This document shows positions 1 through 64,000 of a stretch of DNA of 64,000 nt, piece by piece. The position numbers and the translations under genes were made by a program. The notes beneath the pieces were generated by a model, which searched no databases, was not told the origin of the DNA, and saw nothing but the letters and a program-made list of their open reading frames with translations. The stretch is from a virus. Location: the IMG/VR virus record IMGVR_UViG_3300045988_107814, positions 1 to 64,000 of that record. The stretch is one strand, 5' to 3'. Every line of letters begins with the position of its first letter. Positions within the stretch are counted from its first letter, which is position 1.

Positions 1-754
1 TAGCAGTAGCAGAAGAATATAAAGTAGCATTACTTAAAGTTACCTTAGTACCAGCCTTAATAGTAGAAGTTGTCGTATTGCTTGTAGCAGGCTTAGCATT
101 AGTAGTTGGAGTACTTGGTTTTGTAGTGGTAGATTCGTTTACAGATCCACCAAGATTGTTAAGACCGAGATTCTTAATTTTTTCTGGATAATTATTGATA
201 TAACAATAATCCATATCTACATCACCGTTAACACCAGCTACCTTGCCTTTAGAAGAATATTGCCAAATAGTTTTCTTAAGCCATGGAGTAGAGCTAGCAT
301 AATGTGCAATAGCAATATCATACTTATTATAAACACTCGCAGGAATATAGTTCTTGATAAAAGAATAATAAGTATATAGACCAGGATAATATCCAGCAGC
401 TCTCAGTGTATCACAGAATGCAGTGATAATTGCAGAAGCGATAGCTGTATTTGTCTGAGTCTTGTGCTCGATATCAAATAGAATAGGGTATTCAAACTTC
501 TTACCCTTCAAGCATTCAATACAAGCCTTAGCTTCTCTGATAGCATCTTCCTTAGTGGTAGCATAAGAGAACCAATAAGCACCTTTAGGAATGCCATACT
601 TTTCACAAGCAGCATAATTCTCTTCAAACTTCTTATCTTTCTGAGAGGCACTATTACCATAACCAGCTCTTAGCAATGCAAAACTGATTTCATTCTTTGT
701 CTTGGACCAGTCGATAGTTCCTTGCCAAACAGAAACATCAATACCTTTAAGCAT
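1..754 (-). CDS. endolysin: glycoside hydrolase family 25 muramidase domain plus Thr/Pro-rich linker; C-terminus lies beyond the window start
   Basis: Not in the ORF track because there is no stop in the window. Minus-strand ATG at 754..752 with GGAGGT at 761..766. Translation is MLKGIDVSVWQGTIDWSKTKNEISFALLRAGYGNSASQ..., carrying the GIDVSxWQG and xxxRAGYG signatures of GH25 lysozymes. It is followed by ...TTTKPSTPTTNAKPATSNTTTS linker. Confidence 0.85.
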   Translation of the reverse strand, partial: MLKGIDVSVWQGTIDWSKTKNEISFALLRAGYGNSASQKDKKFEENYAACEKYGIPKGAYWFSYATTKEDAIREAKACIECLKGKKFEYPILFDIEHKTQTNTAIASAIITAFCDTLRAAGYYPGLYTYYSFIKNYIPASVYNKYDIAIAHYASSTPWLKKTIWQYSSKGKVAGVNGDVDMDYCYINNYPEKIKNLGLNNLGGSVNESTTTKPSTPTTNAKPATSNTTTSTIKAGTKVTLSNATLYSSATA

Positions 755-773
755 ATAAATACCTCCTTATAAA

Positions 774-3700
774 TTATGACTTAGATTCTAAATTAGATAC
801 TCTTTGTTCAAGTGCAGAAATTTTAGTATCTATCGTTTGATTTATTTCCCTAACTATAGATTCTAATTTAGATAATCTTGTATTAGTGGAACTTAGTTCG
901 CTTTTCAAATCATTAATAACATTAGGTAGATTATTCAAAGCTTCTAATTGAATAACTTTAGATTGTAGATCATTAATTGACGTTTTGGGATTTGATTTAA
1001 ATCCATCAGAACTAGATTCACGATCATAATATTCTTTTGTACATATTACACCATCTTTAGAAATGTACATTCTCTTTGTTCTAATATCGCCTTCTTTTAA
1101 GTTATATGCGAATTTAGTTGGATCAGATAGTCCGTATGTCATTCTATTTACAGATCCACCCTCAATTACAAATACAATAACACCTCTATTTTTAAGATCT
1201 CTTACATCTTCGTTATTACTACTTTCACCACCACTACTATAACCATATCCGTAATTAAAGTTATATAAATTATGATCTTTATCAAATTCTGCGTTCTTTT
1301 CTTTATAATGTTCAGAACTTTCGTCCCATACATTATCATGAGCATTTGCTTTAGTTACAGTTCTTTCATCATCTTCTATACTATAAATATCACTTATATT
1401 TTGTCCTTCTTGAATTATATGATCTTTTAAATCTTTCTTTATCTTTATTAAAGAAGACTCAAGTAAATCTATAGTTTTATTATTATTAAGTGCAGTAAGT
1501 AAAGTTAGCCAATTTAACTTATCAATTTTTATATCTTCATCTGAACCATTTAATGGTAATACAACAGGATTATTAGCATCACCATCATTCATAGATATAG
1601 AATAAATAGTTTTTGTGCCAGATTGTTCTTTATTAATCCATATAGGTTCATCTAGTATATATTTCTCAGTAACGTCTGCACTATTAGAATCATATAATTT
1701 AGAATTATTAAACCCTAATATAGAATTTGAATTAATATTAGAATGTAGAGTAGCACCAGCATTAATAACAACATCAATACCATTTGAACCTTTTAGGTGA
1801 ACTTGTTCATTACCATCTTTATATACCACTTCTACTGAAGTTACTTTATTAATTTCAGATTTTGGAATAAATGCTTTATTTTTAGAAGATACTTTATTTT
1901 TAATAAGAGATTTAGGATCGTTAATATCTATAGATAAATTTCTAGTAAATACATAATTATAGAAATCATATAATGATTTTCCGGCATAATAACATTTTCT
2001 TATACCTTTACAACCTAAGAATGGGAATTCTGCCGTTTCAAATAACTCATTTACTGAAGTATTCTTTAATACTTTATTATATGTGGAAATACTATATATT
2101 TTAGATCCGTTTGCTGATACAGTATTTGATACATATGGAACCATACAGTTTTGATAAATTCCGTAATCATTACCAATCATATCCTTTAATCTAAAACCAT
2201 TTCCATCGTTGTAATTATCGGAATTAATCCATGCACCATAATAAATATTTTCATGATAATAACTATCTATTTCAGAAAGTTCTTTACTATGATATATAGA
2301 ATTATAAGCTGTATAAATATTAGTTGTACTAGCAATATAATTAGATTCAGAAGTACTTATTACTACATTAGGAGATTCAGTAGGTGATAAATTATAAGGA
2401 TATAAACGGTATGTTTTAACACATTTTATAACTTGATCCATCCATCCATCTTCCGAATTCATCACTGCACTATTATATGTTGAAAGAGCATCTGCTAATG
2501 TTTTACCATCATTAATATACGCATTAATTAATGATTTTTCAAAATTAGTCGTTAAATTTTTAAATTCAGGTTTTTCTTTATTTAAATTAGTTAAAATTGT
2601 TGCACAAGAAATATAATCAAAACTATTTATCTTAGATTCTTCAGTACTAGAATCTGTTGTGTTATAATAATATTTTACACTAATAATAGCATTTGATTGT
2701 CTGAAATATAAATACATTATATTCGAAGTTTTACTTCCAGTATTTTTAAAATTAGATTTTGTTAAAGGTTGCATAGATAAATTATTAGATCCATCATTCA
2801 CAATAACGTATAGTGGGCAAGATACATTTCTATATGTTATACTATATGATCCATTGTCGTATGTGATTATATTATCAGCCATTGTAACTATTCTTGCTAC
2901 TATAAAATTTTGATGACCTATTTCAGCTACATTATAATCTGGTTTGTTATTTTCATCTTCAATATATGGACTATCTAACTGGGTTAATTTTAATTTAGAT
3001 ATATGAGTTATCATTAACTTTTTATTTGAATCTTTTTCATACGTATTAATAATATCGCATATAAGATTTGTATTAGAATTTCCTAATACAGTTTGATTAG
3101 CTCTATATATCATATTATTATTTTTATATTCATCTTTAAGCCATCCTAGTTCAATTATAGTTGGCGTTTCTTTTTCATACATTTTTTCATTTGTTTTACC
3201 TAAATCAAACAATGAATATACTAAGAATAAATTTTCTCCATGATTATCTACAGTATGTCTAGGTGTTTTACAAGAAGTACGATTAAATGTATCTTTTAAT
3301 TTATAATCATTATTGCCATATAATTTAGTAAATGTTTTTATATTTTCATTTGTATGTGCAAATTCACCCGTAGAACTATTTCTTTCATAAAGAACACTTT
3401 CAAATATCTCAGGATATATAATTACAGAGCAGAATGGTGTAATAGATTTAGATGTATCATTCATAATACCAAGCGGATATGAATTAGAGGCATTTTGTGG
3501 GGATATAGAAATTGCTCTAATAGCATTTCTATATGTTTCACCATATTGAGTATCAGATGGAATAAAGAACTCTACAAATCTTTTAATATATTTCATGATT
3601 GTAGTATTATAGCAATCTACAATATTACAATTATCAGTAACAACATAATCTGTATTCTTTACTCTAGTATCGTAATATTGTTTATAGCTATATTGATAAT

Positions 3701-5000
3701 CTGTTATATTTATATTTGATATGGTCTTTCCATTACTTTGTACCAGTATAGCTGTTTGTACTATATTTCCATCAAACTTCCATACAGTATAACCATAATT
3801 TTTATCATTACTAAACCAGTTACCTATAAATAAATGGTTAATACCACTATCTCTTCTGGCTGATAATAGTACATCAGTATCACCACATTTTATATTTCCT
3901 CCACTACTATCCATATATGAAGCAAATTTCATAGTATCTTTTTTAATAGGAGTAAATCTTAAATTATCTGGAAGTATACTAATAGTATTTTTATTCTCAT
4001 CTTTTACTTCTTCACCATCTTTAAATACTGCTGTTGAACATTTATCATTGTCTACATTGTTACACATTAATACATAATAATAATTGTCTTTTTCTGATGA
4101 CGAAAAATTATTCACTTCCGCACTAACATATCTTTTATCATAAAAAGGTAAATTTTTAATTTCTTGATAAGTAAAACAATAATCATTTATAAATTTCTGA
4201 TTTACTTTACCATTTATTAATTGAAAAAGTCTAAATCCACCTATTGTATCAAATGCTGTTGGATTAGTATAGTTAGCAATATTTACAATAGGGAAAAAGA
4301 AGTTTTGAATAGATGTATTTATAGAATTAACATTTAAATTATCTACATTTGATACAGGAGTCATATCATACTTCGAAATAGTCACATCTACATCATTTTG
4401 TTTTTCAGTATAAGTAGTAATAGAAGGGTTTTCAAATATTACATTATCATTATCACATCTTAAAAAAGAATGATATTCACTATCTTCTTGAGCCTCGAAA
4501 TTTATAGCTTCTTGAAATTTATCCAAGTTTATATTTCTGGTCTCGCCATCTTCAAATGTAATTTTAGTATCCCCAGTAATGTCGAATAACTTAAACTTAC
4601 ATTTTTCACCAGTATCTATGTTACCTGTAATGAATTTCTCAAAGTTTGTTTGACTACATAAATACATAGAGCTATTGTCAAAGTCAATAACTGCCATTAC
4701 ATAGTCACCTGTTTTAAATACATCTACATTAGTAGGATATGCTTTTCCATCTCCTATGTTGTTCATAATAACTCTACCGGCGAAGTCATAAATATTAGAT
4801 GTATTTATAATAAGAATAGTTTCTTTTTCAGAATTGCATATATTGAAATATCTTATTTCATAGTCATAAGAAGCTGTAAATATCTTAATGACTTTACCAG
4901 CTAATCTAACAGGATAACTAGTATCCATTGTTAAAGTATCTACAAGATTATCTCTATTATGCAATAAATCCATACGTCTATTTAAGAAATCTGTAGGCAT
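774..5000 (-). CDS. large virion-associated protein (about 1408 aa), probable tail fibre/host-recognition protein with C-terminal coiled coil
   Basis: Long uninterrupted ORF. Start moved from track 5066 to ATG 5000 (AAAGGAGG 8 nt upstream); the longer version would run through a terminator hairpin. The C-terminus has heptad-like repeats (LSKLESIVREINQTIDTKISALEQRVSNLESKS). It lies directly upstream of the endolysin. The function is inferred only. Confidence 0.55.
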   Translation of the reverse strand: MPTDFLNRRMDLLHNRDNLVDTLTMDTSYPVRLAGKVIKIFTASYDYEIRYFNICNSEKETILIINTSNIYDFAGRVIMNNIGDGKAYPTNVDVFKTGDYVMAVIDFDNSSMYLCSQTNFEKFITGNIDTGEKCKFKLFDITGDTKITFEDGETRNINLDKFQEAINFEAQEDSEYHSFLRCDNDNVIFENPSITTYTEKQNDVDVTISKYDMTPVSNVDNLNVNSINTSIQNFFFPIVNIANYTNPTAFDTIGGFRLFQLINGKVNQKFINDYCFTYQEIKNLPFYDKRYVSAEVNNFSSSEKDNYYYVLMCNNVDNDKCSTAVFKDGEEVKDENKNTISILPDNLRFTPIKKDTMKFASYMDSSGGNIKCGDTDVLLSARRDSGINHLFIGNWFSNDKNYGYTVWKFDGNIVQTAILVQSNGKTISNINITDYQYSYKQYYDTRVKNTDYVVTDNCNIVDCYNTTIMKYIKRFVEFFIPSDTQYGETYRNAIRAISISPQNASNSYPLGIMNDTSKSITPFCSVIIYPEIFESVLYERNSSTGEFAHTNENIKTFTKLYGNNDYKLKDTFNRTSCKTPRHTVDNHGENLFLVYSLFDLGKTNEKMYEKETPTIIELGWLKDEYKNNNMIYRANQTVLGNSNTNLICDIINTYEKDSNKKLMITHISKLKLTQLDSPYIEDENNKPDYNVAEIGHQNFIVARIVTMADNIITYDNGSYSITYRNVSCPLYVIVNDGSNNLSMQPLTKSNFKNTGSKTSNIMYLYFRQSNAIISVKYYYNTTDSSTEESKINSFDYISCATILTNLNKEKPEFKNLTTNFEKSLINAYINDGKTLADALSTYNSAVMNSEDGWMDQVIKCVKTYRLYPYNLSPTESPNVVISTSESNYIASTTNIYTAYNSIYHSKELSEIDSYYHENIYYGAWINSDNYNDGNGFRLKDMIGNDYGIYQNCMVPYVSNTVSANGSKIYSISTYNKVLKNTSVNELFETAEFPFLGCKGIRKCYYAGKSLYDFYNYVFTRNLSIDINDPKSLIKNKVSSKNKAFIPKSEINKVTSVEVVYKDGNEQVHLKGSNGIDVVINAGATLHSNINSNSILGFNNSKLYDSNSADVTEKYILDEPIWINKEQSGTKTIYSISMNDGDANNPVVLPLNGSDEDIKIDKLNWLTLLTALNNNKTIDLLESSLIKIKKDLKDHIIQEGQNISDIYSIEDDERTVTKANAHDNVWDESSEHYKEKNAEFDKDHNLYNFNYGYGYSSGGESSNNEDVRDLKNRGVIVFVIEGGSVNRMTYGLSDPTKFAYNLKEGDIRTKRMYISKDGVICTKEYYDRESSSDGFKSNPKTSINDLQSKVIQLEALNNLPNVINDLKSELSSTNTRLSKLESIVREINQTIDTKISALEQRVSNLESKS

Positions 5001-5023
5001 ATTAATCCTCCTTTTCTTGGTTT

Positions 5024-5035
5024 TATAATAAAGTT
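5024..5035 (-). promoter_or_regulatory. AACT-N6-TA promoter-like motif
   Basis: Minus strand reads AACTTTATTATA; 24 nt upstream of ATG 5000 and just after a terminator. Confidence 0.4.
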
Positions 5036-5055
5036 CTATCAAGACAAAAAAGAAA

Positions 5056-5077
5056 GGCGTACTCATATGAGTACACC
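5056..5077 (-). terminator. intrinsic terminator
   Basis: GGCGTACTCA-TA-TGAGTACACC palindrome, with a T-run on the minus strand (5044..5055). Confidence 0.65.
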
Positions 5078-5083
5078 AGACTT

Positions 5084-5863
5084 TTACTTCCTATATTTAA
5101 TATCCATCAGTATTGAGAATAACTCACGGTTAAATAATTGATTGCAAGATATATCCAAGCAATCTTTATAACTTTCATCAATAAATCGAACACCGTATTG
5201 CCCAATTCTAAACATTGATTGTGAATTGAATTCTCTGTAATAATCTATATCTAGTTCTTTATTATCATACTTCTGGATGAATGATATTAATTCTTGAATT
5301 GCACTATCGATATTACTTGTAACTATTAGTTTTAAGATATAAGCTATAAATGACAAGTAAGCCGAATGGTAGCTTTTAAGATTATCGTCAGTTATACCTT
5401 TAATATCTATAACACTATCGTCTGTATTATCAAGTGCGTTTAAGCCATAATATATTTCTATATTACGACAATTTATATAAATGTCATATCTATTTCTTAA
5501 AGTGAAATTGATAAGACCGAATTTAGTTTGGTTAAGCTTTCGTAAAACATAGAATGCATCTTTCTTAATAGATAATACATCGTCTTCTGTAAGACTGTTG
5601 TATTCTATTAACATTTTACGAGAGTTTTCAAAGCCTATCTTTAGAGCATCTGATATTTTTTTATTTTTCTGCATATACCCAATAGCAACTTCTCTTTGAT
5701 ATTTAGGCATCTGACAAAACATATCATATGTCTCTTGAGTTATCATACCACTTTCCAATAGTATAGATACATTGGCTTTGGAGATATCATATTCATATAT
5801 CTCATTTATAAGATAGCTTACTTTCTTCGTATATAAAGATCTTTTATATAAATTGTTTTCCAT
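5084..5863 (-). CDS. hypothetical protein
   Basis: 259-aa ORF with an AAGGAAG SD-like sequence and a terminator hairpin downstream. No confident motif. Confidence 0.7.
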   Translation of the reverse strand: MENNLYKRSLYTKKVSYLINEIYEYDISKANVSILLESGMITQETYDMFCQMPKYQREVAIGYMQKNKKISDALKIGFENSRKMLIEYNSLTEDDVLSIKKDAFYVLRKLNQTKFGLINFTLRNRYDIYINCRNIEIYYGLNALDNTDDSVIDIKGITDDNLKSYHSAYLSFIAYILKLIVTSNIDSAIQELISFIQKYDNKELDIDYYREFNSQSMFRIGQYGVRFIDESYKDCLDISCNQLFNRELFSILMDIKYRK

Positions 5864-5887
5864 GACCTACACTTCCTTATCTTTATA

Positions 5888-6388
5888 TTATTCATAAGAT
5901 GGAAGATTTCTAGTCCCAAAGAAATTCATATACGTTTCTAGGTTAGAATCTAACTTTTGAATCCCTTCTATAGAGAAATTACCTGATTTGATATTTTGAA
6001 TATCGTCAATTGTTTTGACAATACTACTAGAATATCCATAGTTATCCACAATGAATTTGATCAAAGCTTCTATCATGTTAATAGATACTTCGTTATCCCA
6101 TTTACAGAAGATATATACATCATAACCATTGTAAGGATATCTTAATAAATCAATCAATTCTCTAAATGCCGATGAATTTGTTGTGAGATAGTTAATATAC
6201 CATTGATCAAATGCTTGTTCATTAACAAATACAGAATTATTAGTATTATAAACAGCACCAAAGTATGGGTTAAGATAATTAAGGCTTTGTACATTTTCTA
6301 CCAACTCATTAAAGTTAAACACAACAAAGTTAGTTCCTACTTTATCTTCTACAGACTGTAACAAAGTAGGATTACCAAATACAATCAT
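5888..6388 (-). CDS. hypothetical protein (distant paralogue of 6401..6970)
   Basis: 166-aa ORF with a GGGAGTG SD. It shares the ...D(V/Y)YIF...AL(I/L)..(I/L)V(D/E)N(Y/F)G... pattern with its neighbour. Confidence 0.7.
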   Translation of the reverse strand: MIVFGNPTLLQSVEDKVGTNFVVFNFNELVENVQSLNYLNPYFGAVYNTNNSVFVNEQAFDQWYINYLTTNSSAFRELIDLLRYPYNGYDVYIFCKWDNEVSINMIEALIKFIVDNYGYSSSIVKTIDDIQNIKSGNFSIEGIQKLDSNLETYMNFFGTRNLPSYE

Positions 6389-6400
6389 ATTATCACTCCC

Positions 6401-6970
6401 TTAGAAAGATATAAATAATGAATCTGGTTTGTTTGAAATCTTATACTGTCTGATAAGATTATTTATCTTCGGAAGATTCCAACCATCTACAGATCTAGCA
6501 CAAACTAATTTTGGGTCTTGAATAAAATCAGAAGCCTCATAGAATACAAGACCAAAATTTTCAACTAGATAATCCAACAAAGCCGGTACAAGATAGTTAA
6601 AGATATACGGATCTTCACTATCAAAGTAAAAGATATAATCAAAGTTTCTTTCAACTAGACCAGCCAATAATACTACCAGATATTCTTGTACTTGTGGATC
6701 ATTAGCTAACTTCTGATGATATAGGAATTTGAAGGTAGGATAATCACCATCAATTAATGCTATCATCGATTTAGAATCTGGCAATAGAATAGAACCGACA
6801 ATATAGTTACTACCACCATGACTATCCATATCGTTTATAACAACGATTTTAGTTTTGTTAAACTCTTGAATTCCCATTACAGTACCAATTGATTTTCTAC
6901 ATTGTTTTCTAACCTCAACAAGATTAACAAGATCTTGATTGGTTAAAGCAATAGAAATATTTCCAACCAT
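6401..6970 (-). CDS. hypothetical protein (distant paralogue of 5888..6388)
   Basis: 189-aa ORF with an AGGAGGAAAC SD. Confidence 0.7.
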   Translation of the reverse strand: MVGNISIALTNQDLVNLVEVRKQCRKSIGTVMGIQEFNKTKIVVINDMDSHGGSNYIVGSILLPDSKSMIALIDGDYPTFKFLYHQKLANDPQVQEYLVVLLAGLVERNFDYIFYFDSEDPYIFNYLVPALLDYLVENFGLVFYEASDFIQDPKLVCARSVDGWNLPKINNLIRQYKISNKPDSLFISF

Positions 6971-7005
6971 TTGTGTTTCCTCCTATTAATATTATAAGTA
7001 AGTTA

Positions 7006-7027
7006 AGGTAGCATTAATATGCTACCT
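7006..7027 (-). terminator. stem-loop after gene 7045..9357
   Basis: AGGTAGCAT-TAAT-ATGCTACCT; weak U-tract. Confidence 0.45.
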
Positions 7028-7044
7028 AACCTACCATGTGATTG

Positions 7045-9357
7045 TTAATAATCATATCTGTTGTTCTTACGACGCTTCTGATACTTGTTACGCTGTTTAC
7101 GAGACATGCCTCTGAAACTTTCATTAGACTTCTCTTCTTCAACAACAACAGGTTCTTCTTCTTCGTCACAAGATTCGATATTATCAACACTACAATCAGT
7201 GATCTGAGTATCGTAATCAGAAATAGCAATTGTGATATATTTATCACCCTTAATATACTGACCGAATTCATCATTTACAATTTCCATCAATTCAGAAATT
7301 CCGACACTGATAATAGAAATGATGTTAGTAAGACTATACTTGTTTGCACCAGATATAACAATGTTTAATCTATAATCGCTGAGTGCTCTAGAAATAATCT
7401 CATAATATTTATCATAGATTTCTCTATAGATACAGAATACCTTAATATCATCATTATAATCAATATCATATGACATTGTTGAAATGAGTGTTTTCCACAA
7501 GTTAATAATACTGATACAGAATGACTTAGTATTCTTAACTATATTGATAAGTCTAAAGAACATCTCAAATCTAGTTAACCGATTATTATCATTAATATTT
7601 TCGTTATTACCTACCATGAGATCGATTACATAGTTAAGCAAGCAAGACGAATTATTAACATCATCAGAGCTGATTACATTAGTGCAATCTTCTTCGATAA
7701 ATGCTGTAGCTGTGCACATACCATCATAAATTCTTTTGGCTTCTTGTTCAGAGATATAAGGATTATTAACAATAAGAGAATTGTTAATCATCTTAAGCAG
7801 TTCAACTTGAGCCATCTCAGTATATTCAGGATCATTCAATACATCAAAATTAATCCCAGAATTCAACTGATTGAATCTATTGATAAATTCATCAGCATTA
7901 TTAATGACGTTAGAAAGATCCACTTTATAAGTTTTAGAATCTTCGATCTCAAACTTAAGTTTCGGTGGATCAATTACAGCAGGTTCTGTAACTTCAATAT
8001 CTTCTTCATTATGATTTATAGAACTAGCTTCATTCTCTTCATCATTTTCGTTAGAAGTATCAATATTTTCAGATTCTTCTGTTTTCTCCATCTCTTTAAA
8101 ACGTTCAACATCTTCAAATAATTTAAACGAAGCATTATCTTTTGCTTTGATTACATCTTCGTTAAGACTAAGAAGTGTACTTGTATATTCTTGATAATCA
8201 ATACTAAAATCATTCTTGATATTTGTATCGATTTCAATAACAGGCTCTTCTGGTTTTTGTTGTTCTACTACCTTTTTAGGTTCTTCTTTCTTAGCAGATT
8301 TGACAACAGCAACGTCTTCTAATTTAACATTATGACTATTGCCAATTTCTTCTCCAGTCTTACTATCTGTAATAATTATACCAATCTTCTTATGCTTCTT
8401 AGTAGCAGTTCTCTCGTTTGCTACAACATGAGGACCATTAACAGAATAATTGACATACTTACTACGAGAATCGCAATTTCCAGAAGATTCAACTTTACCT
8501 GTTTTAGAACTAATTATTTCAAATCTCATTTTCTTTGTGGCTCCTTTACCAGTAGATTTACGATAACCAATAGCCTCAAGTAATTCATAGATACTATCGC
8601 CTTGAGGTTTAGAAAGAGTAACAGCTTTATATGTTGTACCACATTCAGTACACACAATATTATTAAACCCATCATCATAGTCTAACGTACCATTACATAA
8701 CTTTCCATTGATTAATGCTTTACAACTTCTTTTCTTTAGATCAGCTACATACATAGTAGGATAATCTAATAATACCGGACCAAAACCTTGTCGATAACCC
8801 CAATTTTTCAATGCATTGCATCCAATATCATCCATTGCAATTTCATTGTTTCTGAATTTCATAAACAATATATCGTAAATTTCCCTACAATATTTTGTAT
8901 ATTCAAACGCATCTTTTATAGGTACGACTTTCTCGATAAGAGCAAGAGTACCACATGGAGTTACCTCGAATATTTTATTACAGAATGGTTTTAATACATT
9001 CTGATTTACATATTCTTTTAAATTACTTGTGAATCCAACACTATCAGTAGCTACCTTAGCAACTACCCTAGGATCATAGACGCATTCAAAAGCACGTCTA
9101 TTAGTACCACCTCCAATTAATACAAAACCTCTTCGCCACATAATCTCTTTGATTTTATTATATTTTTCGGTCATCTTACCATGATAATATGGCGATCTGG
9201 CTATTTTATTAAGTTCTGCTATATCTTGAACAGTGAAATATGAAAACAAAGGATTTACTCTATAAGCATCATAACGCATTACATAGTAATTGAATATGTT
9301 TAATTGCTTTGGTATATCCTTTTTATAAATATCAGTCAAGTTATTATTAACTCTCAT
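7045..9357 (-). CDS. protein-kinase-like domain protein with Zn-ribbon, acidic linker and C-terminal domain
   Basis: Start set at ATG 9357; the track GTG at 9366 abuts the SD. Ordered motifs: LIGGGTNRRAF (Gly-loop), VVAKVA (beta3 Lys), EYVNQ (alphaC Glu?), MDDIGCN (catalytic D-x4-N) and LLDYP (DFG-like) about 21 aa later. Then CKALINGKLCNG...CTECG (4-Cys ribbon) and a long E/D-rich segment. Confidence 0.45.
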   Translation of the reverse strand: MRVNNNLTDIYKKDIPKQLNIFNYYVMRYDAYRVNPLFSYFTVQDIAELNKIARSPYYHGKMTEKYNKIKEIMWRRGFVLIGGGTNRRAFECVYDPRVVAKVATDSVGFTSNLKEYVNQNVLKPFCNKIFEVTPCGTLALIEKVVPIKDAFEYTKYCREIYDILFMKFRNNEIAMDDIGCNALKNWGYRQGFGPVLLDYPTMYVADLKKRSCKALINGKLCNGTLDYDDGFNNIVCTECGTTYKAVTLSKPQGDSIYELLEAIGYRKSTGKGATKKMRFEIISSKTGKVESSGNCDSRSKYVNYSVNGPHVVANERTATKKHKKIGIIITDSKTGEEIGNSHNVKLEDVAVVKSAKKEEPKKVVEQQKPEEPVIEIDTNIKNDFSIDYQEYTSTLLSLNEDVIKAKDNASFKLFEDVERFKEMEKTEESENIDTSNENDEENEASSINHNEEDIEVTEPAVIDPPKLKFEIEDSKTYKVDLSNVINNADEFINRFNQLNSGINFDVLNDPEYTEMAQVELLKMINNSLIVNNPYISEQEAKRIYDGMCTATAFIEEDCTNVISSDDVNNSSCLLNYVIDLMVGNNENINDNNRLTRFEMFFRLINIVKNTKSFCISIINLWKTLISTMSYDIDYNDDIKVFCIYREIYDKYYEIISRALSDYRLNIVISGANKYSLTNIISIISVGISELMEIVNDEFGQYIKGDKYITIAISDYDTQITDCSVDNIESCDEEEEPVVVEEEKSNESFRGMSRKQRNKYQKRRKNNRYDY

Positions 9358-9377
9358 TTTAATCACTCTCCTTTCTT

Positions 9378-11060
9378 TTAGAATGTGTCTGAAGCTAATA
9401 ATTCTTCATCTGACATATTTTCAAAATCTCTGTTATCTGGTGGTGATACAGGCACGTCAAATTCTTCGTTAGAAATAACTTGACCTGTATCATTATCTAC
9501 AACAACGTGTCCCATTGTTCTTTGAATAGGTTGAATATTTCCGTTAGCATCTACATTTGGTTGAGTCATAGCTCCTTCTGACAATTCTTTCGGAATGAAT
9601 AGATTTTCCGTAGCCAATTGTGGAGTTACTTCTTTAGTATACATAAACTGATTCTCTGGTTTCTTATAATCATCCAGAGTCAACTCATCTATAGCGGTCT
9701 TAGCAAACGTAGGATGATAATGAGCGTTCATTGCCATTTGACAACCAAGATTTCCACTATGAACTTTATCCAAGAATCTCTGTCTCTTGATTTCATATGC
9801 TTGCTGTAATTTCTGTCTAACCAGAGGATCATTATCCATTTCTTCTGGCGTTGAAATCAAAGCTTTATAATGAAGATCTCTATCAAAGTCATAAGACAAA
9901 CTAAAGAATTTTGAACTTGTAGAATATGTGAAACAATCATCGCAACAGTTTGCAAGAATACTATTGAATTTGTCTCTAGAGAACGATGCTGATCTTAATG
10001 CTCGTTCAATCTTTTTAGTTTCTTTATTCCAATCAATTCTACTATCTTCAATCATAGCATAACGTTTCCAAACAGGAATACCTTCTGCTTCCCATTGGTT
10101 CCACTGATTCACTCTATTCAAATAACCCTGTCTAAATACTCTTGAAAATGCTTCTACCTTTCTTTGATGGAGCTGAACTTGCATTCTTTCAGTTTCCATC
10201 TCATATTGTCTCTGTCTATCCTCCATCTGTGTATGTGTTACATAAGAATGACCATTATTATCCTTTCTGTGATTTACTTCCTTAACCACATCACCTGTCT
10301 TGCAATCGATAATCTTGAAAGACATAGCTCTTTCAAAACGAACACCATTTACATCATACATATCATATATGATATTATTACCATCTCCGTTTTGATTTTT
10401 CAAATTATCTAATCTTTCTTCTTCTTGCTTCTTTAATGCTTCCTCCTGTTCTTTTACAATTTGATCTGCTGGTTTAAACTTTAATGATTCAAGATAGTCA
10501 AATTCTTCTTGAGTTACTGTTTTAAACTGCATATAAAATCTTGTCATACAATACTGAGTATCTGCTGCAATTTTTCTATCAGCTTCAAGTTCATTAAAGC
10601 AATCTACCATATGCTCTGCACAGGTAAAATTATATGGATTGATTCCATATAATCTCATACCTGGTGTATAAGCTTTAAGCCTTTCATCATCTGGACTCAT
10701 TCCATACGGATTATATCCTCCAACAGTAATATTATTGGACGGATTTCCAAGTTCGAATAGATTTGTCCTTCCACTTCTACCAGGCATTCCCTCAAATAAG
10801 TTTCCTTCCCAAGGTGGACTTATTGAGATTTGTTCTTGCTGATTATTAGGTTGAGCTTCATAGTTTACTACTATTCCGCTATTGTCGGAATCAGCACCGA
10901 CTGTTAGAAATTCCTCATACTCAGGATTCTGAGAAATTAAATTTTCAAGCTCTTCATTACTCATACTATTGAGTTGCTGGTCAATTTGTTGAGCCTGTAT
11001 ACGAGCCATATTAGCTGCTCGCATCAAGTTTTCTGTACGTCTTTCTTTTGACAGTTCCAA
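9378..11060 (-). CDS. hypothetical protein
   Basis: Long ORF. Start uncertain: TTG at 11060 lies 10 nt after AAGGAG; the alternative is ATG at 11024. Confidence 0.65.
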   Translation of the reverse strand: MELSKERRTENLMRAANMARIQAQQIDQQLNSMSNEELENLISQNPEYEEFLTVGADSDNSGIVVNYEAQPNNQQEQISISPPWEGNLFEGMPGRSGRTNLFELGNPSNNITVGGYNPYGMSPDDERLKAYTPGMRLYGINPYNFTCAEHMVDCFNELEADRKIAADTQYCMTRFYMQFKTVTQEEFDYLESLKFKPADQIVKEQEEALKKQEEERLDNLKNQNGDGNNIIYDMYDVNGVRFERAMSFKIIDCKTGDVVKEVNHRKDNNGHSYVTHTQMEDRQRQYEMETERMQVQLHQRKVEAFSRVFRQGYLNRVNQWNQWEAEGIPVWKRYAMIEDSRIDWNKETKKIERALRSASFSRDKFNSILANCCDDCFTYSTSSKFFSLSYDFDRDLHYKALISTPEEMDNDPLVRQKLQQAYEIKRQRFLDKVHSGNLGCQMAMNAHYHPTFAKTAIDELTLDDYKKPENQFMYTKEVTPQLATENLFIPKELSEGAMTQPNVDANGNIQPIQRTMGHVVVDNDTGQVISNEEFDVPVSPPDNRDFENMSDEELLASDTF

Positions 11061-11139
11061 AACTATAATTCTCCTTTCAATTTTAGATTGACTTAAGATG
11101 ACAATAGTCATCAAATATCACATAAATAATATATGATTC

Positions 11140-11151
11140 AACTTATTATTA
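11140..11151 (+). promoter_or_regulatory. AACT-N6-TA promoter-like motif
   Basis: AACTTATTATTA; extended CAACTTATTAWTAAA shared with the terL upstream region. Confidence 0.4.
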
Positions 11152-11185
11152 AATTATTGTACAGTAAGGAGTGATTATTTACAAA

Positions 11186-11875
11186 ATGATAAACTCGGAG
11201 TTATTGTTAAATGATGTTACTAAGTTTGATAAAGGTAGAAAAGCTAGATATCATATTGATGGTAGAGGTATTCCTAGTGTTACAGAATTATTATCATTTA
11301 TTGATTCTGAAGGTCTTATTTCATGGGCTAATAGAGTAGGCAGACAAGGACAAGATAATAAAGATATAGTGAAGAAAGCGGCTGAATTCGGTACTATGGT
11401 TCACGAATCTATTGAATTTTATTTAAAGAAAAAATATACTGGACCTGGTAATGTTTGTCTTGATGCTTTTAAAGAATGGTGGACTGGTATTAATAAATAT
11501 CATAGAGTAAGAATATTAGGTCAAGAAAATCCATTAATTGGTGAGTACTTTGCTGGTACTTATGATCTACTTATCTCTATAGATGATAAGCCATATTTAG
11601 TAGATTTCAAAACATCTAATCATGTTGGGTATAAATATTTCATGCAATTAGCCGCATATAGATACTTATTATATACCCTAAAAAATATAAATATTGAAGG
11701 TTGTATTGTATTACAATTTGATAAGAAAGAACCTAAATACAGAGAATTCAATTTAGATTTTACTAACCCATATGATTATGAGTTCATTGAAAATTGTTAT
11801 CGTTCTTTTATGGGACTTGTATATACATATTACAATGTAAAATTATGTCAACGAGAGTTTGCACATATATTCTAA
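11186..11875 (+). CDS. PD-(D/E)XK-superfamily nuclease (RecB/Cas4/phage exonuclease-like)
   Basis: Motifs GTMVHESIE, YDLLISIDDKPYLVDFKTS (D...D/ExK) and MQLAAYRYLL (QxxxY). ATG 11186 follows AAGGAG with a rather long 14-nt spacer. A plus-strand island with its own bidirectional terminator. Confidence 0.6.
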   Translation: MINSELLLNDVTKFDKGRKARYHIDGRGIPSVTELLSFIDSEGLISWANRVGRQGQDNKDIVKKAAEFGTMVHESIEFYLKKKYTGPGNVCLDAFKEWWTGINKYHRVRILGQENPLIGEYFAGTYDLLISIDDKPYLVDFKTSNHVGYKYFMQLAAYRYLLYTLKNINIEGCIVLQFDKKEPKYREFNLDFTNPYDYEFIENCYRSFMGLVYTYYNVKLCQREFAHIF

Positions 11876-11887
11876 ACAAAAAATAAC

Positions 11888-11909
11888 GGGGTGATCAAAA
11901 GATCACCCC
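11888..11909. terminator. bidirectional intrinsic terminator
   Basis: GGGGTGATC-AAAA-GATCACCCC with T-runs on both strands, between convergent genes. Confidence 0.8.
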
Positions 11910-11942
11910 AAATTATTTTTTTCTTATTTAAGTATAATTAGA

Positions 11943-13202
11943 TTACTTTTTGTCAACTTTGTAGTCATAAACTTCATGTTCGTGTACTTCTTCAGTTTCA
12001 TTTACATACTCATTATGAATAGACTTATAAACAATATTTCCATCTACATCATAAGAAGTACGTGTTCTCTTTTTAGACTTACTATCATCAGATTCTTTAC
12101 GTTCATACTTTATATCATCGATTACTTTGAACTCATCATCAATAAGCTGTTTTGTAATAGCAGAAGTACGATTACCATTTTCATCATATTCATACGTGGT
12201 AACAAAATTTACATCATCTGTAATTTCAGAATAAGATAAAAGCATTTTCTTTGTTTTATCATATACAGATTTAGTTATTGATTCTTTTATAACTTTTTGA
12301 GTAATTCTATCAATTAATATACGTCGTTTTGTTTCTGTAATATTTCCAGTATCAGAGTCAACATGACGTTCTGTTCTTGTAAAAATATTTACGTCTTTAA
12401 CAGTTTCCATAGATGATACTTCATCTCCATTCTGATCATAAGTATATTGCATAACAATAATTCCATTTTTAATAATTTTAGATATCTTAAAACCCGCTGC
12501 TGGATTATAAGCTTTAGTCTCATAAGAGATTAACTTTTTTTCTCCAGAGATGTCGTAATATCTAACAGTTTCAGAAAGTATATTACCTTCATCATCAATA
12601 TCTCTTTCATAAGTTCTTTCGATATGATGATCACCATCGTATACTTTATAGACTCTTCCAAAAGCATCGAAATATGCACGATATTTTGTATTAGTAATCT
12701 TGCTTCTGATTGTTTTATCAATAATAGATTCTACTTGATCTTTGTAGAATCTTTTTTTGGTAATAGTATGAGTATCTCTTGTTGTAATTGAAACAAGATT
12801 ATTGTCATTATCATATTCATAATGAGTGTCGTTATACTCTATACCATCTCTTGTCAAATAAGACTTTTTGATAAGTCTACCACGATGATCGAAATACTTA
12901 ACTTCTGTTGTTTTCTCAATATCTAATGATTTATCATTCTTAAAATGATATTTAGTAACATGACAATCTGTAATTTCACCATCACTGTTTTTAGAAAATT
13001 GATAGTTATATAGTGTTATGTCTTTATCACTTTTTTCAATAACACCAGCTTCTACTACATTTCCATTCTCATCAACAAAATTAATCTTTTCTCTTTCTGT
13101 AGTATCACACGCAAGAGATCTTTTTTTATCAGCTGTTGTAATATAATTCATTCTATTGCGAAACTTTGTATAACTAACTAGATTTTTTTCGTATTGGATC
13201 AT
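11943..13202 (-). CDS. YD-repeat (RHS-like repeat) protein, 419 aa
   Basis: Multiple YD-type repeats: YFDHRGRLIKKSY, HYEYDNDNNLVS, YFDAFGRVYKVYDG, RYYDISGEKKLISY, YTYDQNGDEVS, TYEYDENGNRTS, SYDVDGNIVYKS. Confidence 0.6.
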   Translation of the reverse strand: MIQYEKNLVSYTKFRNRMNYITTADKKRSLACDTTEREKINFVDENGNVVEAGVIEKSDKDITLYNYQFSKNSDGEITDCHVTKYHFKNDKSLDIEKTTEVKYFDHRGRLIKKSYLTRDGIEYNDTHYEYDNDNNLVSITTRDTHTITKKRFYKDQVESIIDKTIRSKITNTKYRAYFDAFGRVYKVYDGDHHIERTYERDIDDEGNILSETVRYYDISGEKKLISYETKAYNPAAGFKISKIIKNGIIVMQYTYDQNGDEVSSMETVKDVNIFTRTERHVDSDTGNITETKRRILIDRITQKVIKESITKSVYDKTKKMLLSYSEITDDVNFVTTYEYDENGNRTSAITKQLIDDEFKVIDDIKYERKESDDSKSKKRTRTSYDVDGNIVYKSIHNEYVNETEEVHEHEVYDYKVDKK

Positions 13203-13229
13203 TTTATAGTCCTCCTTAAATAAATACTT

Positions 13230-13241
13230 TATTATAAAGTT
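13230..13241 (-). promoter_or_regulatory. AACT-N6-TA promoter-like motif
   Basis: Minus strand reads AACTTTATAATA, between the terminator at 13245..13270 and ATG 13202. Confidence 0.4.
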
Positions 13242-13244
13242 AAA

Positions 13245-13270
13245 GGGATGGTGCTACTATACACCATCCC
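13245..13270 (-). terminator. stem-loop after nrdG
   Basis: GGGATGGTG-(8 nt)-CACCATCCC. Confidence 0.6.
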
Positions 13271-13279
13271 AATACTTTA

Positions 13280-13804
13280 TTAAAGTTCAGTTTCAACAAC
13301 CTTATTTTGTGACAAAGATTCTTTTACGTCAATAATACGTTGATTAGTACTTCCTCTCCAAGCACAATCAAGAGATGCTTTTTCTTGTTCAAATCTACCA
13401 TCAATAAGATAATCAATGTTAGACAATAATCTAGAATAAGACATTACACCAGATTTAACAATATCTTGCAGCTCTTCAAAAGTATAACCTGTATAACAGA
13501 TTATATTGAGATCAGAATTTTTCTTGATTCTAGAAGCCAACTCTGCTAGAGAATCAGACTGTAAGAATGGTTCTCCACCAGAAAATGTCACTCCTTCAAT
13601 CATAGAACTTTCCATTATCTCATTGTAAATCTCATCTACTGTAATAAATTTTCCATCGTTAGGATCATGTGTTTGGGGGTTTTGACAGCCCTCACATTTG
13701 TGATAACAACCTTGAGTAAATATCGTATATCTTACTCCAGGTCCATCGACTACAGAAGATTTAATGATTCCTGAGATTTTTAATCTTGACGTATCATTAG
13801 TCAT
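13280..13804 (-). CDS. nrdG: anaerobic ribonucleoside-triphosphate reductase activating protein (radical SAM)
   Basis: GPGVRYTIFTQGCYHKCEGCQNPQTHD contains the CX3CX2C radical-SAM cluster motif in the typical NrdG context. Size is 174 aa. nrdD is also present in the window. Confidence 0.85.
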   Translation of the reverse strand: MTNDTSRLKISGIIKSSVVDGPGVRYTIFTQGCYHKCEGCQNPQTHDPNDGKFITVDEIYNEIMESSMIEGVTFSGGEPFLQSDSLAELASRIKKNSDLNIICYTGYTFEELQDIVKSGVMSYSRLLSNIDYLIDGRFEQEKASLDCAWRGSTNQRIIDVKESLSQNKVVETEL

Positions 13805-13805
13805 T

Positions 13806-14522
13806 TTAACTCATCTCCTCGACAGGAACATACTTAAATTCATTAACATAAGCTGTTCCAACTTTATTAAGTTCATGTTCAGCTTGTTCTATAGTATTAT
13901 ATTTTCCAAGATTACACTCTTCTATATAACCAAGTACATCGTCTTCATCACCATCAGTTATACAGTTGACATATCCAACAATGTCTTTATTATAATTTGT
14001 ATAATTAAAACAATCGTTACTTGAATCTAAGAACATAAACGGACCATAAGAACGACTTGGATCAAACATACCAGGTAATTTCATGATTTCTTTCAAACCG
14101 TAAGCAGTAAAATCAAAATTATATCTTGGTAATAATCCTTCGTCGTTTGTCCAGAATAAACCCATACCTGGTTCATATGCTTGATATCTTATATCAATTT
14201 TATCATCACCATAGAATGAACGGATTAGCTTATCCCAAAATTTTATATTAGGAGTCCAAGCGTCTTCACATACAATTGTAAAGCTATTATAATTAATGTC
14301 ATTAATCCATATGATATACCCTCTTTTATTTTCATTATTATTATAAGGGTATAATGGTGTCGTTGTATTTACAATATGCTTTTCAATCATTTCTTCAAAA
14401 ACATTAGAATGTTTATCACCTTTCGTTTCTACAATTTTATTATAGAAATCTTCTAACGCTCTCTTACCTTCTTCAGTATCTCTTCCGTCAAAAGTAATTG
14501 TTGTTTCACACCAATTTGGCAT
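13806..14522 (-). CDS. hypothetical protein with N-terminal MPNWC motif (DUF1281/Api92-like family?)
   Basis: Begins MPNWCETTITFDG, which I remember as the hallmark start of a phage/plasmid family of unknown function. Assigned from memory only. Confidence 0.35.
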   Translation of the reverse strand: MPNWCETTITFDGRDTEEGKRALEDFYNKIVETKGDKHSNVFEEMIEKHIVNTTTPLYPYNNNENKRGYIIWINDINYNSFTIVCEDAWTPNIKFWDKLIRSFYGDDKIDIRYQAYEPGMGLFWTNDEGLLPRYNFDFTAYGLKEIMKLPGMFDPSRSYGPFMFLDSSNDCFNYTNYNKDIVGYVNCITDGDEDDVLGYIEECNLGKYNTIEQAEHELNKVGTAYVNEFKYVPVEEMS

Positions 14523-14542
14523 TTCAATTTCCTCCCTAAATT

Positions 14543-14806
14543 TTACTGGTCATCATCTTTATTTTTCTTCTTTTCTTCTCTCTTATTAATTGCTGCTACT
14601 ACGGATATGAGAATTCCAAAACATACAACAACCATAGCACCAAAAATAAGTATAATATCTGCTAAGTCAATCCAAATATCAACAAAGATTGATTTGAAAA
14701 GATAATATACTCCGATTGTTAATATTATTGGAATAATCAATAATATAAATGCAGCAATTGTTAACCATATAATACCAGTTAACTTATCTTTTGTTTTTCT
14801 TTTCAT
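14543..14806 (-). CDS. small membrane protein (2 predicted TM helices)
   Basis: Two hydrophobic stretches, GIIWLTIAAFILLIIPIILTIGVYYLF and IILIFGAMVVVCFGILISVVAAI, with a Lys-rich tail and a good SD. Confidence 0.7.
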   Translation of the reverse strand: MKRKTKDKLTGIIWLTIAAFILLIIPIILTIGVYYLFKSIFVDIWIDLADIILIFGAMVVVCFGILISVVAAINKREEKKKNKDDDQ

Positions 14807-14831
14807 GATGATTTCCCTCCTTTCATATTTA

Positions 14832-15305
14832 TTATATATTATTGACTACATTATTGTCTTTACTTAATATGAATACATCTCTTGTTATATATCTATTACG
14901 ATTAATATACTTCTTGATTTTATTACCTATAGAATTTGTACATATAATTAGATTATTTGCGTAATATCTATATTCCTCAGAGTACCCACTATTATCCCAA
15001 TACTTATGTATATTACCTTTAGAGTTATATATACATGACCAAGTATATCCTCTGCTATCTTTATATTTAATAGGTCTTCTCTTTTCATCATAATCTACCC
15101 AATATTCAAATTTCTCATCTTCTACATACATCATAGAATAAATAATATCGCCATATCTATTCTTTTTGACTTCTGGAGATTTATCCTTTGTTATATCTTT
15201 AGAAAGATTATGACTTACAACTGGAGCACTTCTATTAACAGTATGAGTATTATTATATTTATCATAGTTTTTTACTGTTGTTCTTTTACGTCTGTTTCTT
15301 CTCAT
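14832..15305 (-). CDS. small protein with YD-like repeats
   Basis: YWVDYDEKRRPIKYKDSRGYTWSCIYNSKGNIHKYWDNSGYSEEYRYY resembles degenerate YD repeats. Basic N-terminus; GGAGGGAC SD. Confidence 0.45.
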   Translation of the reverse strand: MRRNRRKRTTVKNYDKYNNTHTVNRSAPVVSHNLSKDITKDKSPEVKKNRYGDIIYSMMYVEDEKFEYWVDYDEKRRPIKYKDSRGYTWSCIYNSKGNIHKYWDNSGYSEEYRYYANNLIICTNSIGNKIKKYINRNRYITRDVFILSKDNNVVNNI

Positions 15306-15345
15306 AACAGTCCCTCCTTTATTATAAGAAAGTTAAAGTACATAT

Positions 15346-15399
15346 AAATTGTAAAACTTTATATTCTTAGCTATATATAATTATAGTGAATAGGAGATA
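15346..15399 (+). repeat. 54-bp promoter-containing repeat, copy 1
   Basis: AAATTGTAAAACTTTATATTCTTAGCTATATATAATTATAGTGAATAGGAGATA; about 48/54 identical to copy 2 at 18078..18131. Confidence 0.85.
15349..15377 (+). promoter_or_regulatory. sigma-A-like promoter (TTGTAA-17-TATATA) for cassette 1
   Basis: -35 TTGTAA at 15349..15354, a 17-nt spacer, and -10 TATATA at 15372..15377 (TATAAT also present 4 nt downstream). Confidence 0.5.
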
Positions 15400-15525
15400 G
15401 TAATAAGACTATCCTTAGAAAAACTATTCGGTCTGGATGCTCGGAGACATTAAACTGAGCAATAGAAGAACATAAACTTTGGATCTATTACTATGATCCC
15501 TGGCGTGTCAAGGAGGAAATTAATT
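15400..15525 (+). promoter_or_regulatory. structured 5' leader of cassette 1
   Basis: About 125 nt between the predicted start and the ATG. Hairpins include TAGGAGATAGT/ACTATCCTTA, GGTCT...AGACATT and GGATC-TATTACTAT-GATCC. The GGTCT(G)...AGACATT element is shared with cassette 2. Confidence 0.35.
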
Positions 15526-15963
15526 ATGGCTAACAGCTACGAAGAATATCTGGACGCAATCAACAGAACAATTATCGAGAACAATAACACAATTACTGAA
15601 TTACAGAGGACGAATCTGGCGTTAATCAATATGATTACATTTATGAAAGCGGCTGTAGAAGATGCATCCGAATCTGATATTCAGAGATACGAAAATCATG
15701 AGTTAGTTAAGTTCGTATTCAAGTTTGGTAACAACACAGTAACAAAGTTGTTATATGAAGTAGATGAATTGGACCTAAAAAAGGTCCCTAATATCATTAT
15801 GTCTTATCTTAACAAAGGAGGTGGTATTATCGATATCGATAATATCGGTTCTATAGAAATAGATTATTTGGAATGGGACGGAAAAGGAGCAATTATTATA
15901 AATCATGATACAGAAGATTTAGTAAAAGCTTATAATAGTTTCATGCATATCGCTAAGATGTAA
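15526..15963 (+). CDS. hypothetical protein (cassette 1 ORF, 145 aa)
   Basis: ATG 15526 lies 9 nt after AGGAGG; the track start at 15493 is unsupported. Plus-strand island with its own promoter-like element and terminator. GC and codon choice (CTG, GCG, ACG) look atypical for the window. Confidence 0.7.
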   Translation: MANSYEEYLDAINRTIIENNNTITELQRTNLALINMITFMKAAVEDASESDIQRYENHELVKFVFKFGNNTVTKLLYEVDELDLKKVPNIIMSYLNKGGGIIDIDNIGSIEIDYLEWDGKGAIIINHDTEDLVKAYNSFMHIAKM

Positions 15964-15991
15964 TGACTAATATCTGCGAGACAAAAATAGC

Positions 15992-16015
15992 AAACTGGGC
16001 TTGGCAACCCAGTTT
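15992..16015. terminator. bidirectional intrinsic terminator
   Basis: AAACTGGG-(8 nt)-CCCAGTTT followed by GTTTTTTTG. Confidence 0.75.
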
Positions 16016-16025
16016 GTTTTTTGTA

Positions 16026-16532
16026 TTACGAACGCTTAGCAACTTTAATTCCAGCGTTTACACAGTTTCTAATTTGATTATCACATCTCTTTAACAAACC
16101 ACAAGAGATATAAGAATTCTTACACTTATCGATAAGACCATGATTAATTTCATCACATTCTACAACTACATATACATCATCTACATCGATACCATAATGT
16201 TCGCAAATGTTATTTACTGCCTCAGCATCATTAGAGATATTATTGTCCATCATGTACATATCTAATACACGACCATCAATAAAATATGCAGCCTCATTAA
16301 GATCACCACACTCTGTTTCACCACATTCTTTCTTAGTGGTTTTACATACTGGAACTGACTCTTCAGAAAACTTTAAACCACTTGGAACTGTAACCTTAGA
16401 AAAATTATGATCGTTACCAATAGTATCATCAAAATTTTCACAAGTTTCAACGCATTCATCTTTATTAACCTTCTTAGAATGACAAGCACCTGCTTCCAAA
16501 AGTACATTAAAAATTCTTTCATTATAACTCAT
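16026..16532 (-). CDS. Cys-rich hypothetical protein
   Basis: 168 aa with about 14 Cys (e.g. CKTTKKECGETECG, CKNSYISCGLLKRCDNQIRNC); AAAGGAGG SD. Confidence 0.7.
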   Translation of the reverse strand: MSYNERIFNVLLEAGACHSKKVNKDECVETCENFDDTIGNDHNFSKVTVPSGLKFSEESVPVCKTTKKECGETECGDLNEAAYFIDGRVLDMYMMDNNISNDAEAVNNICEHYGIDVDDVYVVVECDEINHGLIDKCKNSYISCGLLKRCDNQIRNCVNAGIKVAKRS

Positions 16533-16554
16533 TTTAAATCCTCCTTTTTGGATA

Positions 16555-18024
16555 TTATAATGCTGACGAAATTGATTTCAGCATACTTTCACTTATTTCA
16601 TATATACTTGATACCCCTTTAGTACGTTTACAATTGAGTTTATTATATGCAAAATATTTACCATTCATACTTTGAAGAATGGTTAGATCTTCATATTCAC
16701 GTAATATCTTCTTCTTGTATTCATACTTAACAGGATCCAGTACATTGAAAATTATTGGACTATAATTATTCATTATAGCATCAGATTGGAATTGAATAGT
16801 AGCCAAACTACTATTGAAGTTTTCTTGGATTAATTCTTTATCTACATATTCTAATATGTTACTGAAGTCTAGTTGATCGTCAGAAAGAATATCATCAAAC
16901 TCAGTGACTATTCTTGGAATAAATTGAGAATCTACATAATTCTCATTTTTATATTCTTCATACACAGTCTTTAAGATACTAGATATATCTTCTCCAACGT
17001 ATTTATATGTCTTAGATTCAGTATTATATAGGAGTTCTTTTGATTTTTTTCTTTTTAATTTACCAGATTCTTTATCTCTAGTTACCATATATTCTGATGT
17101 AATATCATTAGACAAAGCAAATCCAGTTTCCATGGTATCTTTGTTAGTGTATTTAGTTACAAATACACTTGGCATCATTGTATCAGGTACTACACCAGGA
17201 GCCATACCTCCAATAGCACCTGGACCTGTGTGCTCATGAATTCTAGAAATAGTCTTTGGTTCATCATCGTTAGAATATGACTCTTTTAATTCAGCAAACA
17301 TAGTTAACAATTGAACAAATTCATTATTGGTGAGTCTAATATAATTATATTCACCTTGATCTGTAATGAACTTTTCTTTCATCAACTGTTTAGCTCTATA
17401 TTCTGGCATCTCTCTATTATTTTTATTATTACCACCATCTTTGATGTCAAATACTAATTTATATGGTAGATAAATAGCATCTGTTATCCAAGTATGTTCT
17501 TCTCCTTCGTATTCATAATATATTGTAGGACCAGGAGTTAATAAATCACCAGAATCTATATTTAGTACATTATCACAAAATTCTAGGAACTTCTTTTCAT
17601 AACTTCCTACATATGATTTATATGTACCATCAGACCATCTATATTTACCAGATATACCTCTATTAGCAAGCATTTTATTTTCTTGCCATTCCATATCATT
17701 TAATAGAGTAGTCTTACCATATACTTTAAGCATATTCTTTTCATAATTCTTTCTAGCTTGTTCTTTGCATTTTACAGAACAATATGCTTTATATCTAACA
17801 GCTTTTTCATCCCATTCAGTTGGTTGTTTACAAATACGGCAAACACCATAAGACGCACCAATAGGTTCTTTTCTATTACATAAGTCAAATACAATTCTAT
17901 TAGCAGTATAGCCTTTCTCAGAACATAGCATATCATCATGATACTTATCAATATGACTAGCTAATTTATTCCTTTCAAAAGTTTTATTACAAAAAATACA
18001 CTTATATTTTCTAGTAGAAGCCAT
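16555..18024 (-). CDS. Zn-finger protein with possible PD-(D/E)XK-like nuclease core
   Basis: Start at ATG 18024 after AAAGGAGG. N-terminal C2H2-like finger (YKCIFCNKTFERNKLASHIDKYH). FCS/MYM-like finger (CRICKQPTEWDEKAVRYKAYCSVKC). ITDAIYLPYKLVFDIKDG resembles a D...D-x-K nuclease motif. Confidence 0.35.
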   Translation of the reverse strand: MASTRKYKCIFCNKTFERNKLASHIDKYHDDMLCSEKGYTANRIVFDLCNRKEPIGASYGVCRICKQPTEWDEKAVRYKAYCSVKCKEQARKNYEKNMLKVYGKTTLLNDMEWQENKMLANRGISGKYRWSDGTYKSYVGSYEKKFLEFCDNVLNIDSGDLLTPGPTIYYEYEGEEHTWITDAIYLPYKLVFDIKDGGNNKNNREMPEYRAKQLMKEKFITDQGEYNYIRLTNNEFVQLLTMFAELKESYSNDDEPKTISRIHEHTGPGAIGGMAPGVVPDTMMPSVFVTKYTNKDTMETGFALSNDITSEYMVTRDKESGKLKRKKSKELLYNTESKTYKYVGEDISSILKTVYEEYKNENYVDSQFIPRIVTEFDDILSDDQLDFSNILEYVDKELIQENFNSSLATIQFQSDAIMNNYSPIIFNVLDPVKYEYKKKILREYEDLTILQSMNGKYFAYNKLNCKRTKGVSSIYEISESMLKSISSAL

Positions 18025-18052
18025 CAATATCCTCCTTTCATATAACTGCATT

Positions 18053-18064
18053 TAATATAATGTT
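18053..18064 (-). promoter_or_regulatory. AACA-N6-TA promoter-like motif
   Basis: Minus strand reads AACATTATATTA; 29 nt upstream of ATG 18024. Confidence 0.45.
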
Positions 18065-18077
18065 TTTCTATTTAGAT

Positions 18078-18131
18078 AAAATGTAAAACTTCTTATTTTT
18101 AGCTATATATAATTATAGTGAATAAGAGATA
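18078..18131 (+). repeat. 54-bp promoter-containing repeat, copy 2
   Basis: AAAATGTAAAACTTCTTATTTTTAGCTATATATAATTATAGTGAATAAGAGATA; direct orientation relative to copy 1. Confidence 0.85.
18081..18109 (+). promoter_or_regulatory. sigma-A-like promoter (ATGTAA-17-TATATA) for cassette 2
   Basis: Same geometry as copy 1; -10 at 18104..18109. Confidence 0.5.
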
Positions 18132-18253
18132 ATATTATACATACTCTTATATCAAAACAATGGAGGTCTGCATATTACTCCATACGTCACAAAGCAGACA
18201 TTCATAAGTGTCAAAAGCTTATGTTCCAGACGTTAAAGGAAAAGGAAAATATT
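18132..18253 (+). promoter_or_regulatory. structured 5' leader of cassette 2
   Basis: Hairpins ATAAGAG/CTCTTAT, GTCTGC/GCAGAC and CATAAG/CTTATG. GTCTG can alternatively pair with CAGAC next to the SD. Confidence 0.35.
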
Positions 18254-18505
18254 ATGAACACTATTGCTAAAATCAATACAGTTGAAAGTGCAAAGGAATT
18301 CGCACGAATGGCAGATGATTTCGCATATCTCTGCGAAGTATGTAAAAAGCTCTTTGAGATTGAAGAGCCTAATCGTGAAAGGATGCAGGAGTGCATTCTC
18401 TCGTTTTCAGATGATTTTAATTGTGACACAATCGGACTTGAACCTTACGGCCGCCAGCTTGATGTAAGCTGGTGTTTGGATTTGCTTGGAATGTTCCTTG
18501 GCTAA
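18254..18505 (+). CDS. hypothetical protein (cassette 2 ORF, 83 aa)
   Basis: ATG 18254 after AAAGGAAAAGGAAAA. About 40% GC by eye against about 30% in the surroundings. Own promoter-like element, long leader and strong terminator. Confidence 0.65.
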   Translation: MNTIAKINTVESAKEFARMADDFAYLCEVCKKLFEIEEPNRERMQECILSFSDDFNCDTIGLEPYGRQLDVSWCLDLLGMFLG

Positions 18506-18524
18506 TTAAAACATCAGAAAAAGA

Positions 18525-18551
18525 ATAAGCGGGACTTTACATCCCGCTTAT
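18525..18551. terminator. bidirectional intrinsic terminator
   Basis: ATAAGCGGGA-(7 nt)-TCCCGCTTAT followed by TTTTT. Confidence 0.8.
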
Positions 18552-18559
18552 TTTTTGAA

Positions 18560-18868
18560 TTAATCAATATCAGCAATAGTTTCAACGAAGCAATTATAAT
18601 AAATATATCGTTTTCCATCTAGATCAAACTTAACATATCCGCCATCATTAGTTTCAATATCAATCTTACCAGAATAACTAGCAATGATTTCACCGTCAGC
18701 TGTATATACATTAATTGTTCGTTCTAGACCATTACCAAAATCAGATTTCATATCTACTAATTGTCTTTGACAACTACTGGAACAACCTGTGAATAGAACT
18801 AGAATGAATAACGAACTTAGAATAACTTTTGTAATCATTCCAATGATTCTATATTTTTTATTTTTCAT
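18560..18868 (-). CDS. lipoprotein
   Basis: MKNKKYRIIGMITKVILSSLFILVLFTGCSSS has a basic n-region, a hydrophobic core and a lipobox-like LFTG|C. Confidence 0.7.
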   Translation of the reverse strand: MKNKKYRIIGMITKVILSSLFILVLFTGCSSSCQRQLVDMKSDFGNGLERTINVYTADGEIIASYSGKIDIETNDGGYVKFDLDGKRYIYYNCFVETIADID

Positions 18869-18885
18869 AGAAATCTCCCTCTAAA

Positions 18886-20610
18886 TTAATACTTGTTAAT
18901 GTTTACTGTAGATAGAATAAACTGATTTGCAGTGGCCATAATAGTAACAATCTTGGAAATTGTATTGATAGTACAAACGTCAGTATCAATACTAGACAGA
19001 ACACTCTTATCGAATTCCTTTGTAACAATATTCATTGGACATTGATATTCGCCAAGAGATCTTACAATTAAATCGGAAGTATCTGATACAATACTAGAAT
19101 ACAGAAGATCAGTAATGTCAAAATATGCATCAGAAATAATCTGTGCAATCTTTCTCTTATGATCTGTATCATCAGATTTAATAGAATTGTACTTTTCAAA
19201 TACTTCATTAGATGCTCTTAATCCTTCGAAGTTTGCACCATAACCTACACCATTGATCGTAGCAGAACGACAATTGAGCACAGCGTCTTCTAATAGATCA
19301 CGTTCAGCATCTCTATCAGCAACACTAACACCACCAACAAAGATTTCTACCATCTTACCTTTTAAAGAATTAAGTCTCTTTTTAAGTGTATAAATATCTG
19401 TAGTATTATTACCTTCTACTTCAAGCTTAGAAATCTGCTTTTCAAGATAATCAATTCTCTGATTAAATAACTCAGAGTAAGATCCATCTTCCTTATACAT
19501 ATTCTTAGGAGTTACAAATGTAGTCTTATTTGCATCAGAAGATACCATTTCTGCACTACCACCGAAATCAGTTACAGTATCAGGTGTAGGTGCAATTCCG
19601 TTCTTAATATCTTCCTTCTGAATCTCTTGATCAAGATATTTCTTAATAGGCTTACAACCACAAAGATCACAAATATCTTCATATTGTTCCATATCACAAC
19701 CTGCAATATCTGTGATAATATTCAACCAGCCACGATTAGCAGCAGATGCATTAGCCATTAACTGCATAAGACTATCAATATAAGATGAATAGTCACGAGA
19801 AATTCTTGGAGCCATAATAATAGTAGGAATCATATTTTCAGTCTTCTTTTCATTCAAAGGTTTTACAATATTATTATAAAGAATAGAATCCAAGAACAAA
19901 CCCATTTCCATTGTATCAATAGGATCCTTAAATGCATAGATCTTAGGGTTACGAATTACACAAGAATTCTTAGATGTATCGTTAATCAATGTAGGATCGA
20001 GAAAACCACAATCCATAGTCATACCATTGATTTCTTTAAGATAAGTAGTACCATTCATAGATGCTTTTACGTCAATATAAACATCAAGACCAAATTCAGT
20101 ATATACATCCTTAAGCATGTTTGCCAATTTTGTATTGCCATTAGTAGATGTAAGAGCAATATGATAAACATCATCAATAGTAGCAGGTCTACCATTAGAC
20201 TTAATAACTTCACAAATTTCATCAGCGATTTCCTTAAATGTATCAACAATTGTAGCAGGTGTAATACCAGCTTCACTTTCAACATCTTCTTCATACTTTG
20301 CCAGTGCCTTAAAAATAATAGCAGACAGAATTGTAATAGATGTTGTCGAGTCACCTACTTTAATAGCCTGAGTTCTTGTTTCTTCTTGAATATCTGCAAG
20401 AACAGAATTTTCAATTTCACCAGCAAACTGGATCTTACTAAGGATAGTATGACCGTCCTTAGTATATCTTGGTAAAGCACCATTTGTATTAATTACGGTA
20501 TTCGAACCATAAGGACCAAAAGACTTACTTAAATAAGTCTTAAGTTCATCCATAGTCTGAACCTGTGTTTCTCTAAGAGATTCCTTTTCTACAATATTAG
20601 AATAAATCAT
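18886..20610 (-). CDS. GroEL/Cpn60-family chaperonin
   Basis: Three segments align with conserved GroEL N-terminal motifs. FGPYGSNTVIN matches GPKGRNVVL, TKDGHTILSKIQF matches TKDGVSVAREIE, and VGDSTTSITILSA matches AGDGTTTATVLA. Size is 574 aa. Confidence 0.75.
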   Translation of the reverse strand: MIYSNIVEKESLRETQVQTMDELKTYLSKSFGPYGSNTVINTNGALPRYTKDGHTILSKIQFAGEIENSVLADIQEETRTQAIKVGDSTTSITILSAIIFKALAKYEEDVESEAGITPATIVDTFKEIADEICEVIKSNGRPATIDDVYHIALTSTNGNTKLANMLKDVYTEFGLDVYIDVKASMNGTTYLKEINGMTMDCGFLDPTLINDTSKNSCVIRNPKIYAFKDPIDTMEMGLFLDSILYNNIVKPLNEKKTENMIPTIIMAPRISRDYSSYIDSLMQLMANASAANRGWLNIITDIAGCDMEQYEDICDLCGCKPIKKYLDQEIQKEDIKNGIAPTPDTVTDFGGSAEMVSSDANKTTFVTPKNMYKEDGSYSELFNQRIDYLEKQISKLEVEGNNTTDIYTLKKRLNSLKGKMVEIFVGGVSVADRDAERDLLEDAVLNCRSATINGVGYGANFEGLRASNEVFEKYNSIKSDDTDHKRKIAQIISDAYFDITDLLYSSIVSDTSDLIVRSLGEYQCPMNIVTKEFDKSVLSSIDTDVCTINTISKIVTIMATANQFILSTVNINKY

Positions 20611-20639
20611 TTAGTTTCCTCCTTAATTATATTAATTAT

Positions 20640-21422
20640 TTAATTGTTTTCGTGTTTGGTTTTTATTACATATCTGAGTGTAGCATAGTCAGAATCAGAT
20701 TTTCTATAAGTGTCTATAATAGCAGTCTTAGAAAATCCACTAAACCACAAATAATGAGACAGTTCTACATCTGGATATGGCTTATCATCAAATGTAGTAT
20801 TGAATTTGTAGTTTAATAATACTACTCTCTTTTCATTGAATTTATTTTTAAATTTGTATACATCATTTTTATTTTTGAAAATAAATTCTGTATACTCATC
20901 TAAATTAATATCAGATGGATCTTCCATAACAATCACGTTTACTTTAGAATGATATTTTCTTATTACCTTTTTCTCTTCTTCACTAGTACATAAGATATTT
21001 ACATGTACATTGTTCATATTAGAGAATACAGATATAAGGAAAAATATTCCAGTAATAGCGAGATACTTATCCTCTTTTAAAAGATCAGAGTATCTCTTTA
21101 ACATGATTTCTTTATAGATATTGTCTGCTAGTTTTTTATCCTTAATACATACAGTAAGAGGATTAGGATCTTCTCTATTAATAAGAAGGTGTTTAACTTC
21201 TTTTGAAGTCATATACATAACAGATTGATCTATAAATTCTGGATTATTATATTCTGCTTGTATCATTCTTAAAATAGAAAAATCCAAATCTATAACAGCG
21301 TTAAACATAATAAGATAATTATGATATCCAGAAGCCGCATTCTTTTCGTCTGATGAAGAAGACTCTACTTCTTTCTTAGTTCCATCTGGTTGTATTTCTT
21401 CAACCTTAATACTTTCAATCAT
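20640..21422 (-). CDS. hypothetical protein
   Basis: 260-aa ORF with start overlapping the upstream stop. The weak AVIDLDFS motif is discussed under rejected items. Confidence 0.65.
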   Translation of the reverse strand: MIESIKVEEIQPDGTKKEVESSSSDEKNAASGYHNYLIMFNAVIDLDFSILRMIQAEYNNPEFIDQSVMYMTSKEVKHLLINREDPNPLTVCIKDKKLADNIYKEIMLKRYSDLLKEDKYLAITGIFFLISVFSNMNNVHVNILCTSEEEKKVIRKYHSKVNVIVMEDPSDINLDEYTEFIFKNKNDVYKFKNKFNEKRVVLLNYKFNTTFDDKPYPDVELSHYLWFSGFSKTAIIDTYRKSDSDYATLRYVIKTKHENN

Positions 21423-21691
21423 ACATACTGCACCTTTACTTCTTCTTTGTAATTTGTAGGTATAATAGTCAATTTATCTTCATCAACAACAATATCTTTT
21501 AAGAAAGAATAGTTATGAAAAATAAAGTTTGTTGCTGCTGATTCTGTCATAAATTTAACATTGTCAACATTCTTTGAGTTATTAAGGATATACTTACCAT
21601 AATAATTCTTACTAACAAATCCTTTAAATTTATTGTATTTATCCATCACGGCAATAAGATATGCTGTTTCATTTTTCTTTTTTGAGTCCAA
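21419..21691 (-). CDS. hypothetical protein
   Basis: 90-aa ORF; apparent TTG start 8 nt after GGAGG. Confidence 0.55.
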   Translation of the reverse strand: MDSKKKNETAYLIAVMDKYNKFKGFVSKNYYGKYILNNSKNVDNVKFMTESAATNFIFHNYSFLKDIVVDEDKLTIIPTNYKEEVKVQYV

Positions 21692-21706
21692 TTTATATTC
21701 CTCCAG

Positions 21707-21940
21707 TTAATTAAAAATAATTATAACCCATGCAATAATAGAAGCTTCAATCAATATAAAATAAATGATAGGGTGAAACTTTAATACAATCTCTCTAATA
21801 AAAGAGTTTTTGTTTACAAATCTTACTACAAATTCTATAAACTTATTCTTTTTATCAAATTCAGCAAGACAAATAAATTGAAATGTAAAAATAAGCATGG
21901 ATAATATAAAAATTATTAAAGGTATAATTGCTATAACCAT
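21707..21940 (-). CDS. small membrane protein
   Basis: Start moved to ATG 21940 because the track N-terminus overlaps a terminator hairpin. Two hydrophobic helices. Confidence 0.55.
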   Translation of the reverse strand: MVIAIIPLIIFILSMLIFTFQFICLAEFDKKNKFIEFVVRFVNKNSFIREIVLKFHPIIYFILIEASIIAWVIIIFN

Positions 21941-21958
21941 ATCATTTTCCTTTCTTAA

Positions 21959-21989
21959 AGAGAGAAGGGCATTTAACACCCTTCTCTCT
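21959..21989 (-). terminator. intrinsic terminator after gene 22000..22800
   Basis: AGAGAGAAGGG-(9 nt)-CCCTTCTCTCT. Confidence 0.65.
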
Positions 21990-21999
21990 TTATTTGTAT

Positions 22000-22800
22000 T
22001 TAATCCATAATAGAACTGATATCATTCATTACTTCGTCATATTCAGCCTGATTAATCTTTGGACTACTATCAGAAACTGTAGTATTACCGTTAGAATTAA
22101 ACCAACTAGACTTATTGTACTTTCCACCACCACTGGATTCAGTCTTAATTCCAAGCTTTTCTCTAGCATCCTTAATAAAGCTAAACATACGATTATTGTT
22201 ATATTTGTCAGCTTCAAGAACACTAGATGCTACAGCATTAGTATAAGCTTCGATAAAACTACGAAGAATAGTTTCAATCATATCAAGTTCAATAGCTTCT
22301 GAATAATCAAAGTTCTTAGTAAAATCAGTACCACCAGCATAATCTGTAATAGAGTATACATCTGTGTTGATTTCGTAAGCGGCTTCTCCTTCTTTTGCAC
22401 CGTTTTCATTATTGATAAGATTGATTACAATGAAAGTACCTTTCTTACCATACATCTTTTCACCATTTGCAATAAAGATAATACCCTTGTTTGTATTAAC
22501 ACCGATATTCTTATAAGCATCTGGATTCTCTCTATATACCTTAAGACAATGCAAAAACATCTGTGCCTTAGACGGAGAAAGATAAATATCAATATGATTA
22601 TTTGTATCTACTTTATTAGCAGACCCTTCTTGTACCTGAATCGGATTCATAGTAATCTTAAGAAGAGAATTCCAATAAGTGAAACTCATTACAGTCTTAT
22701 CGATAGTAGAGTTTGCGTTGAAAAATCTGTAAGTCGAACGTGTGGACGGAGTATATACTTCACCACCATTGTTCTGAAATGTCTGATTATTAGTGTTCAT
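22000..22800 (-). CDS. hypothetical protein; possible ssDNA-binding protein
   Basis: 266 aa with a Gly/Ser-rich linker and an acidic C-terminal tail (AEYDEVMNDISSIMD), as in many SSBs. The functional call is speculative. Confidence 0.3.
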   Translation of the reverse strand: MNTNNQTFQNNGGEVYTPSTRSTYRFFNANSTIDKTVMSFTYWNSLLKITMNPIQVQEGSANKVDTNNHIDIYLSPSKAQMFLHCLKVYRENPDAYKNIGVNTNKGIIFIANGEKMYGKKGTFIVINLINNENGAKEGEAAYEINTDVYSITDYAGGTDFTKNFDYSEAIELDMIETILRSFIEAYTNAVASSVLEADKYNNNRMFSFIKDAREKLGIKTESSGGGKYNKSSWFNSNGNTTVSDSSPKINQAEYDEVMNDISSIMD

Positions 22801-22836
22801 TTAAATTACCTCCTGGCTTTTCTTGCCATTATATTT

Positions 22837-22848
22837 TATTAAATTGTT
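22837..22848 (-). promoter_or_regulatory. AACA-N6-TA promoter-like motif
   Basis: Minus strand reads AACAATTTAATA(AAAT), identical to the core at 52586..52597. Confidence 0.5.
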
Positions 22849-22852
22849 TTAG

Positions 22853-22873
22853 GTATGTTAATTTATAACATAC
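22853..22873. promoter_or_regulatory. inverted repeat (8-5-8) in divergent control region
   Basis: GTATGTTA-ATTTA-TAACATAC lies between the minus-strand motif at 22837..22848 and the plus-strand motif at 22894..22905. Confidence 0.3.
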
Positions 22874-22893
22874 ATGCTGCCTTCAATTACGAC

Positions 22894-22905
22894 AACTTAT
22901 TAATA
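22894..22905 (+). promoter_or_regulatory. AACT-N6-TA promoter-like motif upstream of terL
   Basis: AACTTATTAATA; 27 nt upstream of ATG 22932. Confidence 0.4.
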
Positions 22906-22931
22906 AAATCCTAATGAAAGGAGATAGCAAA

Positions 22932-25256
22932 ATGGCAGTAAAAATTATTAGTACTGGTGTTACTATGGTAGATGATGATGCTGATAATTCAGATGTCAGT
23001 TATAGTCTTAGAGATAATTTAAATAATATGAATCCTATACCAGATAATAATACTAGTAGAAAAAGATATGTCCCATTAGTCGGTAATTTATTAAATAAAT
23101 TAAACAATGTTAATAGTATTCAATCGGATACAAGATGTGATGCTACTGGAAATTATGTAACTGTATTTTATCAAATGAATACAAAAAATAAATCATTTTT
23201 AGAAATGCATTATTATCTAAAAGCTAGAGGAATTAAAAATAATAAGTTTCATTTGTTATTATATGATAGAGATTTGGCAAATGTCGATCCTTATGATTTA
23301 AACCTTCCTACTTATATGAAACAGAAGATATTTCTAGAATGTCAAAGAAATTTCTGGTATTATGTAAGAGAAGTAGTTAGAGTACAAAGTCAAGGTGGTC
23401 CTTATGTAATGTATAAATTAGATAGAGGTAACCTTGCATTGAATTTCTGTTTTACATTAAATTTAAATATATATGAAGAACAACCTCGTCAGACAGGTAA
23501 GACTGTTGGTACTAATGTATGGTTCTCTTGGGTATATAACTTTGGTTCTCGTAACGCTAATATGATATTCTTAAACAAGAAACATGATGATGCTAAGCGT
23601 AACTTAAATGACTTGAAGAATATTATTAAAGCATTACCATCTTATTTAAGATTCGATCAGGCTTTTGGTATTGATGGTAAAAAACTTAAAGCTACTAATA
23701 CTGTACAATATCTACAGCATAAGATTAACTTTAATAAAATTGAAGCTTTACCGATGGCTAGAAACCGTACATCTGCAATATCGTTACTACGTGGTCGAAC
23801 AGTAACTAATTGCTGGATCGATGAGTCTGCATTCTTCCAATATCTAGAAGAGTCTTTGCAAAATGGTATGCCAGCATTAACAACTGCGTTTAGAAACTGT
23901 AAACAAAATGGTGCACCTCATGGTCTTTGTTTAACATCTACACCTGGATTCTTAACAACAGAAGAAGGTCAGTATATGTTTGATCTTAAAAATAAAATGA
24001 CACCATTCTCAGAATTATGGTATGACTTCTCCTTACAGAAGTTAACTGAAACATTAAATGCGAATGAGAAATCTATATTTGTATACATTAAGACCACTTA
24101 TCAACAATTAGGATTAAGTGAAGATTGGTTAAAGGAAAGAATTAAGGAACAGAACCAGAAGTGGACAGATATTAGACGTGAATATCTACTTGAATGGGCT
24201 ACAAGTTCTGAGAATTGTCCTTTCACTCAAGATGAATTAAAGAACGTAGAAAGATTTGTTCGTAATCCTATTAAACAGGTTTATATTTCTAATTTCTTAT
24301 TTAATATTTATTCCGAAATTAGTCCTAAAGATAAGACGTTAATTGGTGTCGATGTTGCTGCTGGTTATTCAAAAGACTCATCTGCAATATCTGTTACAGA
24401 TTCTGCTACAACAAAACTAGTAGCTGACTTTAACTGTAACTATATTAATCCGGTTGATTTAGGTAATGTATTATACACTCTAGTATTAAACTATCTTCCT
24501 AACTCATTAGTTACAATAGAGCGTAACGGTGTTGGTACCGGTACATTAGCACAATTAATGAAATCTAGAATTCGTAATAATCTTTATTATGAAATCAAAG
24601 AAAGAGTTATTGAAGAACGTTTAGGATTCGGTACTAAATCTAATAAACGTAAACAAGTAACAAAGGTATATGGTGTAGACAACTCTAAAGAAGTAAGAGA
24701 AAGATTAATGGATTTACTTACAGATAGAGTTAGAGATCACTATGATAAATTTGTATCTCCTCAATTGCTAGAAGAATTAAAGAATCTAGAAATTAAGAAG
24801 ACAGGTCGTATAGATCACTCTGCTAATAGTCACGATGATGGATTATTCTCTTATTTATATTCTATTTATCCTTTATATTATGGTAAGAACGTAAGAGAAA
24901 ATTGGCATATAGATATTCCTACATTAAGAACTGCTAGTGACGAAGCTCAAGAAATCTTCCAAGATTATACAGCTACAGAGTCGGTTGCTATTGTAAAAGA
25001 TATAGAAAATCTTGATAATGATGAAATGATAACAGAACAATTATCCAAACTTGACAAAACAAAATTATATAATCAATTCTTAGCAGAACAAAAAGCTGAG
25101 AATGATAGAGCAATGGCTGAAATATTAAGAACAAAAATTGGAAGAGAAGCTTATTCTAGACAGTTTAATATGAATCCAGATCAATTAGATAATATGGATC
25201 AAGATGGTTATGATATGTTAGGAGTTATAGATAATTTTTATAATATAGACGAATAA
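22932..25256 (+). CDS. terL: terminase large subunit
   Basis: Start at ATG 22932 after AAAGGAG. Walker A-like QPRQTGKT, Walker B-like NCWIDESAF, and an RNaseH-like nuclease half (IGVDVAAGYSKDSSAISV ... NSHDDGLFSY). Confidence 0.8.
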   Translation: MAVKIISTGVTMVDDDADNSDVSYSLRDNLNNMNPIPDNNTSRKRYVPLVGNLLNKLNNVNSIQSDTRCDATGNYVTVFYQMNTKNKSFLEMHYYLKARGIKNNKFHLLLYDRDLANVDPYDLNLPTYMKQKIFLECQRNFWYYVREVVRVQSQGGPYVMYKLDRGNLALNFCFTLNLNIYEEQPRQTGKTVGTNVWFSWVYNFGSRNANMIFLNKKHDDAKRNLNDLKNIIKALPSYLRFDQAFGIDGKKLKATNTVQYLQHKINFNKIEALPMARNRTSAISLLRGRTVTNCWIDESAFFQYLEESLQNGMPALTTAFRNCKQNGAPHGLCLTSTPGFLTTEEGQYMFDLKNKMTPFSELWYDFSLQKLTETLNANEKSIFVYIKTTYQQLGLSEDWLKERIKEQNQKWTDIRREYLLEWATSSENCPFTQDELKNVERFVRNPIKQVYISNFLFNIYSEISPKDKTLIGVDVAAGYSKDSSAISVTDSATTKLVADFNCNYINPVDLGNVLYTLVLNYLPNSLVTIERNGVGTGTLAQLMKSRIRNNLYYEIKERVIEERLGFGTKSNKRKQVTKVYGVDNSKEVRERLMDLLTDRVRDHYDKFVSPQLLEELKNLEIKKTGRIDHSANSHDDGLFSYLYSIYPLYYGKNVRENWHIDIPTLRTASDEAQEIFQDYTATESVAIVKDIENLDNDEMITEQLSKLDKTKLYNQFLAEQKAENDRAMAEILRTKIGREAYSRQFNMNPDQLDNMDQDGYDMLGVIDNFYNIDE

Positions 25257-25258
25257 AA

Positions 25259-25288
25259 ATGATGGAGGCTAATTAAAGCCTCCATCAT
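25259..25288. terminator. bidirectional intrinsic terminator after terL
   Basis: ATGATGGAGGCT-(6 nt)-AGCCTCCATCAT followed by TATTTT. Confidence 0.8.
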
Positions 25289-25296
25289 TATTTTAC

Positions 25297-25851
25297 TTAA
25301 AACAGAAGATTACCAATAATCAAAGCATCAATAATAGAATCAAGTGCATCATTATGATCTACCTGCTTAACTTGTTTTTTAGTTACGTTTTCTTTATTAC
25401 AATTACAGCAATTAGATTTTTCTTTCTGATTAGAGCATTCTTTTACACACTTACTGATATTAGCATTTGCGATATCCTTAATAATAGTATTCTTAATATC
25501 ATCTACAGACTTAATATCTTCGGAATTAGAAGAGTTATTCAATGTACCTTCAAATTTTACAATTTCCCATGTATTATCAAACAGTTCAATATTAGTTTCT
25601 TTCCACGGAACTCTGCCAAAACGACTTTCTACATACAGATATGGAGCAGTCATCTTAGAATATTTATCTGGATACTGAACCTTGATAACAACATCAGAAG
25701 ACCACTTAGGAAGTCTCATACCATAGATACTAAAATCGTTAGGAAAAGTAACTCTACGCTTTGCAACATCATTGATATAATCAAAAGCTCTTCCAAAAGA
25801 TAAACCTTTCATTGTAACTTCATACTTATCAATAAGATTAATATTTTCCAT
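25297..25851 (-). CDS. DUF2829/Tad2-like domain protein with Cys-rich C-terminal extension
   Basis: Start at ATG 25851 after AAGGAGG; the track start at 25941 overlaps the upstream gene. The region LSFGRAFDYI...SKMTAPYLYVESRFGRVPWKETNIELFDNTWEIV matches the remembered DUF2829 pattern (FGeAl...MT.PYIYm....g..vPW..s..Dll.eDWeIv). Confidence 0.55.
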   Translation of the reverse strand: MENINLIDKYEVTMKGLSFGRAFDYINDVAKRRVTFPNDFSIYGMRLPKWSSDVVIKVQYPDKYSKMTAPYLYVESRFGRVPWKETNIELFDNTWEIVKFEGTLNNSSNSEDIKSVDDIKNTIIKDIANANISKCVKECSNQKEKSNCCNCNKENVTKKQVKQVDHNDALDSIIDALIIGNLLF

Positions 25852-25870
25852 TTTTGTTTCCTCCTTAACA

Positions 25871-26119
25871 TTATACATTAATAGACTTGTTTTCAAACTT
25901 CTTATAAGCATCGAAATAGATCTTGTTCTTATCTCCGTCATAAGTTAGTTCATAATACATACCATCAGGAAGACTTGTACTTAGAAGAGCCTTCCAATTC
26001 TGAAGAGCCTTTACTTGCCACACAACATAAACATCATCAAGTGTAAACTTAGTATTATCAGTCACATCCAAATGTGCCTTTGCATAGTTATACACTTCTT
26101 GTCTCATTTTTTCAATCAT
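25871..26119 (-). CDS. conserved Firmicutes-phage small protein (unknown function)
   Basis: VVWQVKALQNWKALLSTSLPDGMYYELTYDGDKNKIYFDAYKK resembles a small protein family I recall from streptococcal/lactococcal phages. Family name not certain. Confidence 0.6.
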   Translation of the reverse strand: MIEKMRQEVYNYAKAHLDVTDNTKFTLDDVYVVWQVKALQNWKALLSTSLPDGMYYELTYDGDKNKIYFDAYKKFENKSINV

Positions 26120-26304
26120 GATAAACGATTTTCCTCCTTTGCTACTGCCTTTATCTTATTTTCATCTTTCATAATGCTTACCAGCATGCTATCCTTATTA
26201 TATTCCTCTAATTCTGCTTTAATTAATAAAATAGCATCTTGTAGAGGCATACCTTCAGCAATGACTTTAGAATTAATCATAACAATATATCGATTTTCAT
26301 TCAT
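26116..26304 (-). CDS. hypothetical protein (62 aa)
   Basis: ATG 26304 follows GGAGGAAATC; the track start sits inside the SD. Confidence 0.55.
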   Translation of the reverse strand: MNENRYIVMINSKVIAEGMPLQDAILLIKAELEEYNKDSMLVSIMKDENKIKAVAKEENRLS

Positions 26305-26324
26305 GATTTCCTCCATTAAATATT

Positions 26325-26711
26325 TTATTTGAAAGTAGTTATATCTTTTCTTTCAATCTCTTCAAAACCGGTATCTCTTAATTCTTCTATAGATCTAATA
26401 TCACAAATATTAATTGTTTTTATACCAGACATATTATCAGCAGAACAATCAACAGTTATAGTATCAACTACAGATGGTTTTACATTTTGATTTACAAAAG
26501 ACATAACTTCTCTTTCAGGGCACATTGTAAAAGCTGTAATACGTCCAGTAAGTGTTTTCATACCAGACATATTATCAGCAACAGTAAATCTATATACTGT
26601 ATTATTATCAACTTCAATTACTTTATGGGCTATTTTATTTCTTTCTTGATACGATAAATCAAGGATAAGTTTTATAATAGCTTTAGCGTCACATTTCAAA
26701 AAATTAATCAT
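26325..26711 (-). CDS. hypothetical protein with internal duplication
   Basis: Two copies of ADNMSG(M/I)KT(L/I), also visible as a repeat of about 22 nt in the DNA. AAAGGAGG SD; promoter-like AACA motif upstream. Confidence 0.7.
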   Translation of the reverse strand: MINFLKCDAKAIIKLILDLSYQERNKIAHKVIEVDNNTVYRFTVADNMSGMKTLTGRITAFTMCPEREVMSFVNQNVKPSVVDTITVDCSADNMSGIKTINICDIRSIEELRDTGFEEIERKDITTFK

Positions 26712-26733
26712 TGGAATACCTCCTTTAATTATT

Positions 26734-26745
26734 TATTGAAATGTT
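26734..26745 (-). promoter_or_regulatory. AACA-N6-TA promoter-like motif
   Basis: Minus strand reads AACATTTCAATA(AAT), identical to the cores at 47975 and 58554. Confidence 0.55.
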
Positions 26746-26750
26746 TGAGC

Positions 26751-28454
26751 TTACTCGTTATTTTCAGTAATACCATTATATTCTTTAATATCATTTTTAA
26801 TTGGATCCTTTAGTCCAGAAGCATACACATTATTAATATAATCAGCAATAGATTTATTATTTTTATTTCTCTTTCTATTCTTCTTACTATTTCTAGATGT
26901 CAAAGGAACCATATATTCATTAATTTTGTTCATAATATCAAATAGATTATCTTCTACAATCTTATTTGTATTACTGTTATTATTAGTAAATGCAATTGTA
27001 TAAATAGCATTAGAAGCATAATAAGCATAAATGTGTTCTTCTACAGTACCAACTTCAATAGCATCTGTAATAGTCTTTGCTAGAAGAACAATAAATGTCT
27101 TAGTATATTCTTCTGAATATCCCTGTGTCATAAGAGTCATCAAACAATGCTCAACATCTCTAGGCTTAGGATTAACATTGTTTATGGTTTCTCTATACTT
27201 ATTACAGAACTTTTTCCAACTATCTCTAGCTTCTTTATAAGCTCTATTAATATTAGACGGAGTCTTAGTAATATTATCTCTTACTCTAGAAAAGTCAAAA
27301 GCCTGCTTATAATTATTAGAAACTGTGATCAATTGTTCTGCTTTTTCTGGATCAGCATCTTTAATCTTCTCGGCTTCTTCTTCCATCTTAGTAGTAAACT
27401 TTTCGTATACTTCATCAGAATACTCATCCATAATAGTACCACTAATATTATTCATAGGAGATAATACTTCTTTAAGTTCGGAATTAAAGTCTTTGATTTC
27501 ATTATCGATATACGTATTATTTACAAGATCGTTAATGAAATTTTTTGCAAAGAAATTAATTGTAGCTTTATCAGCACCAGCAGACATAGCTTCTTGATTA
27601 ATTACAGTTTTTAACGATTCAGGTAAAGCTTCAAATACATTGAACTTTTCACCAGACTTATATCTATTCATTACATCAATCAACTGCATAGCATCTTCAC
27701 TAGATACATTGTCATAAGATTCAGTAAGAACAGATTTAATGATATTATCGTCTACAGTAAGACTAGTAGCAGGTACATCATTAAATTCTTCGATAGTCAT
27801 TTCTCTATCTTCTTCTTTATTATTGTCAGAAGATTCACTAGAAGCTGTGTCAATAGCTTCCATTAATGCTTTACCAGATGTTACATCCTTAATTGTATCT
27901 GTTAGTTCATTTGCAACTTCAGAAAGAGATTCAATTTCACTCTTTACCTCAGTTTTTCTATCATTTTCTTCACTAACAACAGCGTTCGTATCTTCAACAG
28001 TGTTGTCAGTTTCTTCAGGAAACGAAGTTTCCTCAATCACCTCAACAATTTCTTCAGGTACAGTTTCCTCTTCTTCAATAATGTCACTGTCGTTATTTGT
28101 TAGACTTCTTCTGATTTCATCTTCTACAGAATTCATAGCATTGTCCTCCTCTGCTTTATTTCTAATTTTATTCATATACTTATCGTATATACCATTAGCT
28201 TTAAGAGAATTCATCTCGTCGATAGAAAGTGGAGTATCACTCTCAAAAATGCCTCTAATGATATCTCTTTCAATAGATTCTTTTTCCATTTCATATCCAC
28301 GTTGTTCCATCTCCACAGGATCATAGAATTGTTGCTGAGATTTAACTTTATCCAGAGCTACTACGTCAGGATTATTAGATCTAGCAGAACATAACTTATC
28401 AACAAGAGAATTTATATCTTTGTCAGAAAGCTTATTTAAATATTCATTCGTCAT
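26751..28454 (-). CDS. acidic hypothetical protein (possible scaffold/internal virion protein)
   Basis: Start at ATG 28454 after GGAGAGGAAG, overlapping the upstream stop by 11 nt. Long E/D/S-rich central region. Confidence 0.6.
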   Translation of the reverse strand: MTNEYLNKLSDKDINSLVDKLCSARSNNPDVVALDKVKSQQQFYDPVEMEQRGYEMEKESIERDIIRGIFESDTPLSIDEMNSLKANGIYDKYMNKIRNKAEEDNAMNSVEDEIRRSLTNNDSDIIEEEETVPEEIVEVIEETSFPEETDNTVEDTNAVVSEENDRKTEVKSEIESLSEVANELTDTIKDVTSGKALMEAIDTASSESSDNNKEEDREMTIEEFNDVPATSLTVDDNIIKSVLTESYDNVSSEDAMQLIDVMNRYKSGEKFNVFEALPESLKTVINQEAMSAGADKATINFFAKNFINDLVNNTYIDNEIKDFNSELKEVLSPMNNISGTIMDEYSDEVYEKFTTKMEEEAEKIKDADPEKAEQLITVSNNYKQAFDFSRVRDNITKTPSNINRAYKEARDSWKKFCNKYRETINNVNPKPRDVEHCLMTLMTQGYSEEYTKTFIVLLAKTITDAIEVGTVEEHIYAYYASNAIYTIAFTNNNSNTNKIVEDNLFDIMNKINEYMVPLTSRNSKKNRKRNKNNKSIADYINNVYASGLKDPIKNDIKEYNGITENNE

Positions 28455-29271
28455 ATTTATCTTCCTCTCCATCAATATTATCTTCTTCTGGCTGTTGTTC
28501 AATAGATTCAGCTTGTTTTTGTGCTTCTAAATCTTGCATTAGCATAGATTGTAATTTAACACGAATCTCAGTAAGAATAGCAGGATTATCTACTACTTTA
28601 CAAAATTCATCTTTAAAGATATTACCCATAGGAGCAATATTAGAATATAAGAAATCACACATTTCTTTAGAGTAATTAAAAGACAAGAAAGTATAGAAAT
28701 CAATATCAAATCCAGATATATAATAAATTACTTCTCTGATTCTAGCAATTACAATATCAATATATTTAGCATTTCCACCATATACTTTTCTGATATAATT
28801 TGTGGTTGTGTCTTTATTCTTCTTATATTTATCAAGCCCCATATTATTATAGATCTCTCCACAATAATTATAAATATATCTTGAGAAGAAATTAATAATG
28901 TTTCTAGAATAACCAGAAACAAATAGATCATACATATTATATGCCAAGATATAACAATCTGGTTGATCTCCAATATATGTCAGATTAAAAGCATTACAAA
29001 TCTTATTAATAATAGTAAGATATGTTTCTTGACGAATAGACTTAATATTGTCAGCATCATCTGGGAAATTATCTATCATACCGTTAAAGTTTAGTTCATA
29101 TGAATTAACAATATTTGGATTTGATAGAGTTGGATTATAAGCAAATCTATTTGATAGGTTTGAATCAATTACATCCATTATATATGAAGAGTCAAACTTG
29201 GATAAAATATTTGCTATTTCACCTTCAGCAATGATATTATAAATACCACTATTTCTATATAATTCGTACAT
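28444..29271 (-). CDS. hypothetical protein
   Basis: 275-aa ORF with SD and a promoter-like motif upstream. Confidence 0.7.
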   Translation of the reverse strand: MYELYRNSGIYNIIAEGEIANILSKFDSSYIMDVIDSNLSNRFAYNPTLSNPNIVNSYELNFNGMIDNFPDDADNIKSIRQETYLTIINKICNAFNLTYIGDQPDCYILAYNMYDLFVSGYSRNIINFFSRYIYNYCGEIYNNMGLDKYKKNKDTTTNYIRKVYGGNAKYIDIVIARIREVIYYISGFDIDFYTFLSFNYSKEMCDFLYSNIAPMGNIFKDEFCKVVDNPAILTEIRVKLQSMLMQDLEAQKQAESIEQQPEEDNIDGEEDKYDE

Positions 29272-29299
29272 ATTAATACCTTTCCTTTCATAGTATTTT

Positions 29300-29311
29300 T
29301 AATAAATTGTT
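29300..29311 (-). promoter_or_regulatory. AACA-N6-TA promoter-like motif
   Basis: Minus strand reads AACAATTTATTA, downstream of the terminator at 29339..29360 and 29 nt before ATG 29271. Confidence 0.45.
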
Positions 29312-29338
29312 AATGTACCTATAATTAACAAAAAAAGA

Positions 29339-29360
29339 AGGTAGGCTTTTGCACCCACCT
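29339..29360 (-). terminator. intrinsic terminator
   Basis: The minus-strand RNA AGGUGGGU-GCAAAA-GCCUACCU (two G-U pairs) is followed by UCUUUUUUU. Confidence 0.6.
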
Positions 29361-29395
29361 CCTAAAGCTATATAATGAACACAATAGAATATGTC

Positions 29396-30109
29396 TTATT
29401 TAGAAAAGAAACTGATCAATCTGTTCATAATAGTTTCCTTATCGTTAATACCACTATAAACAGTCAGATTCATTTTCTTATTATCACCAGACATAAGTTC
29501 ATTCTTATCAGCATGGTAAACGTCAATGATACCTTCAGGAATTTCAGCATCACCAATAATAATATTATTGGCAACTTGATTAACGGGTTCATTCTGCATT
29601 CTAGCAAAATTCTCCATCTTAGATAACAATGTGCTTGTAACATCGATAACGACGTCTTGTTTCTTATCAACACTAAGCATATTATACCCGTTATCTGTAA
29701 TGACTGGATAAGTATAAATAAGTCCCTTCAGAATAATATTTGAAGGGATACCATAACTAGCGGCCCATTCTTCAAACATATCGGAATCATTTCGACGTAA
29801 TCCAGTTGAAAGTTTGTAATCTTGCGTATCCTTATATACTGAATTTAATTCAAGATCTTCACTCTTATAACCTGATTCAGACTTCTCAAAATCAAGTACT
29901 TTAAGTGTTTCAAGAGCTTCATCGATGTTATCACGATTCACACACTTATGAATCAAGTTTCTTACAAGCTGTGCTCTAGAGATGCCTGTAATGCGTGACA
30001 CCTTATCATACTTTCTTTTGATTTCTCTCGTGACGCAGCAAATATACATATGTCTATGCATATTTTCGTCATCTTTAAAATTATCAAACATTGGTACGTT
30101 AATAAACAT
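29396..30109 (-). CDS. hypothetical protein, possibly DNA-binding (three short HTH/RHH-like repeats)
   Basis: Three repeated segments (ITGISRAQLVRNLIHKCV, SYGIPSNIILKGLIYTY, QNEPVNQVANNIIIG). The function is speculative. Confidence 0.3.
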   Translation of the reverse strand: MFINVPMFDNFKDDENMHRHMYICCVTREIKRKYDKVSRITGISRAQLVRNLIHKCVNRDNIDEALETLKVLDFEKSESGYKSEDLELNSVYKDTQDYKLSTGLRRNDSDMFEEWAASYGIPSNIILKGLIYTYPVITDNGYNMLSVDKKQDVVIDVTSTLLSKMENFARMQNEPVNQVANNIIIGDAEIPEGIIDVYHADKNELMSGDNKKMNLTVYSGINDKETIMNRLISFFSK

Positions 30110-30135
30110 TTTAACGTCCTCCTTTTAAAAATATT

Positions 30136-30161
30136 TGAGAGTGAGATTACTCCCACTCTCA
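30136..30161 (-). terminator. stem-loop after nrdD
   Basis: TGAGAGTGAG-(6 nt)-CCCACTCTCA, imperfect (G-U on the minus strand). Confidence 0.55.
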
Positions 30162-30189
30162 CTTAAATAATATATAAATTTATAATTAT

Positions 30190-31869
30190 TTAGATCTTAT
30201 GTTTTACTCTATCTCTCTCTTCGGCTTGTTTTGCAGAGTTCCATCTATCAACAGTAGAAGTCAAATATCCAGTGATACGTCTAATACGTTCAAAGCCAAT
30301 ACCATCTTCACTTTCTTTTCTATGACAGAATGGACACTCATCATTGATAACACCAGTATATCCACAAACAGGATCTCTATCTACAGGATGATTAATTGCA
30401 CCATAACCAATATTATTGTCATGCATACACTCTACAACTGCTTCAATAGCATTAGGATTTCTAGAAGTATCTCCATCAAATTCTACATAACAGATATGAC
30501 CACCATTACAAAGTTCATGGAAAGGTGCTTCTAATTTAATTTTTTCTTCTGCTGTAATATTGAAGTATACTGGAATATGATTACTATTTGTAAAGTAATC
30601 TCTATCAGTAACACCCTTTATAATTCCAAACTTATTTCTACATTGTCTTAGTGCTTTACCTGCATATGATTCAGCTGGTGTAGCAAATGTACTAAAGTTT
30701 AATTTATATTCTTCAGAAATCTTATCTGTAAACTCACGCATATGCTTAATAATAGCATATCCTTTATCCCAATACTCTTTTCCTTCACCATGATGATGAC
30801 CATAAAGAGCAACCAATGTTTCCGCTAAACCTACAAATCCAATAGACAAACTACCATGTTTAATTACTTCACGGATCTCATCTTCAGGACCAAGTTTATC
30901 AGAACCAATCCAAACCCCTTCTCCCATTAAGAATTTCATATTCTTAACTTTGATTCTAGCTTGGATTTCAAATCTTTCCAATAACTGTTTCTTACAAAGT
31001 TCAAGATATTTATCAAGTAATTCATAGAACTTAGCTTCATCACCATTAGCAGTTAAAGCTAACATAGGAAGATTAATTGTTGTAAACGATAGATTTCCTC
31101 TACCGTAAGCAATCTCATTTTCAGGATCATAGACATTTCCCATAACTCTTGTACGGCATCCCATTGCACATACTTCTGTTTCTGGATGACCTGGTTTATA
31201 ATACTGCTTATTAAAAGTAGCATCTTCAAATACATAATTTGGGAACAAACGTTTTGATGTTACTCTATAAGATAACAGAAGCAAATCATAATTAGGATCT
31301 TCTGGATTATAGTTTACTCCTTCCTTTACCTTGAAAATTACAATAGGGAAGATAGCTGTTTCTCCATGTCCTAATCCAGCTTCCATAGCAAGTAATAAGT
31401 GCTTAGTAATCATTCTACCTGCATTACTTGTATCAGTACCCAAATTAATTGAGGAAAACGGAACTTGAGCACCTGCACGTGAATGTAATGTATTAAGATT
31501 ATGAACAATACCTTCCATAGCTTGGTAGCATTGTATTTCTGTATCGTCAATTGTCATTTTTATAATATCTTTAATATTTTTGATTAAATATACACTATCA
31601 CCATCATAATCAGAACCATCATTATTTACTAATGTAAAAGAACGGTCTCTTCCCAAAAATCTATCAATAATTTCATCTGTAATAGAAATAGGTGTTTCTC
31701 CAGAATTATCATAATTTAATTGTTTATCTGTTTTAATAGACATATTAATACCACTATCAATAAGTCCAAATTCAATAGCTTTCTTGACATTATTATTCCA
31801 TGCTTTTCTGAATGTCTTATAAATGCCAGGAGCCATAGCGTAATCAAAATTAGGTATTGCTTGCCCACC
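30190..31869 (-). CDS. nrdD: anaerobic ribonucleoside-triphosphate reductase, exon 2
   Basis: Contains the C-terminal Zn site CGYTGVINDECPFCHRKE and the glycyl-radical motif RRITGYL. The reading frame is open upstream of the track ATG back to GGT 31869 (GGQAIPNFDYAMAPG). Confidence 0.85.
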   Translation of the reverse strand, partial: GGQAIPNFDYAMAPGIYKTFRKAWNNNVKKAIEFGLIDSGINMSIKTDKQLNYDNSGETPISITDEIIDRFLGRDRSFTLVNNDGSDYDGDSVYLIKNIKDIIKMTIDDTEIQCYQAMEGIVHNLNTLHSRAGAQVPFSSINLGTDTSNAGRMITKHLLLAMEAGLGHGETAIFPIVIFKVKEGVNYNPEDPNYDLLLLSYRVTSKRLFPNYVFEDATFNKQYYKPGHPETEVCAMGCRTRVMGNVYDPENEIAYGRGNLSFTTINLPMLALTANGDEAKFYELLDKYLELCKKQLLERFEIQARIKVKNMKFLMGEGVWIGSDKLGPEDEIREVIKHGSLSIGFVGLAETLVALYGHHHGEGKEYWDKGYAIIKHMREFTDKISEEYKLNFSTFATPAESYAGKALRQCRNKFGIIKGVTDRDYFTNSNHIPVYFNITAEEKIKLEAPFHELCNGGHICYVEFDGDTSRNPNAIEAVVECMHDNNIGYGAINHPVDRDPVCGYTGVINDECPFCHRKESEDGIGFERIRRITGYLTSTVDRWNSAKQAEERDRVKHKI

Positions 31870-32206
31870 CTGTCGATCACTACAATCAACAGGACTATAT
31901 CACGAACTTCACCTTCAAGTGGTCAGTTCCCAACGCACTTCGGAGCTGTATCAATCTCAGCCCTAACGATACTCGGTTACTCGGTCTTCTTATGCAAGAC
32001 CTATCCTTTTTCTAGTCTCTAGACCTTCAATATATTATAATAATATAAAGCTTGGCACAGGATTCTTGCGGGCTCATTCCCTGTTAGCAAAAGAATTAAT
32101 ATATCATTTCCTATATAAATCTAAGCGATTCTTTCACACCTCGCTGATAAACGAGTTCACGTTGCTTTGCAATTATATATTTCTATATAATGGCACAGTT
32201 TTATCT
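31870..32206 (-). ncRNA. group I self-splicing intron (no internal ORF) interrupting nrdD
   Basis: A 337-nt non-coding, GC-richer insert lies between two in-frame halves of nrdD. The 5' exon ends in U (..CAG CAU|) and the insert ends in G (..CGACAG|GGU). Removal joins ...IAIQSNQNDQH to GGQAIPNFDY..., a continuous conserved NrdD segment. Confidence 0.75.
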
Positions 32207-32899
32207 ATGCTGATCGTTCTGATTACTTTGAATAGCAATGGCTGCTAGAGTAGCGTAAGAACCAATAGAGTTTGGTTCTCTTAAGTGTCCATGTCCTGTG
32301 TTAAATCCGCCCTTAAATAACTTAAGACAATCGATCTGACAGCAGGTAAGAGTCAAAGCATAAAAGTCTAAATCGTGGATATGAATAAACCCATCTGTAT
32401 ATGCTTGTACGATATCTTTACTAATCATATTATTTAGATAATAATTCTTAGATACATTAGAACCAATCTGCAACATAGTTCCCATCGGAGAATCACCATC
32501 AATATTACCATTGTCACGTTTCAGATCATTTTCATATGATTCTGTATTTAAAAGAGTAGAGATTGTACTGGTAATAGAATCTCTTGTATTTCTGATTTCA
32601 TTTCTCTTTTGACGATATAAGATATATTCTTTTGCAGTATCAGCGAATCCATTTTTAATAAGAGTTCGTTCTACAATATCTTGAATATCTTCTATATTGA
32701 TTGTAGTAGATTTGATCTTTTGACAAAAAGCAAAACATTCATCATTAATAATATCTACCAACTTATCACAAACTTTAGAGTCAAATGTTTCATCAACATG
32801 AGAAGCTAGAACAGCTTTTTCAATAGCATTAAAGATCTTATCCTTATCAAAATCTACAATACTACCATTTCGTTTACGAGTTTTCATTCCATAATCCAT
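32207..32899 (-). CDS. nrdD: anaerobic ribonucleoside-triphosphate reductase, exon 1 (ATP-cone + N-terminal core)
   Basis: KTRKRNGSIVDFDKDKIFNAIEKAV is an ATP-cone start. The ORF reaches a stop 2 codons into the intron. Confidence 0.85.
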
Positions 32900-32926
32900 A
32901 TTAATGGACCTCCTTTTTAATTAGTT

Positions 32927-32938
32927 TATTTATAAGTT
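32927..32938 (-). promoter_or_regulatory. AACT-N6-TA promoter-like motif upstream of nrdD
   Basis: Minus strand reads AACTTATAAATA. Confidence 0.4.
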
Positions 32939-32953
32939 ATAGATCTATTCAAT

Positions 32954-32970
32954 AAAAAATAAACGAAAAA
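32954..32970 (-). repeat. 17-mer AAAAAATAAACGAAAAA (plus-strand reading), copy 1
   Basis: Identical 17-mer at 41971..41987. Both form the U-tract after a minus-strand terminator and lie upstream of an AAC(A/T)-N6-TA motif. Confidence 0.7.
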
Positions 32971-32974
32971 TAAA

Positions 32975-33003
32975 CGTCAACGTATATATAACGTACGTTG
33001 ACG
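32975..33003 (-). terminator. intrinsic terminator
   Basis: CGTCAACGT-(11 nt)-ACGTTGACG, followed on the minus strand by TTTATTTTTCGTTTATTTTTT. Confidence 0.7.
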
Positions 33004-33034
33004 AGTATTCTTAGTTAATTCATAATGGGGTTAT

Positions 33035-33886
33035 TTAATCATAATAGTTTGTATTATTGTCAAACATAAAGTACTTTTTATATAACTCATTAGCCTCATT
33101 AAAAGCGTGATCAATATTTTTCTGGTTTTCATCATCTTGTTCAGTCTGCTTCAAATTATTGAGGCAAGCAAGGATTTCTCCAATACGTGTACCAAGTTCA
33201 AATAATACTTCTTTAGAACAGAGCATACAAAGAATCTTATCAAGTTCTTCATTATGATTACTGTACATTGTCATGGTCATAAAATCACCAACACTAACAT
33301 CATAATATTTCTCAAAGATATCTTTAAGCTCTTTTCTATTAGTAGTCATTGATAACTGAATTTTGACTTCCTCATCATCATCTTTTGAAACAGTACGATT
33401 TTCATAATATTCTTTATATTCCTCAACAAAGTTTTTAATATCTTCTGGTGTAATATTATTAATTATATTGTCTTTATTAGATAATGATTCCTCAACTTCT
33501 TTTTGAATCCGATGACGAGGTATAATATTATTAATTATATTATCTTTATTAGATAATGATTCCTCAACTTCTTTTTGAATCTGATGACGAGAGGAATATA
33601 CAAATTGCTTATACACTTCTTCAAGTAAGTGAAATTGTTTACCAGATACATATACTTCTGTTTTGCAATTTGCAGGATCCCATCTGGCTTCTTTAACTTC
33701 ACAATTGTTCAGAGCATTCAGAGCAGCAATAGAATCGTTGAATGTCATTCTACTGAAATCAACTAATACTATTTTAATATCATATTTTTGATACATATCG
33801 TAATTCAATATTATATAATGATCTATAATATACTTGAATCTATTGCTATCAAAAGCTAATTTACCGAATATATACTTATTATCCAT
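33035..33886 (-). CDS. hypothetical protein with in-frame 24-aa tandem duplication (member of local paralogue array)
   Basis: (H/R)(Q/R)IQKEVEESLSNKDNIINNI(I/T)P occurs twice, corresponding to the 2 x 72 bp repeat at 33448..33591. Confidence 0.7.
   Translation of the reverse strand: MDNKYIFGKLAFDSNRFKYIIDHYIILNYDMYQKYDIKIVLVDFSRMTFNDSIAALNALNNCEVKEARWDPANCKTEVYVSGKQFHLLEEVYKQFVYSSRHQIQKEVEESLSNKDNIINNIIPRHRIQKEVEESLSNKDNIINNITPEDIKNFVEEYKEYYENRTVSKDDDEEVKIQLSMTTNRKELKDIFEKYYDVSVGDFMTMTMYSNHNEELDKILCMLCSKEVLFELGTRIGEILACLNNLKQTEQDDENQKNIDHAFNEANELYKKYFMFDNNTNYYD
33448..33591 (-). repeat. 2 x 72 bp in-frame tandem duplication
   Basis: 33448..33519 and 33520..33591 differ at about 3 positions and encode a duplicated 24-aa block. 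Confidence 0.9.
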
Positions 33887-33887
33887 G

Positions 33888-34598
33888 TTATACTTCCTCC
33901 TCAGTTTCTGATGTTCTATAAATCATATTTCTTATAGTTTTGATTGTTTTATTAATTGCAACTTTATTCTTATCAAAATTTATATAGATATATAAATTTT
34001 TTGATTTAAGTTCTGTATTTGTATAAATTTTGAAGCTATCGATAATTAATTCCTTAAATAAATTACCTGCAAAATCAGAGACAAATTTTTTCTGAATAGA
34101 ATTCAATTCAGGTTCGCCAATCTTTCCATAAATATATTGCTGCAATGGGCATTTCCACGAATGTCCTTCCAGCATAAGAACCGTATAAAATTTGTATCCT
34201 GACAAGATATTATCAGTATTATATTTCTTATAGATATCTCTTAATACATCATCAACAGTTGTAGCACGATATCTAACATTAACATATTCTTCTGTATTAA
34301 ATGATGATCCTATCATCTTATTAGCATGCACAAAGTTAATGAAATTAACCACTGTAAAATTTCGTTTTTCACGGAATTTTTTTGTGGAAAGATAGAATGC
34401 TACATTCTCCTTATTATAAAAATCCACTGCAATATATCTAACTTCACAATCATTAAATATATCAGGAATATTGATATTAAGTGGCATGTCATTTTGATCT
34501 TTAATAGAGATATCATAAAGAGTATATCTATTAAAAGCCATCTTAGACATAACACCAGCTTCAATATAATCGTTAAGTGTTACTAATTTCTTATCCAT
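33888..34598 (-). CDS. hypothetical protein (local paralogue array)
   Basis: Start at ATG 34598 after GGAGG. Shares an NDCEV...Y(L/V)S motif with neighbours. Confidence 0.65.
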   Translation of the reverse strand: MDKKLVTLNDYIEAGVMSKMAFNRYTLYDISIKDQNDMPLNINIPDIFNDCEVRYIAVDFYNKENVAFYLSTKKFREKRNFTVVNFINFVHANKMIGSSFNTEEYVNVRYRATTVDDVLRDIYKKYNTDNILSGYKFYTVLMLEGHSWKCPLQQYIYGKIGEPELNSIQKKFVSDFAGNLFKELIIDSFKIYTNTELKSKNLYIYINFDKNKVAINKTIKTIRNMIYRTSETEEEV

Positions 34599-35232
34599 TT
34601 TGCTTAACCTCCATAGCATAGTTCTTAATAAATTCCTGCTTTTTCATATGATTATCATTTCTGAAATCTTCTGTATCAATATAAATAGATATTGATCGTG
34701 GTTCAGTAAATTTATAGAACATAACAGGACAATCTAATAATTTCGAAATGTCTGAAACAAGTTCAACACAATCTCCATTATCATTTGTTAAATCATAAGC
34801 ATATAAACGTAACTTCTCACATTTATTAAGCATACCTTTATTAAGAAATTCAGAATATGGCATCCATAAAGAGTGGTCCATACTTCTTTTTATAATATCC
34901 TTGAGCATATTCATATTCAATTTATTTTCAGCTTTATCTATATAAATAGAAAATTTCTGGATATTATCTTCATATGATATTTTACAAGTGGCTGTGAAAT
35001 TATGAATCGTAATATCTGAAATTATGCTATATAATATACCGTATTCATTGCAATCACACATATTTAAATCATAGTACAAATAATCAAAGAATAACTTAGG
35101 TTCTGTTTCATCATCAGTGTTTATATAGAAATTGATGACTATATGTTCTTCCATAGTTCTTCCAATCATCTTAGCCATATCCATATAATGTTTAACTGTA
35201 TTTGGCATATCTATATACTGTTTATGTGTCAT
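34591..35232 (-). CDS. hypothetical protein (local paralogue array)
   Basis: 213-aa ORF abutting the upstream stop. Confidence 0.65.
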   Translation of the reverse strand: MTHKQYIDMPNTVKHYMDMAKMIGRTMEEHIVINFYINTDDETEPKLFFDYLYYDLNMCDCNEYGILYSIISDITIHNFTATCKISYEDNIQKFSIYIDKAENKLNMNMLKDIIKRSMDHSLWMPYSEFLNKGMLNKCEKLRLYAYDLTNDNGDCVELVSDISKLLDCPVMFYKFTEPRSISIYIDTEDFRNDNHMKKQEFIKNYAMEVKQNG

Positions 35233-35628
35233 TTACTTGTCCTCCTTATTATCACGCTCGTTTAAATACTTTTGAAGATCAGAAATAAGATTTAATATTT
35301 TAGTCTGATTTCTGTCTAAACTTACATAAATCAGAGCTAAATCATTATCCTTATCTGAAGTAATTCCTAAATCTTCAACTATCATATTATTTACACAGTC
35401 TACAATAGTTGATATTAGATATTCATCTCTATAACTGTGATTTTCAAGTTCTAGTTCATTATATAAATAATCAAACATATTAAATATTTTTGAATCTGTT
35501 GTCAAAAATATTTTAGTTTTTATATGCTTAAAAGTATTAAGACTTTTAAGCGTTATAAAATTAATACAGTCATAAACTTGTTTTCCTTTGAATCTACTAT
35601 ACGAGATAGTAATTTTGGTTTTGGTCAT
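35233..35628 (-). CDS. hypothetical protein (local paralogue array)
   Basis: Start at ATG 35628 after GGAGGAATTG; the track N-terminus lies inside a terminator hairpin. Confidence 0.65.
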   Translation of the reverse strand: MTKTKITISYSRFKGKQVYDCINFITLKSLNTFKHIKTKIFLTTDSKIFNMFDYLYNELELENHSYRDEYLISTIVDCVNNMIVEDLGITSDKDNDLALIYVSLDRNQTKILNLISDLQKYLNERDNKEDK

Positions 35629-35661
35629 TTTCAATTCCTCCGTAAATTTAAAATATAAAAA

Positions 35662-35689
35662 GATACATGTGGAAAATTCCACATGTATC
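35662..35689 (-). terminator. intrinsic terminator
   Basis: GATACATGTGGAA-AA-TTCCACATGTATC; T-rich tract follows on the minus strand. Confidence 0.7.
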
Positions 35690-35734
35690 CTTTATGTGTG
35701 TATATTTGCTTATTAACTTGTTCAGCTATATGTT

Positions 35735-36520
35735 TTATTTGATTGTCGGATACAGCTGATTAACAAAGTCAACATTTGGATTAGGACGATAGAAATCGTC
35801 AAAATCAAGTGTTGTGATATCAGGAGCAATAATAAGAGAAAATCCCTTGCCATATGTTTTATCATTTACAACACCAGCAAACTTAACTTCTCCGATATCT
35901 TTAAGAACAAATTTGTTAGAATTTAGATTTGTCTCATACAACGGAATAAATACTTCCATATTATCAGGAAGATCTTTGATTGCTACTTTCAGATCAAAGA
36001 TTGTCATATACGGGTTTGTTTTCGAGTCTACATTTGGAAACAGATAATGAGTATAGTTATTGATTCTACTAATAGAAGAAATCAATTCATTATCAATTCC
36101 AAAACTAAATACATTTCCGTAGATATCATCGCTGATCACACCGGCAGTATTAGCAATTCTGTGATCATTTGGAAATTCTTCTTCGAAATTTTCATACAAA
36201 GGAATCAATACCTTCATATTATCAGGAAGATCTTTGATTGCTACTTTCAGATCAAAGATTGTCATAGTTTTTGTTCTGTTAGCAGCTGCTTCTTCGTTAT
36301 AATTTTTTCCTTTGAGCCGTACACAAATTTGATTTGTGTTTCCAGTCGATTCGATTCCGAGCACTTCATAGTCCAAGTAATCGTAATAGTTTTTGTGAGT
36401 GCTAAGTTCTTGCAACCAAGCATCTCCAAAGTCAACACGTACACATACATGTTTTGGATCTACCAGTCCAGAGTTAATAAGACCTCTCAGAGTAAATACC
36501 ATTGTTCTTTTTTGGTTCAT
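35735..36520 (-). CDS. hypothetical protein with duplicated domain
   Basis: MTIFDLKVAIKDLPDNM(K/E)V(L/F)IPLYE occurs twice, 86 codons apart (52-nt identical DNA repeat). Confidence 0.7.
   Translation of the reverse strand: MNQKRTMVFTLRGLINSGLVDPKHVCVRVDFGDAWLQELSTHKNYYDYLDYEVLGIESTGNTNQICVRLKGKNYNEEAAANRTKTMTIFDLKVAIKDLPDNMKVLIPLYENFEEEFPNDHRIANTAGVISDDIYGNVFSFGIDNELISSISRINNYTHYLFPNVDSKTNPYMTIFDLKVAIKDLPDNMEVFIPLYETNLNSNKFVLKDIGEVKFAGVVNDKTYGKGFSLIIAPDITTLDFDDFYRPNPNVDFVNQLYPTIK
35957..36266 (-). repeat. two 52-nt identical direct repeats, 258 bp apart
   Basis: CATATTATCAGGAAGATCTTTGATTGCTACTTTCAGATCAAAGATTGTCATA at 35957..36008 and 36215..36266, marking an intragenic domain duplication. 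Confidence 0.85.
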
Positions 36521-36554
36521 TTTATTTGTCCTCCACTAAATTTAAATTATTTTT

Positions 36555-36574
36555 AATAAGATATCTATCTTATT
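36555..36574. promoter_or_regulatory. inverted repeat (9-2-9), operator-like
   Basis: AATAAGATA-TC-TATCTTATT in the leader/promoter region of gene 35735..36520. Confidence 0.3.
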
Positions 36575-36603
36575 ACTTAAATAGTATATAATAAAATAAA
36601 AAG

Positions 36604-36632
36604 TTACAAGGATACATTAAGTATCCTTGTAA
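36604..36632 (-). terminator. intrinsic terminator
   Basis: TTACAAGGATAC-(5 nt)-GTATCCTTGTAA followed on the minus strand by CTTTTTATTTTATT. Confidence 0.8.
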
Positions 36633-36635
36633 TAT

Positions 36636-37415
36636 TTAAACACAATACATTATAGGTTGATTTTCATTTGCAGGATTTACATATCCTTCTTTGAGTTCAT
36701 TAATAAAATCATCTCTTCTATTTGCCCAGTTTTCTATATATCCTAATTTTAAATCTACTCCAGCAAATACAGTTTCAAGTCCATCATAATGTTGCAGATA
36801 AGCAACTAAGAAATTTGCCACATCAGCTGTAGCAAGGTTCTCAAAAAGACCCATCTGGGTAGGCGGGATCGTAGATAGATTAGAAGGATGAGTTACAAAG
36901 ATATCTAATGGAATTTCGCCTAAACCACCAGTGATATCACCATGAGTAGCACTTTGTAATCTTACCATATTTGGAAACTTAAAGTCTACGAATATACTGT
37001 TATTGAATACAGATGTCAAGTCAGCACGAGCTTGTAATAACATAACATCATCCATAGAGTAATTGTTATATGCAGACATATAATCATAATATCCAATACC
37101 AGATTGCTGTACCATACCACCATCATTCTGTCCATATACATCCCAAGCAATATCTCTAACACCAAGGATTTCTGCACCACCAAGCATATCTGTATTAATT
37201 ACATAATATTCTCCTCGTTTGTTATTCTTATCTCTAGTGTCAATTTTTATTCTAACCATATGTGGAATATATCTAGAAAAAGTAAGTAATGTATCAGGAA
37301 TAATAGTCTCATCTACCCATTTATCTTTAGCAATATCTTCAGGTAGCATTAAAGGTTTTGTTCCCAATCTACGTTCAATTTTATTAAGAAGTATATTCAT
37401 CTTATTAAAAGCCAT
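36636..37415 (-). CDS. hypothetical protein, likely virion/late protein
   Basis: Start at ATG 37415 after AAGGAG; the track start is a TTG. Promoter-like AACA motif 20 nt upstream and a strong terminator downstream. Confidence 0.65.
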   Translation of the reverse strand: MAFNKMNILLNKIERRLGTKPLMLPEDIAKDKWVDETIIPDTLLTFSRYIPHMVRIKIDTRDKNNKRGEYYVINTDMLGGAEILGVRDIAWDVYGQNDGGMVQQSGIGYYDYMSAYNNYSMDDVMLLQARADLTSVFNNSIFVDFKFPNMVRLQSATHGDITGGLGEIPLDIFVTHPSNLSTIPPTQMGLFENLATADVANFLVAYLQHYDGLETVFAGVDLKLGYIENWANRRDDFINELKEGYVNPANENQPIMYCV

Positions 37416-37434
37416 AATAAACAACTCCTTTCAT

Positions 37435-37446
37435 TATATTAATGTT
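37435..37446 (-). promoter_or_regulatory. AACA-N6-TA promoter-like motif
   Basis: Minus strand reads AACATTAATATA; 20 nt upstream of ATG 37415. Confidence 0.45.
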
Positions 37447-37460
37447 AAAGTCAAAAAATA

Positions 37461-37483
37461 AAGGCGGATTTTAACCCGCCCTT
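37461..37483 (-). terminator. intrinsic terminator
   Basis: GGCGG-(8 nt)-CCGCC core, followed on the minus strand by TTTATTTTTTG. Confidence 0.6.
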
Positions 37484-37525
37484 ATTCTCCATATTAGTGC
37501 TCAGATTTCAAATCTTTTTGACAAT

Positions 37526-38557
37526 TTAAATTCCTCTAATATTGTCTAAGAATTTCTTTCTCTTAGCTTCAAATCTCTGTTTTAATTTCTCATCATCAAG
37601 CAGATTATTATCAATTTCTTTGTAGTGATCTTCAAATGCCTGTTGTTGTAATTTCTCATTAGTAAGTGGATTATATAATGGCATGAAGTTGTATTCATAT
37701 GAAAGATTTCTTACCATTACATCTTTTACAGCACTTTTATATACAGATTCGAGATTTTTATAAATTTCTTTCAGAGTATGCTCTCTTTTAGATTTGAGAG
37801 CATCCTTCATGATATAAAAGCAGTTATCAAAAACAGATTTATATGTTTCAATAGAAGGATCTTGATATGTTGATTTAATAAGTTTGGTTACAAATCCACC
37901 AAAACAGAAAGATTCATTATCAATATTATATAAATAATCTGAATTACAACTAAAGCCCTCTGTGAAATAGATATATCTGATTCTGTCAAACTCCTTTCGT
38001 TCAAGGCATCTAGATCCGAAAATAGTTTCAAATACTACCAGACATTTATTATTATTTTTATTATAATTGTCTGTAATATAATCATCGAACAATTTTCTCA
38101 ATACAGTTGAACTAGAGCATACGCCATCATATGAATTTACATATCTAATTTTTATATTTCCGGTACTGTATCTATTAAATTTACAATCATCAATATTAAT
38201 AGATTTAATAAGTCTAATTTTGTAATCATAACTATATAGAACGTTAATATATTCGTCTGAATATAAGAAACTAAGTTTTCTGCCATCTTTAACTGTATCA
38301 TCTCTAAAATCTTCCACACCGTCCTCTCTATAAGGTAAAGTATTATCAATAATTTTACCATTTGTATCGAGGAAGTAGAATGTTTTGTTTCTTTCCATTG
38401 AAAGCTTTTTATAGATGGACTTTAAATCCATATCATCTTTAATTCCATATGCCGACATAACGGCATTCATAATTCCATTAAAGATTCTTCTTGTTCTTTC
38501 GTTTCTCTTTTTCGTGTTCATATCAAACTCCATTCTATGTTTTAATGTCTTTACCAT
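37526..38557 (-). CDS. hypothetical protein
   Basis: 343-aa ORF. Start uncertain: an internal ATG 12 codons in has a better GGAG. Confidence 0.6.
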   Translation of the reverse strand: MVKTLKHRMEFDMNTKKRNERTRRIFNGIMNAVMSAYGIKDDMDLKSIYKKLSMERNKTFYFLDTNGKIIDNTLPYREDGVEDFRDDTVKDGRKLSFLYSDEYINVLYSYDYKIRLIKSINIDDCKFNRYSTGNIKIRYVNSYDGVCSSSTVLRKLFDDYITDNYNKNNNKCLVVFETIFGSRCLERKEFDRIRYIYFTEGFSCNSDYLYNIDNESFCFGGFVTKLIKSTYQDPSIETYKSVFDNCFYIMKDALKSKREHTLKEIYKNLESVYKSAVKDVMVRNLSYEYNFMPLYNPLTNEKLQQQAFEDHYKEIDNNLLDDEKLKQRFEAKRKKFLDNIRGI

Positions 38558-38589
38558 CTGACATATTGTAGATTTATTTAGTGATATTT

Positions 38590-39186
38590 TCAGGATATTA
38601 CAACTTCCTGTGCAGTGATGTCAATTACATTAGAATCTTTCAATTCAACATGAAGCGTAAGCTCAATAGAATTTTCAGATAATCTTTCTGCTGTAAGCCA
38701 ATAACTTGTATATCCGTTTTTTCCAAAATAACGATCGATTAGATTTTTGATTTTGTTATTTTGATCCAAAAGACTAATTTCATTTGGCTTATATGATCTA
38801 AATTCTTTTGTCATCAGTTTAGTTTTTGCATCAATATCTCCGATGAACGGACGATTTTCAAGAATTGAATTGATCTCTTCTGTTTCTCTTTTAAGTTTTT
38901 CCAAATTCTTTTGATATTGGTAAACTTTAAGAGACTTGATATTATACTTCTCAATACAACCATCAATATTGATATTAACACTATTAGTACAAAACTCAAT
39001 ATGTACTGTCTTATTCACCGTGTTTTCTTTATACACAATGAACATCATTGCTTCGCTTGCAGAGTCAAACATATATGTTATAACCCCGCAGGTCAACATT
39101 ACTTGTTCACTGCCAAAAATATTATTGATCCTTTTCATAGCAGTGATTGCTTCGGTTTCCTTTGTGATTTTAATAACTTCGTTCAT
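38590..39186 (-). CDS. hypothetical protein
   Basis: Start at ATG 39186 after GGAGGAAAATCAA. Confidence 0.65.
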   Translation of the reverse strand: MNEVIKITKETEAITAMKRINNIFGSEQVMLTCGVITYMFDSASEAMMFIVYKENTVNKTVHIEFCTNSVNINIDGCIEKYNIKSLKVYQYQKNLEKLKRETEEINSILENRPFIGDIDAKTKLMTKEFRSYKPNEISLLDQNNKIKNLIDRYFGKNGYTSYWLTAERLSENSIELTLHVELKDSNVIDITAQEVVIS

Positions 39187-39275
39187 TTGATTTTCCTCCA
39201 AATAATTTTAATATAGTATAGATATCAGATTATCTAATATCTACATACATAATATATAATTATAAAAATAATTAT

Positions 39276-39303
39276 TGACAGGGTAGATTTAACTACCCTG
39301 TCA
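39276..39303 (-). terminator. intrinsic terminator
   Basis: TGACAGGGTAG-(6 nt)-CTACCCTGTCA. Confidence 0.75.
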
Positions 39304-39307
39304 AATT

Positions 39308-39604
39308 TTATTGAATTATCTTGATTATTAGTTTATTATCATTATCTGGTATAATGGTTAGTACTTTATATCTACAACCATAAATAACGACATCTTGTTC
39401 TCTTGGTAAAGAATTAATTATATCTTGTCTAGAAACATTTTTAATATCATATTCAACACATGTTCCTTCAGTACATGCACTAATAGAATAAGATGAATCT
39501 TTTAATAGAGAATATAATATCATATTCTGATTGATATAATTAATGACATAATCGACGAGGTTAATACCAGATATATTTTTAGTAAAACTTAGTATATCTT
39601 CCAT
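39308..39604 (-). CDS. hypothetical protein (98 aa)
   Basis: The ATG overlaps the stop of the upstream small ORF (TAATG); terminator directly downstream. Confidence 0.65.
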   Translation of the reverse strand: MEDILSFTKNISGINLVDYVINYINQNMILYSLLKDSSYSISACTEGTCVEYDIKNVSRQDIINSLPREQDVVIYGCRYKVLTIIPDNDNKLIIKIIQ

Positions 39605-39759
39605 TATGGTATTAATCCTCCTTCTTCTATTGCTTCTTCTACTGCATCTTCGACTGCATCAGCCTGAGCCTCTTTCTTACCTTCTTCAGATTTCATTTTC
39701 TCAAATGCTATTGTATATAAAATCTGAAACATTGCACACGACATATTATATAATTCCAT
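39604..39759 (-). CDS. small hypothetical protein (51 aa), not in ORF track
   Basis: Translation is MELYNMSCAMFQILYTIAFEKMKSEEGKKEAQADAVEDAVEEAIEEGGLIP. AAAGGAAG lies about 10 nt upstream. The stop overlaps the next ATG, suggesting translational coupling, and the ORF fills an otherwise empty 200-nt gap. Confidence 0.45.
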   Translation of the reverse strand: MELYNMSCAMFQILYTIAFEKMKSEEGKKEAQADAVEDAVEEAIEEGGLIP

Positions 39760-39806
39760 TAGAGAGATTCTTCCTTTATAATAAGTAGAAACTTGCTCTA
39801 TTCTCC

Positions 39807-41495
39807 TTATATCTTTTTCATAAGACCCAGTTGATGACGAGTAAAAAGCATGTTGTCAGGATTAATTTCTTGCTCGTCAATCTTCTTACCACATTTAGGA
39901 CATCTACGTTCAGGATATACATATGTCACATCTCTAATTAATTCACCATCATCATCTAACTTACCACCATCATACTTATCAGTTTCAACAGATAGAGCCA
40001 TCAACTGGTCAGATGTTAGAGACTTAAGGATAGTATCAAATGTCTTAATACGACGCTTATAAGTTAGAGACTTATCTGTAGCTACTGGCTTTGTGTCAAT
40101 AGGAATTAGTTCATTATTAGCATAATCAATCTTATAAATAGCATCGATATAAGATAGAAGTAATAGACGATCTTCATACTTAGCATTGAAATCTTGATTT
40201 ACAAGAGTTGGCTCAATATAAGTATTATATAGAGATGGAACCTTTAGTGCAAATACATAATCGTCAGATGCTTGATATAGAGATACTTCATATTCAGAAT
40301 TTACAGAATCAGTATTTCCTTCATGTAGAATCTTCATATACTCATCCTTAATACTATCATCTCTAAACTTTAGCATAGAATGAATTGGTACTGGTTCCAT
40401 AAATACATTATTACATTCAGTATCAGAACAAGAGAATGTGATAATGTTAGATAAACCGAATGTAGCCTTATATGCTGTAAACATGTAGTCATCAATTACA
40501 GTATTAGGTGTAATCATAGCCCAAGCTTCGAAAGACTTCGGTTTGTTAGCATCTACAATATGATCATAAATAAGCTTTAGCTTATTTTCGATATATTTAT
40601 TATAATTGCCGCTTCTTAGTCTACTAGGATCAATAGACTGAATTTCCATAGGCTTCCAAGCAGACATTCTTACAGCACGCTTCTGAGAGAATAGAACTCC
40701 GTCAGCACACTCAATAGCCTTTGTCTTGATATCATTAATTACCTTTGCAGCATTAATAGGTTTTTTAGAAATCTTGAAAGAACCAAGGTTGATCTTCTTG
40801 TCTACAGGAACAAAGTTTTTATTCACTTCTTCTCTGATAATAGCCTTAACCTTTTCTGTCTTAACCTTCTCGTCTTCCTCTTCCTTTTTATCTTCATCTT
40901 CAGAAGATTCATCTTCATCTAGATACTTTAGATCATCATCTTCGATTCCATCAAATAGATGCTCATCTTCATCATAAACAGACTCATCTTCTACCATTAC
41001 AATATTCTCAGACTTAGTACCAGCTACAGGAGCAGACACTTCAACGGTCTTTTCAATCTTAACAGGCTTCTCTTCTACTACAGGAGCTGGAGATGGTTTA
41101 ACCGTCTGTGTAGTTTCTGTTGGTTCTTCATCAAACTTATGAACTAGTACCGTATTAGAAGTTGTAGAATTAAGAGTTTCGTCAATAGTATCGATATCTG
41201 TATTATCAGAATTAATAGCTTCTTCGATTCTCTGTTCTTCACCCTTCTCATAAGTTTCATTTGTTTCTACTTGAAGTCTACTAATGGTATCATCTATACC
41301 AAGAAACGCCTTATCCAACATTGGGTTTCCAGTACCCTCAACTACATTAGGTGTACTTGGTATAACCACTTCTTTAATATTAGCTTCAGTTGCAGAAGAT
41401 GTATCTAGCTTTGGTTTTACAGGCATTCCAACTGGCGTTGCAGTAGGAACAGCTCCACTAGAAAGATCAGATAGAGTTACATTTTCATTACTCAT
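39807..41495 (-). CDS. hypothetical protein with acidic centre and C-terminal CxxC pair (possible virion/baseplate-associated)
   Basis: 562 aa; an E/D/K-rich low-complexity segment; ...YPERRCPKCGKKIDEQE near the C-terminus. It lies downstream of the gp25-like gene in the same operon. Confidence 0.55.
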   Translation of the reverse strand: MSNENVTLSDLSSGAVPTATPVGMPVKPKLDTSSATEANIKEVVIPSTPNVVEGTGNPMLDKAFLGIDDTISRLQVETNETYEKGEEQRIEEAINSDNTDIDTIDETLNSTTSNTVLVHKFDEEPTETTQTVKPSPAPVVEEKPVKIEKTVEVSAPVAGTKSENIVMVEDESVYDEDEHLFDGIEDDDLKYLDEDESSEDEDKKEEEDEKVKTEKVKAIIREEVNKNFVPVDKKINLGSFKISKKPINAAKVINDIKTKAIECADGVLFSQKRAVRMSAWKPMEIQSIDPSRLRSGNYNKYIENKLKLIYDHIVDANKPKSFEAWAMITPNTVIDDYMFTAYKATFGLSNIITFSCSDTECNNVFMEPVPIHSMLKFRDDSIKDEYMKILHEGNTDSVNSEYEVSLYQASDDYVFALKVPSLYNTYIEPTLVNQDFNAKYEDRLLLLSYIDAIYKIDYANNELIPIDTKPVATDKSLTYKRRIKTFDTILKSLTSDQLMALSVETDKYDGGKLDDDGELIRDVTYVYPERRCPKCGKKIDEQEINPDNMLFTRHQLGLMKKI

Positions 41496-41508
41496 GTTTG
41501 TTTCCTCC

Positions 41509-41928
41509 TTATTTGAAATCAGCTAAAGATGCTGTTTTTTGCAATACTTCACCAGTTTCAGTATTGATAGGTAAGTATGCATTTAATTCTTCTGATGTAA
41601 TATAAATTCTGATAACTTTTTTGTCACCAGTTTCATCATCTCCAAGAACACATCTTACATCTGTTAATGTAAATTGCGGGAGATAAGTCATGATTTGTTC
41701 TTTAATAGTATTAGATAACTTTCCCATATCTACATCCATTGAATATCTAAATCTAGATACTAACCCTACACCCATGTCTGGATGTGTTTGAAAAGTACCA
41801 GGTTCTAATAAAATAAGTCTGATAAGCATAAGTGTTTTATAATCATCACCTTCTGCTACTAAAGGCTTATAGTATTTATCAACAGATAATAGAGGTTCTG
41901 TATTATCTACTTCAATAGACAATGACAT
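41509..41928 (-). CDS. baseplate wedge protein, GpW/gp25-like
   Basis: 139 aa. LLEPGTFQTHPDMGVGLVSRFRY resembles the conserved T.PGE...P.FG..L core of the gp25/GpW family. Confidence 0.55.
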   Translation of the reverse strand: MSLSIEVDNTEPLLSVDKYYKPLVAEGDDYKTLMLIRLILLEPGTFQTHPDMGVGLVSRFRYSMDVDMGKLSNTIKEQIMTYLPQFTLTDVRCVLGDDETGDKKVIRIYITSEELNAYLPINTETGEVLQKTASLADFK

Positions 41929-41950
41929 GTAATTACCTCCTTTAAAATAT

Positions 41951-41962
41951 TATAATATTGTT
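41951..41962 (-). promoter_or_regulatory. AACA-N6-TA promoter-like motif upstream of gp25-like gene
   Basis: Minus strand reads AACAATATTATA. Confidence 0.45.
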
Positions 41963-41970
41963 TTAGATAT

Positions 41971-41987
41971 AAAAAATAAACGAAAAA
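41971..41987 (-). repeat. 17-mer AAAAAATAAACGAAAAA, copy 2
   Basis: See copy 1. Confidence 0.7.
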
Positions 41988-41989
41988 GA

Positions 41990-42012
41990 AAACCTCGCTT
42001 TTAACGAGGTTT
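41990..42012 (-). terminator. intrinsic terminator after MYG1-like gene
   Basis: AAACCTCG-(7 nt)-CGAGGTTT followed on the minus strand by TCTTTTTCGTTTATTTTTT. Confidence 0.75.
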
Positions 42013-42047
42013 CCTTGTTGTTCCGATTTAAAATAAGTTATATCTAA

Positions 42048-42980
42048 TTATTTCTTCTTGCTGTCTTCGTAGATCTTATTTACAATTTCAATAGCTCTTT
42101 CCTTTGTATCGGAAGAGCCCATGAAGCAAGAATGATGCAAGAAGTTTACTCCATCCCAATTTCTTACCTCTTCAGGAATATCTACAATATGATCATTCAT
42201 CTCTCCACCAATAGGAGTAATAGTTCTAAATACATATCCACCTCTTACATTAGGATAGATATAGAACGGTACTCCTTCTCTAGCACAAATGTTAAGAATA
42301 GAAGGGACATATGAATGAGAATATGCATAAATACCCTTATTGTATTTCTTAGCGTGTTCTACGATATATTCTGCTACCTTTGATTCTGCTGCTTTACGTC
42401 TACAAGTACTAATAATATTAGTAAAGAAGATACTGAAAATTGTAACAGCAAGGTTAAATTCCTTTTCATTATCTGACTTAGAATTTGCAAACGTATTCAG
42501 ATTTGAAATTGCATATGAAAGAGGATTATATCCAAATCCATTATCATTATCATCAATATATTTGATAAAGGAATTGTATATAGAATCTACATACTCATCC
42601 TTTACAAACAGATGTCCGATTTCTTTCCAAATAAGACCTACAGAAGAATACTTTCTTTTTACACCATCAGAATCTTCTCTGATACAATGAGCATCATTAG
42701 GATGATGCTGATGATGGTCATACATTCCCATACCAACATCATAGATTACACAGTTAGGTGTGTCATCGGTGTAACCCATTTTTGCAGGGTCAAATGTCTT
42801 TACTACCTTTACGTTCTTGAACTTATAAACATCCTGAAACAAAAACTTGAGAAGTGCAGTTGCTGCTACTTCGTCTGCATGAAATACAGGCTTACTACAA
42901 TGAGTAACCAAAGTAATTTCTGTTGTTTCATCAACAGTTTTAAAATCTTTGTTCTTAATAATGTCCATGATTTTTGCCAT
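42048..42980 (-). CDS. MYG1/UPF0160-family metal-dependent phosphoesterase/exonuclease-like protein
   Basis: LVTHCSKPVFHADEVAATALLKF matches GTH.G.FH.DE..A...L, and VIYDVGMGMYDHHQHH matches DVGG.YD....DHHQ. Both are hallmarks of the MYG1 family. Confidence 0.6.
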   Translation of the reverse strand: MAKIMDIIKNKDFKTVDETTEITLVTHCSKPVFHADEVAATALLKFLFQDVYKFKNVKVVKTFDPAKMGYTDDTPNCVIYDVGMGMYDHHQHHPNDAHCIREDSDGVKRKYSSVGLIWKEIGHLFVKDEYVDSIYNSFIKYIDDNDNGFGYNPLSYAISNLNTFANSKSDNEKEFNLAVTIFSIFFTNIISTCRRKAAESKVAEYIVEHAKKYNKGIYAYSHSYVPSILNICAREGVPFYIYPNVRGGYVFRTITPIGGEMNDHIVDIPEEVRNWDGVNFLHHSCFMGSSDTKERAIEIVNKIYEDSKKK

Positions 42981-43107
42981 TTTAAATGACCTCCTGAAAA
43001 TTAATTTTATTTTGATATGTACTATTTATGTCCATATCATATAAATAATATATGTATAAATTAGTTTTTACAGTATTAAAAACTTAACTATAAATACATC
43101 CATCATA

Positions 43108-43119
43108 AACACGAATTTA
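43108..43119 (+). promoter_or_regulatory. AACA-N6-TA promoter-like motif
   Basis: AACACGAATTTA immediately precedes the SD of gene 43131. Confidence 0.35.
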
Positions 43120-43130
43120 GGAGGAAATAT

Positions 43131-43919
43131 ATGGCAAAGCTTAAATATACTTTTGATGATTATATAAGGAATCCATCTGGTAAAGGTAGTGCTGTTGTAG
43201 CTACTGTAAATCTAGATCAATACCAAAAGGAATTATTATCTCTTGAAGGTAAGAATGGTAAAGCTTCTTATATTGTATATAGACAAAACAATATTGGTGG
43301 TAAACTTACTTACTTCATTCACTTTAAAATTCCTTCATCTACAAAAGGTTTCTTTAATGATGTAGTAATTGAGTTGGATGCTAATCAAGATGATACTACA
43401 ACTACAAAGACCGTAAAAGCATATAAAGTTAAATTCTTTTCTAACGATAGTAACTTTGTTTATACATATGCTTATTCATATAAATCTCATGGTGTACTTA
43501 TTACTGAACTGGAAAAACTTCTACCGTTTAGATGTATTACATCTAAACCTGTAATGCGTAATCCTGATAATGCTATGGGTTATAATAAAGATATTGTATT
43601 TGCATATATCGTAATGACCAGAGATGATCTATTTACAAAAGAGAATCTTAATAGAAATTGCAAAAATTCTGGTATTAATACTATCAGAAATTCTATTGAT
43701 AATTATGATAAGAAGGTTCGGGAACGTAGTAAAATTACACAAGAATTAAGACAAGCGAGTACAAAAGAAAAGCAAATACCAAAGACTGGGAAAGTGATTA
43801 AATCCAAGAATCTTCTAGGTTCTGATAAAACACAATCTCCAGCAAAATTAACCAAAACAGTTAAGTCTGTTATGAAATCGTCTGTCGTTTCTAGAGTTAA
43901 AAAATCTAAAAAGCGATAA
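43131..43919 (+). CDS. hypothetical protein with Lys/Ser-rich C-terminal tail (possible nucleic-acid binding)
   Basis: Good SD. The C-terminal 70 aa are strongly basic (…KTGKVIKSKNLLGSDKTQSPAKLTKTVKSVMKSSVVSRVKKSKKR). Confidence 0.65.
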   Translation: MAKLKYTFDDYIRNPSGKGSAVVATVNLDQYQKELLSLEGKNGKASYIVYRQNNIGGKLTYFIHFKIPSSTKGFFNDVVIELDANQDDTTTTKTVKAYKVKFFSNDSNFVYTYAYSYKSHGVLITELEKLLPFRCITSKPVMRNPDNAMGYNKDIVFAYIVMTRDDLFTKENLNRNCKNSGINTIRNSIDNYDKKVRERSKITQELRQASTKEKQIPKTGKVIKSKNLLGSDKTQSPAKLTKTVKSVMKSSVVSRVKKSKKR

Positions 43920-43986
43920 GATTGTATATTATACTTGTGTATAAAAAGAAAAGTTTATATAATATTTTTACAGGAGGCATGTACAA

Positions 43987-45618
43987 ATGGATATATTTGA
44001 ATATTGTCATAGTGAAATCTATTGGTGTGAAGTTGATAAATGGATACCATTAATAGGAGAAAATATTTTTACCAATGTGAAGAATGCAATTATTCTTCCT
44101 GTATCGTCATTTTTCGGTATGACGAAATCTAATGTATTAGATACGTTTTTCTTATTACCGAAGAGATGCTATAATTCAGATGAAATAAGAAATCATATCT
44201 GTAAATATCTAAACTATTTCGAAAAATTTTATGATCATGAGCATGAACTTTTGTTCTATATGTATAAGATCAAAGTATCTATTGATATGGGTGTGTATGA
44301 TAATGCTGTTGATAATGGTGTTATTATTGATGGCATAGATAATGAGAATACACCACCTAAAATTAAAGCATTCTTATATGATATCAAAACTTATATCTTG
44401 TCCGAATCAATCTACAATAAAGTATGGAGAATGGTTGAGGATAACTATAACCTTGAATTGAATTATAAGAATAAAGCTAACGAAGCACTTCAATATTGTG
44501 ATCGACATGGTAAGTATTTTATGGAGATTAGTATCTTCCAGAATATGCTAATTCCATTGTTGATGCATTTTATGTACAAAGATGATAAGTTAAAGAATGC
44601 GACTGAAATTATGAACGGACTTATCTTCAATGTATACAACTGGTTATTCGACGTTTATAGTAATGAAGCTATAATGGTTAAACGTGGATTAAGACCAGCA
44701 GATATGTTTCAGAAACTATATGAAACTGCAATCACCACAATGAACGCTCATTATAAAACTAATAGAACATTGTGGGATATGTCTAGTATTCGTGGCTATT
44801 GCCCAAATATTAATGCACATGATGCAATTAATACAGTAATAATGCAGGTAATGCCAAAATACACCTTTGAGGGAAACGTTATTACATACAATATAACTTC
44901 TATCAGAAACAATATCAAATATAATATTTCCGATATAAGCTTTGAGTATGATTTCGTTTCTCTAAGTTCCTCAAAACGAGATGGTGAAGATAACACATCT
45001 CAATTTGATAAATTTGAAGCTCATCTACAAAAGACAGATGAGGGCTTGGCTCTACAGAATGATTTCAGAGCTAGAAAAACAATTGAAGATATTTTACAAG
45101 TTAACGGTGATATTCCTCAGAGTGAAATAGATTTTTATAGAAAAGAACTCATTAAGAATGGTCAACCGTTAATCAATAGATTCCAACAGAATCTTGTTGA
45201 TAATGTATTTTATAAATATTTTGGAGATACTGTTTCTACTAACAGTATTAATGGTGACGATTATATTAAGTTGATGATTATTGCCAAAAAACTATTACTA
45301 AGACAAGGAATGATTCTATTACCATATATAGTCGCTAGCAAGGTAGTAAAAATCTCTACTAGAACTTCTCTTTGTAAGAAAGAACTTATGAAGATGGAGC
45401 AGTCTGAGCACTATAATACACTCATGAAAAAATATAATGGTAATAAAAAGGTCATGAATATATTATTTTCGCTAATCGCAACCACGTTATCTAGTAACTT
45501 CAAGATCATTGATTATGATGAAAAGAATAATGTACCAACAGAACTCAATGGTATTGAAGTGCAAATGGAGAATGATATTATAATTGACGAAATGTTAAGA
45601 TTCGTCATTATGATATAA
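43987..45618 (+). CDS. hypothetical protein
   Basis: 543-aa ORF with an AGGAGG SD and a terminator downstream. Confidence 0.7.
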   Translation: MDIFEYCHSEIYWCEVDKWIPLIGENIFTNVKNAIILPVSSFFGMTKSNVLDTFFLLPKRCYNSDEIRNHICKYLNYFEKFYDHEHELLFYMYKIKVSIDMGVYDNAVDNGVIIDGIDNENTPPKIKAFLYDIKTYILSESIYNKVWRMVEDNYNLELNYKNKANEALQYCDRHGKYFMEISIFQNMLIPLLMHFMYKDDKLKNATEIMNGLIFNVYNWLFDVYSNEAIMVKRGLRPADMFQKLYETAITTMNAHYKTNRTLWDMSSIRGYCPNINAHDAINTVIMQVMPKYTFEGNVITYNITSIRNNIKYNISDISFEYDFVSLSSSKRDGEDNTSQFDKFEAHLQKTDEGLALQNDFRARKTIEDILQVNGDIPQSEIDFYRKELIKNGQPLINRFQQNLVDNVFYKYFGDTVSTNSINGDDYIKLMIIAKKLLLRQGMILLPYIVASKVVKISTRTSLCKKELMKMEQSEHYNTLMKKYNGNKKVMNILFSLIATTLSSNFKIIDYDEKNNVPTELNGIEVQMENDIIIDEMLRFVIMI

Positions 45619-45623
45619 ATTTT

Positions 45624-45647
45624 GAAGGGAACTTAATTGTTCCCTTC
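45624..45647 (+). terminator. intrinsic terminator
   Basis: GAAGGGAAC-(6 nt)-GTTCCCTTC. Confidence 0.65.
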
Positions 45648-45673
45648 CTTACTTAAAATTTTGGAGGTTTATC

Positions 45674-46618
45674 ATGTTTGGAAGAAAGAAAATCGTTATA
45701 GGCAAAAACTATTTGTATGATGTAATGAACGAAACAGATATGGCAGATACAGCAACATTAGTTACAGTAATCAGCAAAAAGAAAAAAAATAAATATATGG
45801 TTATGGCTGTAAACAATTTCAAGGTATTTGAAACTGATGCCTGCTTCCTCTATCCATATACAAATCCAAAAGAAGCATCTGTTATTCGTTGCCAATATGG
45901 AACAGCAGAATTTTCAAAAAATGATATTATTACTCTTCAAGAAGCAGTTACTGTTTGTAACTTTGCTATTGAAGTATTGAATACTAACCCAGATTGTAAA
46001 ATATCTGATCTTGGTCCTGAAGATTTGCGTATAAAATCTATTGCACAGTTGATCGATTCTAAGAATAACTTTATTGATTTACAAAAGAAGTTATTACCAT
46101 ACGCTCAAATTACGGAATATAAGAATATGATTAAGAATATTCATGATAACAAGTTAGATTCGTCTAAAATTAGAAACAAGATCCAAAAGGATAGATTTAA
46201 AGAATTTCAAATTAAATTTGAAGAGGTTGTCGCTAAATATGCTAGCAAAGATATTTCGGTAAATGACTTTGTTTGTAACGCTTGTAGCGTGTTTTCTTAT
46301 AGTTTTCCTTTAGAAGTATTATATAATAAAAATAAAGTATCTTTTAATAAAAATTATTTACTACAAAGAGTAAATGAAATTATTGAAGATTTTGATAATG
46401 GATATATAGTTTTTATTATAGGAATAGATAAAAATGGAATTACTGTAAAGCCTATTTATCGTGATGATTTTAATAATTTTGAAGATCTAGTAGACTTCTT
46501 CAATTGTCTATATCCAAATATATTTGAAGATGAAGAAGGGTATGAAAAAACTAAACCTACCTATGTATTTGAAGTTATAAGAGTTAAAAACATTGAAAAA
46601 GGTGGAAATAATGTATGA
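45674..46618 (+). CDS. hypothetical protein
   Basis: 314-aa ORF with a GGAGG SD. Confidence 0.7.
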   Translation: MFGRKKIVIGKNYLYDVMNETDMADTATLVTVISKKKKNKYMVMAVNNFKVFETDACFLYPYTNPKEASVIRCQYGTAEFSKNDIITLQEAVTVCNFAIEVLNTNPDCKISDLGPEDLRIKSIAQLIDSKNNFIDLQKKLLPYAQITEYKNMIKNIHDNKLDSSKIRNKIQKDRFKEFQIKFEEVVAKYASKDISVNDFVCNACSVFSYSFPLEVLYNKNKVSFNKNYLLQRVNEIIEDFDNGYIVFIIGIDKNGITVKPIYRDDFNNFEDLVDFFNCLYPNIFEDEEGYEKTKPTYVFEVIRVKNIEKGGNNV

Positions 46619-46893
46619 ATAACACAGATGTATATATTCAAGATAAATTCATTAGAACTAGACTTACTAATATAAGAAAGTCTAAAGGTTTAACACAAGA
46701 ACAACTAGCAAATAAAGCTGGTTTATCAGCAAGTACTATAAGTAATATAGAATCTGGTGAGAACTCTTATACATTAAGAAGTCTCATTAGATGTGCTGAA
46801 GCTCTTGGTTATGAAATAAATATAGATAAGAAAGTCGGTGATAATAATGATACCGAAACAGAGAATCAAGGAGTATCTACTTCAAGCCCTTGA
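46615..46893 (+). CDS. XRE-family helix-turn-helix protein
   Basis: IRKSKGLTQEQLANKAGLSASTISNIESGENSYTLRSLIRCAEALG is a canonical Cro/C1-type HTH. Confidence 0.8.
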   Translation: MNNTDVYIQDKFIRTRLTNIRKSKGLTQEQLANKAGLSASTISNIESGENSYTLRSLIRCAEALGYEINIDKKVGDNNDTETENQGVSTSSP

Positions 46894-47914
46894 TGGTGCA
46901 GCTACTGTATCTGGTGGTACAGAGATTGCAGCACCTTGTCCTGTATGTGGAGAAAGAAGAAGAAAGTTATATATTGGACCATTTGATGATTCCGATGATC
47001 CGATAAGATATAATTGTTTCATTTGTAAAGCTCATGGTTTTGTTGATGAACGCTTCTTAGATGCATGCAAAATTGATATTAATACTGATAGTGAAATTAT
47101 TAAATCTAATAGAGGTCCTGGATATGCTATGAGATTTATGAAGAGAGATAACAATGATTTTAACAGTGCTATCGATCATTCATATATCACTCCTGGACAA
47201 TTATCAGATTTTAAGCTTGATTATATCAATAAACGACTTGGATTACAATTATCCTATAAAGATTGTATAGATAATAAAATAGTCTTAAATATATTGGATA
47301 TCTATAAGAGTAATGTATTCTTAGATTATTTTACAAGGCCAGATCAAGCTATACAACAATTAAACTCATATTTTATTGGTTTTATGACTCGTAGTAGTTC
47401 AGAAATTAATATGAGAAATCTTGCATTTAATAAGCCAGATATTGTTAACAAATTCCATGAATCTATGAGATGTAAGTATATCAATTACAAAATATTTAGA
47501 AATGTATCTGTAGAGAATGACTTCTATGTATTACCTTGTAATATAGATCCATCTAGACCGGTTAATGTATATATTGCAGAAGGACCTATGGATGTACTTG
47601 GAATTAAATACAATCTTATTAAAAGTATAGATAATTGCTTGTATGTTGCTGGTAAAGGAAAAGCTTATGATAATGCAATATTGTGGTCTATAAAATCATT
47701 AGCCATGCCAGTATTAAACATTCACTTATTCCCAGATAGAGATGTGTCTAACAGTTATATTAGAGGATTGATTCTGAAATATAAAACTGTTTTTCCAAAT
47801 TATAGATTCTTTATACACAATAATCAATATGGTCATGAGAAAGATTATGGTGTACCAGAATGGAAGATATCTGATTTTATGTGGGAAGAAAAAATCAATA
47901 ATAATATTGTATAA
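46847..47914 (+). CDS. DNA primase (Zn-finger + TOPRIM)
   Basis: CPVCGERRRKLYIG...YNCFICKAHGF is a 4-Cys primase-type Zn finger. VYIAEGPMDVLG is the TOPRIM E-G-x-x-D. Start taken as ATG 46847 (GGTGAT upstream), overlapping the HTH gene by 47 nt. Confidence 0.6.
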   Translation: MIPKQRIKEYLLQALDGAATVSGGTEIAAPCPVCGERRRKLYIGPFDDSDDPIRYNCFICKAHGFVDERFLDACKIDINTDSEIIKSNRGPGYAMRFMKRDNNDFNSAIDHSYITPGQLSDFKLDYINKRLGLQLSYKDCIDNKIVLNILDIYKSNVFLDYFTRPDQAIQQLNSYFIGFMTRSSSEINMRNLAFNKPDIVNKFHESMRCKYINYKIFRNVSVENDFYVLPCNIDPSRPVNVYIAEGPMDVLGIKYNLIKSIDNCLYVAGKGKAYDNAILWSIKSLAMPVLNIHLFPDRDVSNSYIRGLILKYKTVFPNYRFFIHNNQYGHEKDYGVPEWKISDFMWEEKINNNIV

Positions 47915-47920
47915 TAATTT

Positions 47921-47943
47921 GGGTAGAGAGTTTCTCTCTACCC
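47921..47943 (+). terminator. intrinsic terminator after primase
   Basis: GGGTAGAGA-(5 nt)-TCTCTACCC followed by ATTTATTTTTT. Confidence 0.8.
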
Positions 47944-47974
47944 ATTTATTTTTTGCTTTAGTACCTCTAAGCTC

Positions 47975-47986
47975 AACATTTCAATA
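47975..47986 (+). promoter_or_regulatory. AACA-N6-TA promoter-like motif
   Basis: AACATTTCAATA(AT), after the terminator at 47921..47943 and 20 nt before ATG 48006. Confidence 0.55.
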
Positions 47987-48005
47987 ATGCAAAGGAGGTA
48001 TAGAT

Positions 48006-49196
48006 ATGGGTAAGTTTATTAATAAATCATATACTAATACTATTGATTCTCTAACCAGTGGTATGATTCAAAAAGTAAAATCTGCCAATTATGTATTTAA
48101 CAACAAACCTCCTGTTTTATGTGACTGGTATAACATTGATAAAGATGCTACCACATTAGATGAAGGAAGTGGATTAGAATATTCAAGTGTCGGTAAGTCT
48201 AGTCCTATAAGATATAAATGTATTAAAGATGCTGTATTCTATTCTCAAGGTATTCAAATTGAAATTAATCTTGAATATGATGAGGATGGTTTGTCCACAG
48301 CACCTCCATCTATAAGTGGTATAGTTTTACCTAATACTTGGATTCCATATCCAGGTGATCATTTTATAATAAAACAGGCTGGCAAAGATTACTTATATAG
48401 AGTAAATAATGTAAGTTATGATACTATAGATAATGATAATAACGTATATAGTTTTGAGGCTGCTGTAGATCAGACTGGTAAAAATAATATAGAAAACCAA
48501 GTTACTGAATACTATAGAATGATAATCAATAATGTGGGCACTTCTTTTAATTCTATTATCAAAGAATCTATATATGATTGTATAGATACATTAGATGGAA
48601 TATTAGTTCAGTTAAAGAATAACTATATTGCTTTATTCTATAATGATGCTGTTCAAACATTTACTTATAATGGTATGTACGGTAATCTTTATGATCCTTA
48701 TATGATTGAGTTTATGACGAGAAATGAAATCCTAAATGGTTCTGATGAGTATATCTATTTACATCACGAAGTACCAGTACCAAGAACATTTTCTATAGAT
48801 TATAATAGTACTTTATTTAGAGCATTAGAAACTAGGTCTATTGAAAATTTCTCTTCTAAAATCTGTACCGCTGATGTTATAGATAATCAATACTCTTTAT
48901 TCAACACAGTAGTTGAGAATTACTTTATGATCAAATATAACGATAACGGAATATACAAGTTTAGTCCAATTAATGCTGAACTAATTGCTAAGGTAAAATC
49001 TAACCAAGAGTTTGATCAATATAGTCCAAATTCATATATGAATATAATTATAAAATATATGAACAAGTCTAAAATAGATTCTTCTATAATTCCATTCTTA
49101 GAAGCAATCGATTTCAAATCTACTGTAGATTTATTCTATTGTATTCCTATGATTATTTTTTGCTTAGAGAATAGTATCAAAAATTTGATGAGTTAA
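48006..49196 (+). CDS. hypothetical protein, likely virion/late protein
   Basis: 396-aa ORF with an AAAGGAGG SD and AACATTTCAATA 20 nt upstream. Confidence 0.7.
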   Translation: MGKFINKSYTNTIDSLTSGMIQKVKSANYVFNNKPPVLCDWYNIDKDATTLDEGSGLEYSSVGKSSPIRYKCIKDAVFYSQGIQIEINLEYDEDGLSTAPPSISGIVLPNTWIPYPGDHFIIKQAGKDYLYRVNNVSYDTIDNDNNVYSFEAAVDQTGKNNIENQVTEYYRMIINNVGTSFNSIIKESIYDCIDTLDGILVQLKNNYIALFYNDAVQTFTYNGMYGNLYDPYMIEFMTRNEILNGSDEYIYLHHEVPVPRTFSIDYNSTLFRALETRSIENFSSKICTADVIDNQYSLFNTVVENYFMIKYNDNGIYKFSPINAELIAKVKSNQEFDQYSPNSYMNIIIKYMNKSKIDSSIIPFLEAIDFKSTVDLFYCIPMIIFCLENSIKNLMS

Positions 49197-49206
49197 CATA
49201 CCAATA
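49195..49206 (+). promoter_or_regulatory. AACA-N6-TA promoter-like motif
   Basis: AACATACCAATA overlaps the stop of the upstream gene. Confidence 0.35.
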
Positions 49207-49232
49207 AAACCTAGTAAAGGAGGATTAATTAT

Positions 49233-49727
49233 ATGTCTGAAAAACTTGAAAAAGTAGTAACTCCTGACGATATGATGGAAGAGTTTGTAACAGACATGGT
49301 AATTGCTGACGATGAACTATCTGATTCTATTTTTACTTGTGTTGATAACTTTATTGATGATCTCTGTATCAAAATGATGGATTCTGATAAGAGTGTTTTT
49401 GAATCTGATTCTGATGATGCTGATACACCTTTTTCATATATTCTTGATAAGGTTATGGATGAAGTTGATACAATTGAAAAAATTCAAGTAGATTCATATT
49501 GTGATTCATTAAAGAAGCAATTATCAGAAAAAGACGAAGATTCATATTCTAATCGTTTTGATCCTGATTATTGTGATGGAGAAGAATTTGACGATATTAC
49601 TCCAGAAGAATTTCAATTATATATTCCAAAGGTTAACGGAGATAATGATGAAGCAGAAGAAGACTCTGCTGAATATAGAAGATATGACTTCGATAATACT
49701 TTTGAAGATTCTAATTTCAATGCATAA
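49233..49727 (+). CDS. highly acidic protein
   Basis: 164 aa, roughly one third Asp/Glu; preceded by AACATACCAATA. Confidence 0.7.
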   Translation: MSEKLEKVVTPDDMMEEFVTDMVIADDELSDSIFTCVDNFIDDLCIKMMDSDKSVFESDSDDADTPFSYILDKVMDEVDTIEKIQVDSYCDSLKKQLSEKDEDSYSNRFDPDYCDGEEFDDITPEEFQLYIPKVNGDNDEAEEDSAEYRRYDFDNTFEDSNFNA

Positions 49728-49741
49728 GGGAGGTAGAATAT

Positions 49742-50125
49742 ATGTATGATATGTCCGTTGATGAGATTATTGCTGATGTAATGAATGCTGGCAGAGATCT
49801 TATTGTAGAAGATGCTGTTGATGAGTATCTACTAGCTGAAAAAGATATTTTGACAGAAGCTACAACTGCTGCTGATAAGATGGTAGACCTTTCTATCGAT
49901 GCTGGCTTTGATGATGAATCTCAATATCTTGAAGATGACGAAGAAATTAATGCTATGCTAGATGAAGATATTGTTGAAGATATCCCTGGCGAAGATGATA
50001 TTTTTCAAAATACAATTGATGAACTAAATGAAGATGAAGATATGATTGAGGATATTGAAGATATTCTTTGTCCTTATGATGATTTAGATGCATTGATTGA
50101 TGGTGAACAAGACTACGTAGAATAA
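49742..50125 (+). CDS. highly acidic protein
   Basis: 127 aa, about 40% Asp/Glu (…LEDDEEINAMLDEDIVEDIPGEDDIF…). Confidence 0.7.
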   Translation: MYDMSVDEIIADVMNAGRDLIVEDAVDEYLLAEKDILTEATTAADKMVDLSIDAGFDDESQYLEDDEEINAMLDEDIVEDIPGEDDIFQNTIDELNEDEDMIEDIEDILCPYDDLDALIDGEQDYVE

Positions 50126-50142
50126 TAAGGAGGATTTATAAA

Positions 50143-50580
50143 ATGAGTCTTACTAAATATATGTGTACGGTAGAAACAAAGAATTATCCAATCTCTACTA
50201 TTACTCCTGTAATTCAGAGATATGCTTCTGTTAAGAAGAAGTTTAGTGCTACAGAGATTGCTAATTGCTTATCTTGCTACGCTGTAGTAACTTTACATAA
50301 GCAAAATGGTGCTAATGTAAAATTAACTTCAACTAATTTCAAGGATGTACTTGTTACTTATAATAACGAGATTGCTGCTCAAGAGCTAAGAAGCAGTATG
50401 AAAAAAGAAAAGGAAAATAATGCTAAGGCTTTTGAAGAGATGAAAAAAGAAGAAGTTAAAGAAGAGAAAGTTGAAGAAACAGTAGAAGAACCTATTGTTG
50501 AAGAAGAGGTAGAACAATTACAAGCAGATCCAGAAGATCCTGATATTAAAGATTTTTCTTATATCGATAGTGAAGAATAA
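50143..50580 (+). CDS. hypothetical protein with E/K-rich C-terminus
   Basis: 145-aa ORF with an AAGGAGG SD, followed by a 15-bp-stem terminator. Confidence 0.7.
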   Translation: MSLTKYMCTVETKNYPISTITPVIQRYASVKKKFSATEIANCLSCYAVVTLHKQNGANVKLTSTNFKDVLVTYNNEIAAQELRSSMKKEKENNAKAFEEMKKEEVKEEKVEETVEEPIVEEEVEQLQADPEDPDIKDFSYIDSEE

Positions 50581-50583
50581 AAA

Positions 50584-50619
50584 ATAATCCGTAGGAACAT
50601 TCAAGTTCCTATGGATTAT
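50584..50619. terminator. bidirectional intrinsic terminator (15-bp stem)
   Basis: ATAATCCGTAGGAAC-(6 nt)-GTTCCTATGGATTAT, between the convergent gene 50143..50580 and the mini-ORF/beta-prime unit. Confidence 0.8.
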
Positions 50620-50651
50620 TTTCTCTTAAATCATATTTATTATTTTATTTC

Positions 50652-50690
50652 TCAATATGATCCAATTCCGCCGCCGAAGCCGTCGCCCAT
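50652..50690 (-). CDS. 12-codon mini-ORF MGDGFGGGIGSY (candidate micropeptide or leader peptide)
   Basis: AAGGAGG (50705..50699) lies 8 nt upstream of ATG 50690; TGA stop at 50654..50652. The coding run GGCGACGGCTTCGGCGGCGGA is strikingly GC-rich for this genome. It is flanked by hairpins at 50720..50738 and 50584..50619. Confidence 0.35.
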   Translation of the reverse strand: MGDGFGGGIGSY

Positions 50691-50719
50691 TATATATTCC
50701 TCCTTTCAATATATAATGA

Positions 50720-50738
50720 GATAGGATTATATCCTATC
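50720..50738. promoter_or_regulatory. inverted repeat (8-3-8): terminator of the beta-prime gene or operator of the mini-ORF
   Basis: GATAGGAT-TAT-ATCCTATC lies between the stop at 50758 and the SD at 50705. Confidence 0.35.
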
Positions 50739-50757
50739 ATTAATATTATATATAATT

Positions 50758-52560
50758 TTAGAATATTGGATTTACAAATTTAACAGAATCATCAGGTTGA
50801 ACAGTTAATTCATATAAACAGAGTATATTTTCTTTAGATACATCTCTTGTAGAATAACCGTTCATACCAAGTATTTGAATCTTTGCATCGGCTTGTTTCT
50901 CACATTCTTTATTTGCCTCTATTGTATACACAGGTTTTACAATTGCTGTATCACCATCATAATCCATTCCCATCGCTCCAATTAATCCATTACAAATAGA
51001 CAATGTATCTTCAAACACTGGAGATGTATTTGAATTGATATCCCTGTCAGTTATAATAGGGTACCATTTATATAGCTTATTGTTATCTTCAAAATCAGAT
51101 TGTATTACCATAGGTTGTGTTTTAACAGTAGATTTGATTCTTACTTTTGTAGGATACTGGTTTAAGAACGAGTCAATTGGGAAACGAGTAATTAGAACCA
51201 TCTTATCGGATGTAACATCACAAGCAGCCATATAGAACAAGTCACACCAAGTAAGAGGTCTATTGATCTTTAATTCTGAAGAATATTCTTTTTTCTTTTC
51301 ATCAAAATCTTTAGAATTATTTAACTTATATCCCATAAAGTACATATAAAAGCTTAACTCATTGATTTTAATATTTTTACCAGTAACTGTATCTTTTAAT
51401 TCACCATTCTTAGCACGTCTAGCAAATTCTTCTTTATCTACTGGTAATTCAATAGGAATAAATCTGTTTGAATAACCATGGATGAAACGTTCAATCTGAG
51501 CATCCAATTCTACATCAGAAAAAGCTATCTGATAATCTACAAGAGGAACCATTACTACTTCTTTATCATTAATAGAAATAGGATATTCTAGTTTACCTGC
51601 AAATCTATTCTCAAAGAATCGTCTTAACCAGAACATAATAAATGGTTTAAAACAACACAATGCCGCAGCCAATGGTAATGCAGCATGATTCATATCTACC
51701 ATTAAATCATCAATATCTTCACCAGATACATCTGGTGCAGACATAACTAATCTTGCAGAATAGTCTACTGTCTTATACATTACACCACGTTTAATAAGAC
51801 CCATTTTACCAGGTAAGTTTGCCGGTGTTTCTTGTCCATTAATCGTTGTACCATTACCAAACCAATCAAATATCTGTAATAAAATATTCTGAACTCTAGC
51901 TTTTGTTACATCACTTAAAGTTAGGCCAAATTCAGCAGTTTCTTTTAAAGACTTAGTAGCCATAATCAGACTACTATATAACTTATTAATTTCACCAACA
52001 CCGATACCATTATCTTTAGTATCTACGTCTCTATAATATGGTGGAATTACTATATACTTTGTTACCCATAATTGATTCTTGCACTTTTCAATAAAATCAA
52101 TTCTTCTGTTTCTAGAAGATGATTCATTCTTTTTAAACTTCAATTTACTAAAGTTTCTTTTAAGCCAATCAATACCAGTATTACCATCATCAGATTTAAC
52201 TAATTCACCACCATCATTAATAATAAAATATTCTGTACCGTTAACTACACTTTCAATTTTATTATTTAATTTACATAGTGTCTTATATACTAATGGATGA
52301 AAAAAAGAACTACCAAGATCTATATAAGCATATATACCAGATCTCTCAGCTTTAGTAATACCAAAAATTTCATTAGAAAGCAATCCATCTTCTGTAGGTG
52401 TAGGACCATTAAAAAATACAGGATTAGTAATTTCTTTCAATTGATTTACTCTAATAAATTTATCTACATCTAATAAAGAAGTTTTTAGGTGTTCTGTACT
52501 AGCTTCTGAAAAATAATCAGTTTCATTTTTAACAATATTTACAGCTTCATCTATAAGCAT
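50758..52560 (-). CDS. multisubunit RNA polymerase beta-prime-like subunit, N-terminal half (split beta-prime)
   Basis: GLLSNEIFG matches GGLF.E.IFGP near the N-terminus. The catalytic Mg loop GAMGMDYDGDTAIV (beta-prime NADFDGD) lies about 70 aa from the C-terminus. That placement is as expected for the N-terminal fragment of the split beta-prime of phiKZ/AR9-type phage RNAPs. Confidence 0.7.
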   Translation of the reverse strand: MLIDEAVNIVKNETDYFSEASTEHLKTSLLDVDKFIRVNQLKEITNPVFFNGPTPTEDGLLSNEIFGITKAERSGIYAYIDLGSSFFHPLVYKTLCKLNNKIESVVNGTEYFIINDGGELVKSDDGNTGIDWLKRNFSKLKFKKNESSSRNRRIDFIEKCKNQLWVTKYIVIPPYYRDVDTKDNGIGVGEINKLYSSLIMATKSLKETAEFGLTLSDVTKARVQNILLQIFDWFGNGTTINGQETPANLPGKMGLIKRGVMYKTVDYSARLVMSAPDVSGEDIDDLMVDMNHAALPLAAALCCFKPFIMFWLRRFFENRFAGKLEYPISINDKEVVMVPLVDYQIAFSDVELDAQIERFIHGYSNRFIPIELPVDKEEFARRAKNGELKDTVTGKNIKINELSFYMYFMGYKLNNSKDFDEKKKEYSSELKINRPLTWCDLFYMAACDVTSDKMVLITRFPIDSFLNQYPTKVRIKSTVKTQPMVIQSDFEDNNKLYKWYPIITDRDINSNTSPVFEDTLSICNGLIGAMGMDYDGDTAIVKPVYTIEANKECEKQADAKIQILGMNGYSTRDVSKENILCLYELTVQPDDSVKFVNPIF

Positions 52561-52585
52561 TATTTATACCTCCTCGTACATTAAT

Positions 52586-52597
52586 TATTAAATTGTT
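52586..52597 (-). promoter_or_regulatory. AACA-N6-TA promoter-like motif upstream of RNAP beta-prime gene
   Basis: Minus strand reads AACAATTTAATA(AT). Confidence 0.5.
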
Positions 52598-52650
52598 GAA
52601 GCTGTAAAAAGAGTCGTATGATTCTTTTTATATACATCTAAGTCTACTTT

Positions 52651-52662
52651 AACATTTAAATA
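52651..52662 (+). promoter_or_regulatory. AACA-N6-TA promoter-like motif
   Basis: AACATTTAAATA(AAAT), divergent from the motif at 52586..52597. Confidence 0.5.
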
Positions 52663-52687
52663 AAATACATTAATGGAGGAATTAATA

Positions 52688-53125
52688 ATGATGACTTGTA
52701 ATGAATGTATGAATGGAGCACCATATAAATTCTGTTGTAAACTAGAATGTGGAGAACATGAATTTTGCAGAAATTGTTCATATATATCAAATAATAAATA
52801 TTGTACATGTAAAACAGAACAAATGCTTCAATATAGCAAAGAGGAATTAAACAATAAACCCGCAGACTTTTATAATAATATTAAACCTTTACCACCAGTA
52901 GAAGATGGTAATTTAATACCAGTTGAAAAAGTAGTAGATGATATGTATAGCGATTCATCTATGTCTTCAAAGGCAAGAGAATATTATATCAATCATTATG
53001 CTACAGACCAAGAAAAAGAAGAATTAAGAATGCAAGAAAAAATGGAATTTCTATTTAGTGCTTGTTTCTTATCTATACCATTTATTGGTTTGATTGTGGT
53101 TTGCTTAGTAATAATTTTTTCATAA
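52688..53125 (+). CDS. Cys-rich, C-terminally membrane-anchored protein
   Basis: Start at ATG 52688 after GGAGG. MMTCNECMNGAPYKFCCKLECGEHEFCRNCSYISNNKYCTC. C-terminal TM segment FLFSACFLSIPFIGLIVVCLVIIF. Confidence 0.6.
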   Translation: MMTCNECMNGAPYKFCCKLECGEHEFCRNCSYISNNKYCTCKTEQMLQYSKEELNNKPADFYNNIKPLPPVEDGNLIPVEKVVDDMYSDSSMSSKAREYYINHYATDQEKEELRMQEKMEFLFSACFLSIPFIGLIVVCLVIIFS

Positions 53126-53137
53126 GGAGGTTATAAT

Positions 53138-53710
53138 ATGAAAAAGCCTATTTATTATTATACAGAACAACCTAGTTGTGGTGAATATCATGTTGGTCCA
53201 CCGTGTCCTCCTCCACCACCTTACCCATATCCACCTTGCCCACCTTGTCCTCCACCTAAGCCACCTGTACCACATTATCATGGTAAGGTAAGTGTAGTTG
53301 GTCGTACAGTACTTACAGTAAAATATGTTGATCATCATGGTCATTATCAAACATTTGATATTAGAGATGGTGAAACTTATGAAATCAAAGCAGTATCTTC
53401 TACTAGAGGAATCTGTACTTTTGCAGGCAGAATTGTTGACTTCGAATGTAATAAGGGTATTGAAAAGCTTATCGATAAGCCTCACGAAATTACGATTTCT
53501 GCTCTTATTGTAGATTATTCTGATGCTTATGAAAGTAAATTATTAAGACTATTTGTAAATAATATTATTTCTATTAAGCCTATTGTATGCTTTGATGGAA
53601 GAATGGATTATCCTACTCATGATTGTGACTGTCATGATAGAGATCCAAGACATTGCCCTCCACCTCCTCATCCACCAGAGCATATTTATGATCCGTTTGA
53701 AAATGTGTAA
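53138..53710 (+). CDS. Pro/Cys/His-rich protein (paralogous motif with 57498..58508)
   Basis: N-terminus GPPCPPPPPYPYPPCPPCPPPKPPVPHYHG; C-terminus HDCDCHDRDPRHCPPPPHPPEH. Confidence 0.7.
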   Translation: MKKPIYYYTEQPSCGEYHVGPPCPPPPPYPYPPCPPCPPPKPPVPHYHGKVSVVGRTVLTVKYVDHHGHYQTFDIRDGETYEIKAVSSTRGICTFAGRIVDFECNKGIEKLIDKPHEITISALIVDYSDAYESKLLRLFVNNIISIKPIVCFDGRMDYPTHDCDCHDRDPRHCPPPPHPPEHIYDPFENV

Positions 53711-53715
53711 GAACA

Positions 53716-53743
53716 ATGGTGAAGATTATATAATCTTCACCAT
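53716..53743 (+). terminator. intrinsic terminator
   Basis: ATGGTGAAGATTA-TA-TAATCTTCACCAT followed by TTATT. Confidence 0.65.
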
Positions 53744-53768
53744 TTATTAATATGAAAGGAGTTGTGTT

Positions 53769-54008
53769 ATGGAAATTTATGATCATATTAATATGAACTC
53801 TAATTCAATTAATAATGGAAAATTTGAATCAGTCAGTTCATTACCAACTTCTAATTTATTTAAAGGTAGACTAGTCTATAATTCTACTGATAATACTAAT
53901 TATTATTATAATGGTACTAAATGGGTATCTATTATAGATTCTGATGTATTAAATAGTGAACTTGGAGACATATCTACCATTTTAGCATCTGTTGTGGAGG
54001 TGACTTAA
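53769..54008 (+). CDS. tail-fibre N-terminal anchor-like protein (79 aa)
   Basis: GRLVYNSTDNTNYYYNGTKWVSI parallels GMFIYNTTEEKLKYFNGAEWVTL at the N-terminus of the fibre gene 56796..57476. Confidence 0.5.
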   Translation: MEIYDHINMNSNSINNGKFESVSSLPTSNLFKGRLVYNSTDNTNYYYNGTKWVSIIDSDVLNSELGDISTILASVVEVT

Positions 54009-54011
54009 TAT

Positions 54012-55481
54012 ATGCCTACTATAGCAGATCAATTAAAGGAATTGGTAAATCAAAAGAATACACTTGTAGATAATCTTAATTCTAAAGGTGTAACTGCTAC
54101 TAAAAATGAGAAATTAAATACTCTAGTTCCTAAAGTATTAGAGATCAGTGGTGGTAGTGGTATAGATACATCTGATGCTACCGCTACATCTAATGATATT
54201 ATTGATGGTAAAACTGCATATGTTAAAGGATTGAAAGTTACCGGTTCTATTCAATCTAAAGCTGCTGCAAATTATACCCCAACTCAAGAAGATCAGATAA
54301 TTTCTTCTGGACAATATTTAGCTGGTAATCAGACTATTAAAGGTGATTCTAATCTTGATACTAAAAATATCAAAGCTGGAGTAGTTTTGTTTAATAATAA
54401 AGGTACGTTTACATCTGATGCTACAGCCAAGGCTAGTGATATTATTGATGGTAAAACTGCATATGTAAATGGTAATCTAATAGAAGGATCTATCACATCT
54501 AAACCTGCTACTATATATACACCATCAACTAAGAATCAAATAATTAATGCTGGGCAATATCTTTCTGGTAATCAAACAATTGAAGGTGATGAGAATCTTA
54601 TTGCAGCAAATATTAAAAACGGTGTAAATATATTTGGTATTACAGGTACTCATGCTGGTGCATCTGAATTGACTGAAGCTACAGTAACGAATGAGGATAT
54701 TAAATCTGGTAAGATAGCATATGGTAATAATGGAGAAAAGATCATAGGTTCTATGTATACTGTAGATACTGAAACTATTATTACACCATCTATTAAAGAT
54801 CAAATTCTCAAAGCTGGATTCTATAATGGAATCACCGTTCAAGGTGATACTAATTTAGTTCCAGCAAATATCAAAAATGGAGTAAATATATTCGGAATCA
54901 CTGGTGTATATGAAGGCGGAAGTTCTACTACATCAGAACAAGTATTATTTGAATGTGATGCTACAGCTGAAGACACAGACATTGTCGAAGCTTATAGAGG
55001 TATAGTAAGAGTAAAGAACGATACTATATACAGTGATTTAACCACTTATGTATATGATTCCATATCTGCTGCTAAATATACAAATACAGGTAATAGTTTA
55101 TCCGGTATTTATTATAAAAACAGTGGGGATAATAACGGTATCTATTTTACCACACCTGTAAATATAATATCCAATGAAGTAATGGTTTATATACATGGAT
55201 ATGTATCTCCATGGATTAGTCCTTTATTAAATTTAAACTTTATTCAAGCTGATTCTGTTGATGATATTGAAACAAAAATTAATAACTCCGACTTTGTATA
55301 TATAAAACGAATTCAAATTTCTTCAGCCGCTAACTCTACGTATCAAAATATAAGTAAAGTTAAAATGTATTATGAGATGAACGGAATTAATGTTACCGGT
55401 GAACATTACTTGTATATCGGAATCCCAGCTACTGGTGGTAACGAAGCAGTAATAAATAAACTTATTATAATCAATAACTAA
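54012..55481 (+). CDS. tail fibre protein with three ~82-aa repeats
   Basis: The repeat DA(T)..(S/N)DI(I/K)(D/S)GK(T/I)AY(V/G)...G(S/N)...(Y/I)TPS..(D/N)QI(I/L)..G(Q/F)Y...(Q/I)T(I/V).GD.NL...NIK.GV.(I/L)FG(I)TG(T) occurs three times. This repeat type is common in fibres of Firmicutes phages. Confidence 0.65.
   Translation: MPTIADQLKELVNQKNTLVDNLNSKGVTATKNEKLNTLVPKVLEISGGSGIDTSDATATSNDIIDGKTAYVKGLKVTGSIQSKAAANYTPTQEDQIISSGQYLAGNQTIKGDSNLDTKNIKAGVVLFNNKGTFTSDATAKASDIIDGKTAYVNGNLIEGSITSKPATIYTPSTKNQIINAGQYLSGNQTIEGDENLIAANIKNGVNIFGITGTHAGASELTEATVTNEDIKSGKIAYGNNGEKIIGSMYTVDTETIITPSIKDQILKAGFYNGITVQGDTNLVPANIKNGVNIFGITGVYEGGSSTTSEQVLFECDATAEDTDIVEAYRGIVRVKNDTIYSDLTTYVYDSISAAKYTNTGNSLSGIYYKNSGDNNGIYFTTPVNIISNEVMVYIHGYVSPWISPLLNLNFIQADSVDDIETKINNSDFVYIKRIQISSAANSTYQNISKVKMYYEMNGINVTGEHYLYIGIPATGGNEAVINKLIIINN
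54168..54921 (+). repeat. three ~246-bp coding repeats in the fibre gene
   Basis: The protein repeats are about 82 aa. DNA stretches such as GATATTATTGATGGTAAAACTGCATATGT recur. Confidence 0.7.
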
Positions 55482-55493
55482 GGAGGTATTATT

Positions 55494-56363
55494 ATGAAGA
55501 AGATTTATGATATTGATATATCTCCTATTGAGATTAAGCAAATCAATAATACTATATATAAAGTATTCTTTAGAGAAAATATAGAATCTTTAAATACAGA
55601 TAAAGTAAGTTGTGATGAATATACAATATTGACTGAAAATTCAACTCCAGAAGAAACAGAAACAATTGAAGCTTTCGTAGAAGCTAATAAAGAAATTCTA
55701 TTATCTTCTGCTATTGAACAGGATAAAATCAAATCTAATCAAAATAAGATTGAAGATATGCAAACTGGATTAACAAATACAGATTATAAAGTTCTAAAGA
55801 ATCTTGAAAATTTTATGATCGGTATCCCATTTGAACAAGATTTATCTTCTATTTGTGCTAATAGACAATTGATGCGTGACTCTATAAATAATATTCAACA
55901 AGATATTTCTGATGATGATGACTTGTTATCTCAGGCTAAACAAAGAAAGATTAATGAGATTAGTCTTACTTCTCAGTCTATGATTATTAATGGTGTAGAA
56001 TTTAATAGTAAAAGATATAGATTAAATACTACTGATCAAATTAATATGTCAGCTTTAAGTGCTATGGCTCAAATGGGTAATAAAGTTCCATATCATGCTG
56101 ATGGTGAAATATGTAGAATATTTGAACCAGAAGAAATGGTACAACTTGCTCAGACAGCTACTAATTGGATTGTATATCACACTACTTATTTCAATCTTCT
56201 AAAACATCAAATTCTAGAATATGATAATTTGGAAGATGTAGAAAAAGTATATTATGGTACAAAGCTTAAAGACGAATATCAGCAAATTATAAATACTATC
56301 ATATCTAATGGATCGACAACAACAGATACTACAGAGTCTGGTGGTGGCACTTTAAATGAATAA
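55494..56363 (+). CDS. hypothetical protein in fibre module (possible fibre-associated/assembly protein)
   Basis: 289-aa ORF with an AAGGAGG SD; position only. Confidence 0.45.
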   Translation: MKKIYDIDISPIEIKQINNTIYKVFFRENIESLNTDKVSCDEYTILTENSTPEETETIEAFVEANKEILLSSAIEQDKIKSNQNKIEDMQTGLTNTDYKVLKNLENFMIGIPFEQDLSSICANRQLMRDSINNIQQDISDDDDLLSQAKQRKINEISLTSQSMIINGVEFNSKRYRLNTTDQINMSALSAMAQMGNKVPYHADGEICRIFEPEEMVQLAQTATNWIVYHTTYFNLLKHQILEYDNLEDVEKVYYGTKLKDEYQQIINTIISNGSTTTDTTESGGGTLNE

Positions 56364-56790
56364 AGCAATCAAATATCTTGTCTTAGGATGGATAGGTGGA
56401 GCTGTATATGTGATTATGGAAATGGCATTTAGAGGAAGAAGTCATTGGACAATGTTTATCTTAGGAGCTATTTGCTTTATCTTATTAGGACTTATTAATG
56501 AAATATTACCTTGGTCTACGCCTATTGAAATACAAGCAATTGTTGGCTCTTGTATAATTACTACATGTGAATTTATAACTGGATGCATAGTAAATCTATG
56601 GCTAGGATGGAATATATGGGATTATTCTAATATTCCATTAAATTTACTAGGACAAATATGTCTTCCATTTAGTCTATTATGGGTAGCAATATCTATTTTA
56701 GGAATAGTGGTTGATGACTATATACGGTATATATGGTTTAATGAAGAAAAACCTCATTATACATCTATCATATTTAAAAGAAAGAGGTGA
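56356..56790 (+). CDS. integral membrane protein (4 TM), resembling the 'putative ABC-transporter type IV'/CmpB-like family
   Basis: YLVLGWIGGAVYVIMEMAFRGRSHWTMFILGAICFILLGLINE...NIWDYSN has 4 hydrophobic helices. The family call is from memory. Confidence 0.5.
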   Translation: MNKAIKYLVLGWIGGAVYVIMEMAFRGRSHWTMFILGAICFILLGLINEILPWSTPIEIQAIVGSCIITTCEFITGCIVNLWLGWNIWDYSNIPLNLLGQICLPFSLLWVAISILGIVVDDYIRYIWFNEEKPHYTSIIFKRKR

Positions 56791-56795
56791 TATAT

Positions 56796-57476
56796 GTGCA
56801 AGTATTAACTCAACTCGATATGAATAAAAATCAAATTATAAATGTAATTGTTCATAAAGTATCTACAGATCCAGTTGCTTCTGCTAATAATGAAGGAATG
56901 TTTATCTATAATACAACTGAAGAAAAATTAAAATATTTTAATGGTGCAGAATGGGTAACTCTAGGAATCGGATCTGGTGGTGGAGTTAAAATTGATACTA
57001 TACTCAATGATTCATCTACTAATAATAATGCTGCTGGTTCTAAAGCTGTTGTAGATTATGTAGCTACAATGCTTGCAAATATTGATACCGTTATTAATCA
57101 AATAAAAGCAGTATCTACAAACTCTGTGTTAATTGTTAATAATAATGGTAATATAAGTGGTATAAAAATAGATTCTGTGGTTACAGAAAGTTCTAATAAC
57201 TTAGTAACTTCTAAAGCTGTATATAATGCTATTAAGAATATTACTGGTACAATTACAAAAACTAGTTATACTTGTCCAGCTATTACAGGTGTTGATAATA
57301 AATGTGTATGGGAAATAGAACTAGAACATACAGTGCCAGCAACCGTTCAAGTATATAACAGTGCTAATGAAATGGTTATAGCAAAGATTAAAGATAGTGC
57401 TACAAAAATCACTATTATATTTAATGGATTATCCAAAATAAATGCTAATCAATTTAAAGCAATAATCATATACTAA
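56796..57476 (+). CDS. tail fibre/receptor-binding protein (short)
   Basis: Probable GTG start at 56796, 8 nt after AGAGG. LTQLDMNKNQIINV and FIYNTTEEKLKYFNGAEWVTLG are fibre N-terminal motifs. Confidence 0.5.
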   Translation: MQVLTQLDMNKNQIINVIVHKVSTDPVASANNEGMFIYNTTEEKLKYFNGAEWVTLGIGSGGGVKIDTILNDSSTNNNAAGSKAVVDYVATMLANIDTVINQIKAVSTNSVLIVNNNGNISGIKIDSVVTESSNNLVTSKAVYNAIKNITGTITKTSYTCPAITGVDNKCVWEIELEHTVPATVQVYNSANEMVIAKIKDSATKITIIFNGLSKINANQFKAIIIY

Positions 57477-57497
57477 TATATAAGGAGGTATTATATT

Positions 57498-58508
57498 ATG
57501 AATGATAAATTCCCTAGTGTATTTATCGATAGTGATAAACCAGAGTTAGTTTGTGGTATTAAACAAGAAAAAGAATGCCCTTGTCAACCACCACAACCTA
57601 AAGAATATCATAGAGAAGAACCTGTAGTAAATAGACCTTATTCTGATATGCCAGTTCCAGGTCCATTTGTTCCAGATTATCAAGTTCAAGAAATTGGTGA
57701 AGCTTGCCCAAATCCAGTTCCTAATACTTATTTAGCTCCTGGTCATTGTCATCATAAGCCAGATCATGATTGCCACTGTCATCCAGATAGAAATCCTCAT
57801 CCTATGGAATGGAATTGTGAATGTTGTGGTCCCTATGTGACAAAGCATGAATTAAATAGAATTCTTGCTCATATTGCAGAAGCTGATATTTTTAAAGATC
57901 TATCTGAAAATGGTACTACAGTTTCTGTTGGTGGTATTAAGAAGGGTACAAAATTTAATAAGCTTACTTTATCTAAGTTAGTAGAATTAATGTTATACCC
58001 AGAAATTAATATTGATGATGAAGAATATGCTTGTGAAACTCCTAGTGGTAGAACAGTTTTAAATTCTACAGTAAAACACGAAATGGGAGATCTTAAAGAA
58101 GGAGATTCTTTAAAAGGTATGACAATCTCTCAAATTCTAGAAGCTATGTTATGCGGAAAGAATTTATGGGGTACTTATCTATGGAAGTCTGATATTGTAG
58201 ATGTAGAAGCAAGTACGACTACATTAGATGCTGAAGTATTATTCCCTGAACTTGTAAAAGATTACGATTGGAGACATACTTATGATCTCTTAGTAATTTG
58301 CAAGAAAGATGATAAATCTACAGAAGCTAATTATAAATATAACGAAATGATTGCTAATATTTATAATAAAGATCAGAAGACAAATGTTTCTATTGAAGGT
58401 GTACCGTCTGATCTTAAATGGAGCTATAATCCAGAAAGCAAGAAGATTACACTTCATACAGATACAGAAATTACAACTGCTATTTGTGTAGTATTAATTA
58501 GAAGATAA
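57498..58508 (+). CDS. Cys/His/Pro-rich protein (paralogous motif with 53138..53710)
   Basis: ECPCQPPQPKEYH...GHCHHKPDHDCHCHPDRNPHPMEWNCECCGPY, then a globular C-terminal part. Confidence 0.7.
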   Translation: MNDKFPSVFIDSDKPELVCGIKQEKECPCQPPQPKEYHREEPVVNRPYSDMPVPGPFVPDYQVQEIGEACPNPVPNTYLAPGHCHHKPDHDCHCHPDRNPHPMEWNCECCGPYVTKHELNRILAHIAEADIFKDLSENGTTVSVGGIKKGTKFNKLTLSKLVELMLYPEINIDDEEYACETPSGRTVLNSTVKHEMGDLKEGDSLKGMTISQILEAMLCGKNLWGTYLWKSDIVDVEASTTTLDAEVLFPELVKDYDWRHTYDLLVICKKDDKSTEANYKYNEMIANIYNKDQKTNVSIEGVPSDLKWSYNPESKKITLHTDTEITTAICVVLIRR

Positions 58509-58513
58509 AATCT

Positions 58514-58537
58514 AGGAAGGGAGTAAAATCCCTTCCT
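58514..58537 (+). terminator. intrinsic terminator
   Basis: AGGAAGGGA-(6 nt)-TCCCTTCCT followed by TTATTTTT. Confidence 0.8.
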
Positions 58538-58553
58538 TTATTTTTACTGATTT

Positions 58554-58565
58554 AACATTTCAATA
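58554..58565 (+). promoter_or_regulatory. AACA-N6-TA promoter-like motif
   Basis: AACATTTCAATA(AT), after the terminator at 58514..58537. Confidence 0.55.
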
Positions 58566-58592
58566 ATTATAAATGTAAGGAGATGTATAGAG

Positions 58593-59315
58593 ATGAATAC
58601 ACCTAGTTTTATTAAAGTAAAAGATAATTCATATTTATTTGCAAATGAAGGTACGATGAAATTCTATATTCCAGAAAAATATTTCTCCAACAAGTTGGCT
58701 CAATTTGAAGGCGAATGTATTTCTCTATTTGGAATGTTTTCTTATGCTATTTTTGATAAGAATGACAAAGCTATTGGTAAATTACGAACCTTTAAATTTC
58801 CTATTTCATTTCTAACTAAGCCTGATGAAATAGAAATTGCAAAAGGTATTGTTCTTACTAGTAACAACAAACCATCTGATTATAGAATTCTTAAATATCA
58901 TAAAGACGGTGTAGTTGTTGTAAACTATAATATTGCTGAAGATGCTGAAAATATTCAACGTTGGTACTCTGCTATTGATACAGGTGCCTTGCCGAATAAC
59001 TTACCATATGATGAATTACAAAACTATTTTCTTAGAAATGTACAGTTGACTGGAAATAAGTATAGTGTTTCATTACAACTTATTGGAGTTGTAATTAGTG
59101 AACTTTGTCGTTCTAGAAAAGATATTAATTCACCTTTTAGAATGTCTGGATCTGATGATATGAATAATTATCAATGGATGTCCATTAAAGATATTCCAAA
59201 GGGTACTTCTCCATTCACTGCATTACAATCAGAAGAATGGGATAAAGCGGTTATTTCGTCTATCACATTGGATACTAACAAAGATAGTCCGTTAGAGAAA
59301 ATTATGATGGATTGA
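58593..59315 (+). CDS. hypothetical protein, likely virion/late protein
   Basis: 240-aa ORF; AACATTTCAATA lies 28 nt upstream of the ATG. Confidence 0.7.
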   Translation: MNTPSFIKVKDNSYLFANEGTMKFYIPEKYFSNKLAQFEGECISLFGMFSYAIFDKNDKAIGKLRTFKFPISFLTKPDEIEIAKGIVLTSNNKPSDYRILKYHKDGVVVVNYNIAEDAENIQRWYSAIDTGALPNNLPYDELQNYFLRNVQLTGNKYSVSLQLIGVVISELCRSRKDINSPFRMSGSDDMNNYQWMSIKDIPKGTSPFTALQSEEWDKAVISSITLDTNKDSPLEKIMMD

Positions 59316-59392
59316 TGTAGCTAAGTTTTAACATAATGATAAAAGGTCATGTAGCCCAGCTATAACCTTATAATCAAATAATATATAAGATT

Positions 59393-59404
59393 AACACACA
59401 CATT
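59393..59404 (+). promoter_or_regulatory. AACA-N6-TT variant promoter-like motif
   Basis: AACACACACATT; 35 nt upstream of ATG 59439. Confidence 0.3.
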
Positions 59405-59438
59405 TTGAAAATTTATTCTATAAAAAGGAGGATAAAAC

Positions 59439-62400
59439 ATGAGTAGATATCCAGGCACTCAGTTTAAAGTGCATGATAATTCTCAGGCTACTGCAATTGT
59501 ACCGGTATCCAATACTAACATTGCTGATGCTGTACAATACTTAACATCCTTTGCGTCTGTTAAGGGTCCTGAAGGTATTACTCTTACCGCTGGTGAAGAT
59601 TTCTATACCAGATATGGTACTCAAGACAATATTGATTTCAAGAAATATGGACAGCCATTATTTCAGGCTTCTATGAACGTAAACAACGGAGCTGCTCTGT
59701 TGGCTAAGAGAGCTGTATTAGATGATGCAACTCTTGGTAACGCAACTCTTAGTGTTGTACTTACCAAATATAAAGATGGTATTATTACACCTGATACACA
59801 ATATTCTGATCTAATCGGTAAAATCGATTTTATTGAAAATGGACCTTCTAAGTATTCTATTGCTCCTATGGTATTTAGTATTGATAACAGTAATGGTTAC
59901 AAGTTTGCTAATACTTTAGTTAATGAATATAAAGAAAAATATGATTTATATAAGGAATTTATTGAAGATGTAATTGCAAATGATAATACACCTGATAATA
60001 AATTCTTAAATAAGTTATATCCTAATAGTGCTGAAGAAGGTAAAGACAATAGTACAGATACAATTCTGAGTGGTTTTACCCAGTCCATTTATTATACTGA
60101 AGATGGTAAACTTGTAGATGTAAATAAGTCTGGTAAAACTTCTGTACGTAAGGTAAGTTCAATCACTGTAGGTCCTTGTAATACTCAACAGAACACATAC
60201 TCTAGTAACTTTGATGCAAAATTAAGTATTATTGATAATGGTGAAGGAGTTGAGGGTACTGCTATTGACTCTAGTACAGACAAGCCTACTGGTTGGACTC
60301 TTTATAAGCTTGGTAAAAATACTGGAGATGATAGTGCTACTGTTAGATGTGCATTTAATAAAGATGCAACAGAAGTAACTTATAAAATTCCAGTATCTAA
60401 GGCTGTTCCAATTAGCAGAATTATTGTTGCTGACAATGAAGAAAAAGCTAAACCTGAATTAGCTGATATTGTTAAAAAGCATCCTGAATGGAATGATGTA
60501 AATACTTTTAATTTGGATACAGCAGAAGAATATGCAATTGTTATTGATAAATCTGTTGCTTCAGCAGATGTTGTTAACAAAGCTGGTTATACTTCTACAT
60601 CTCGTTTAATGAATGACTTAATGATCAAGAAGAGTAAATACATTATCTGTGAATATGTATTCCCAATGTTTACTATCTTTGATAATGGTCGTGGTGAATC
60701 TATTAAGTCTATTGCTATTGAATATGATGCTGCATCTTCTGTAACTCTGAAGAAAGCTCTATATACATTATCTGTATATAACTATGCTACAGCTAAGAGA
60801 TTAGAAAAGTTCAACTTCTCTCTGAATCCTTATGCTCGTAATAATAACACAGGTTATTCTTTCGATATCGAATCTTCTGTAAACTATAATTCTAAACAGA
60901 TTTCTGTTAAGGAATATTATGAGTCTTATGATGCATTACTTGAAACTTTACAGTTAATTTTGGGATCTAGAGATGATAAGGTTGTTGAGAACTATGATAT
61001 TCTGTTTGGTCATAACATGAATGGTTCTTATCCAGCATTTAATTCTTATCCTGTTTCTAATATCTTAAAGAGAAACACATATATTTATGACTATGCACAT
61101 CTTGATGTGTTTGACAATGACGTAATTACTGTTAATACATTCTGTGATAGTGATAATATGACTGAAGTAGGCAATGCAAATGTTAAGTATTATTACTATA
61201 ACTATATCAGACAACAGAAGGCATTACTTGAAAGACTTGAAATGGGTTCTGATGGTGATTGTTTAACTAGAACCAACGATACTGATCCTAATAATAATCT
61301 TAAGGTTCCGTTTATCGTAATTGATACAAGCGATAATACAAAGGCTAGTGGTGCTTATTCTACTGCTGATCTTGTTGAATTAACTGGTCAAAAGAATGGT
61401 TCCTTCATTTCTGATTCTTCTGAGCATGGTCTTACTTCTGTGCCAACTGTTCCTTCTAACTTCTGCAAGGTTAAGTTGACTGTTCGTAAGGCAACTATGT
61501 ATACTCCAAATGATCCTACTGATAAATCTGGAGCATCTACGGGAACAGAAGTATATATCTCTGATAATGAATTAACTAGAGCAAGAACAGATATTATTGT
61601 TACTACTAAGCCAACAACTGTTACTAAAACATGTTATGTACTTAGCAATGACGATGTAACATCTGTTGATGTGTATATTCCTCTGTCTACTGATTATATG
61701 TATCAGGAGCAATATAGACGTTTCTTCTCTGGTGAATTTGACAAGGATATCTTCAATCTTGATATTTACTTCCCTAATGCAGTATTCGATGCTAACTATG
61801 CTAATACTGTAAAACTTGCTATTCAAAGACTTGCTGCTTACAGAGGCGACTTTATGTGCTATATGGACATGGGCGTTGGTAAAGTAAATAGCTATGCAGA
61901 CTGCTTTGAACTAGTTCCTTCTACCGCTGGTGGTATTGAACTTACAGAGGCTGGCAATTCTTATAGCTATGTAAGAGATATGCATATTGCTGTTACATGC
62001 TTGTCTTATAAGATTCGTAACCCATATGATAACAAGGTAATTGCTGTAACTGCAACATATGGTTTATCTAATCTATATATCAACCATTTCGCTAATGATG
62101 CTAGTAAGGTATTCGCTGGTATTTCTAACGGTATCACTATTAATAATGCTATCAATGGTACTATTAATTATATCCCGAAGATCTATCCTACTAGTGAAAT
62201 GACTTCTCTAAATAACATTGGTGGTGTATATCCATCTGATGATGAAACTATCATTAATGAGAAACAGCTTATGTGTGATTTAAAAGTTAACTATGGCTGC
62301 TATTACGATGATAGATTCTCTATCGAAACTGAATATACTATGAACGCTACTGAATCTGAGTTCTCTTATTGGAACAACGTAGCACTTGTATGCTTAATGA

Positions 62401-62678
62401 TGCAGGCTATTAGAAAGGCTTGTCCGTCTGCAAGATATCAATTTATCACTGCTAACGACTTGTCTGTTTACAAGACTGCTGTTGAAGCTGCTATGGAACC
62501 TTGGAAGAACAAGTTTGCAAATATCAAGTTCAAGTATGTTCAAGATGAAGCTGCTATTGAAAACAAGATCTTCTATGCTGCTATTGAAGTTGTATTTAAG
62601 CCATTTGCTCAAGCTGAAATCTTCGAGTTAAGTGCACTTAACTACTCTACTTTATCTGGCAACATTACAAACGTCTAA
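59439..62678 (+). CDS. large virion structural protein, possibly tail sheath with insertion domains
   Basis: 1079 aa. The N-terminus MSRYPGTQFKVHDNSQ resembles the sheath N-terminal PG....(E/D).S pattern. It is followed immediately by a 373-aa gene after the fibre module. The identification is weak. Confidence 0.4.
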   Translation: MSRYPGTQFKVHDNSQATAIVPVSNTNIADAVQYLTSFASVKGPEGITLTAGEDFYTRYGTQDNIDFKKYGQPLFQASMNVNNGAALLAKRAVLDDATLGNATLSVVLTKYKDGIITPDTQYSDLIGKIDFIENGPSKYSIAPMVFSIDNSNGYKFANTLVNEYKEKYDLYKEFIEDVIANDNTPDNKFLNKLYPNSAEEGKDNSTDTILSGFTQSIYYTEDGKLVDVNKSGKTSVRKVSSITVGPCNTQQNTYSSNFDAKLSIIDNGEGVEGTAIDSSTDKPTGWTLYKLGKNTGDDSATVRCAFNKDATEVTYKIPVSKAVPISRIIVADNEEKAKPELADIVKKHPEWNDVNTFNLDTAEEYAIVIDKSVASADVVNKAGYTSTSRLMNDLMIKKSKYIICEYVFPMFTIFDNGRGESIKSIAIEYDAASSVTLKKALYTLSVYNYATAKRLEKFNFSLNPYARNNNTGYSFDIESSVNYNSKQISVKEYYESYDALLETLQLILGSRDDKVVENYDILFGHNMNGSYPAFNSYPVSNILKRNTYIYDYAHLDVFDNDVITVNTFCDSDNMTEVGNANVKYYYYNYIRQQKALLERLEMGSDGDCLTRTNDTDPNNNLKVPFIVIDTSDNTKASGAYSTADLVELTGQKNGSFISDSSEHGLTSVPTVPSNFCKVKLTVRKATMYTPNDPTDKSGASTGTEVYISDNELTRARTDIIVTTKPTTVTKTCYVLSNDDVTSVDVYIPLSTDYMYQEQYRRFFSGEFDKDIFNLDIYFPNAVFDANYANTVKLAIQRLAAYRGDFMCYMDMGVGKVNSYADCFELVPSTAGGIELTEAGNSYSYVRDMHIAVTCLSYKIRNPYDNKVIAVTATYGLSNLYINHFANDASKVFAGISNGITINNAINGTINYIPKIYPTSEMTSLNNIGGVYPSDDETIINEKQLMCDLKVNYGCYYDDRFSIETEYTMNATESEFSYWNNVALVCLMMQAIRKACPSARYQFITANDLSVYKTAVEAAMEPWKNKFANIKFKYVQDEAAIENKIFYAAIEVVFKPFAQAEIFELSALNYSTLSGNITNV

Positions 62679-62697
62679 GGAAAGGAGGAAGTAATTA

Positions 62698-63819
62698 ATG
62701 GCAATCTCTAATACTGCTACTTCTGTAGCTACTAAAGGTGCATTTAAGGGATTAAAGACTCCTAGAGAACTTTTGAATTATAATCTTATGAGAGGCGTTA
62801 CTGACTTTAGTAACCTCAAACAATGGGATCTATATGAAAAGGGTTATCCATTCTTGGTTGTTGTTTCTATTCCTGACTTTTTAAAAGACTTATCTGCTAA
62901 GGATGATAATGTAAAGGTTATTATTAACAACTACGTTCATATCCTTGAGAATGACTTCCGTGGTATTGACAATATCGATAACATTACTGGTGAAGCAGCT
63001 GGTGAAATCACAAACGGTATCAGATCTATCCAGTTAATCAATAAGGTTACCAAGGCTTCTAACTCTAACTTCTCGTTACAGTACTATGAACGTTCTGGTT
63101 CTATCCTTACAAAGGCTCATGAGCTTTATTTAACTGGTATTAAGGATCCAGATACTCAGGTTAAGCATTATCACGGTCTAATCGATGACTGGGTATTCAA
63201 GGGTGAAGATGGCCCTAACCATAGTGGTAGTGATCCTGGTCCTCACAGAGAATGCTTTACATTTATGTATTTCTTAACTGATAATACAATGACTAAGATC
63301 GAACGTGCATTTTTAATTGCTGCTTGTCAACCTACAACTGCAAACTATTCTGATTTATATTCTGGTAACAAGGGTGATATCCAGTTTGCTGAAATTGCTC
63401 TATCGTTTAATGGATTCTTCATTAACAACGATTATGTATATCAGAAGGCTCAAGATATGTTACTAGCTATGCGTAATCCTACTAACAAAACTGATACTAG
63501 AATTATTGTCGATAGTAACAACTTCAGATACAATGCAATTGCTAATGCTGGTATTGATGCCAAAAAAGAAAATGATAAGTTTGCTACACCTGGTTATTGG
63601 AGTGAAGCAGCTGGTAACGCTTCTGCTAATCTTGAAAAAATGGATACCGTCATTACTAATCAATCCGCAGTATTCTCTGATACTACAGATGCACCTGGTG
63701 GAAATAATAAAAAAGGTGACACTAATGGTGATGTAGATATGTATAGAAACGTTGTAGCTTCTATGATTGATAAAGAACACTTAACTAACGACACTTATAA
63801 AACTAGTGGCGACAAGTAA
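62698..63819 (+). CDS. virion structural protein, possibly tail tube
   Basis: Tightly coupled to the preceding gene (AAAGGAGG, 19-nt gap) with a strong terminator after it. Assigned by position only. Confidence 0.3.
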   Translation: MAISNTATSVATKGAFKGLKTPRELLNYNLMRGVTDFSNLKQWDLYEKGYPFLVVVSIPDFLKDLSAKDDNVKVIINNYVHILENDFRGIDNIDNITGEAAGEITNGIRSIQLINKVTKASNSNFSLQYYERSGSILTKAHELYLTGIKDPDTQVKHYHGLIDDWVFKGEDGPNHSGSDPGPHRECFTFMYFLTDNTMTKIERAFLIAACQPTTANYSDLYSGNKGDIQFAEIALSFNGFFINNDYVYQKAQDMLLAMRNPTNKTDTRIIVDSNNFRYNAIANAGIDAKKENDKFATPGYWSEAAGNASANLEKMDTVITNQSAVFSDTTDAPGGNNKKGDTNGDVDMYRNVVASMIDKEHLTNDTYKTSGDK

Positions 63820-63830
63820 TTAAAAATAAT

Positions 63831-63858
63831 TCCCAGATGGATTAGATTCCATCTGGGA
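63831..63858. terminator. bidirectional intrinsic terminator
   Basis: TCCCAGATGGA-(6 nt)-TCCATCTGGGA between convergent genes. Confidence 0.8.
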
Positions 63859-63864
63859 TCTTTA

Positions 63865-64000
63865 TTATTGTTCCTGATTATCATCATTTGTCGCCGCAGC
63901 AACATGTTGTTTTGCCTTATGTGCAATATCTTCAAGCTCTTGAATATTAAGATAAGATCCAAGATTATACTTATTAATTTCACGAATAACTTCATTTTTA
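63865..64000 (-). CDS. C-terminal fragment of a hypothetical protein (gene continues beyond window end)
   Basis: The frame gives ...KNEVIREINKYNLGSYLNIQELEDIAHKAKQHVAAATNDDNQEQ* with TAA at 63867..63865, directly followed by the shared terminator. The track ORF 63795..63995 in another frame runs through the hairpin and looks spurious. Confidence 0.55.
   Translation of the reverse strand, partial: KNEVIREINKYNLGSYLNIQELEDIAHKAKQHVAAATNDDNQEQ

What the first reader, a model, noticed from the sequence alone, without database searches (positions are those of the whole stretch)
5024..59404. AAC(A/T)-N6-TA motif in front of about 18 transcription units: signature of an AR9/PBS1-type phage-encoded RNA polymerase promoter
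Seen directly: 12-40 nt upstream of start codons, usually right after a terminator, I find AACA-N6-TA at 18064(-), 22848(-), 26745(-), 29311(-), 37446(-), 41962(-), 43108(+), 47975(+), 49195(+), 52597(-), 52651(+) and 58554(+). There is a TT variant at 59393(+). AACT-N6-TA occurs at 5035(-), 11140(+), 13241(-), 22894(+) and 32938(-). Extended cores are identical at unrelated loci: AACATTTCAATA occurs three times and AACAATTTAATA twice. By a rough estimate, chance expectation for AACA-N6-TA in a 60-nt AT-rich window is about 0.05. From memory of the AR9 literature, the non-virion RNAP recognises template-strand 3'-UUGU-5' (non-template AACA at -11 to -8) and starts at the A/T following a T six nt later. 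That is the same geometry. The window also encodes a split beta-prime subunit. The AACT subclass precedes replication/nucleotide genes, terL and the giant fibre gene. The AACA subclass precedes mostly structural genes and the RNAP gene, which hints at two temporal classes. If the AR9 analogy is real, virion DNA may contain deoxyuridine instead of thymidine, which the sequence cannot show.
Basis: partly seen in the sequence, partly recalled or inferred. Interest (0 to 1): 0.7.

Follow-up and report, generated by a model that had tools for sequence, protein, structure and literature searches.

The report
AR9-type phage RNA polymerase promoters
The short DNA signal AAC(A/T)-N6-TA in front of about 22 genes is real; it is most likely the start signal read by this uncultured giant phage's own RNA polymerase, as in Bacillus phage AR9, with an extra AACTT version that AR9 lacks.

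Summary
In 52 oriented upstream regions, AACA-N6-TA occurs 12 times against 2.5 expected (0/2000 shuffles) and once antisense; N5 and N7 spacings give 0. AACT-N6-TA occurs 8 times against 1.9. A de novo EM search recovers tAAC[A/T]TTTTAATAA as the top motif. Both motifs are retained at orthologous positions in related metagenomic jumbo-phage contigs whose flanks have diverged. Both are depleted inside genes on both strands (z -4.0 and -2.8 against synonymous-codon shuffles).

The papers give AR9's late consensus as AACA-(6N)-T-A/G(+1). Window gene 43987-45618 is a distant homolog of AR9 gp226, the promoter-specificity subunit of the non-virion RNAP (hhalign 99.8%; Foldseek 7S01_A, E 9e-13). 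AR9 orthologs of five genes that carry the motif here (four AACA sites and terL) have mapped AACA-N6-TA start sites. An AR9-like early motif, TATATTAT-N6-G, precedes the gp226-like gene.

Corrections:
- The beta-prime pieces in the window belong to the virion RNAP.
- Sites 43108 and 59393 are probably not promoters.
- Sites 7004, 15334, 20648, 43081 and 59330 were missed.

The AACTT class is not enriched in AR9, in the 50 kb of LPJP1 tested, or in phage K. It is a new variant; its temporal role is only inferred. dU in the DNA stays untested.

The parts
18053..18064 (-). AACA-class promoter AACATTATATTA, upstream of 16555-18024 (homolog of AR9 g233, an endonuclease)
   Evidence: Kept in 8 of 8 orthologous upstream regions. 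AR9 g233 has a mapped late start site behind AACAATATTTTA.
20637..20648 (-). AACA-class promoter AACAATTAAATA, upstream of the GroEL-like gene 18886-20610. It overlaps the stop codon of the upstream gene.
   Evidence: Kept in 8 of 8 relatives. GroEL assignment.
22837..22848 (-). AACA-class promoter AACAATTTAATA, upstream of 22000-22800
   Evidence: Kept in 8 of 8 relatives.
26734..26745 (-). AACA-class promoter AACATTTCAATA, upstream of 26325-26711
   Evidence: Kept in 7 of 8 relatives.
29300..29311 (-). AACA-class promoter AACAATTTATTA, directly after a terminator and upstream of 28444-29271
   Evidence: Kept in 8 of 8 relatives.
35711..35722 (-). Candidate AACA-class promoter AACAAGTTAATA, upstream of 35233-35682. 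Conservation could not be tested because no orthologs were found.
37435..37446 (-). AACA-class promoter AACATTAATATA, after a terminator and upstream of 36636-37415 (homolog of AR9 g112, a virion protein)
   Evidence: Kept in all relatives with an ortholog (6 of 6; 7 of 7). Homology.
41951..41962 (-). AACA-class promoter AACAATATTATA, after a terminator and upstream of 41509-41928 (homolog of AR9 g232, baseplate wedge) and 39807-41495 (homolog of g231)
   Evidence: AR9 g232 has a mapped start site behind AACATTTCAATA.
47975..47986 (+). AACA-class promoter AACATTTCAATA, after the terminator at 47920-47944 and upstream of 48006-49196 (homolog of AR9 g165, a virion protein)
49195..49206 (+). AACA-class promoter AACATACCAATA, overlapping the stop codon of 48006-49196 and upstream of 49233-49727
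   Evidence: Kept in 6 of 6 relatives.
52586..52597 (-). AACA-class promoter AACAATTTAATA, upstream of the virion RNAP beta'-N gene 50758-52560. Three relatives (L007-L009) carry AACTTTATAATA at this position instead.
   Evidence: AR9 g145 has a mapped start site behind AACAAATTATTA.
52651..52662 (+). AACA-class promoter AACATTTAAATA, upstream of 52688-53125
   Evidence: The orthologs found (L006, L052; both loci come from one contig) carry AACATAACTATA.
58554..58565 (+). AACA-class promoter AACATTTCAATA, after a terminator and upstream of 58593-59315 (homolog of AR9 g125, virion RNAP beta' C-terminal piece)
59330..59341 (+). AACA-class promoter AACATAATGATA, upstream of 59439-62678 (occupies the position of the AR9 tail sheath gene).
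   Evidence: TTTTAACATAWTGATAAA is conserved in L049 and L052.
5024..5035 (-). AACT-class promoter AACTTTATTATA, after a terminator and upstream of the 1408-aa gene 774-5000
   Evidence: Identical in 5 of 5 relatives, while the protein is only 34-41% identical.
6993..7004 (-). AACT-class promoter AACTTACTTATA, upstream of the operon 6401-6970 / 5888-6388 / 5084-5863 (the last is a homolog of AR9 g239).
   Evidence: Kept in 5 of 5 relatives. Homology.
11140..11151 (+). AACT-class promoter AACTTATTATTA, upstream of the exonuclease gene 11186-11875
   Evidence: Identical in 5 of 5 relatives.
13230..13241 (-). AACT-class promoter AACTTTATAATA, after a terminator and upstream of 11943-13202
   Evidence: Kept in every relative whose ortholog has an intact upstream region (scored 5 of 5).
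15323..15334 (-). AACT-class promoter AACTTTCTTATA, upstream of the operon running from 14832-15305 to nrdG 13280-13804.
   Evidence: Kept in 8 of 8 relatives.
22894..22905 (+). AACT-class promoter AACTTATTAATA, upstream of terL 22932-25256
   Evidence: Identical in 8 of 8 close relatives. The distant relatives L036 and L038 carry AACA-type motifs here.
32927..32938 (-). AACT-class promoter AACTTATAAATA, upstream of nrdD exon 1 (32201-32899)
   Evidence: Kept as AACTT in 5 of 6 relatives.
43081..43092 (+). AACT-class promoter AACTTAACTATA, upstream of 43131-43919 (homolog of AR9 g227).
   Evidence: Identical in 6 of 6 relatives. Homology.
43925..43939 (+). Early-type promoter TATATTAT-ACTTGT-G (virion RNAP type), upstream of the gp226-like gene
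   Evidence: TTGTATATTAT-N6-G is conserved in 6 of 6 relatives. AR9 has an annotated early promoter at the same place, before g226.
43038..43052 (-). Early-type promoter TATATTAT-TTATAT-G, upstream of 42048-42980 (MYG1-like exonuclease)
   Evidence: Conserved geometry in relatives.
11119..11133 (-). Early-type promoter TATATTAT-TTATGT-G, upstream of 9378-11060
   Evidence: Identical in 5 of 5 relatives.
30160..30174 (-). Early-type promoter TATATTAT-TTAAGT-G followed by a hairpin, upstream of 29396-30109
43987..45618 (+). Gene for a gp226-type protein (543 aa), the presumed promoter-specificity subunit of the non-virion RNAP that reads the AAC(A/T)-N6-TA sites
   Evidence: tblastn to BpSp gp281, E 3e-7. 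BpSp gp281 matches AR9 gp226 at E 4e-171. hhalign 99.8%, E 5.5e-28, over 445 columns. Foldseek 7S01_A, E 9.4e-13. Synteny with the g227-like gene and primase.
50758..52560 (-). Virion RNAP beta' N-terminal subunit gene (homolog of AR9 g145), transcribed from the AACA promoter at 52597
58593..59315 (+). Homolog of AR9 g125. AR9 Table S4 labels g125 as virion RNAP beta' C-terminus; GenBank labels it 'virion protein'.

Best explanation
**What it is.** The window comes from an uncultured jumbo phage of about 215 kb and 30% G+C, distantly related to Bacillus phage AR9/PBS1. It appears to run the AR9-type programme with two phage RNA polymerases.

**Early genes.** The virion RNAP is injected with the DNA and starts at TATATTAT-N6-G promoters. 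One of these precedes the gene for the gp226-like specificity subunit (43987-45618).

**Later genes.** The gp226-like protein joins the non-virion RNAP core, which is encoded outside this window. The resulting holoenzyme starts at AAC(A/T)-N6-T-A(+1) promoters. By analogy with AR9, it reads the template strand 3'-TTG(T/A)-5' at -11 to -8 and begins at the A of the conserved TAA. This gives leaders mostly 18-39 nt long (59330 gives about 98 nt) that run into a strong AGGAGG ribosome-binding site. Most such promoters sit directly after an intrinsic terminator, so each marks a separate transcription unit.

**Two versions.**
- AACA(A/T)T..AATAA precedes virion-protein genes, the virion RNAP genes and GroEL. 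This is the AR9-like late class.
- AACTT...(A/T)ATAA precedes nrdD, the nrdG operon, an exonuclease, terL and other genes. This class is not enriched in AR9 or in the 50 kb of LPJP1 tested.

**Shown and inferred.** Shown here: the motif statistics, its conservation, its avoidance inside genes, the homology of the specificity subunit, and the orthology to AR9 genes with mapped start sites. Inferred: that transcription starts at the TA, that the same holoenzyme reads both versions, and that the AACTT class differs in timing or strength.
For: **Motif statistics.**
1. Enrichment is specific for orientation and spacing: AACA 12 against 2.5 and AACT 8 against 1.9, with 1 antisense each and 0 at N5 and N7. 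A de novo EM run recovers the motif.
2. Controls behave as expected:
   - AR9 58 against 8.7
   - LPJP1 9 against 1.55
   - phage K 2 against 2.3

**Conservation.**
3. Over 21 ortholog sets, flanking positions vary in 11-19 sets. Positions -8, -7, +1 and +2 vary in only 3, 2, 1 and 2 sets. True sites are retained in nearly all orthologs, against 1 of 5 and 1 of 11 for chance hits.

**Avoidance inside genes.**
4. Against synonymous-codon shuffles, AACA-N6-TA is found 34 times against 58.7 expected (z -3.97), and AACT-N6-TA 43 against 62.3 (z -2.77). Both strands are affected. N3 and N9 spacings and other cores are not depleted.

**Link to AR9.**
5. The gp226 homolog is supported by sequence, profile and fold, and synteny is kept, including the early promoter in front of it.
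6. AR9 orthologs g232, g233, g145, g121, g239 and g125 have experimentally mapped start sites behind AACA-N6-T-A/G, with leaders of 22-51 nt. Transcripts of g145, g232, g233, g125, g228 and g227 are absent or near zero at 5 min, so these are late genes. g121 and g239 are already detectable at 5 min.
8. The early motif TATATTAT-N6-G occurs 4 times against 0.18 expected.
Against: - No transcript 5' ends are available for this phage.
- The non-virion RNAP core genes are not in the window.
- In AR9, substitutions at -8 abolish transcription. The AACT class therefore needs a different or broader specificity than the only enzyme tested so far.
- Residues that contact the promoter in AR9 gp226 (V206, Y210) are not conserved in this family. 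The protein-DNA contacts cannot simply be carried over.
- The related contigs are not phylogenetically independent.
Confidence: 0.85

Rival explanations
1. The AACTT sites are a separate promoter class. They would be read by a different form of the phage polymerase, for example the non-virion RNAP with another factor. That would make them a true middle class rather than a second version of one promoter read by the same holoenzyme.
For: - The identity of the base at -8 is conserved gene by gene: it varies in only 3 of 21 ortholog sets.
- AACT is followed by T in 49 of 55 unique sites. AACA is followed by A or T about equally.
- AACT genes are nucleotide-metabolism and DNA genes plus terL. AACA genes are virion genes.
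- AR9's enzyme does not tolerate changes at -8.
- A small HTH protein (46615-46893) lies in the early gp226-primase operon.
Against: - Both classes share the same geometry, the same AAC, the same TAA start and the same leader lengths.
- One gene (virion RNAP beta'-N) carries AACA in one subclade and AACTT in another, and terL does the reverse in distant relatives.
- No second gp226-like gene was found next to the first: the neighbouring 314-aa protein is unrelated.
- There are no expression data.
Confidence: 0.3
2. The motifs are -10-like boxes of host sigma-A/sigma-70 promoters in AT-rich DNA, and the host RNA polymerase transcribes these genes.
For: - The 3' half of many sites looks like TATAAT (for example AACTTACTTATAAT and AACTTTCTTATAAT).
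- The ribosome-binding sites are typical of Firmicutes.
Against: - Sigma-70-like sites are not enriched: 125 against 138 expected.
- The sequence 17 nt upstream is a non-conserved terminator tail, not a -35 box.
- The invariant bases are AAC and the TAA, not a TATAAT hexamer.
- The host-RNAP-dependent phage K shows no enrichment.
- The same motif is a proven phage-RNAP promoter in AR9, in front of orthologous genes.
Confidence: 0.04
3. The motif acts at the RNA level, as a processing site or translation element in the 5' leader, and is not a promoter.
For: It lies at a fixed short distance (about 17-38 nt) from start codons, on the sense strand only.
Against: - It is avoided inside genes on the antisense strand as well: 14 against 23.6 for AACA. 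This fits a signal read on DNA.
- It usually follows a terminator, so upstream transcripts should mostly end before reaching it.
- In AR9 the identical motif drives initiation in vitro, even from single-stranded DNA.
Confidence: 0.05
4. The pattern is a chance product of AT-rich intergenic sequence.
For: Over the whole window the motif is rarer than in shuffles: 50 against 87.
Against: - 0 of 2000 shuffles reach the observed upstream count.
- Spacing and strand are strict.
- The sites are conserved at orthologous positions.
- The negative control is flat.
Confidence: 0.01

Closest known systems
Late promoters of Bacillus phage AR9/PBS1, read by the non-virion RNAP holoenzyme with gp226 (consensus AACA-(6N)-T-A/G(+1))
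   Same: - Same AAC core, same 6-nt spacer, same T-A start.
- Same placement 20-50 nt before the start codons of virion genes.
- Even the same 12-mer: AACATTTCAATA precedes AR9 g232 and occurs at three window sites.
- A gp226 homolog is encoded with the same gene neighbourhood and the same early promoter in front.
- Orthologous genes (g145, g232, g233, g125) carry the motif in both phages.
   Different: - The specificity subunit is about 18-22% identical and 80 residues longer.
- The DNA-contacting residues V206 and Y210 are replaced: T261 and M265 in the window, with the V206-equivalent position variable across the family.
- G at +1 is rare here, and +2 is almost always A.
- A second class, AACTT-N5-TA, is used for about 8 units. 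AR9 does not use it (6 against 7.6 expected), and its enzyme does not tolerate substitutions at -8.
- Avoidance inside genes is spacing-specific here. In AR9 the N3 spacing control is depleted as much as N6, so the effect there is not specific.
AR9 and phiR1-37 early promoters, read by the virion RNAP (AAATATATATTAT-(6N)-G(+1))
   Same: - AT-rich conserved block TATATTAT, a 6-nt spacer, then G.
- Found before the gp226-like gene, as in AR9.
- Sometimes followed by a hairpin, as annotated in phiR1-37.
   Different: - The conserved block is shorter or shifted: (T/C)(T/A)(G/C)TATATTAT.
- Only 4 exact copies and 4 variants occur in this 64 kb.
phiKZ non-virion RNAP with gp68, and its late promoters (TATG)
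   Same: The fifth subunit has a homologous fold (Foldseek 8QUE_B, E 3.6e-5), and the RNAP has the same split architecture.
   Different: The promoter consensus is entirely different. phiKZ reads T-containing double-stranded DNA and forms a phage nucleus.

Membership tests
AR9-type non-virion RNAP (gp226-dependent) late promoter | Non-template consensus AACA at -11 to -8, a 6-nt spacer, then T(-1) and A/G(+1) | tested here: met
   13-14 AACA-N6-TA sites lie upstream of genes. Enrichment is 12 against 2.5, with 0 at N5 and N7. The 8 AACT sites do not meet this feature at -8.
AR9-type non-virion RNAP (gp226-dependent) late promoter | The genome encodes a gp226-type promoter-specificity subunit | tested here: met
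   43987-45618: hhalign 99.8%, E 5.5e-28, over 445 columns against the AR9 gp226 family. Foldseek top hit 7S01_A, E 9.4e-13. Synteny is kept.
AR9-type non-virion RNAP (gp226-dependent) late promoter | The genome encodes the split non-virion beta and beta' core subunits (AR9 g270, g154, g105, g089) | not testable with these tools
   tblastn of all window proteins against the AR9 genome gave no hit to these four genes. The window is only about 30% of a roughly 215-kb genome, and the rest could not be fetched.
AR9-type non-virion RNAP (gp226-dependent) late promoter | The motif precedes late (virion) genes, and transcripts start at the A/G after the T | tested here: inconclusive
   The gene-class part is met. 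AACA sites precede homologs of AR9 virion and late genes (g112, g125, g145, g165, g232, g233, g228), and the AR9 orthologs have mapped start sites. Start sites in this phage cannot be mapped computationally.
AR9-type non-virion RNAP (gp226-dependent) late promoter | Strict need for deoxyuridine at template positions -11 and -10, enforced by gp226 V206 in the 2.1bis helix (conserved in all dU-phage homologs) | tested here: not met
   Only the sequence proxy could be tested. V-I-W is invariant in AR9, BpSp, S6, phiR1-37 and LPJP1. The aligned position in the window family is T, I, L, Q, D, V or G, followed by L/I-W. The chemistry of the DNA itself is not testable here.
AR9-type non-virion RNAP (gp226-dependent) late promoter | Recognition of the template strand, including on single-stranded DNA | not testable with these tools
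   This needs in vitro transcription (describes the AR9 assay).
AR9-type virion RNAP early promoter | A highly conserved AT-rich block centred near -10, 6 nt, then G(+1), placed upstream of early genes including the non-virion RNAP subunit genes | tested here: met
   TATATTAT-N6-G occurs 4 times in sense against 0.18 expected. It is conserved before the gp226-like gene in 6 of 6 relatives. AR9 has an annotated early promoter at the same place.
Bacterial sigma-70/sigma-A promoter | A -35 TTGACA-like hexamer 16-18 nt upstream of a -10 TATAAT-like hexamer | tested here: not met
   Sigma-70-like sites number 125 against 138 expected and do not coincide with the motif sites. The upstream sequence is not conserved.

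The most novel reading that the evidence does not exclude
This large uncultured clade has evolved a second, discrete promoter class, AACTT-N5-TA (546 gp226-like proteins, on contigs of up to about 260 kb). The class would be read by the non-virion RNAP through an altered reading of -8 and -7. Combined with TATATTAT-N6-G (early) and AACA-N6-TA (late), it would give a three-tier programme without any extra sigma-like factor. The valine that excludes thymine in AR9 gp226 is not conserved here, and one family member has glycine at that position, as in the AR9 V206G mutant that accepts T. These phages may therefore use AR9-style template-strand promoter recognition on ordinary thymine DNA.
Probability: 0.3. 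Interest if true: 0.65.

Novelty: new variant of a known kind. Interest (0 to 1): 0.55.

Why it matters
AR9 is so far the only phage in which this unusual way of finding promoters has been worked out: a sigma-like subunit reads four template-strand bases and insists on uracil. The same DNA signal is kept here in a widespread, uncultured branch of jumbo phages, and the anaerobic ribonucleotide reductase genes suggest an anaerobic host. The specificity subunit of this branch shares only about 20% of its residues with gp226 and has lost the residues that contact the DNA in AR9.

That has three uses:
- It gives natural variants for asking which parts of gp226 really set the specificity.
- It gives a candidate second promoter class (AACTT) whose reading at -8 can be tested.
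- It gives a simple computational rule for annotating transcription units and temporal classes in such metagenomic genomes.

It also makes the question of whether dU-DNA is obligatory for this mechanism directly testable.

Tried and rejected
- **Nucleotide search for relatives.** megablast of 10 kb against known phages found nothing.
- **Direct match to solved structures.** phmmer of the 543-aa protein against PDB sequences did not reach gp226. The link needed BpSp gp281 as a stepping stone, then profiles and a fold search.
- **Family annotation.** PHROGs and Pfam gave no function for most genes.
- **One scan for relatives.** The search for related loci with the 773-aa protein found no relatives.
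- **Rfam at gathering thresholds** found nothing in the window.
- **A second specificity subunit.** I asked whether the 314-aa gene next to the gp226-like gene is a paralog. It is not.
- **dU from the sequence.**
  - The V206 proxy is not conserved and so is uninformative.
  - No homologs of AR9 Ugi, dCMP deaminase or deoxyribonucleotidase lie in the window.
  - The rest of the genome was out of reach.
- **Sites rejected as promoters.**
  - 43108(+): overlaps the ribosome-binding site, kept in 0 of 6 relatives.
  - 59393(+): register not kept.
  - 13292(-): kept in 1 of 5 relatives.
  - 13879(-): kept in 1 of 11 relatives.
  - 15464(+): no orthologs; lies inside a leader.
- **AR9 as a control for avoidance inside genes.** AR9 shows mild AACA depletion that is not specific to the N6 spacing. 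That contrast is therefore weaker than the contrast in upstream enrichment.

Full report
**1. The observation**

All the coordinates hold. Each of the 12 AACA-N6-TA sites and the 5 AACT-N6-TA sites carries the stated sequence. So does AACACACACATT at 59393. AACATTTCAATA occurs three times and AACAATTTAATA twice.

Counted over the whole window, the motifs are rarer than in dinucleotide shuffles: 50 and 55 matches against about 87 expected. A naive global test would therefore have dismissed the finding. The signal lies in where the matches sit.

I built a simple gene model and took up to 70 nt upstream of each start codon, oriented with the gene. That gave 52 regions and 2529 nt. The counts in these regions are:

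| Motif | Sense | Expected (2000 shuffles) | Shuffles reaching observed | Antisense |
|---|---|---|---|---|
| AACA-N6-TA | 12 | 2.48 | 0/2000 | 1 |
| AACA-N5-TA | 0 | 2.45 | n/a | 0 |
| AACA-N7-TA | 0 | 2.39 | n/a | 0 |
| AACT-N6-TA | 8 | 1.87 | 1/2000 | 1 |

Cores such as TACA, AATA, AAGA and ACAA are not enriched.

I also wrote a ZOOPS-EM motif search and ran it on upstream regions with the ribosome-binding site trimmed off. Its first motif is tAAC[a/T]TTTTAATAA, with 11.2 bits and sites in 26 of 38 regions. Its second motif is the T-tract of terminators.

The same enrichment pipeline behaves correctly on controls:

| Genome | AACA-N6-TA sense vs expected | AACT-N6-TA sense vs expected |
|---|---|---|
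| AR9, whole genome (positive control) | 58 vs 8.7 | 6 vs 7.6 |
| Listeria jumbo phage LPJP1, 50 kb | 9 vs 1.55 | 2 vs 1.6 |
| Staphylococcus phage K, 50 kb, 31% GC (negative control) | 2 vs 2.3 | 3 vs 2.2 |

**2. What the phage is**

The window has 30% G+C and no nucleotide-level relative among sequenced phages.

*The beta' pieces.*
- Protein 50758-52560 is a beta'-N-like RNAP piece. Its best relatives are LPJP1 (34% identity), the Staphylococcus jumbo phages, BpSp and the AR9-like Goe21 (about 30%).
- It aligns to AR9 g145, which is annotated as the virion RNAP beta' N-terminus.
- The Goe21 ortholog matches the solved non-virion beta'-N (7S00_d) only weakly. The window gene is therefore the virion enzyme's subunit.
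- Protein 58593-59315 is a homolog of AR9 g125. AR9's Table S4 labels g125 as the beta' C-terminus.

*The specificity subunit.*
- Protein 43987-45618 (543 aa) hits BpSp gp281 and phiR1-37 g245.
- BpSp gp281 is the ortholog of AR9 gp226, matching PDB 7S01_A at E 4e-171.
- A 16-member profile of the window family aligns to a 5-member gp226 profile with 99.8% probability, E 5.5e-28, over 445 columns.
- An AlphaFold model (pLDDT 74.8) has AR9 gp226 as its best PDB match (E 9.4e-13), followed by phiKZ gp68 (E 3.6e-5).
- The gene order is as in AR9: g227-like gene, early promoter, gp226-like gene, then primase.
- The family has 546 members at E <= 1e-3 in the metagenome protein set, many on contigs of 200-263 kb.

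**3. Conservation**

I fetched loci from related IMG/VR contigs. Their gp226-like proteins are 60-69% identical to the window's, and their TerL proteins 80-92%. A distant group has 43% TerL identity.

At orthologous genes the motif is kept while the flanks change. I then compared 21 ortholog sets position by position:

| Positions | Sets (of 21) that show any variation |
|---|---|
| Flanks, -19 to -12 | 11-18 |
| -8 | 3 |
| -7 | 2 |
| Spacer interior, -6 to -2 | 8-12 |
| +1 | 1 |
| +2 | 2 |
| Flanks, +3 to +9 | 11-19 |

AAC and the T at -1 were required by the search, so their constancy is not itself evidence. Retention is evidence, however. True sites are kept in nearly all orthologs, whereas chance hits are kept in 1 of 5 (13292-) and 1 of 11 (13879-).

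- 43108(+) overlaps the ribosome-binding site and is absent from all six relatives.
- The 59393 TT variant is not kept in register. A canonical AACATAATGATA at 59330 is conserved instead.
- New conserved sites are 7004(-), 15334(-), 20648(-) and 43081(+).

**4. Avoidance inside genes**

I shuffled synonymous codons within each gene, which keeps the protein sequence and the codon usage.
- AACA-N6-TA is found 34 times inside genes against 58.7 expected (z -3.97, 0/400). The sense strand has 20 against 35.1 and the antisense strand 14 against 23.6.
- AACT-N6-TA is found 43 times against 62.3 expected (z -2.77, 1/400).
- The in-phase spacings N3 and N9, and other cores, are not depleted.

Selection against stray copies on both strands fits a signal read on DNA. 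It argues against an RNA-level element.

**5. The link to AR9 biology**

The papers give AR9's late consensus as AACA-(6N)-T-A/G(+1). It is read on the template strand by the gp226 holoenzyme. Positions -11 to -8 are each essential, and uracil is required at -11 and -10.

AR9's Table S3 lists mapped start sites behind such motifs for the orthologs of genes that carry the motif here:

| AR9 gene | Product | Motif | Leader (nt) |
|---|---|---|---|
| g232 | baseplate wedge | AACATTTCAATA | 36 |
| g233 | endonuclease | AACAATATTTTA | 35 |
| g145 | virion RNAP beta'-N | AACAAATTATTA | 22 |
| g125 | virion RNAP beta'-C | AACATAATATTG | 31 |
| g121 | TerL | AACATTCTATTA | 27 |
| g239 | hypothetical protein | AACAATCGATTA | 51 |

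AR9 transcript levels for g145, g232, g233, g228, g165 and g125 are near zero at 5 min and rise later. In the window, predicted leaders are 12-37 nt for the AACA class and 18-62 nt for the AACT class. The extreme values come from two hits rejected as promoters (43108 and 13292).

Terminator-like hairpins are enriched (16 against 5.3 expected) and sit directly upstream of several sites.

The AR9 early consensus is AAATATATATTAT-(6N)-G. It has a counterpart here in TATATTAT-N6-G.
- Oriented upstream regions hold 4 exact copies against 0.18 expected.
- They lie at 11133(-), 30174(-), 43052(-) and 43925(+).
- The copy at 43925(+) precedes the gp226-like gene and is conserved in all six relatives. 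AR9's annotated early promoter before g226 sits at the same place.

**6. The AACT class**

This is the part that goes beyond AR9. Eight sites share AACTT-N3-(A/T)ATAA: 5035-, 7004-, 11140+, 13241-, 15334-, 22894+, 32938- and 43081+.

- The class is enriched in the sense orientation in every close and intermediate subclade, and is present in two of the four distant loci (L037, L038). AAC[C/G] is not enriched anywhere.
- It is not enriched in AR9, in the 50 kb of LPJP1 tested, or in phage K.
- AACT is followed by T in 49 of 55 unique sites. AACA is followed by A or T equally often.
- Class identity is stable for each gene. It switches for the virion RNAP beta'-N gene: AACAATTTAATA in the window's subclade and AACTTTATAATA in L007-L009. 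It also switches for terL: AACTTATTAATA in close relatives and AACA-type in the distant L036 and L038.
- The AACT genes are nrdD, the nrdG operon, an exonuclease, terL, homologs of g227 and g239, and two large unknown proteins. The AACA genes are virion proteins, both virion RNAP pieces, GroEL and the g233-like endonuclease.

A temporal difference (middle against late) or a difference in strength is plausible. It is not shown.

**7. Deoxyuridine**

In AR9, V206 of the 2.1bis helix excludes thymine at -10. The V206G mutant accepts both U and T. Y210 stacks on the G at -9.

V-I-W is invariant in AR9, BpSp, S6, phiR1-37 and LPJP1. In the window family the tryptophan is invariant. The V206 position is T (in the window), I, L, Q, D, V or G, and Y210 is replaced mostly by M.

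No homolog of AR9's Ugi, dCMP deaminase or deoxyribonucleotidase lies in the window. The window covers only about 30% of the genome.

**8. Rivals**

- Host sigma-70-type promoters are not supported. There is no enrichment (125 against 138 expected), no conserved -35, and the conserved bases are the wrong ones.
- An RNA-level element is unlikely, given the antisense avoidance and the upstream terminators.
- Chance is excluded.
- The open question is whether one holoenzyme reads both classes. No gp226 paralog was found beside the gene.

**9. Verdict**

The finding is real and the AR9 analogy is well founded. The AACA class is a new member of a known promoter type, in a large uncultured clade. 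The AACTT class and the diverged recognition helix make the system a new variant of that type. The initiation points, the enzyme assignment for AACTT, the timing and the dU question all need experiments.

Noticed in passing
window 30190-32899 (-), gap 31837-32200: The anaerobic ribonucleotide reductase gene nrdD is split. 32201-32899 matches PHROG 487 positions 4-226, and 30190-31836 matches positions 260-713. The 364-nt gap between them gives a weak full-length Rfam group I intron hit on the same strand (31870-32216, 18.2 bits, E 0.032, below the gathering score). It is probably a group I intron.
   Followed up: partly
window 15344-15405 and 18076-18137 (+): A 62-nt direct repeat, 89% identical, holds an early-promoter-like TATATAAT-TATAGT-G. 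Each copy lies upstream of a small + strand ORF (15526-15963, 18254-18505) that ends in a terminator. At the second position, the close relative L014 has a terminator instead. These may be inserted early-gene cassettes.
   Followed up: partly
window, all coding regions: AACA-N6-TA and AACT-N6-TA are depleted inside genes on both strands relative to synonymous-codon shuffles (z -3.97 and -2.77). The in-phase spacings N3 and N9 are not depleted. This looks like selection against stray internal promoters.
   Followed up: yes
window 46615-46893 (+): A 92-aa HTH_3 (XRE-type) DNA-binding protein is encoded between the gp226-like gene and the primase gene, in what looks like an early operon. It could be a transcription regulator.
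   Followed up: no
window 30129-30174 (-): The early-type promoter at 30174 is followed at once by a perfect hairpin (GAGAGTGGGAGTAATCTCACTCTC) ahead of the ribosome-binding site. The same promoter-then-stem-loop layout is annotated upstream of phiR1-37 g245.
   Followed up: no
window 59393-59410 (+); L049, L052: A CACACATTTT element in the roughly 98-nt leader of the 1079-aa gene (which occupies the AR9 tail-sheath position) is conserved in relatives. It is not in register as an AACA-N6-T promoter. Its function is unknown.
   Followed up: partly
window 38528-38560 (-); L004-L006 upstream of paralogous small genes: A 33-nt leader, CAGATGGTAAAGACATTAAAACATAGAATGGAG, runs into the ribosome-binding site. 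It recurs with few changes in front of several paralogous genes in related contigs, downstream of early-type promoters. It may be a regulatory element in the 5' UTR.
   Followed up: partly
window 42981-43130 and 11115-11185: Two compact divergent control regions each pack an early-type promoter on one strand and an AACTT promoter on the other, within about 60 nt. Both are conserved base for base in relatives.
   Followed up: partly
window 42048-42980 (-): The gene behind the early-type promoter at 43052 encodes a MYG1/UPF0160-family metal-dependent exonuclease-like protein (Pfam E 9.5e-21).
   Followed up: no

Follow-up and report, generated by a model that had tools for sequence, protein, structure and literature searches.

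The two plus-strand units analysed here are probably monocistronic early-expression cassettes of a gut-metagenome jumbo phage that encodes its own RNA polymerase (RNAP). They lie in a window of 64 kb (the whole stretch of DNA that was analysed) from a gut phage of about 215 kb, and each runs from a predicted promoter element through a long leader and one small ORF to a terminator (Table 1). All genes neighbouring the two cassettes are on the minus strand, which supports the view of an earlier sequence-only reading that the units are putative autonomous promoter-to-terminator modules set against the surrounding genes.

Table 1. Features of the two cassettes and of a related element in the window.
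Feature	Position	Strand	Basis or sequence
Cassette 1 promoter element (predicted)	15344..15387	+	repeat search + PWM
Cassette 1 leader, type A	15388..15525	+	alifold, alignments
ORF1, 145 aa	15526..15963	+	ORF + translation
Cassette 1 terminator, bidirectional intrinsic	15989..16018	.	detected on both strands
Cassette 2 promoter element (predicted)	18076..18119	+	repeat search + PWM
Cassette 2 leader, type B	18120..18253	+	fold, covariation, CM
ORF2, 83 aa	18254..18505	+	ORF + translation
Cassette 2 terminator, bidirectional intrinsic	18524..18552	.	detected on both strands
Third, diverged promoter-class member	50590..50776	-	TGTAAA-N18-TATATAAT-ATTAAT-G

A repeat search of the window confirmed that a repeated element heads both units, as 62 nt at 89% identity (15344-15405 and 18076-18137) in two direct repeats 2732 bp apart. 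The hexamers quoted earlier, (T/A)TGTAA at 15349-54 and 18081-86 followed after 17 nt by TATATA, are present in both copies. In cassette 1, the element consists of TTGTAAAAC (15349-15357), the AT-rich core TATATATAAT (15372-15381) and a TATAGT spacer, after which the predicted +1 is the G at 15388; in cassette 2, ATGTAAAAC (18081-18089) and TATATATAAT (18104-18113) are again followed by TATAGT, with the predicted +1 at G 18120. Searching for further copies gave a divided result: within the window, the 43-nt core of the repeat has only these two sites at up to three mismatches (none expected from shuffles), but the motif recurs in related contigs. A two-block PWM built from about 30 related-phage instances and scanned over the window, with a core-block score above 8 bits required, likewise returned the two promoter elements as its sole sites.

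The element is not private to the two units of the window. By exact match, the bipartite motif TGTAAAAC-N14-TATATATAAT-TATAGT-G occurs at least four to six times per genome in related phage contigs of 160-230 kb, and the exact 19-mer TATATAATTATAGTGAATA has at least six, four, four and three copies in four IMG/VR contigs of 162-231 kb. Each of about 30 non-redundant instances in related phages is oriented toward an ORF, and the order on one strand is promoter, 5' helix, leader (50-165 nt across the clade), SD, a single ORF of 50-189 aa and terminator. In every leader type the 5' helix begins at the G 6 nt past TATATATAAT, and the element is nearly invariant over about 45 nt, including the spacer and the positions up to +5. 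A looser pattern, TGTAAA-N15-22-TATATAAT, gave three matches in the window against 0.16 expected; the diverged member on the minus strand is followed by a 5' hairpin (AUAGGAUAUAAUCCUAU), an SD, a 12-codon ORF (MGDGFGGGIGSY) and a terminator.

The units had been called host-RNAP-dependent, which now appears doubtful. Because the phage encodes split beta/beta'-like RNAP subunits and carries AR9-type late-promoter motifs, the element is, by analogy, more likely an early promoter of a virion RNAP than a sigma-A promoter. The subunits were recognised by PHROG matches to RNAP beta/beta' fragments, and further signs are an MDYDGD motif and, around the catalytic region, a weak match to bacterial beta'. 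Within 80 nt upstream of genes, AACA-N6-TA, the late-promoter consensus of AR9 (PMC5312081), shows about 5-fold enrichment and an extended consensus. AR9 early promoters, which are AT-rich and highly conserved, have the form AAATATATATTAT-N6-G(+1); early promoters of this kind, present in multiple copies and read by the virion RNAP, are known from RNAP-encoding jumbo phages (PMC5312081, PMC7598289) and are a general feature of them. By this comparison the element fits the class: its AT-rich, nearly invariant core is centred near -10 with a G after a further 6 nt, it occurs in several copies, and it was found bioinformatically upstream of small hypothetical genes and ahead of long leaders that recall the long 5' UTRs, with an unexplained shared motif, of AR9 early transcripts. 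It differs from the AR9 promoters, being known from sequence alone, in its core (TATATATAAT-TATAGT-G) and in the extra conserved TGTAAAAC block about 14 nt upstream, which is closer to a -35 element than to anything described for AR9 early promoters. None of the genes behind the motif encodes an RNAP subunit. The element may also be a special subclass rather than a general early promoter, because its two to three copies in the window and its at least four to six per genome are far fewer than the 41 early promoters of AR9. It is from these comparisons that we infer promoter activity, the start site, the polymerase used and early timing.

That the units are instead sigma-A-dependent morons appears rather unlikely. 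Host RNAP holoenzyme would read TTGTAA-17-TATATA, or else TATAAT, which falls at precisely -12 to -7 when the conserved G is +1. The remaining conserved bases would be UP-like or discriminator features of a very strong early promoter, as in T4 and SPO1; the element would then resemble the PeSLs of T4-type phages, whose cassettes have sigma-70-like early promoters before ORFans. Both copies carry the hexamers at the right spacing, but as a sigma-70 site the element scores only 8-9/12, and such matches are no commoner in the window than in shuffled sequence (30 found, 33.7 expected). Almost every instance retains the TGTAAAAC block at a distance like that of a -35 element, yet in contig L005 a terminator-like hairpin replaces it while the AT-rich core and leader are kept. 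Sigma-A promoters, moreover, need no near-invariance over some 45 nt through the spacer to +5, and this phage carries genes for a multisubunit RNAP of its own as well as late promoters of the AR9 type; early genes of such phages are described as transcribed by the virion RNAP.

Counted from the G that opens the 5' helix, the leaders measure about 138 and 134 nt, which corrects the earlier 120-125 nt, and comparison of their sequences and predicted folds assigns them to two different families, type A and type B. In cassette 1 (type A), the predicted 5'-terminal helix pairs GAAUAG (15388-93) with CUAUUC (15424-29) around GAUAGU/ACUAUC, followed by a hairpin of GGUCU (15430-34) and AGAC (15445-48) and then by a GGAUC/GAUCC hairpin and the SD AAGGAGG (15510-16). 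This leader is conserved far above its ORF in relatives. A possible pairing of its loop GCUCGG (15439-44) with CUGAGC (15455-60) would form a pseudoknot, which is weakly supported, with one wobble-compatible and two disruptive changes. In cassette 2 (type B), the 5'-terminal helix of GAAUAAGAG (18120-28) and CUCUUAU.UC (18144-53) precedes a predicted H-type pseudoknot, with S1 formed by AUGGAG (18160-65) and CUCCAU (18178-83) and S2 by GUCUGC (18166-71) and GCAGAC (18194-99), then hairpin P3 (CAUAAG 18203-08, CUUAUG 18218-23), a UUCCAG box and tandem AAGG boxes (SD). Covariation supports the predicted type B pseudoknot and hairpin: in 11 sequences, which represent effectively two or three lineages in an alignment built with structure in mind, 190 of 192 helix cells pair (22-41% in slid controls) and 10 of 18 pairs have changed on both sides (0-4 in slid controls). 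A covariance model (CM) built from sister-genus leaders only scored 37.3 bits at 18120-18256, where a sequence-only model reached 19.4 bits.

Several earlier statements about the leaders held in part. Of the two leaders described as hairpin-rich, only that of cassette 2 has a fold that beats shuffles (z = -2.6); that of cassette 1 is no more stable than they are (z = -0.8). GGTCT(G)...AGACATT does occur in both leaders but is not conserved in the sister-genus versions (GAUGC...GCAUC in type B) and is therefore not a shared conserved element. The proposed shared cis-regulatory RNA was not upheld, as the two leaders have in common only the 5'-terminal helix and a short CUAUG(A/U)UCC box near the SD, and the CM of the cassette 2 type found no match in cassette 1. 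A reading of the leaders as switches that sense a ligand or protein, whether like riboswitches or as translational operators, is improbable; expression would then be conditional rather than simply early and stable, with alternative pairing to the SD-proximal UUCC(C)AG box gating translation. In its favour are the length of the leaders, their conservation above that of the ORFs and the covarying type B pseudoknot. All leader types do carry the CUAUG(A/U)UCC box beside a G-rich SD region, where alifold pairs UCCC with GGGA/GGGG, and in sister-genus type A leaders the hairpin loop UGGAAC is complementary to a downstream GUUCCA. The earlier candidate switch, GUCUG pairing with the SD-proximal CAGAC, has however no counterpart in sister-genus type B leaders; Rfam searches of the leaders up to E = 10 gave no family, and neither a ligand pocket nor a binding partner can be inferred. 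Several cassettes, L021 and L043 among them, carry a 5' hairpin alone in a 50-55-nt leader, so a switch is not a general requirement.

As first described, the two small ORFs are unrelated to each other (no BLAST similarity). ORF1 has 15 homologues at 56-94% identity, all in metagenomic contigs of this phage clade, and no match in Pfam or PHROG; its AF2 model is poor (mean pLDDT 52), with a tentative long N-terminal helix and an alpha/beta C-terminal part. ORF2 is modelled well (pLDDT 86, pTM 0.74) as a compact predicted fold of three helices and a beta hairpin, for which Foldseek gave nothing below E = 0.4 in PDB and BFVD. The claim that both ORFs are GC-rich holds for ORF2 (40.9% against 30.1%, in the top 0.3% of length-matched windows), but ORF1, at 32.6%, is equalled or exceeded by 23% of windows and is high only at GC3 (34.9%, gene mean 22%). 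Atypical composition is nevertheless general in this gene class: of 25 cassette ORFs from the whole clade, 23 exceed their own locus in GC, and the average difference is 5 points. Horizontal acquisition from outside is not supported, with homologues of both proteins only within this clade; the ORF2 family, which includes a tandem-duplicated 173-aa form, is also found in the sister genus, at another location and behind a type A leader. The proteins may serve in host takeover or anti-defence.

Both terminators proved bidirectional, as had been proposed. The first is shared with a convergent 168-aa gene, and its loop, CUUGGCAA, recurs in either orientation in sister-genus cassette terminators; the second is shared with a convergent 102-aa gene, and its loop, within GGACUUUACAUCC, has been retained by two other genera in their cassette terminators, with differing stems.

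Moron-like insertion is supported because neither cassette is found in the corresponding intergenic gaps of a sister genus whose block is otherwise collinear. There, GroEL-p498-p168-p157 are collinear at 62-89% amino acid identity, each cassette position holds just a short hairpin, and no homologues of ORF1, ORF2 or p102 were found in the 13.7-kb loci. Compared with the sister genus, the cassette 2 insertion has its left edge near 18067, a short distance upstream of the promoter element. The cassettes are also modular: 13 unrelated ORF families stand behind three to four leader types, and one family is found behind both type A and type B leaders. It is highly improbable that the repeats are recombination scars or mobile-DNA ends, such as targets of the endonuclease-like 498-aa gene (phrog_15137) that they flank, with the 2.7-kb segment between them as the mobile unit: the cassettes are indels, but that gene and p168 are conserved in the sister genus, which has neither repeat, so the segment is not the indel. 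Each indel has one end a little upstream of a repeat and the other at the terminator of the same cassette, and all of the roughly 30 instances of the element point at an SD and ORF within a fixed distance range. Overall, the observation of the sequence-only reading was confirmed and its moron-like modules were supported; host-RNAP dependence, a shared cis-regulatory RNA and outside acquisition were doubtful or unsupported.

We propose that a bipartite promoter (TGTAAAAC, 14 nt, TATATATAAT, 6 nt, G(+1)), specific to the clade and highly conserved, opens each cassette; by analogy with AR9 and phiKZ-type phages, the virion RNAP would read it immediately after infection. The transcript would start as a helix containing its first nucleotides, probably as protection against decay that depends on the 5' end (RNase J1/Y type). 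Next would come a structured leader of 130-140 nt, drawn from a small set of interchangeable families (cassette 1 has type A, cassette 2 type B with its predicted pseudoknot), which probably sets mRNA stability and/or ribosome access and would offer a common handle on all these early mRNAs for coordinated control. A strong SD would then direct translation of one small accessory protein, and the bidirectional terminator would insulate the unit from opposing middle/late genes. Genomes hold repeated promoter-leader modules and terminators, between which recombination may move or swap the small ORFs; this would account for the occurrence of both cassettes here and their absence from the matching gaps of the sister genus.

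Parts of this arrangement are known from other systems. Classical morons take their definition from lambdoid prophages, in which they are expressed while the prophage is repressed, to the host's benefit. Like them, the cassettes have their own promoter and terminator, predicted independent transcription, a position between genes adjacent in relatives and, in ORF2, atypical composition; unlike them, they belong to a large phage of lytic-type gene content, with no lysogeny genes seen among the ORFs annotated here, and they use a phage-wide promoter class, which places them in the phage's own programme. The T4 gene 32 leader also has an H-type pseudoknot in a long 5' UTR, as predicted for cassette 2. 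In T4 it serves one gene, as the nucleation site for autoregulatory binding of gp32, whereas the leader types described here recur before unrelated genes. Stabilising 5'-terminal stem-loops are known from ompA and papA in E. coli and from the aprE leader and ermC in B. subtilis, and similarly combine a helix of the first transcribed nucleotides, a long 5' UTR and a strong SD downstream. The background literature listed in PMC3997798 includes such stabilisers; the likeness to them and to gene 32 is one of predicted structure, without sequence similarity.

The PeSL (promoter-early stem-loop) regulatory cassettes of T4-type phages (Arbiol et al. 2010, PMC2839356; Comeau et al. 2014, PMC4122927) are likewise repeated composite promoter/stem-loop motifs ahead of small ORFan genes, lie within or between conserved blocks, are associated with indels and swaps between close relatives, and have terminators that keep early transcription out of late genes. 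Theirs are sigma-70-consensus promoters in Gram-negative T4-like phages, whereas here an RNAP-encoding jumbo phage uses a distinct 45-nt motif; their stem-loop is a terminator in or beside the promoter, whereas here the hairpin would be the transcribed 5' end of the mRNA, the repeated module includes a structured leader of 130-165 nt, and the 3' terminator is separate, with conserved loops. The units thus have the appearance of exchangeable modules for early expression, in which an already known phage architecture takes a new form.

Two plus-strand units lie amid a run of minus-strand genes between positions 15300 and 18600. Each opens with one copy of a 62-nt direct repeat, which a repeat search of the window returned at 89% identity; with up to three mismatches allowed, its 43-nt core was found at these two sites only in the window and in none of 100 shuffles. 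Behind each copy follow a non-coding stretch, a Shine-Dalgarno (SD) sequence, a small ORF and a terminator hairpin. The sequence-only reading had described the cassettes in the same terms, and repeat, leader, small ORF and two-strand terminator were all recovered. It was probably also right in treating them as autonomous units, given the terminators on both strands and an oriented multi-copy motif as putative promoter.

Positions of the cassette parts, RNA polymerase genes and putative promoter motifs in the window
Feature	Position	Strand	Description
Putative promoter repeat, cassette 1	15344-15405	+	copy of the 62-nt direct repeat
ORF1	15526-15963	+	145 aa
Terminator, cassette 1	15989-16018	both	G+C-rich hairpin, T-runs on either side, conserved loop
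Late-motif example	18055-18066	-	AACA-N6-TA(A)
Putative promoter repeat, cassette 2	18076-18137	+	copy of the 62-nt direct repeat
Type B leader, cassette 2	S1 18160-18165/18178-18183; S2 18166-18171/18194-18199; P3 18203-18208/18218-18223	+	predicted 5' helix, H-type pseudoknot and hairpin
ORF2	18254-18505	+	83 aa
Terminator, cassette 2	18524-18552	both	G+C-rich hairpin, T-runs on either side, conserved loop
Late-motif example	20611-20660	-	AACA-N6-TA(A)
RNAP fragment gene	43987-45618	+	phrog_25005
Late-motif example	47960-48005	+	AACA-N6-TA(A)
Third, diverged unit with putative promoter	50590-50776	-	TGTAAATCC...TATATATAAT-ATTAAT-G; pattern match at 50776-50745
Beta'-like RNAP gene	50758-52560	-	phrog_2986, weak beta' match, MDYDGD motif
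Late-motif example	52561-52600	-	AACA-N6-TA(A)

In a sister genus (contigs L180, L182 and L183), whose GroEL-like protein is 79% identical, the genes GroEL-p498-p168-p157-p238, named by product length, are collinear with those of the window, with amino acid identities of 62-89% across the block except for p238 (33-36%). There, the GroEL/p498 gap measures 90 nt and the p168/p157 gap 69 nt, each holding only a hairpin, and no homologues of ORF1, ORF2 or a 102-aa gene were found in the 13.7-kb sister-genus loci. Since the cassettes are absent from these collinear gaps, the comparison supports the moron-like character proposed for both, that is, insertion between genes that are adjacent in relatives. 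Cassette 1 stands in place of a 30-nt hairpin, from ~15334 to ~16022, and the left junction of cassette 2 falls at ~18067, just past the late-type motif AACATTATATTA serving the 498-aa gene and ~14 nt upstream of TGTAAAAC. The 102-aa gene is missing from other contigs in which cassette 2 is present, and the presence/absence pattern would require more than one insertion or deletion event. The idea that the 2.7-kb inter-repeat segment is itself a mobile element was rejected on the sister-genus collinearity.

The putative promoter motif was also found in related metagenomic contigs. Exact copies of a 19-mer core number at least 6, at least 4, at least 4 and at least 3 in four IMG/VR contigs of 162-231 kb, and several smaller contigs carry it too. 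About 30 non-redundant instances share the layout TGTAAAAC, 14 nt, TATATATAAT, TATAGT, G, in which TATATATAAT is invariant, with at least 4-6 copies per genome by exact match. In all ~30, the same order is kept on one strand: hairpin, leader of 50-165 nt, SD, one ORF of 50-189 aa and intrinsic terminator. A metagenome scan with a 17-mer gained few new instances, most of the matches listed being chance matches. Within the window, a position-weight scan (core-block score >8 bits) returned the two known sites only, and the looser pattern TGTAAA-N15-22-TATATAAT gave 3 matches versus 0.16 expected, adding a third, diverged site. Behind this site come a 5' hairpin, an SD, a GC-rich ORF of 12 codons (MGDGFGGGIGSY) and a terminator; the unit has the beta'-like RNAP gene on one side and a convergent gene on the other, and could yield a micropeptide or a small RNA. 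On a 1.5-kb contig (L005:60-140), a terminator-like hairpin, AGACAGACTGGATTAAATTCCAGTCTGTCT, takes the place of the TGTAAAAC block upstream of the cassette-1 promoter and directly abuts the AT-rich core; provided that this is a true arrangement rather than an assembly chimera, the TGTAAAAC block would be dispensable.

A megablast search with positions 14800-19000 gave no match among GenBank phages, and homologues of ORF1 and ORF2 were found in metagenomic contigs only, with pig-gut assemblies among the sources. The longest of these contigs (~215 kb) carry both cassettes in the same syntenic context; no relatives of ORF1 were found in IMG/VR, and the window's own genus was seen only in ENA/Logan contigs. 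Encoded in the window are a large terminase, virion proteins, a GroEL-like protein, an anaerobic ribonucleotide reductase and pieces of a multisubunit RNAP, so the phage has split beta/beta' homologues of its own. The late-promoter consensus of the Bacillus phage AR9 is AACA-N6-TA (PMC5312081). In the window, AACA-N6-TA(A) is enriched ~5-fold within 80 nt upstream of genes, has the extended consensus AACA(A/T)TT(A/C)AATAA, and precedes virion genes, the GroEL-like gene and the beta'-like gene. On the strength of the RNAP fragments and this AR9-type late motif, we regard the phage as an RNAP-encoding jumbo phage of the AR9/phiKZ type, and the AACA-N6-TA(A) class is likely to represent its non-virion-RNAP promoters. 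The SDs are consistently of the AGGAGG type, which suggests a Firmicutes-like host.

RNAP-encoding jumbo phages have a conserved AT-rich motif near -10 upstream of their early genes, which is read by the virion RNAP. In AR9 the early motif is AAATATATATTAT-N6-G(+1) (PMC5312081), and the early promoters of 201phi2-1 and phiKZ are conserved also around -20 and -30. In the present element, 6 nt separate the invariant core TATATATAAT from a G. A 5'-terminal helix starts exactly at that G in every leader family (GAAUAG:CUAUUC; GAAUAAGAG:CUCUUAU.UC; GAAUAAGG:CCUUAUUC; GAAGAAUAGU:ACUAUUCUUC), and on this indirect ground the G is taken as +1. The motif matches the ~10-nt, AT-rich, repeated type of early promoter, its position relative to +1 depending on that predicted start. 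By analogy, we favour the element as a putative early promoter of the virion RNAP, with start site and polymerase both deduced. Recognition by host sigma-A is a possible alternative: the TGTAAAAC block lies at a -35-like distance and TATAAT occupies -12 to -7 from the predicted start, but the match is mediocre (8/12 for TTGTAA-17-TATATA, and 9/12 for the best scan call, TTTATA-18-TATAGT), and sigma-70-like sites of 8-9/12 quality are equally common in shuffled sequence. This mediocre match, the RNAP genes of the phage and the AR9-like core-N6-G layout make the host-RNAP dependence proposed in the sequence-only reading probably wrong; the early timing proposed with it is plausibly right. A second early class built on the AR9-type core TATATATTAT was discarded, its 4 window copies being about the chance number by a hand estimate from base composition.

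Against a window GC content of 30.1%, ORF2 reaches 40.9%, a value matched by 0.3% of length-matched windows. ORF1, at 32.6%, is unremarkable overall and deviates at GC3 only (34.9% versus a gene mean of 22%), where it ranks fifth of 67 ORFs, three of the four ranked higher being doubtful short ORFs. The atypical composition ascribed to both ORFs was thus borne out in full for ORF2 and at third codon positions for ORF1. Across the clade, 23 of the 25 ORFs behind the promoter are GC-richer than their own locus, by a mean of 5 points, so raised GC is a property of the gene class and not just of these two members.

Neither protein had a match in Pfam or PHROGs, and a profile search with ORF2 against 1.84 billion representatives returned clade members only; the multi-repeat protein matches P0033 and P0034 from that search were set aside as spurious repetitive translations. 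The C-terminal two-thirds of ORF1 are conserved and its helical N-terminus is variable; its AF2 model is poor (pLDDT 52) and not fit for structure search. The AF2 model of ORF2 is confident (pLDDT 86, pTM 0.74), with no neighbour below E = 0.4 in PDB or BFVD. From position and timing class, a candidate role in host takeover or anti-defence is a reasonable guess. In one lineage (L007:3575-3763, L008 and L009), ORF2 is cut to 62 aa, with sequence resembling its C-terminal part past the stop in another frame and with promoter and leader intact, which may reflect recent pseudogene formation or a sequencing error common to several assemblies.

The 25 complete cassette ORFs form 13 families with no detectable similarity between families, and one ORF family was found behind type A and also type B leaders. 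ORF2 of the window stands behind a type B leader; in the sister genus (contigs L041 and L167, protein P0030), its family is represented by a 173-aa protein with the ORF2-like domain duplicated in tandem, behind a type A leader. The terminator loops GGACU(U/C)UACAUCC and CUUGGCAA recur and are conserved across genera, and the stems differ; the CUUGGCAA loop occurs in either orientation, as itself or as its complement. Terminators with conserved loops were found in both window cassettes and in contigs L021, L024, L041, L043 and L046. Intrinsic terminators do not usually show such conservation, which suggests that these too may be exchanged as parts, or else bound by a factor. T4-type phages have promoter-early stem-loop (PeSL) cassettes, in which repeated motifs of early promoter and stem-loop border ORFans and bring about indels and swaps (PMC2839356, PMC4122927). 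Likewise, the motif described here combines promoter and stem-loop, is repeated beside ORFans and marks indels and swaps between relatives. Unlike PeSLs, however, it belongs to an RNAP-encoding jumbo phage that is not T4-like, its promoter is non-consensus, and its hairpin lies downstream of +1, whereas the PeSL terminator stem-loop is in or next to a sigma-70-consensus promoter. The cassettes are therefore an analogue of PeSLs and not members of that group.

The two window leaders align over the 5' helix only and belong to different families, and a type B covariance model (CM) did not match cassette 1, so the proposal of one leader common to both was overstated. The GGTCT...AGACATT element said to be shared and the alternative GTCTG/CAGAC pairing are not conserved in the sister genus. 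For type B, 11 sequences of two genera, effectively 2-3 lineages with helices segmented by hand, gave pairing in 190 of 192 cells of S1, S2 and P3, and changes in both partners of 10 of 18 pairs, versus 22-41% pairing and 0-4 such pairs in slid controls. Hand segmentation was used because MAFFT misaligned the helices of two type B subgroups, and it was cross-checked with CMs. This pattern indicates that the predicted H-type pseudoknot is kept by compensatory changes. A CM built from six sister-genus leaders alone found 18120-18256 at 37.3 bits (E ~6e-7) and also recovered all four relatives; when the same alignment was made into a sequence-only model, the window scored 19.4 bits and the relatives were missed. 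In the CM alignment, S1 came out less well than P1 and P3.

The type A leader of cassette 1 has an enclosing 5' helix and a GGUCU/AGAC hairpin, and its folding energy is not unusual. On weak comparative evidence, a pseudoknot, GCUCGG/CUGAGC, is possible there, and a competing nested alternative, CUUAG:CUGAG, fits cassette 1 equally well. In relatives with ORF1 at 56% identity, the promoter and the first ~75 nt of this leader are essentially unchanged. A CUAUG(A/U)UCC box, placed shortly before the G-rich SD region, is present in all leader types. Rfam 15 gave no match in the whole window at gathering scores and, for 15300-18600 at E up to 10, none on the leaders, the matches falling on terminators and coding regions; a known ribozyme or riboswitch was rejected for want of a match. 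A leader peptide was rejected because the AUG of the cassette-1 leader is absent in relatives.

Elsewhere in the window, a GC-rich (~46%) non-coding gap (31837-32200, minus strand) splits an NrdD-like gene, whose 548-aa ORF covers profile positions 260-713 only and has a 232-aa ORF upstream. At 31870-32216, the group I intron model RF00028 matched weakly over its full length (18.2 bits, E = 0.034, short of the gathering score), and the gap is probably a group I intron, comparable to that of T4 nrdD. A 72-nt tandem duplication in perfect register (96% identity) lies at 33447-33590, and a 75-nt repeat with copies 258 nt apart (95%) at 35934-36266; three repeats at 54167-54905, spaced 243/258 nt and lying in a 489-aa plus-strand ORF, probably represent a repeated domain of a structural protein.

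We propose that these are modular early-gene cassettes found clade-wide, each of which would be assembled from standard parts: the promoter with its +1 helix, a structured leader of one of a few kinds, an ORFan and a bidirectional terminator with conserved loop. They would have been inserted between genes of conserved blocks. It is a speculative and rather unlikely proposal that the leaders are previously undescribed phage cis-acting RNA modules, in at least three structural families sharing the +1 helix and the CUAUG(A/U)UCC box near the SD, which give an early mRNA class of RNAP-encoding gut jumbo phages a common post-transcriptional handle. On that proposal, a phage factor might bind them to shut off or activate the mRNAs in concert, or the pseudoknot might resist host 5'-to-3' decay, and the promoter-leader and terminator parts would double as recombination substrates that shuffle anti-host genes. 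The whole is a variation on known architectures, namely jumbo-phage early promoters, PeSLs and morons, and the structured leader families are its newest element.

The motif can serve as a bioinformatic marker of the genes that are probably expressed first in an uncultivated clade of gut jumbo phages; in the present data set these comprise 13 unrelated small-protein families, natural candidates for host-takeover and anti-defence functions. The compact promoter, leader and terminator parts may also serve as expression elements for Firmicutes-type hosts. The unexplained 5'-UTR motif of AR9 early transcripts may have its counterpart here, in a form open to covariation study. The cassettes further suggest that PeSL-style shuffling of ORFans extends to RNAP-encoding jumbo phages, in which the mobile regulatory module would also contain a long structured leader.
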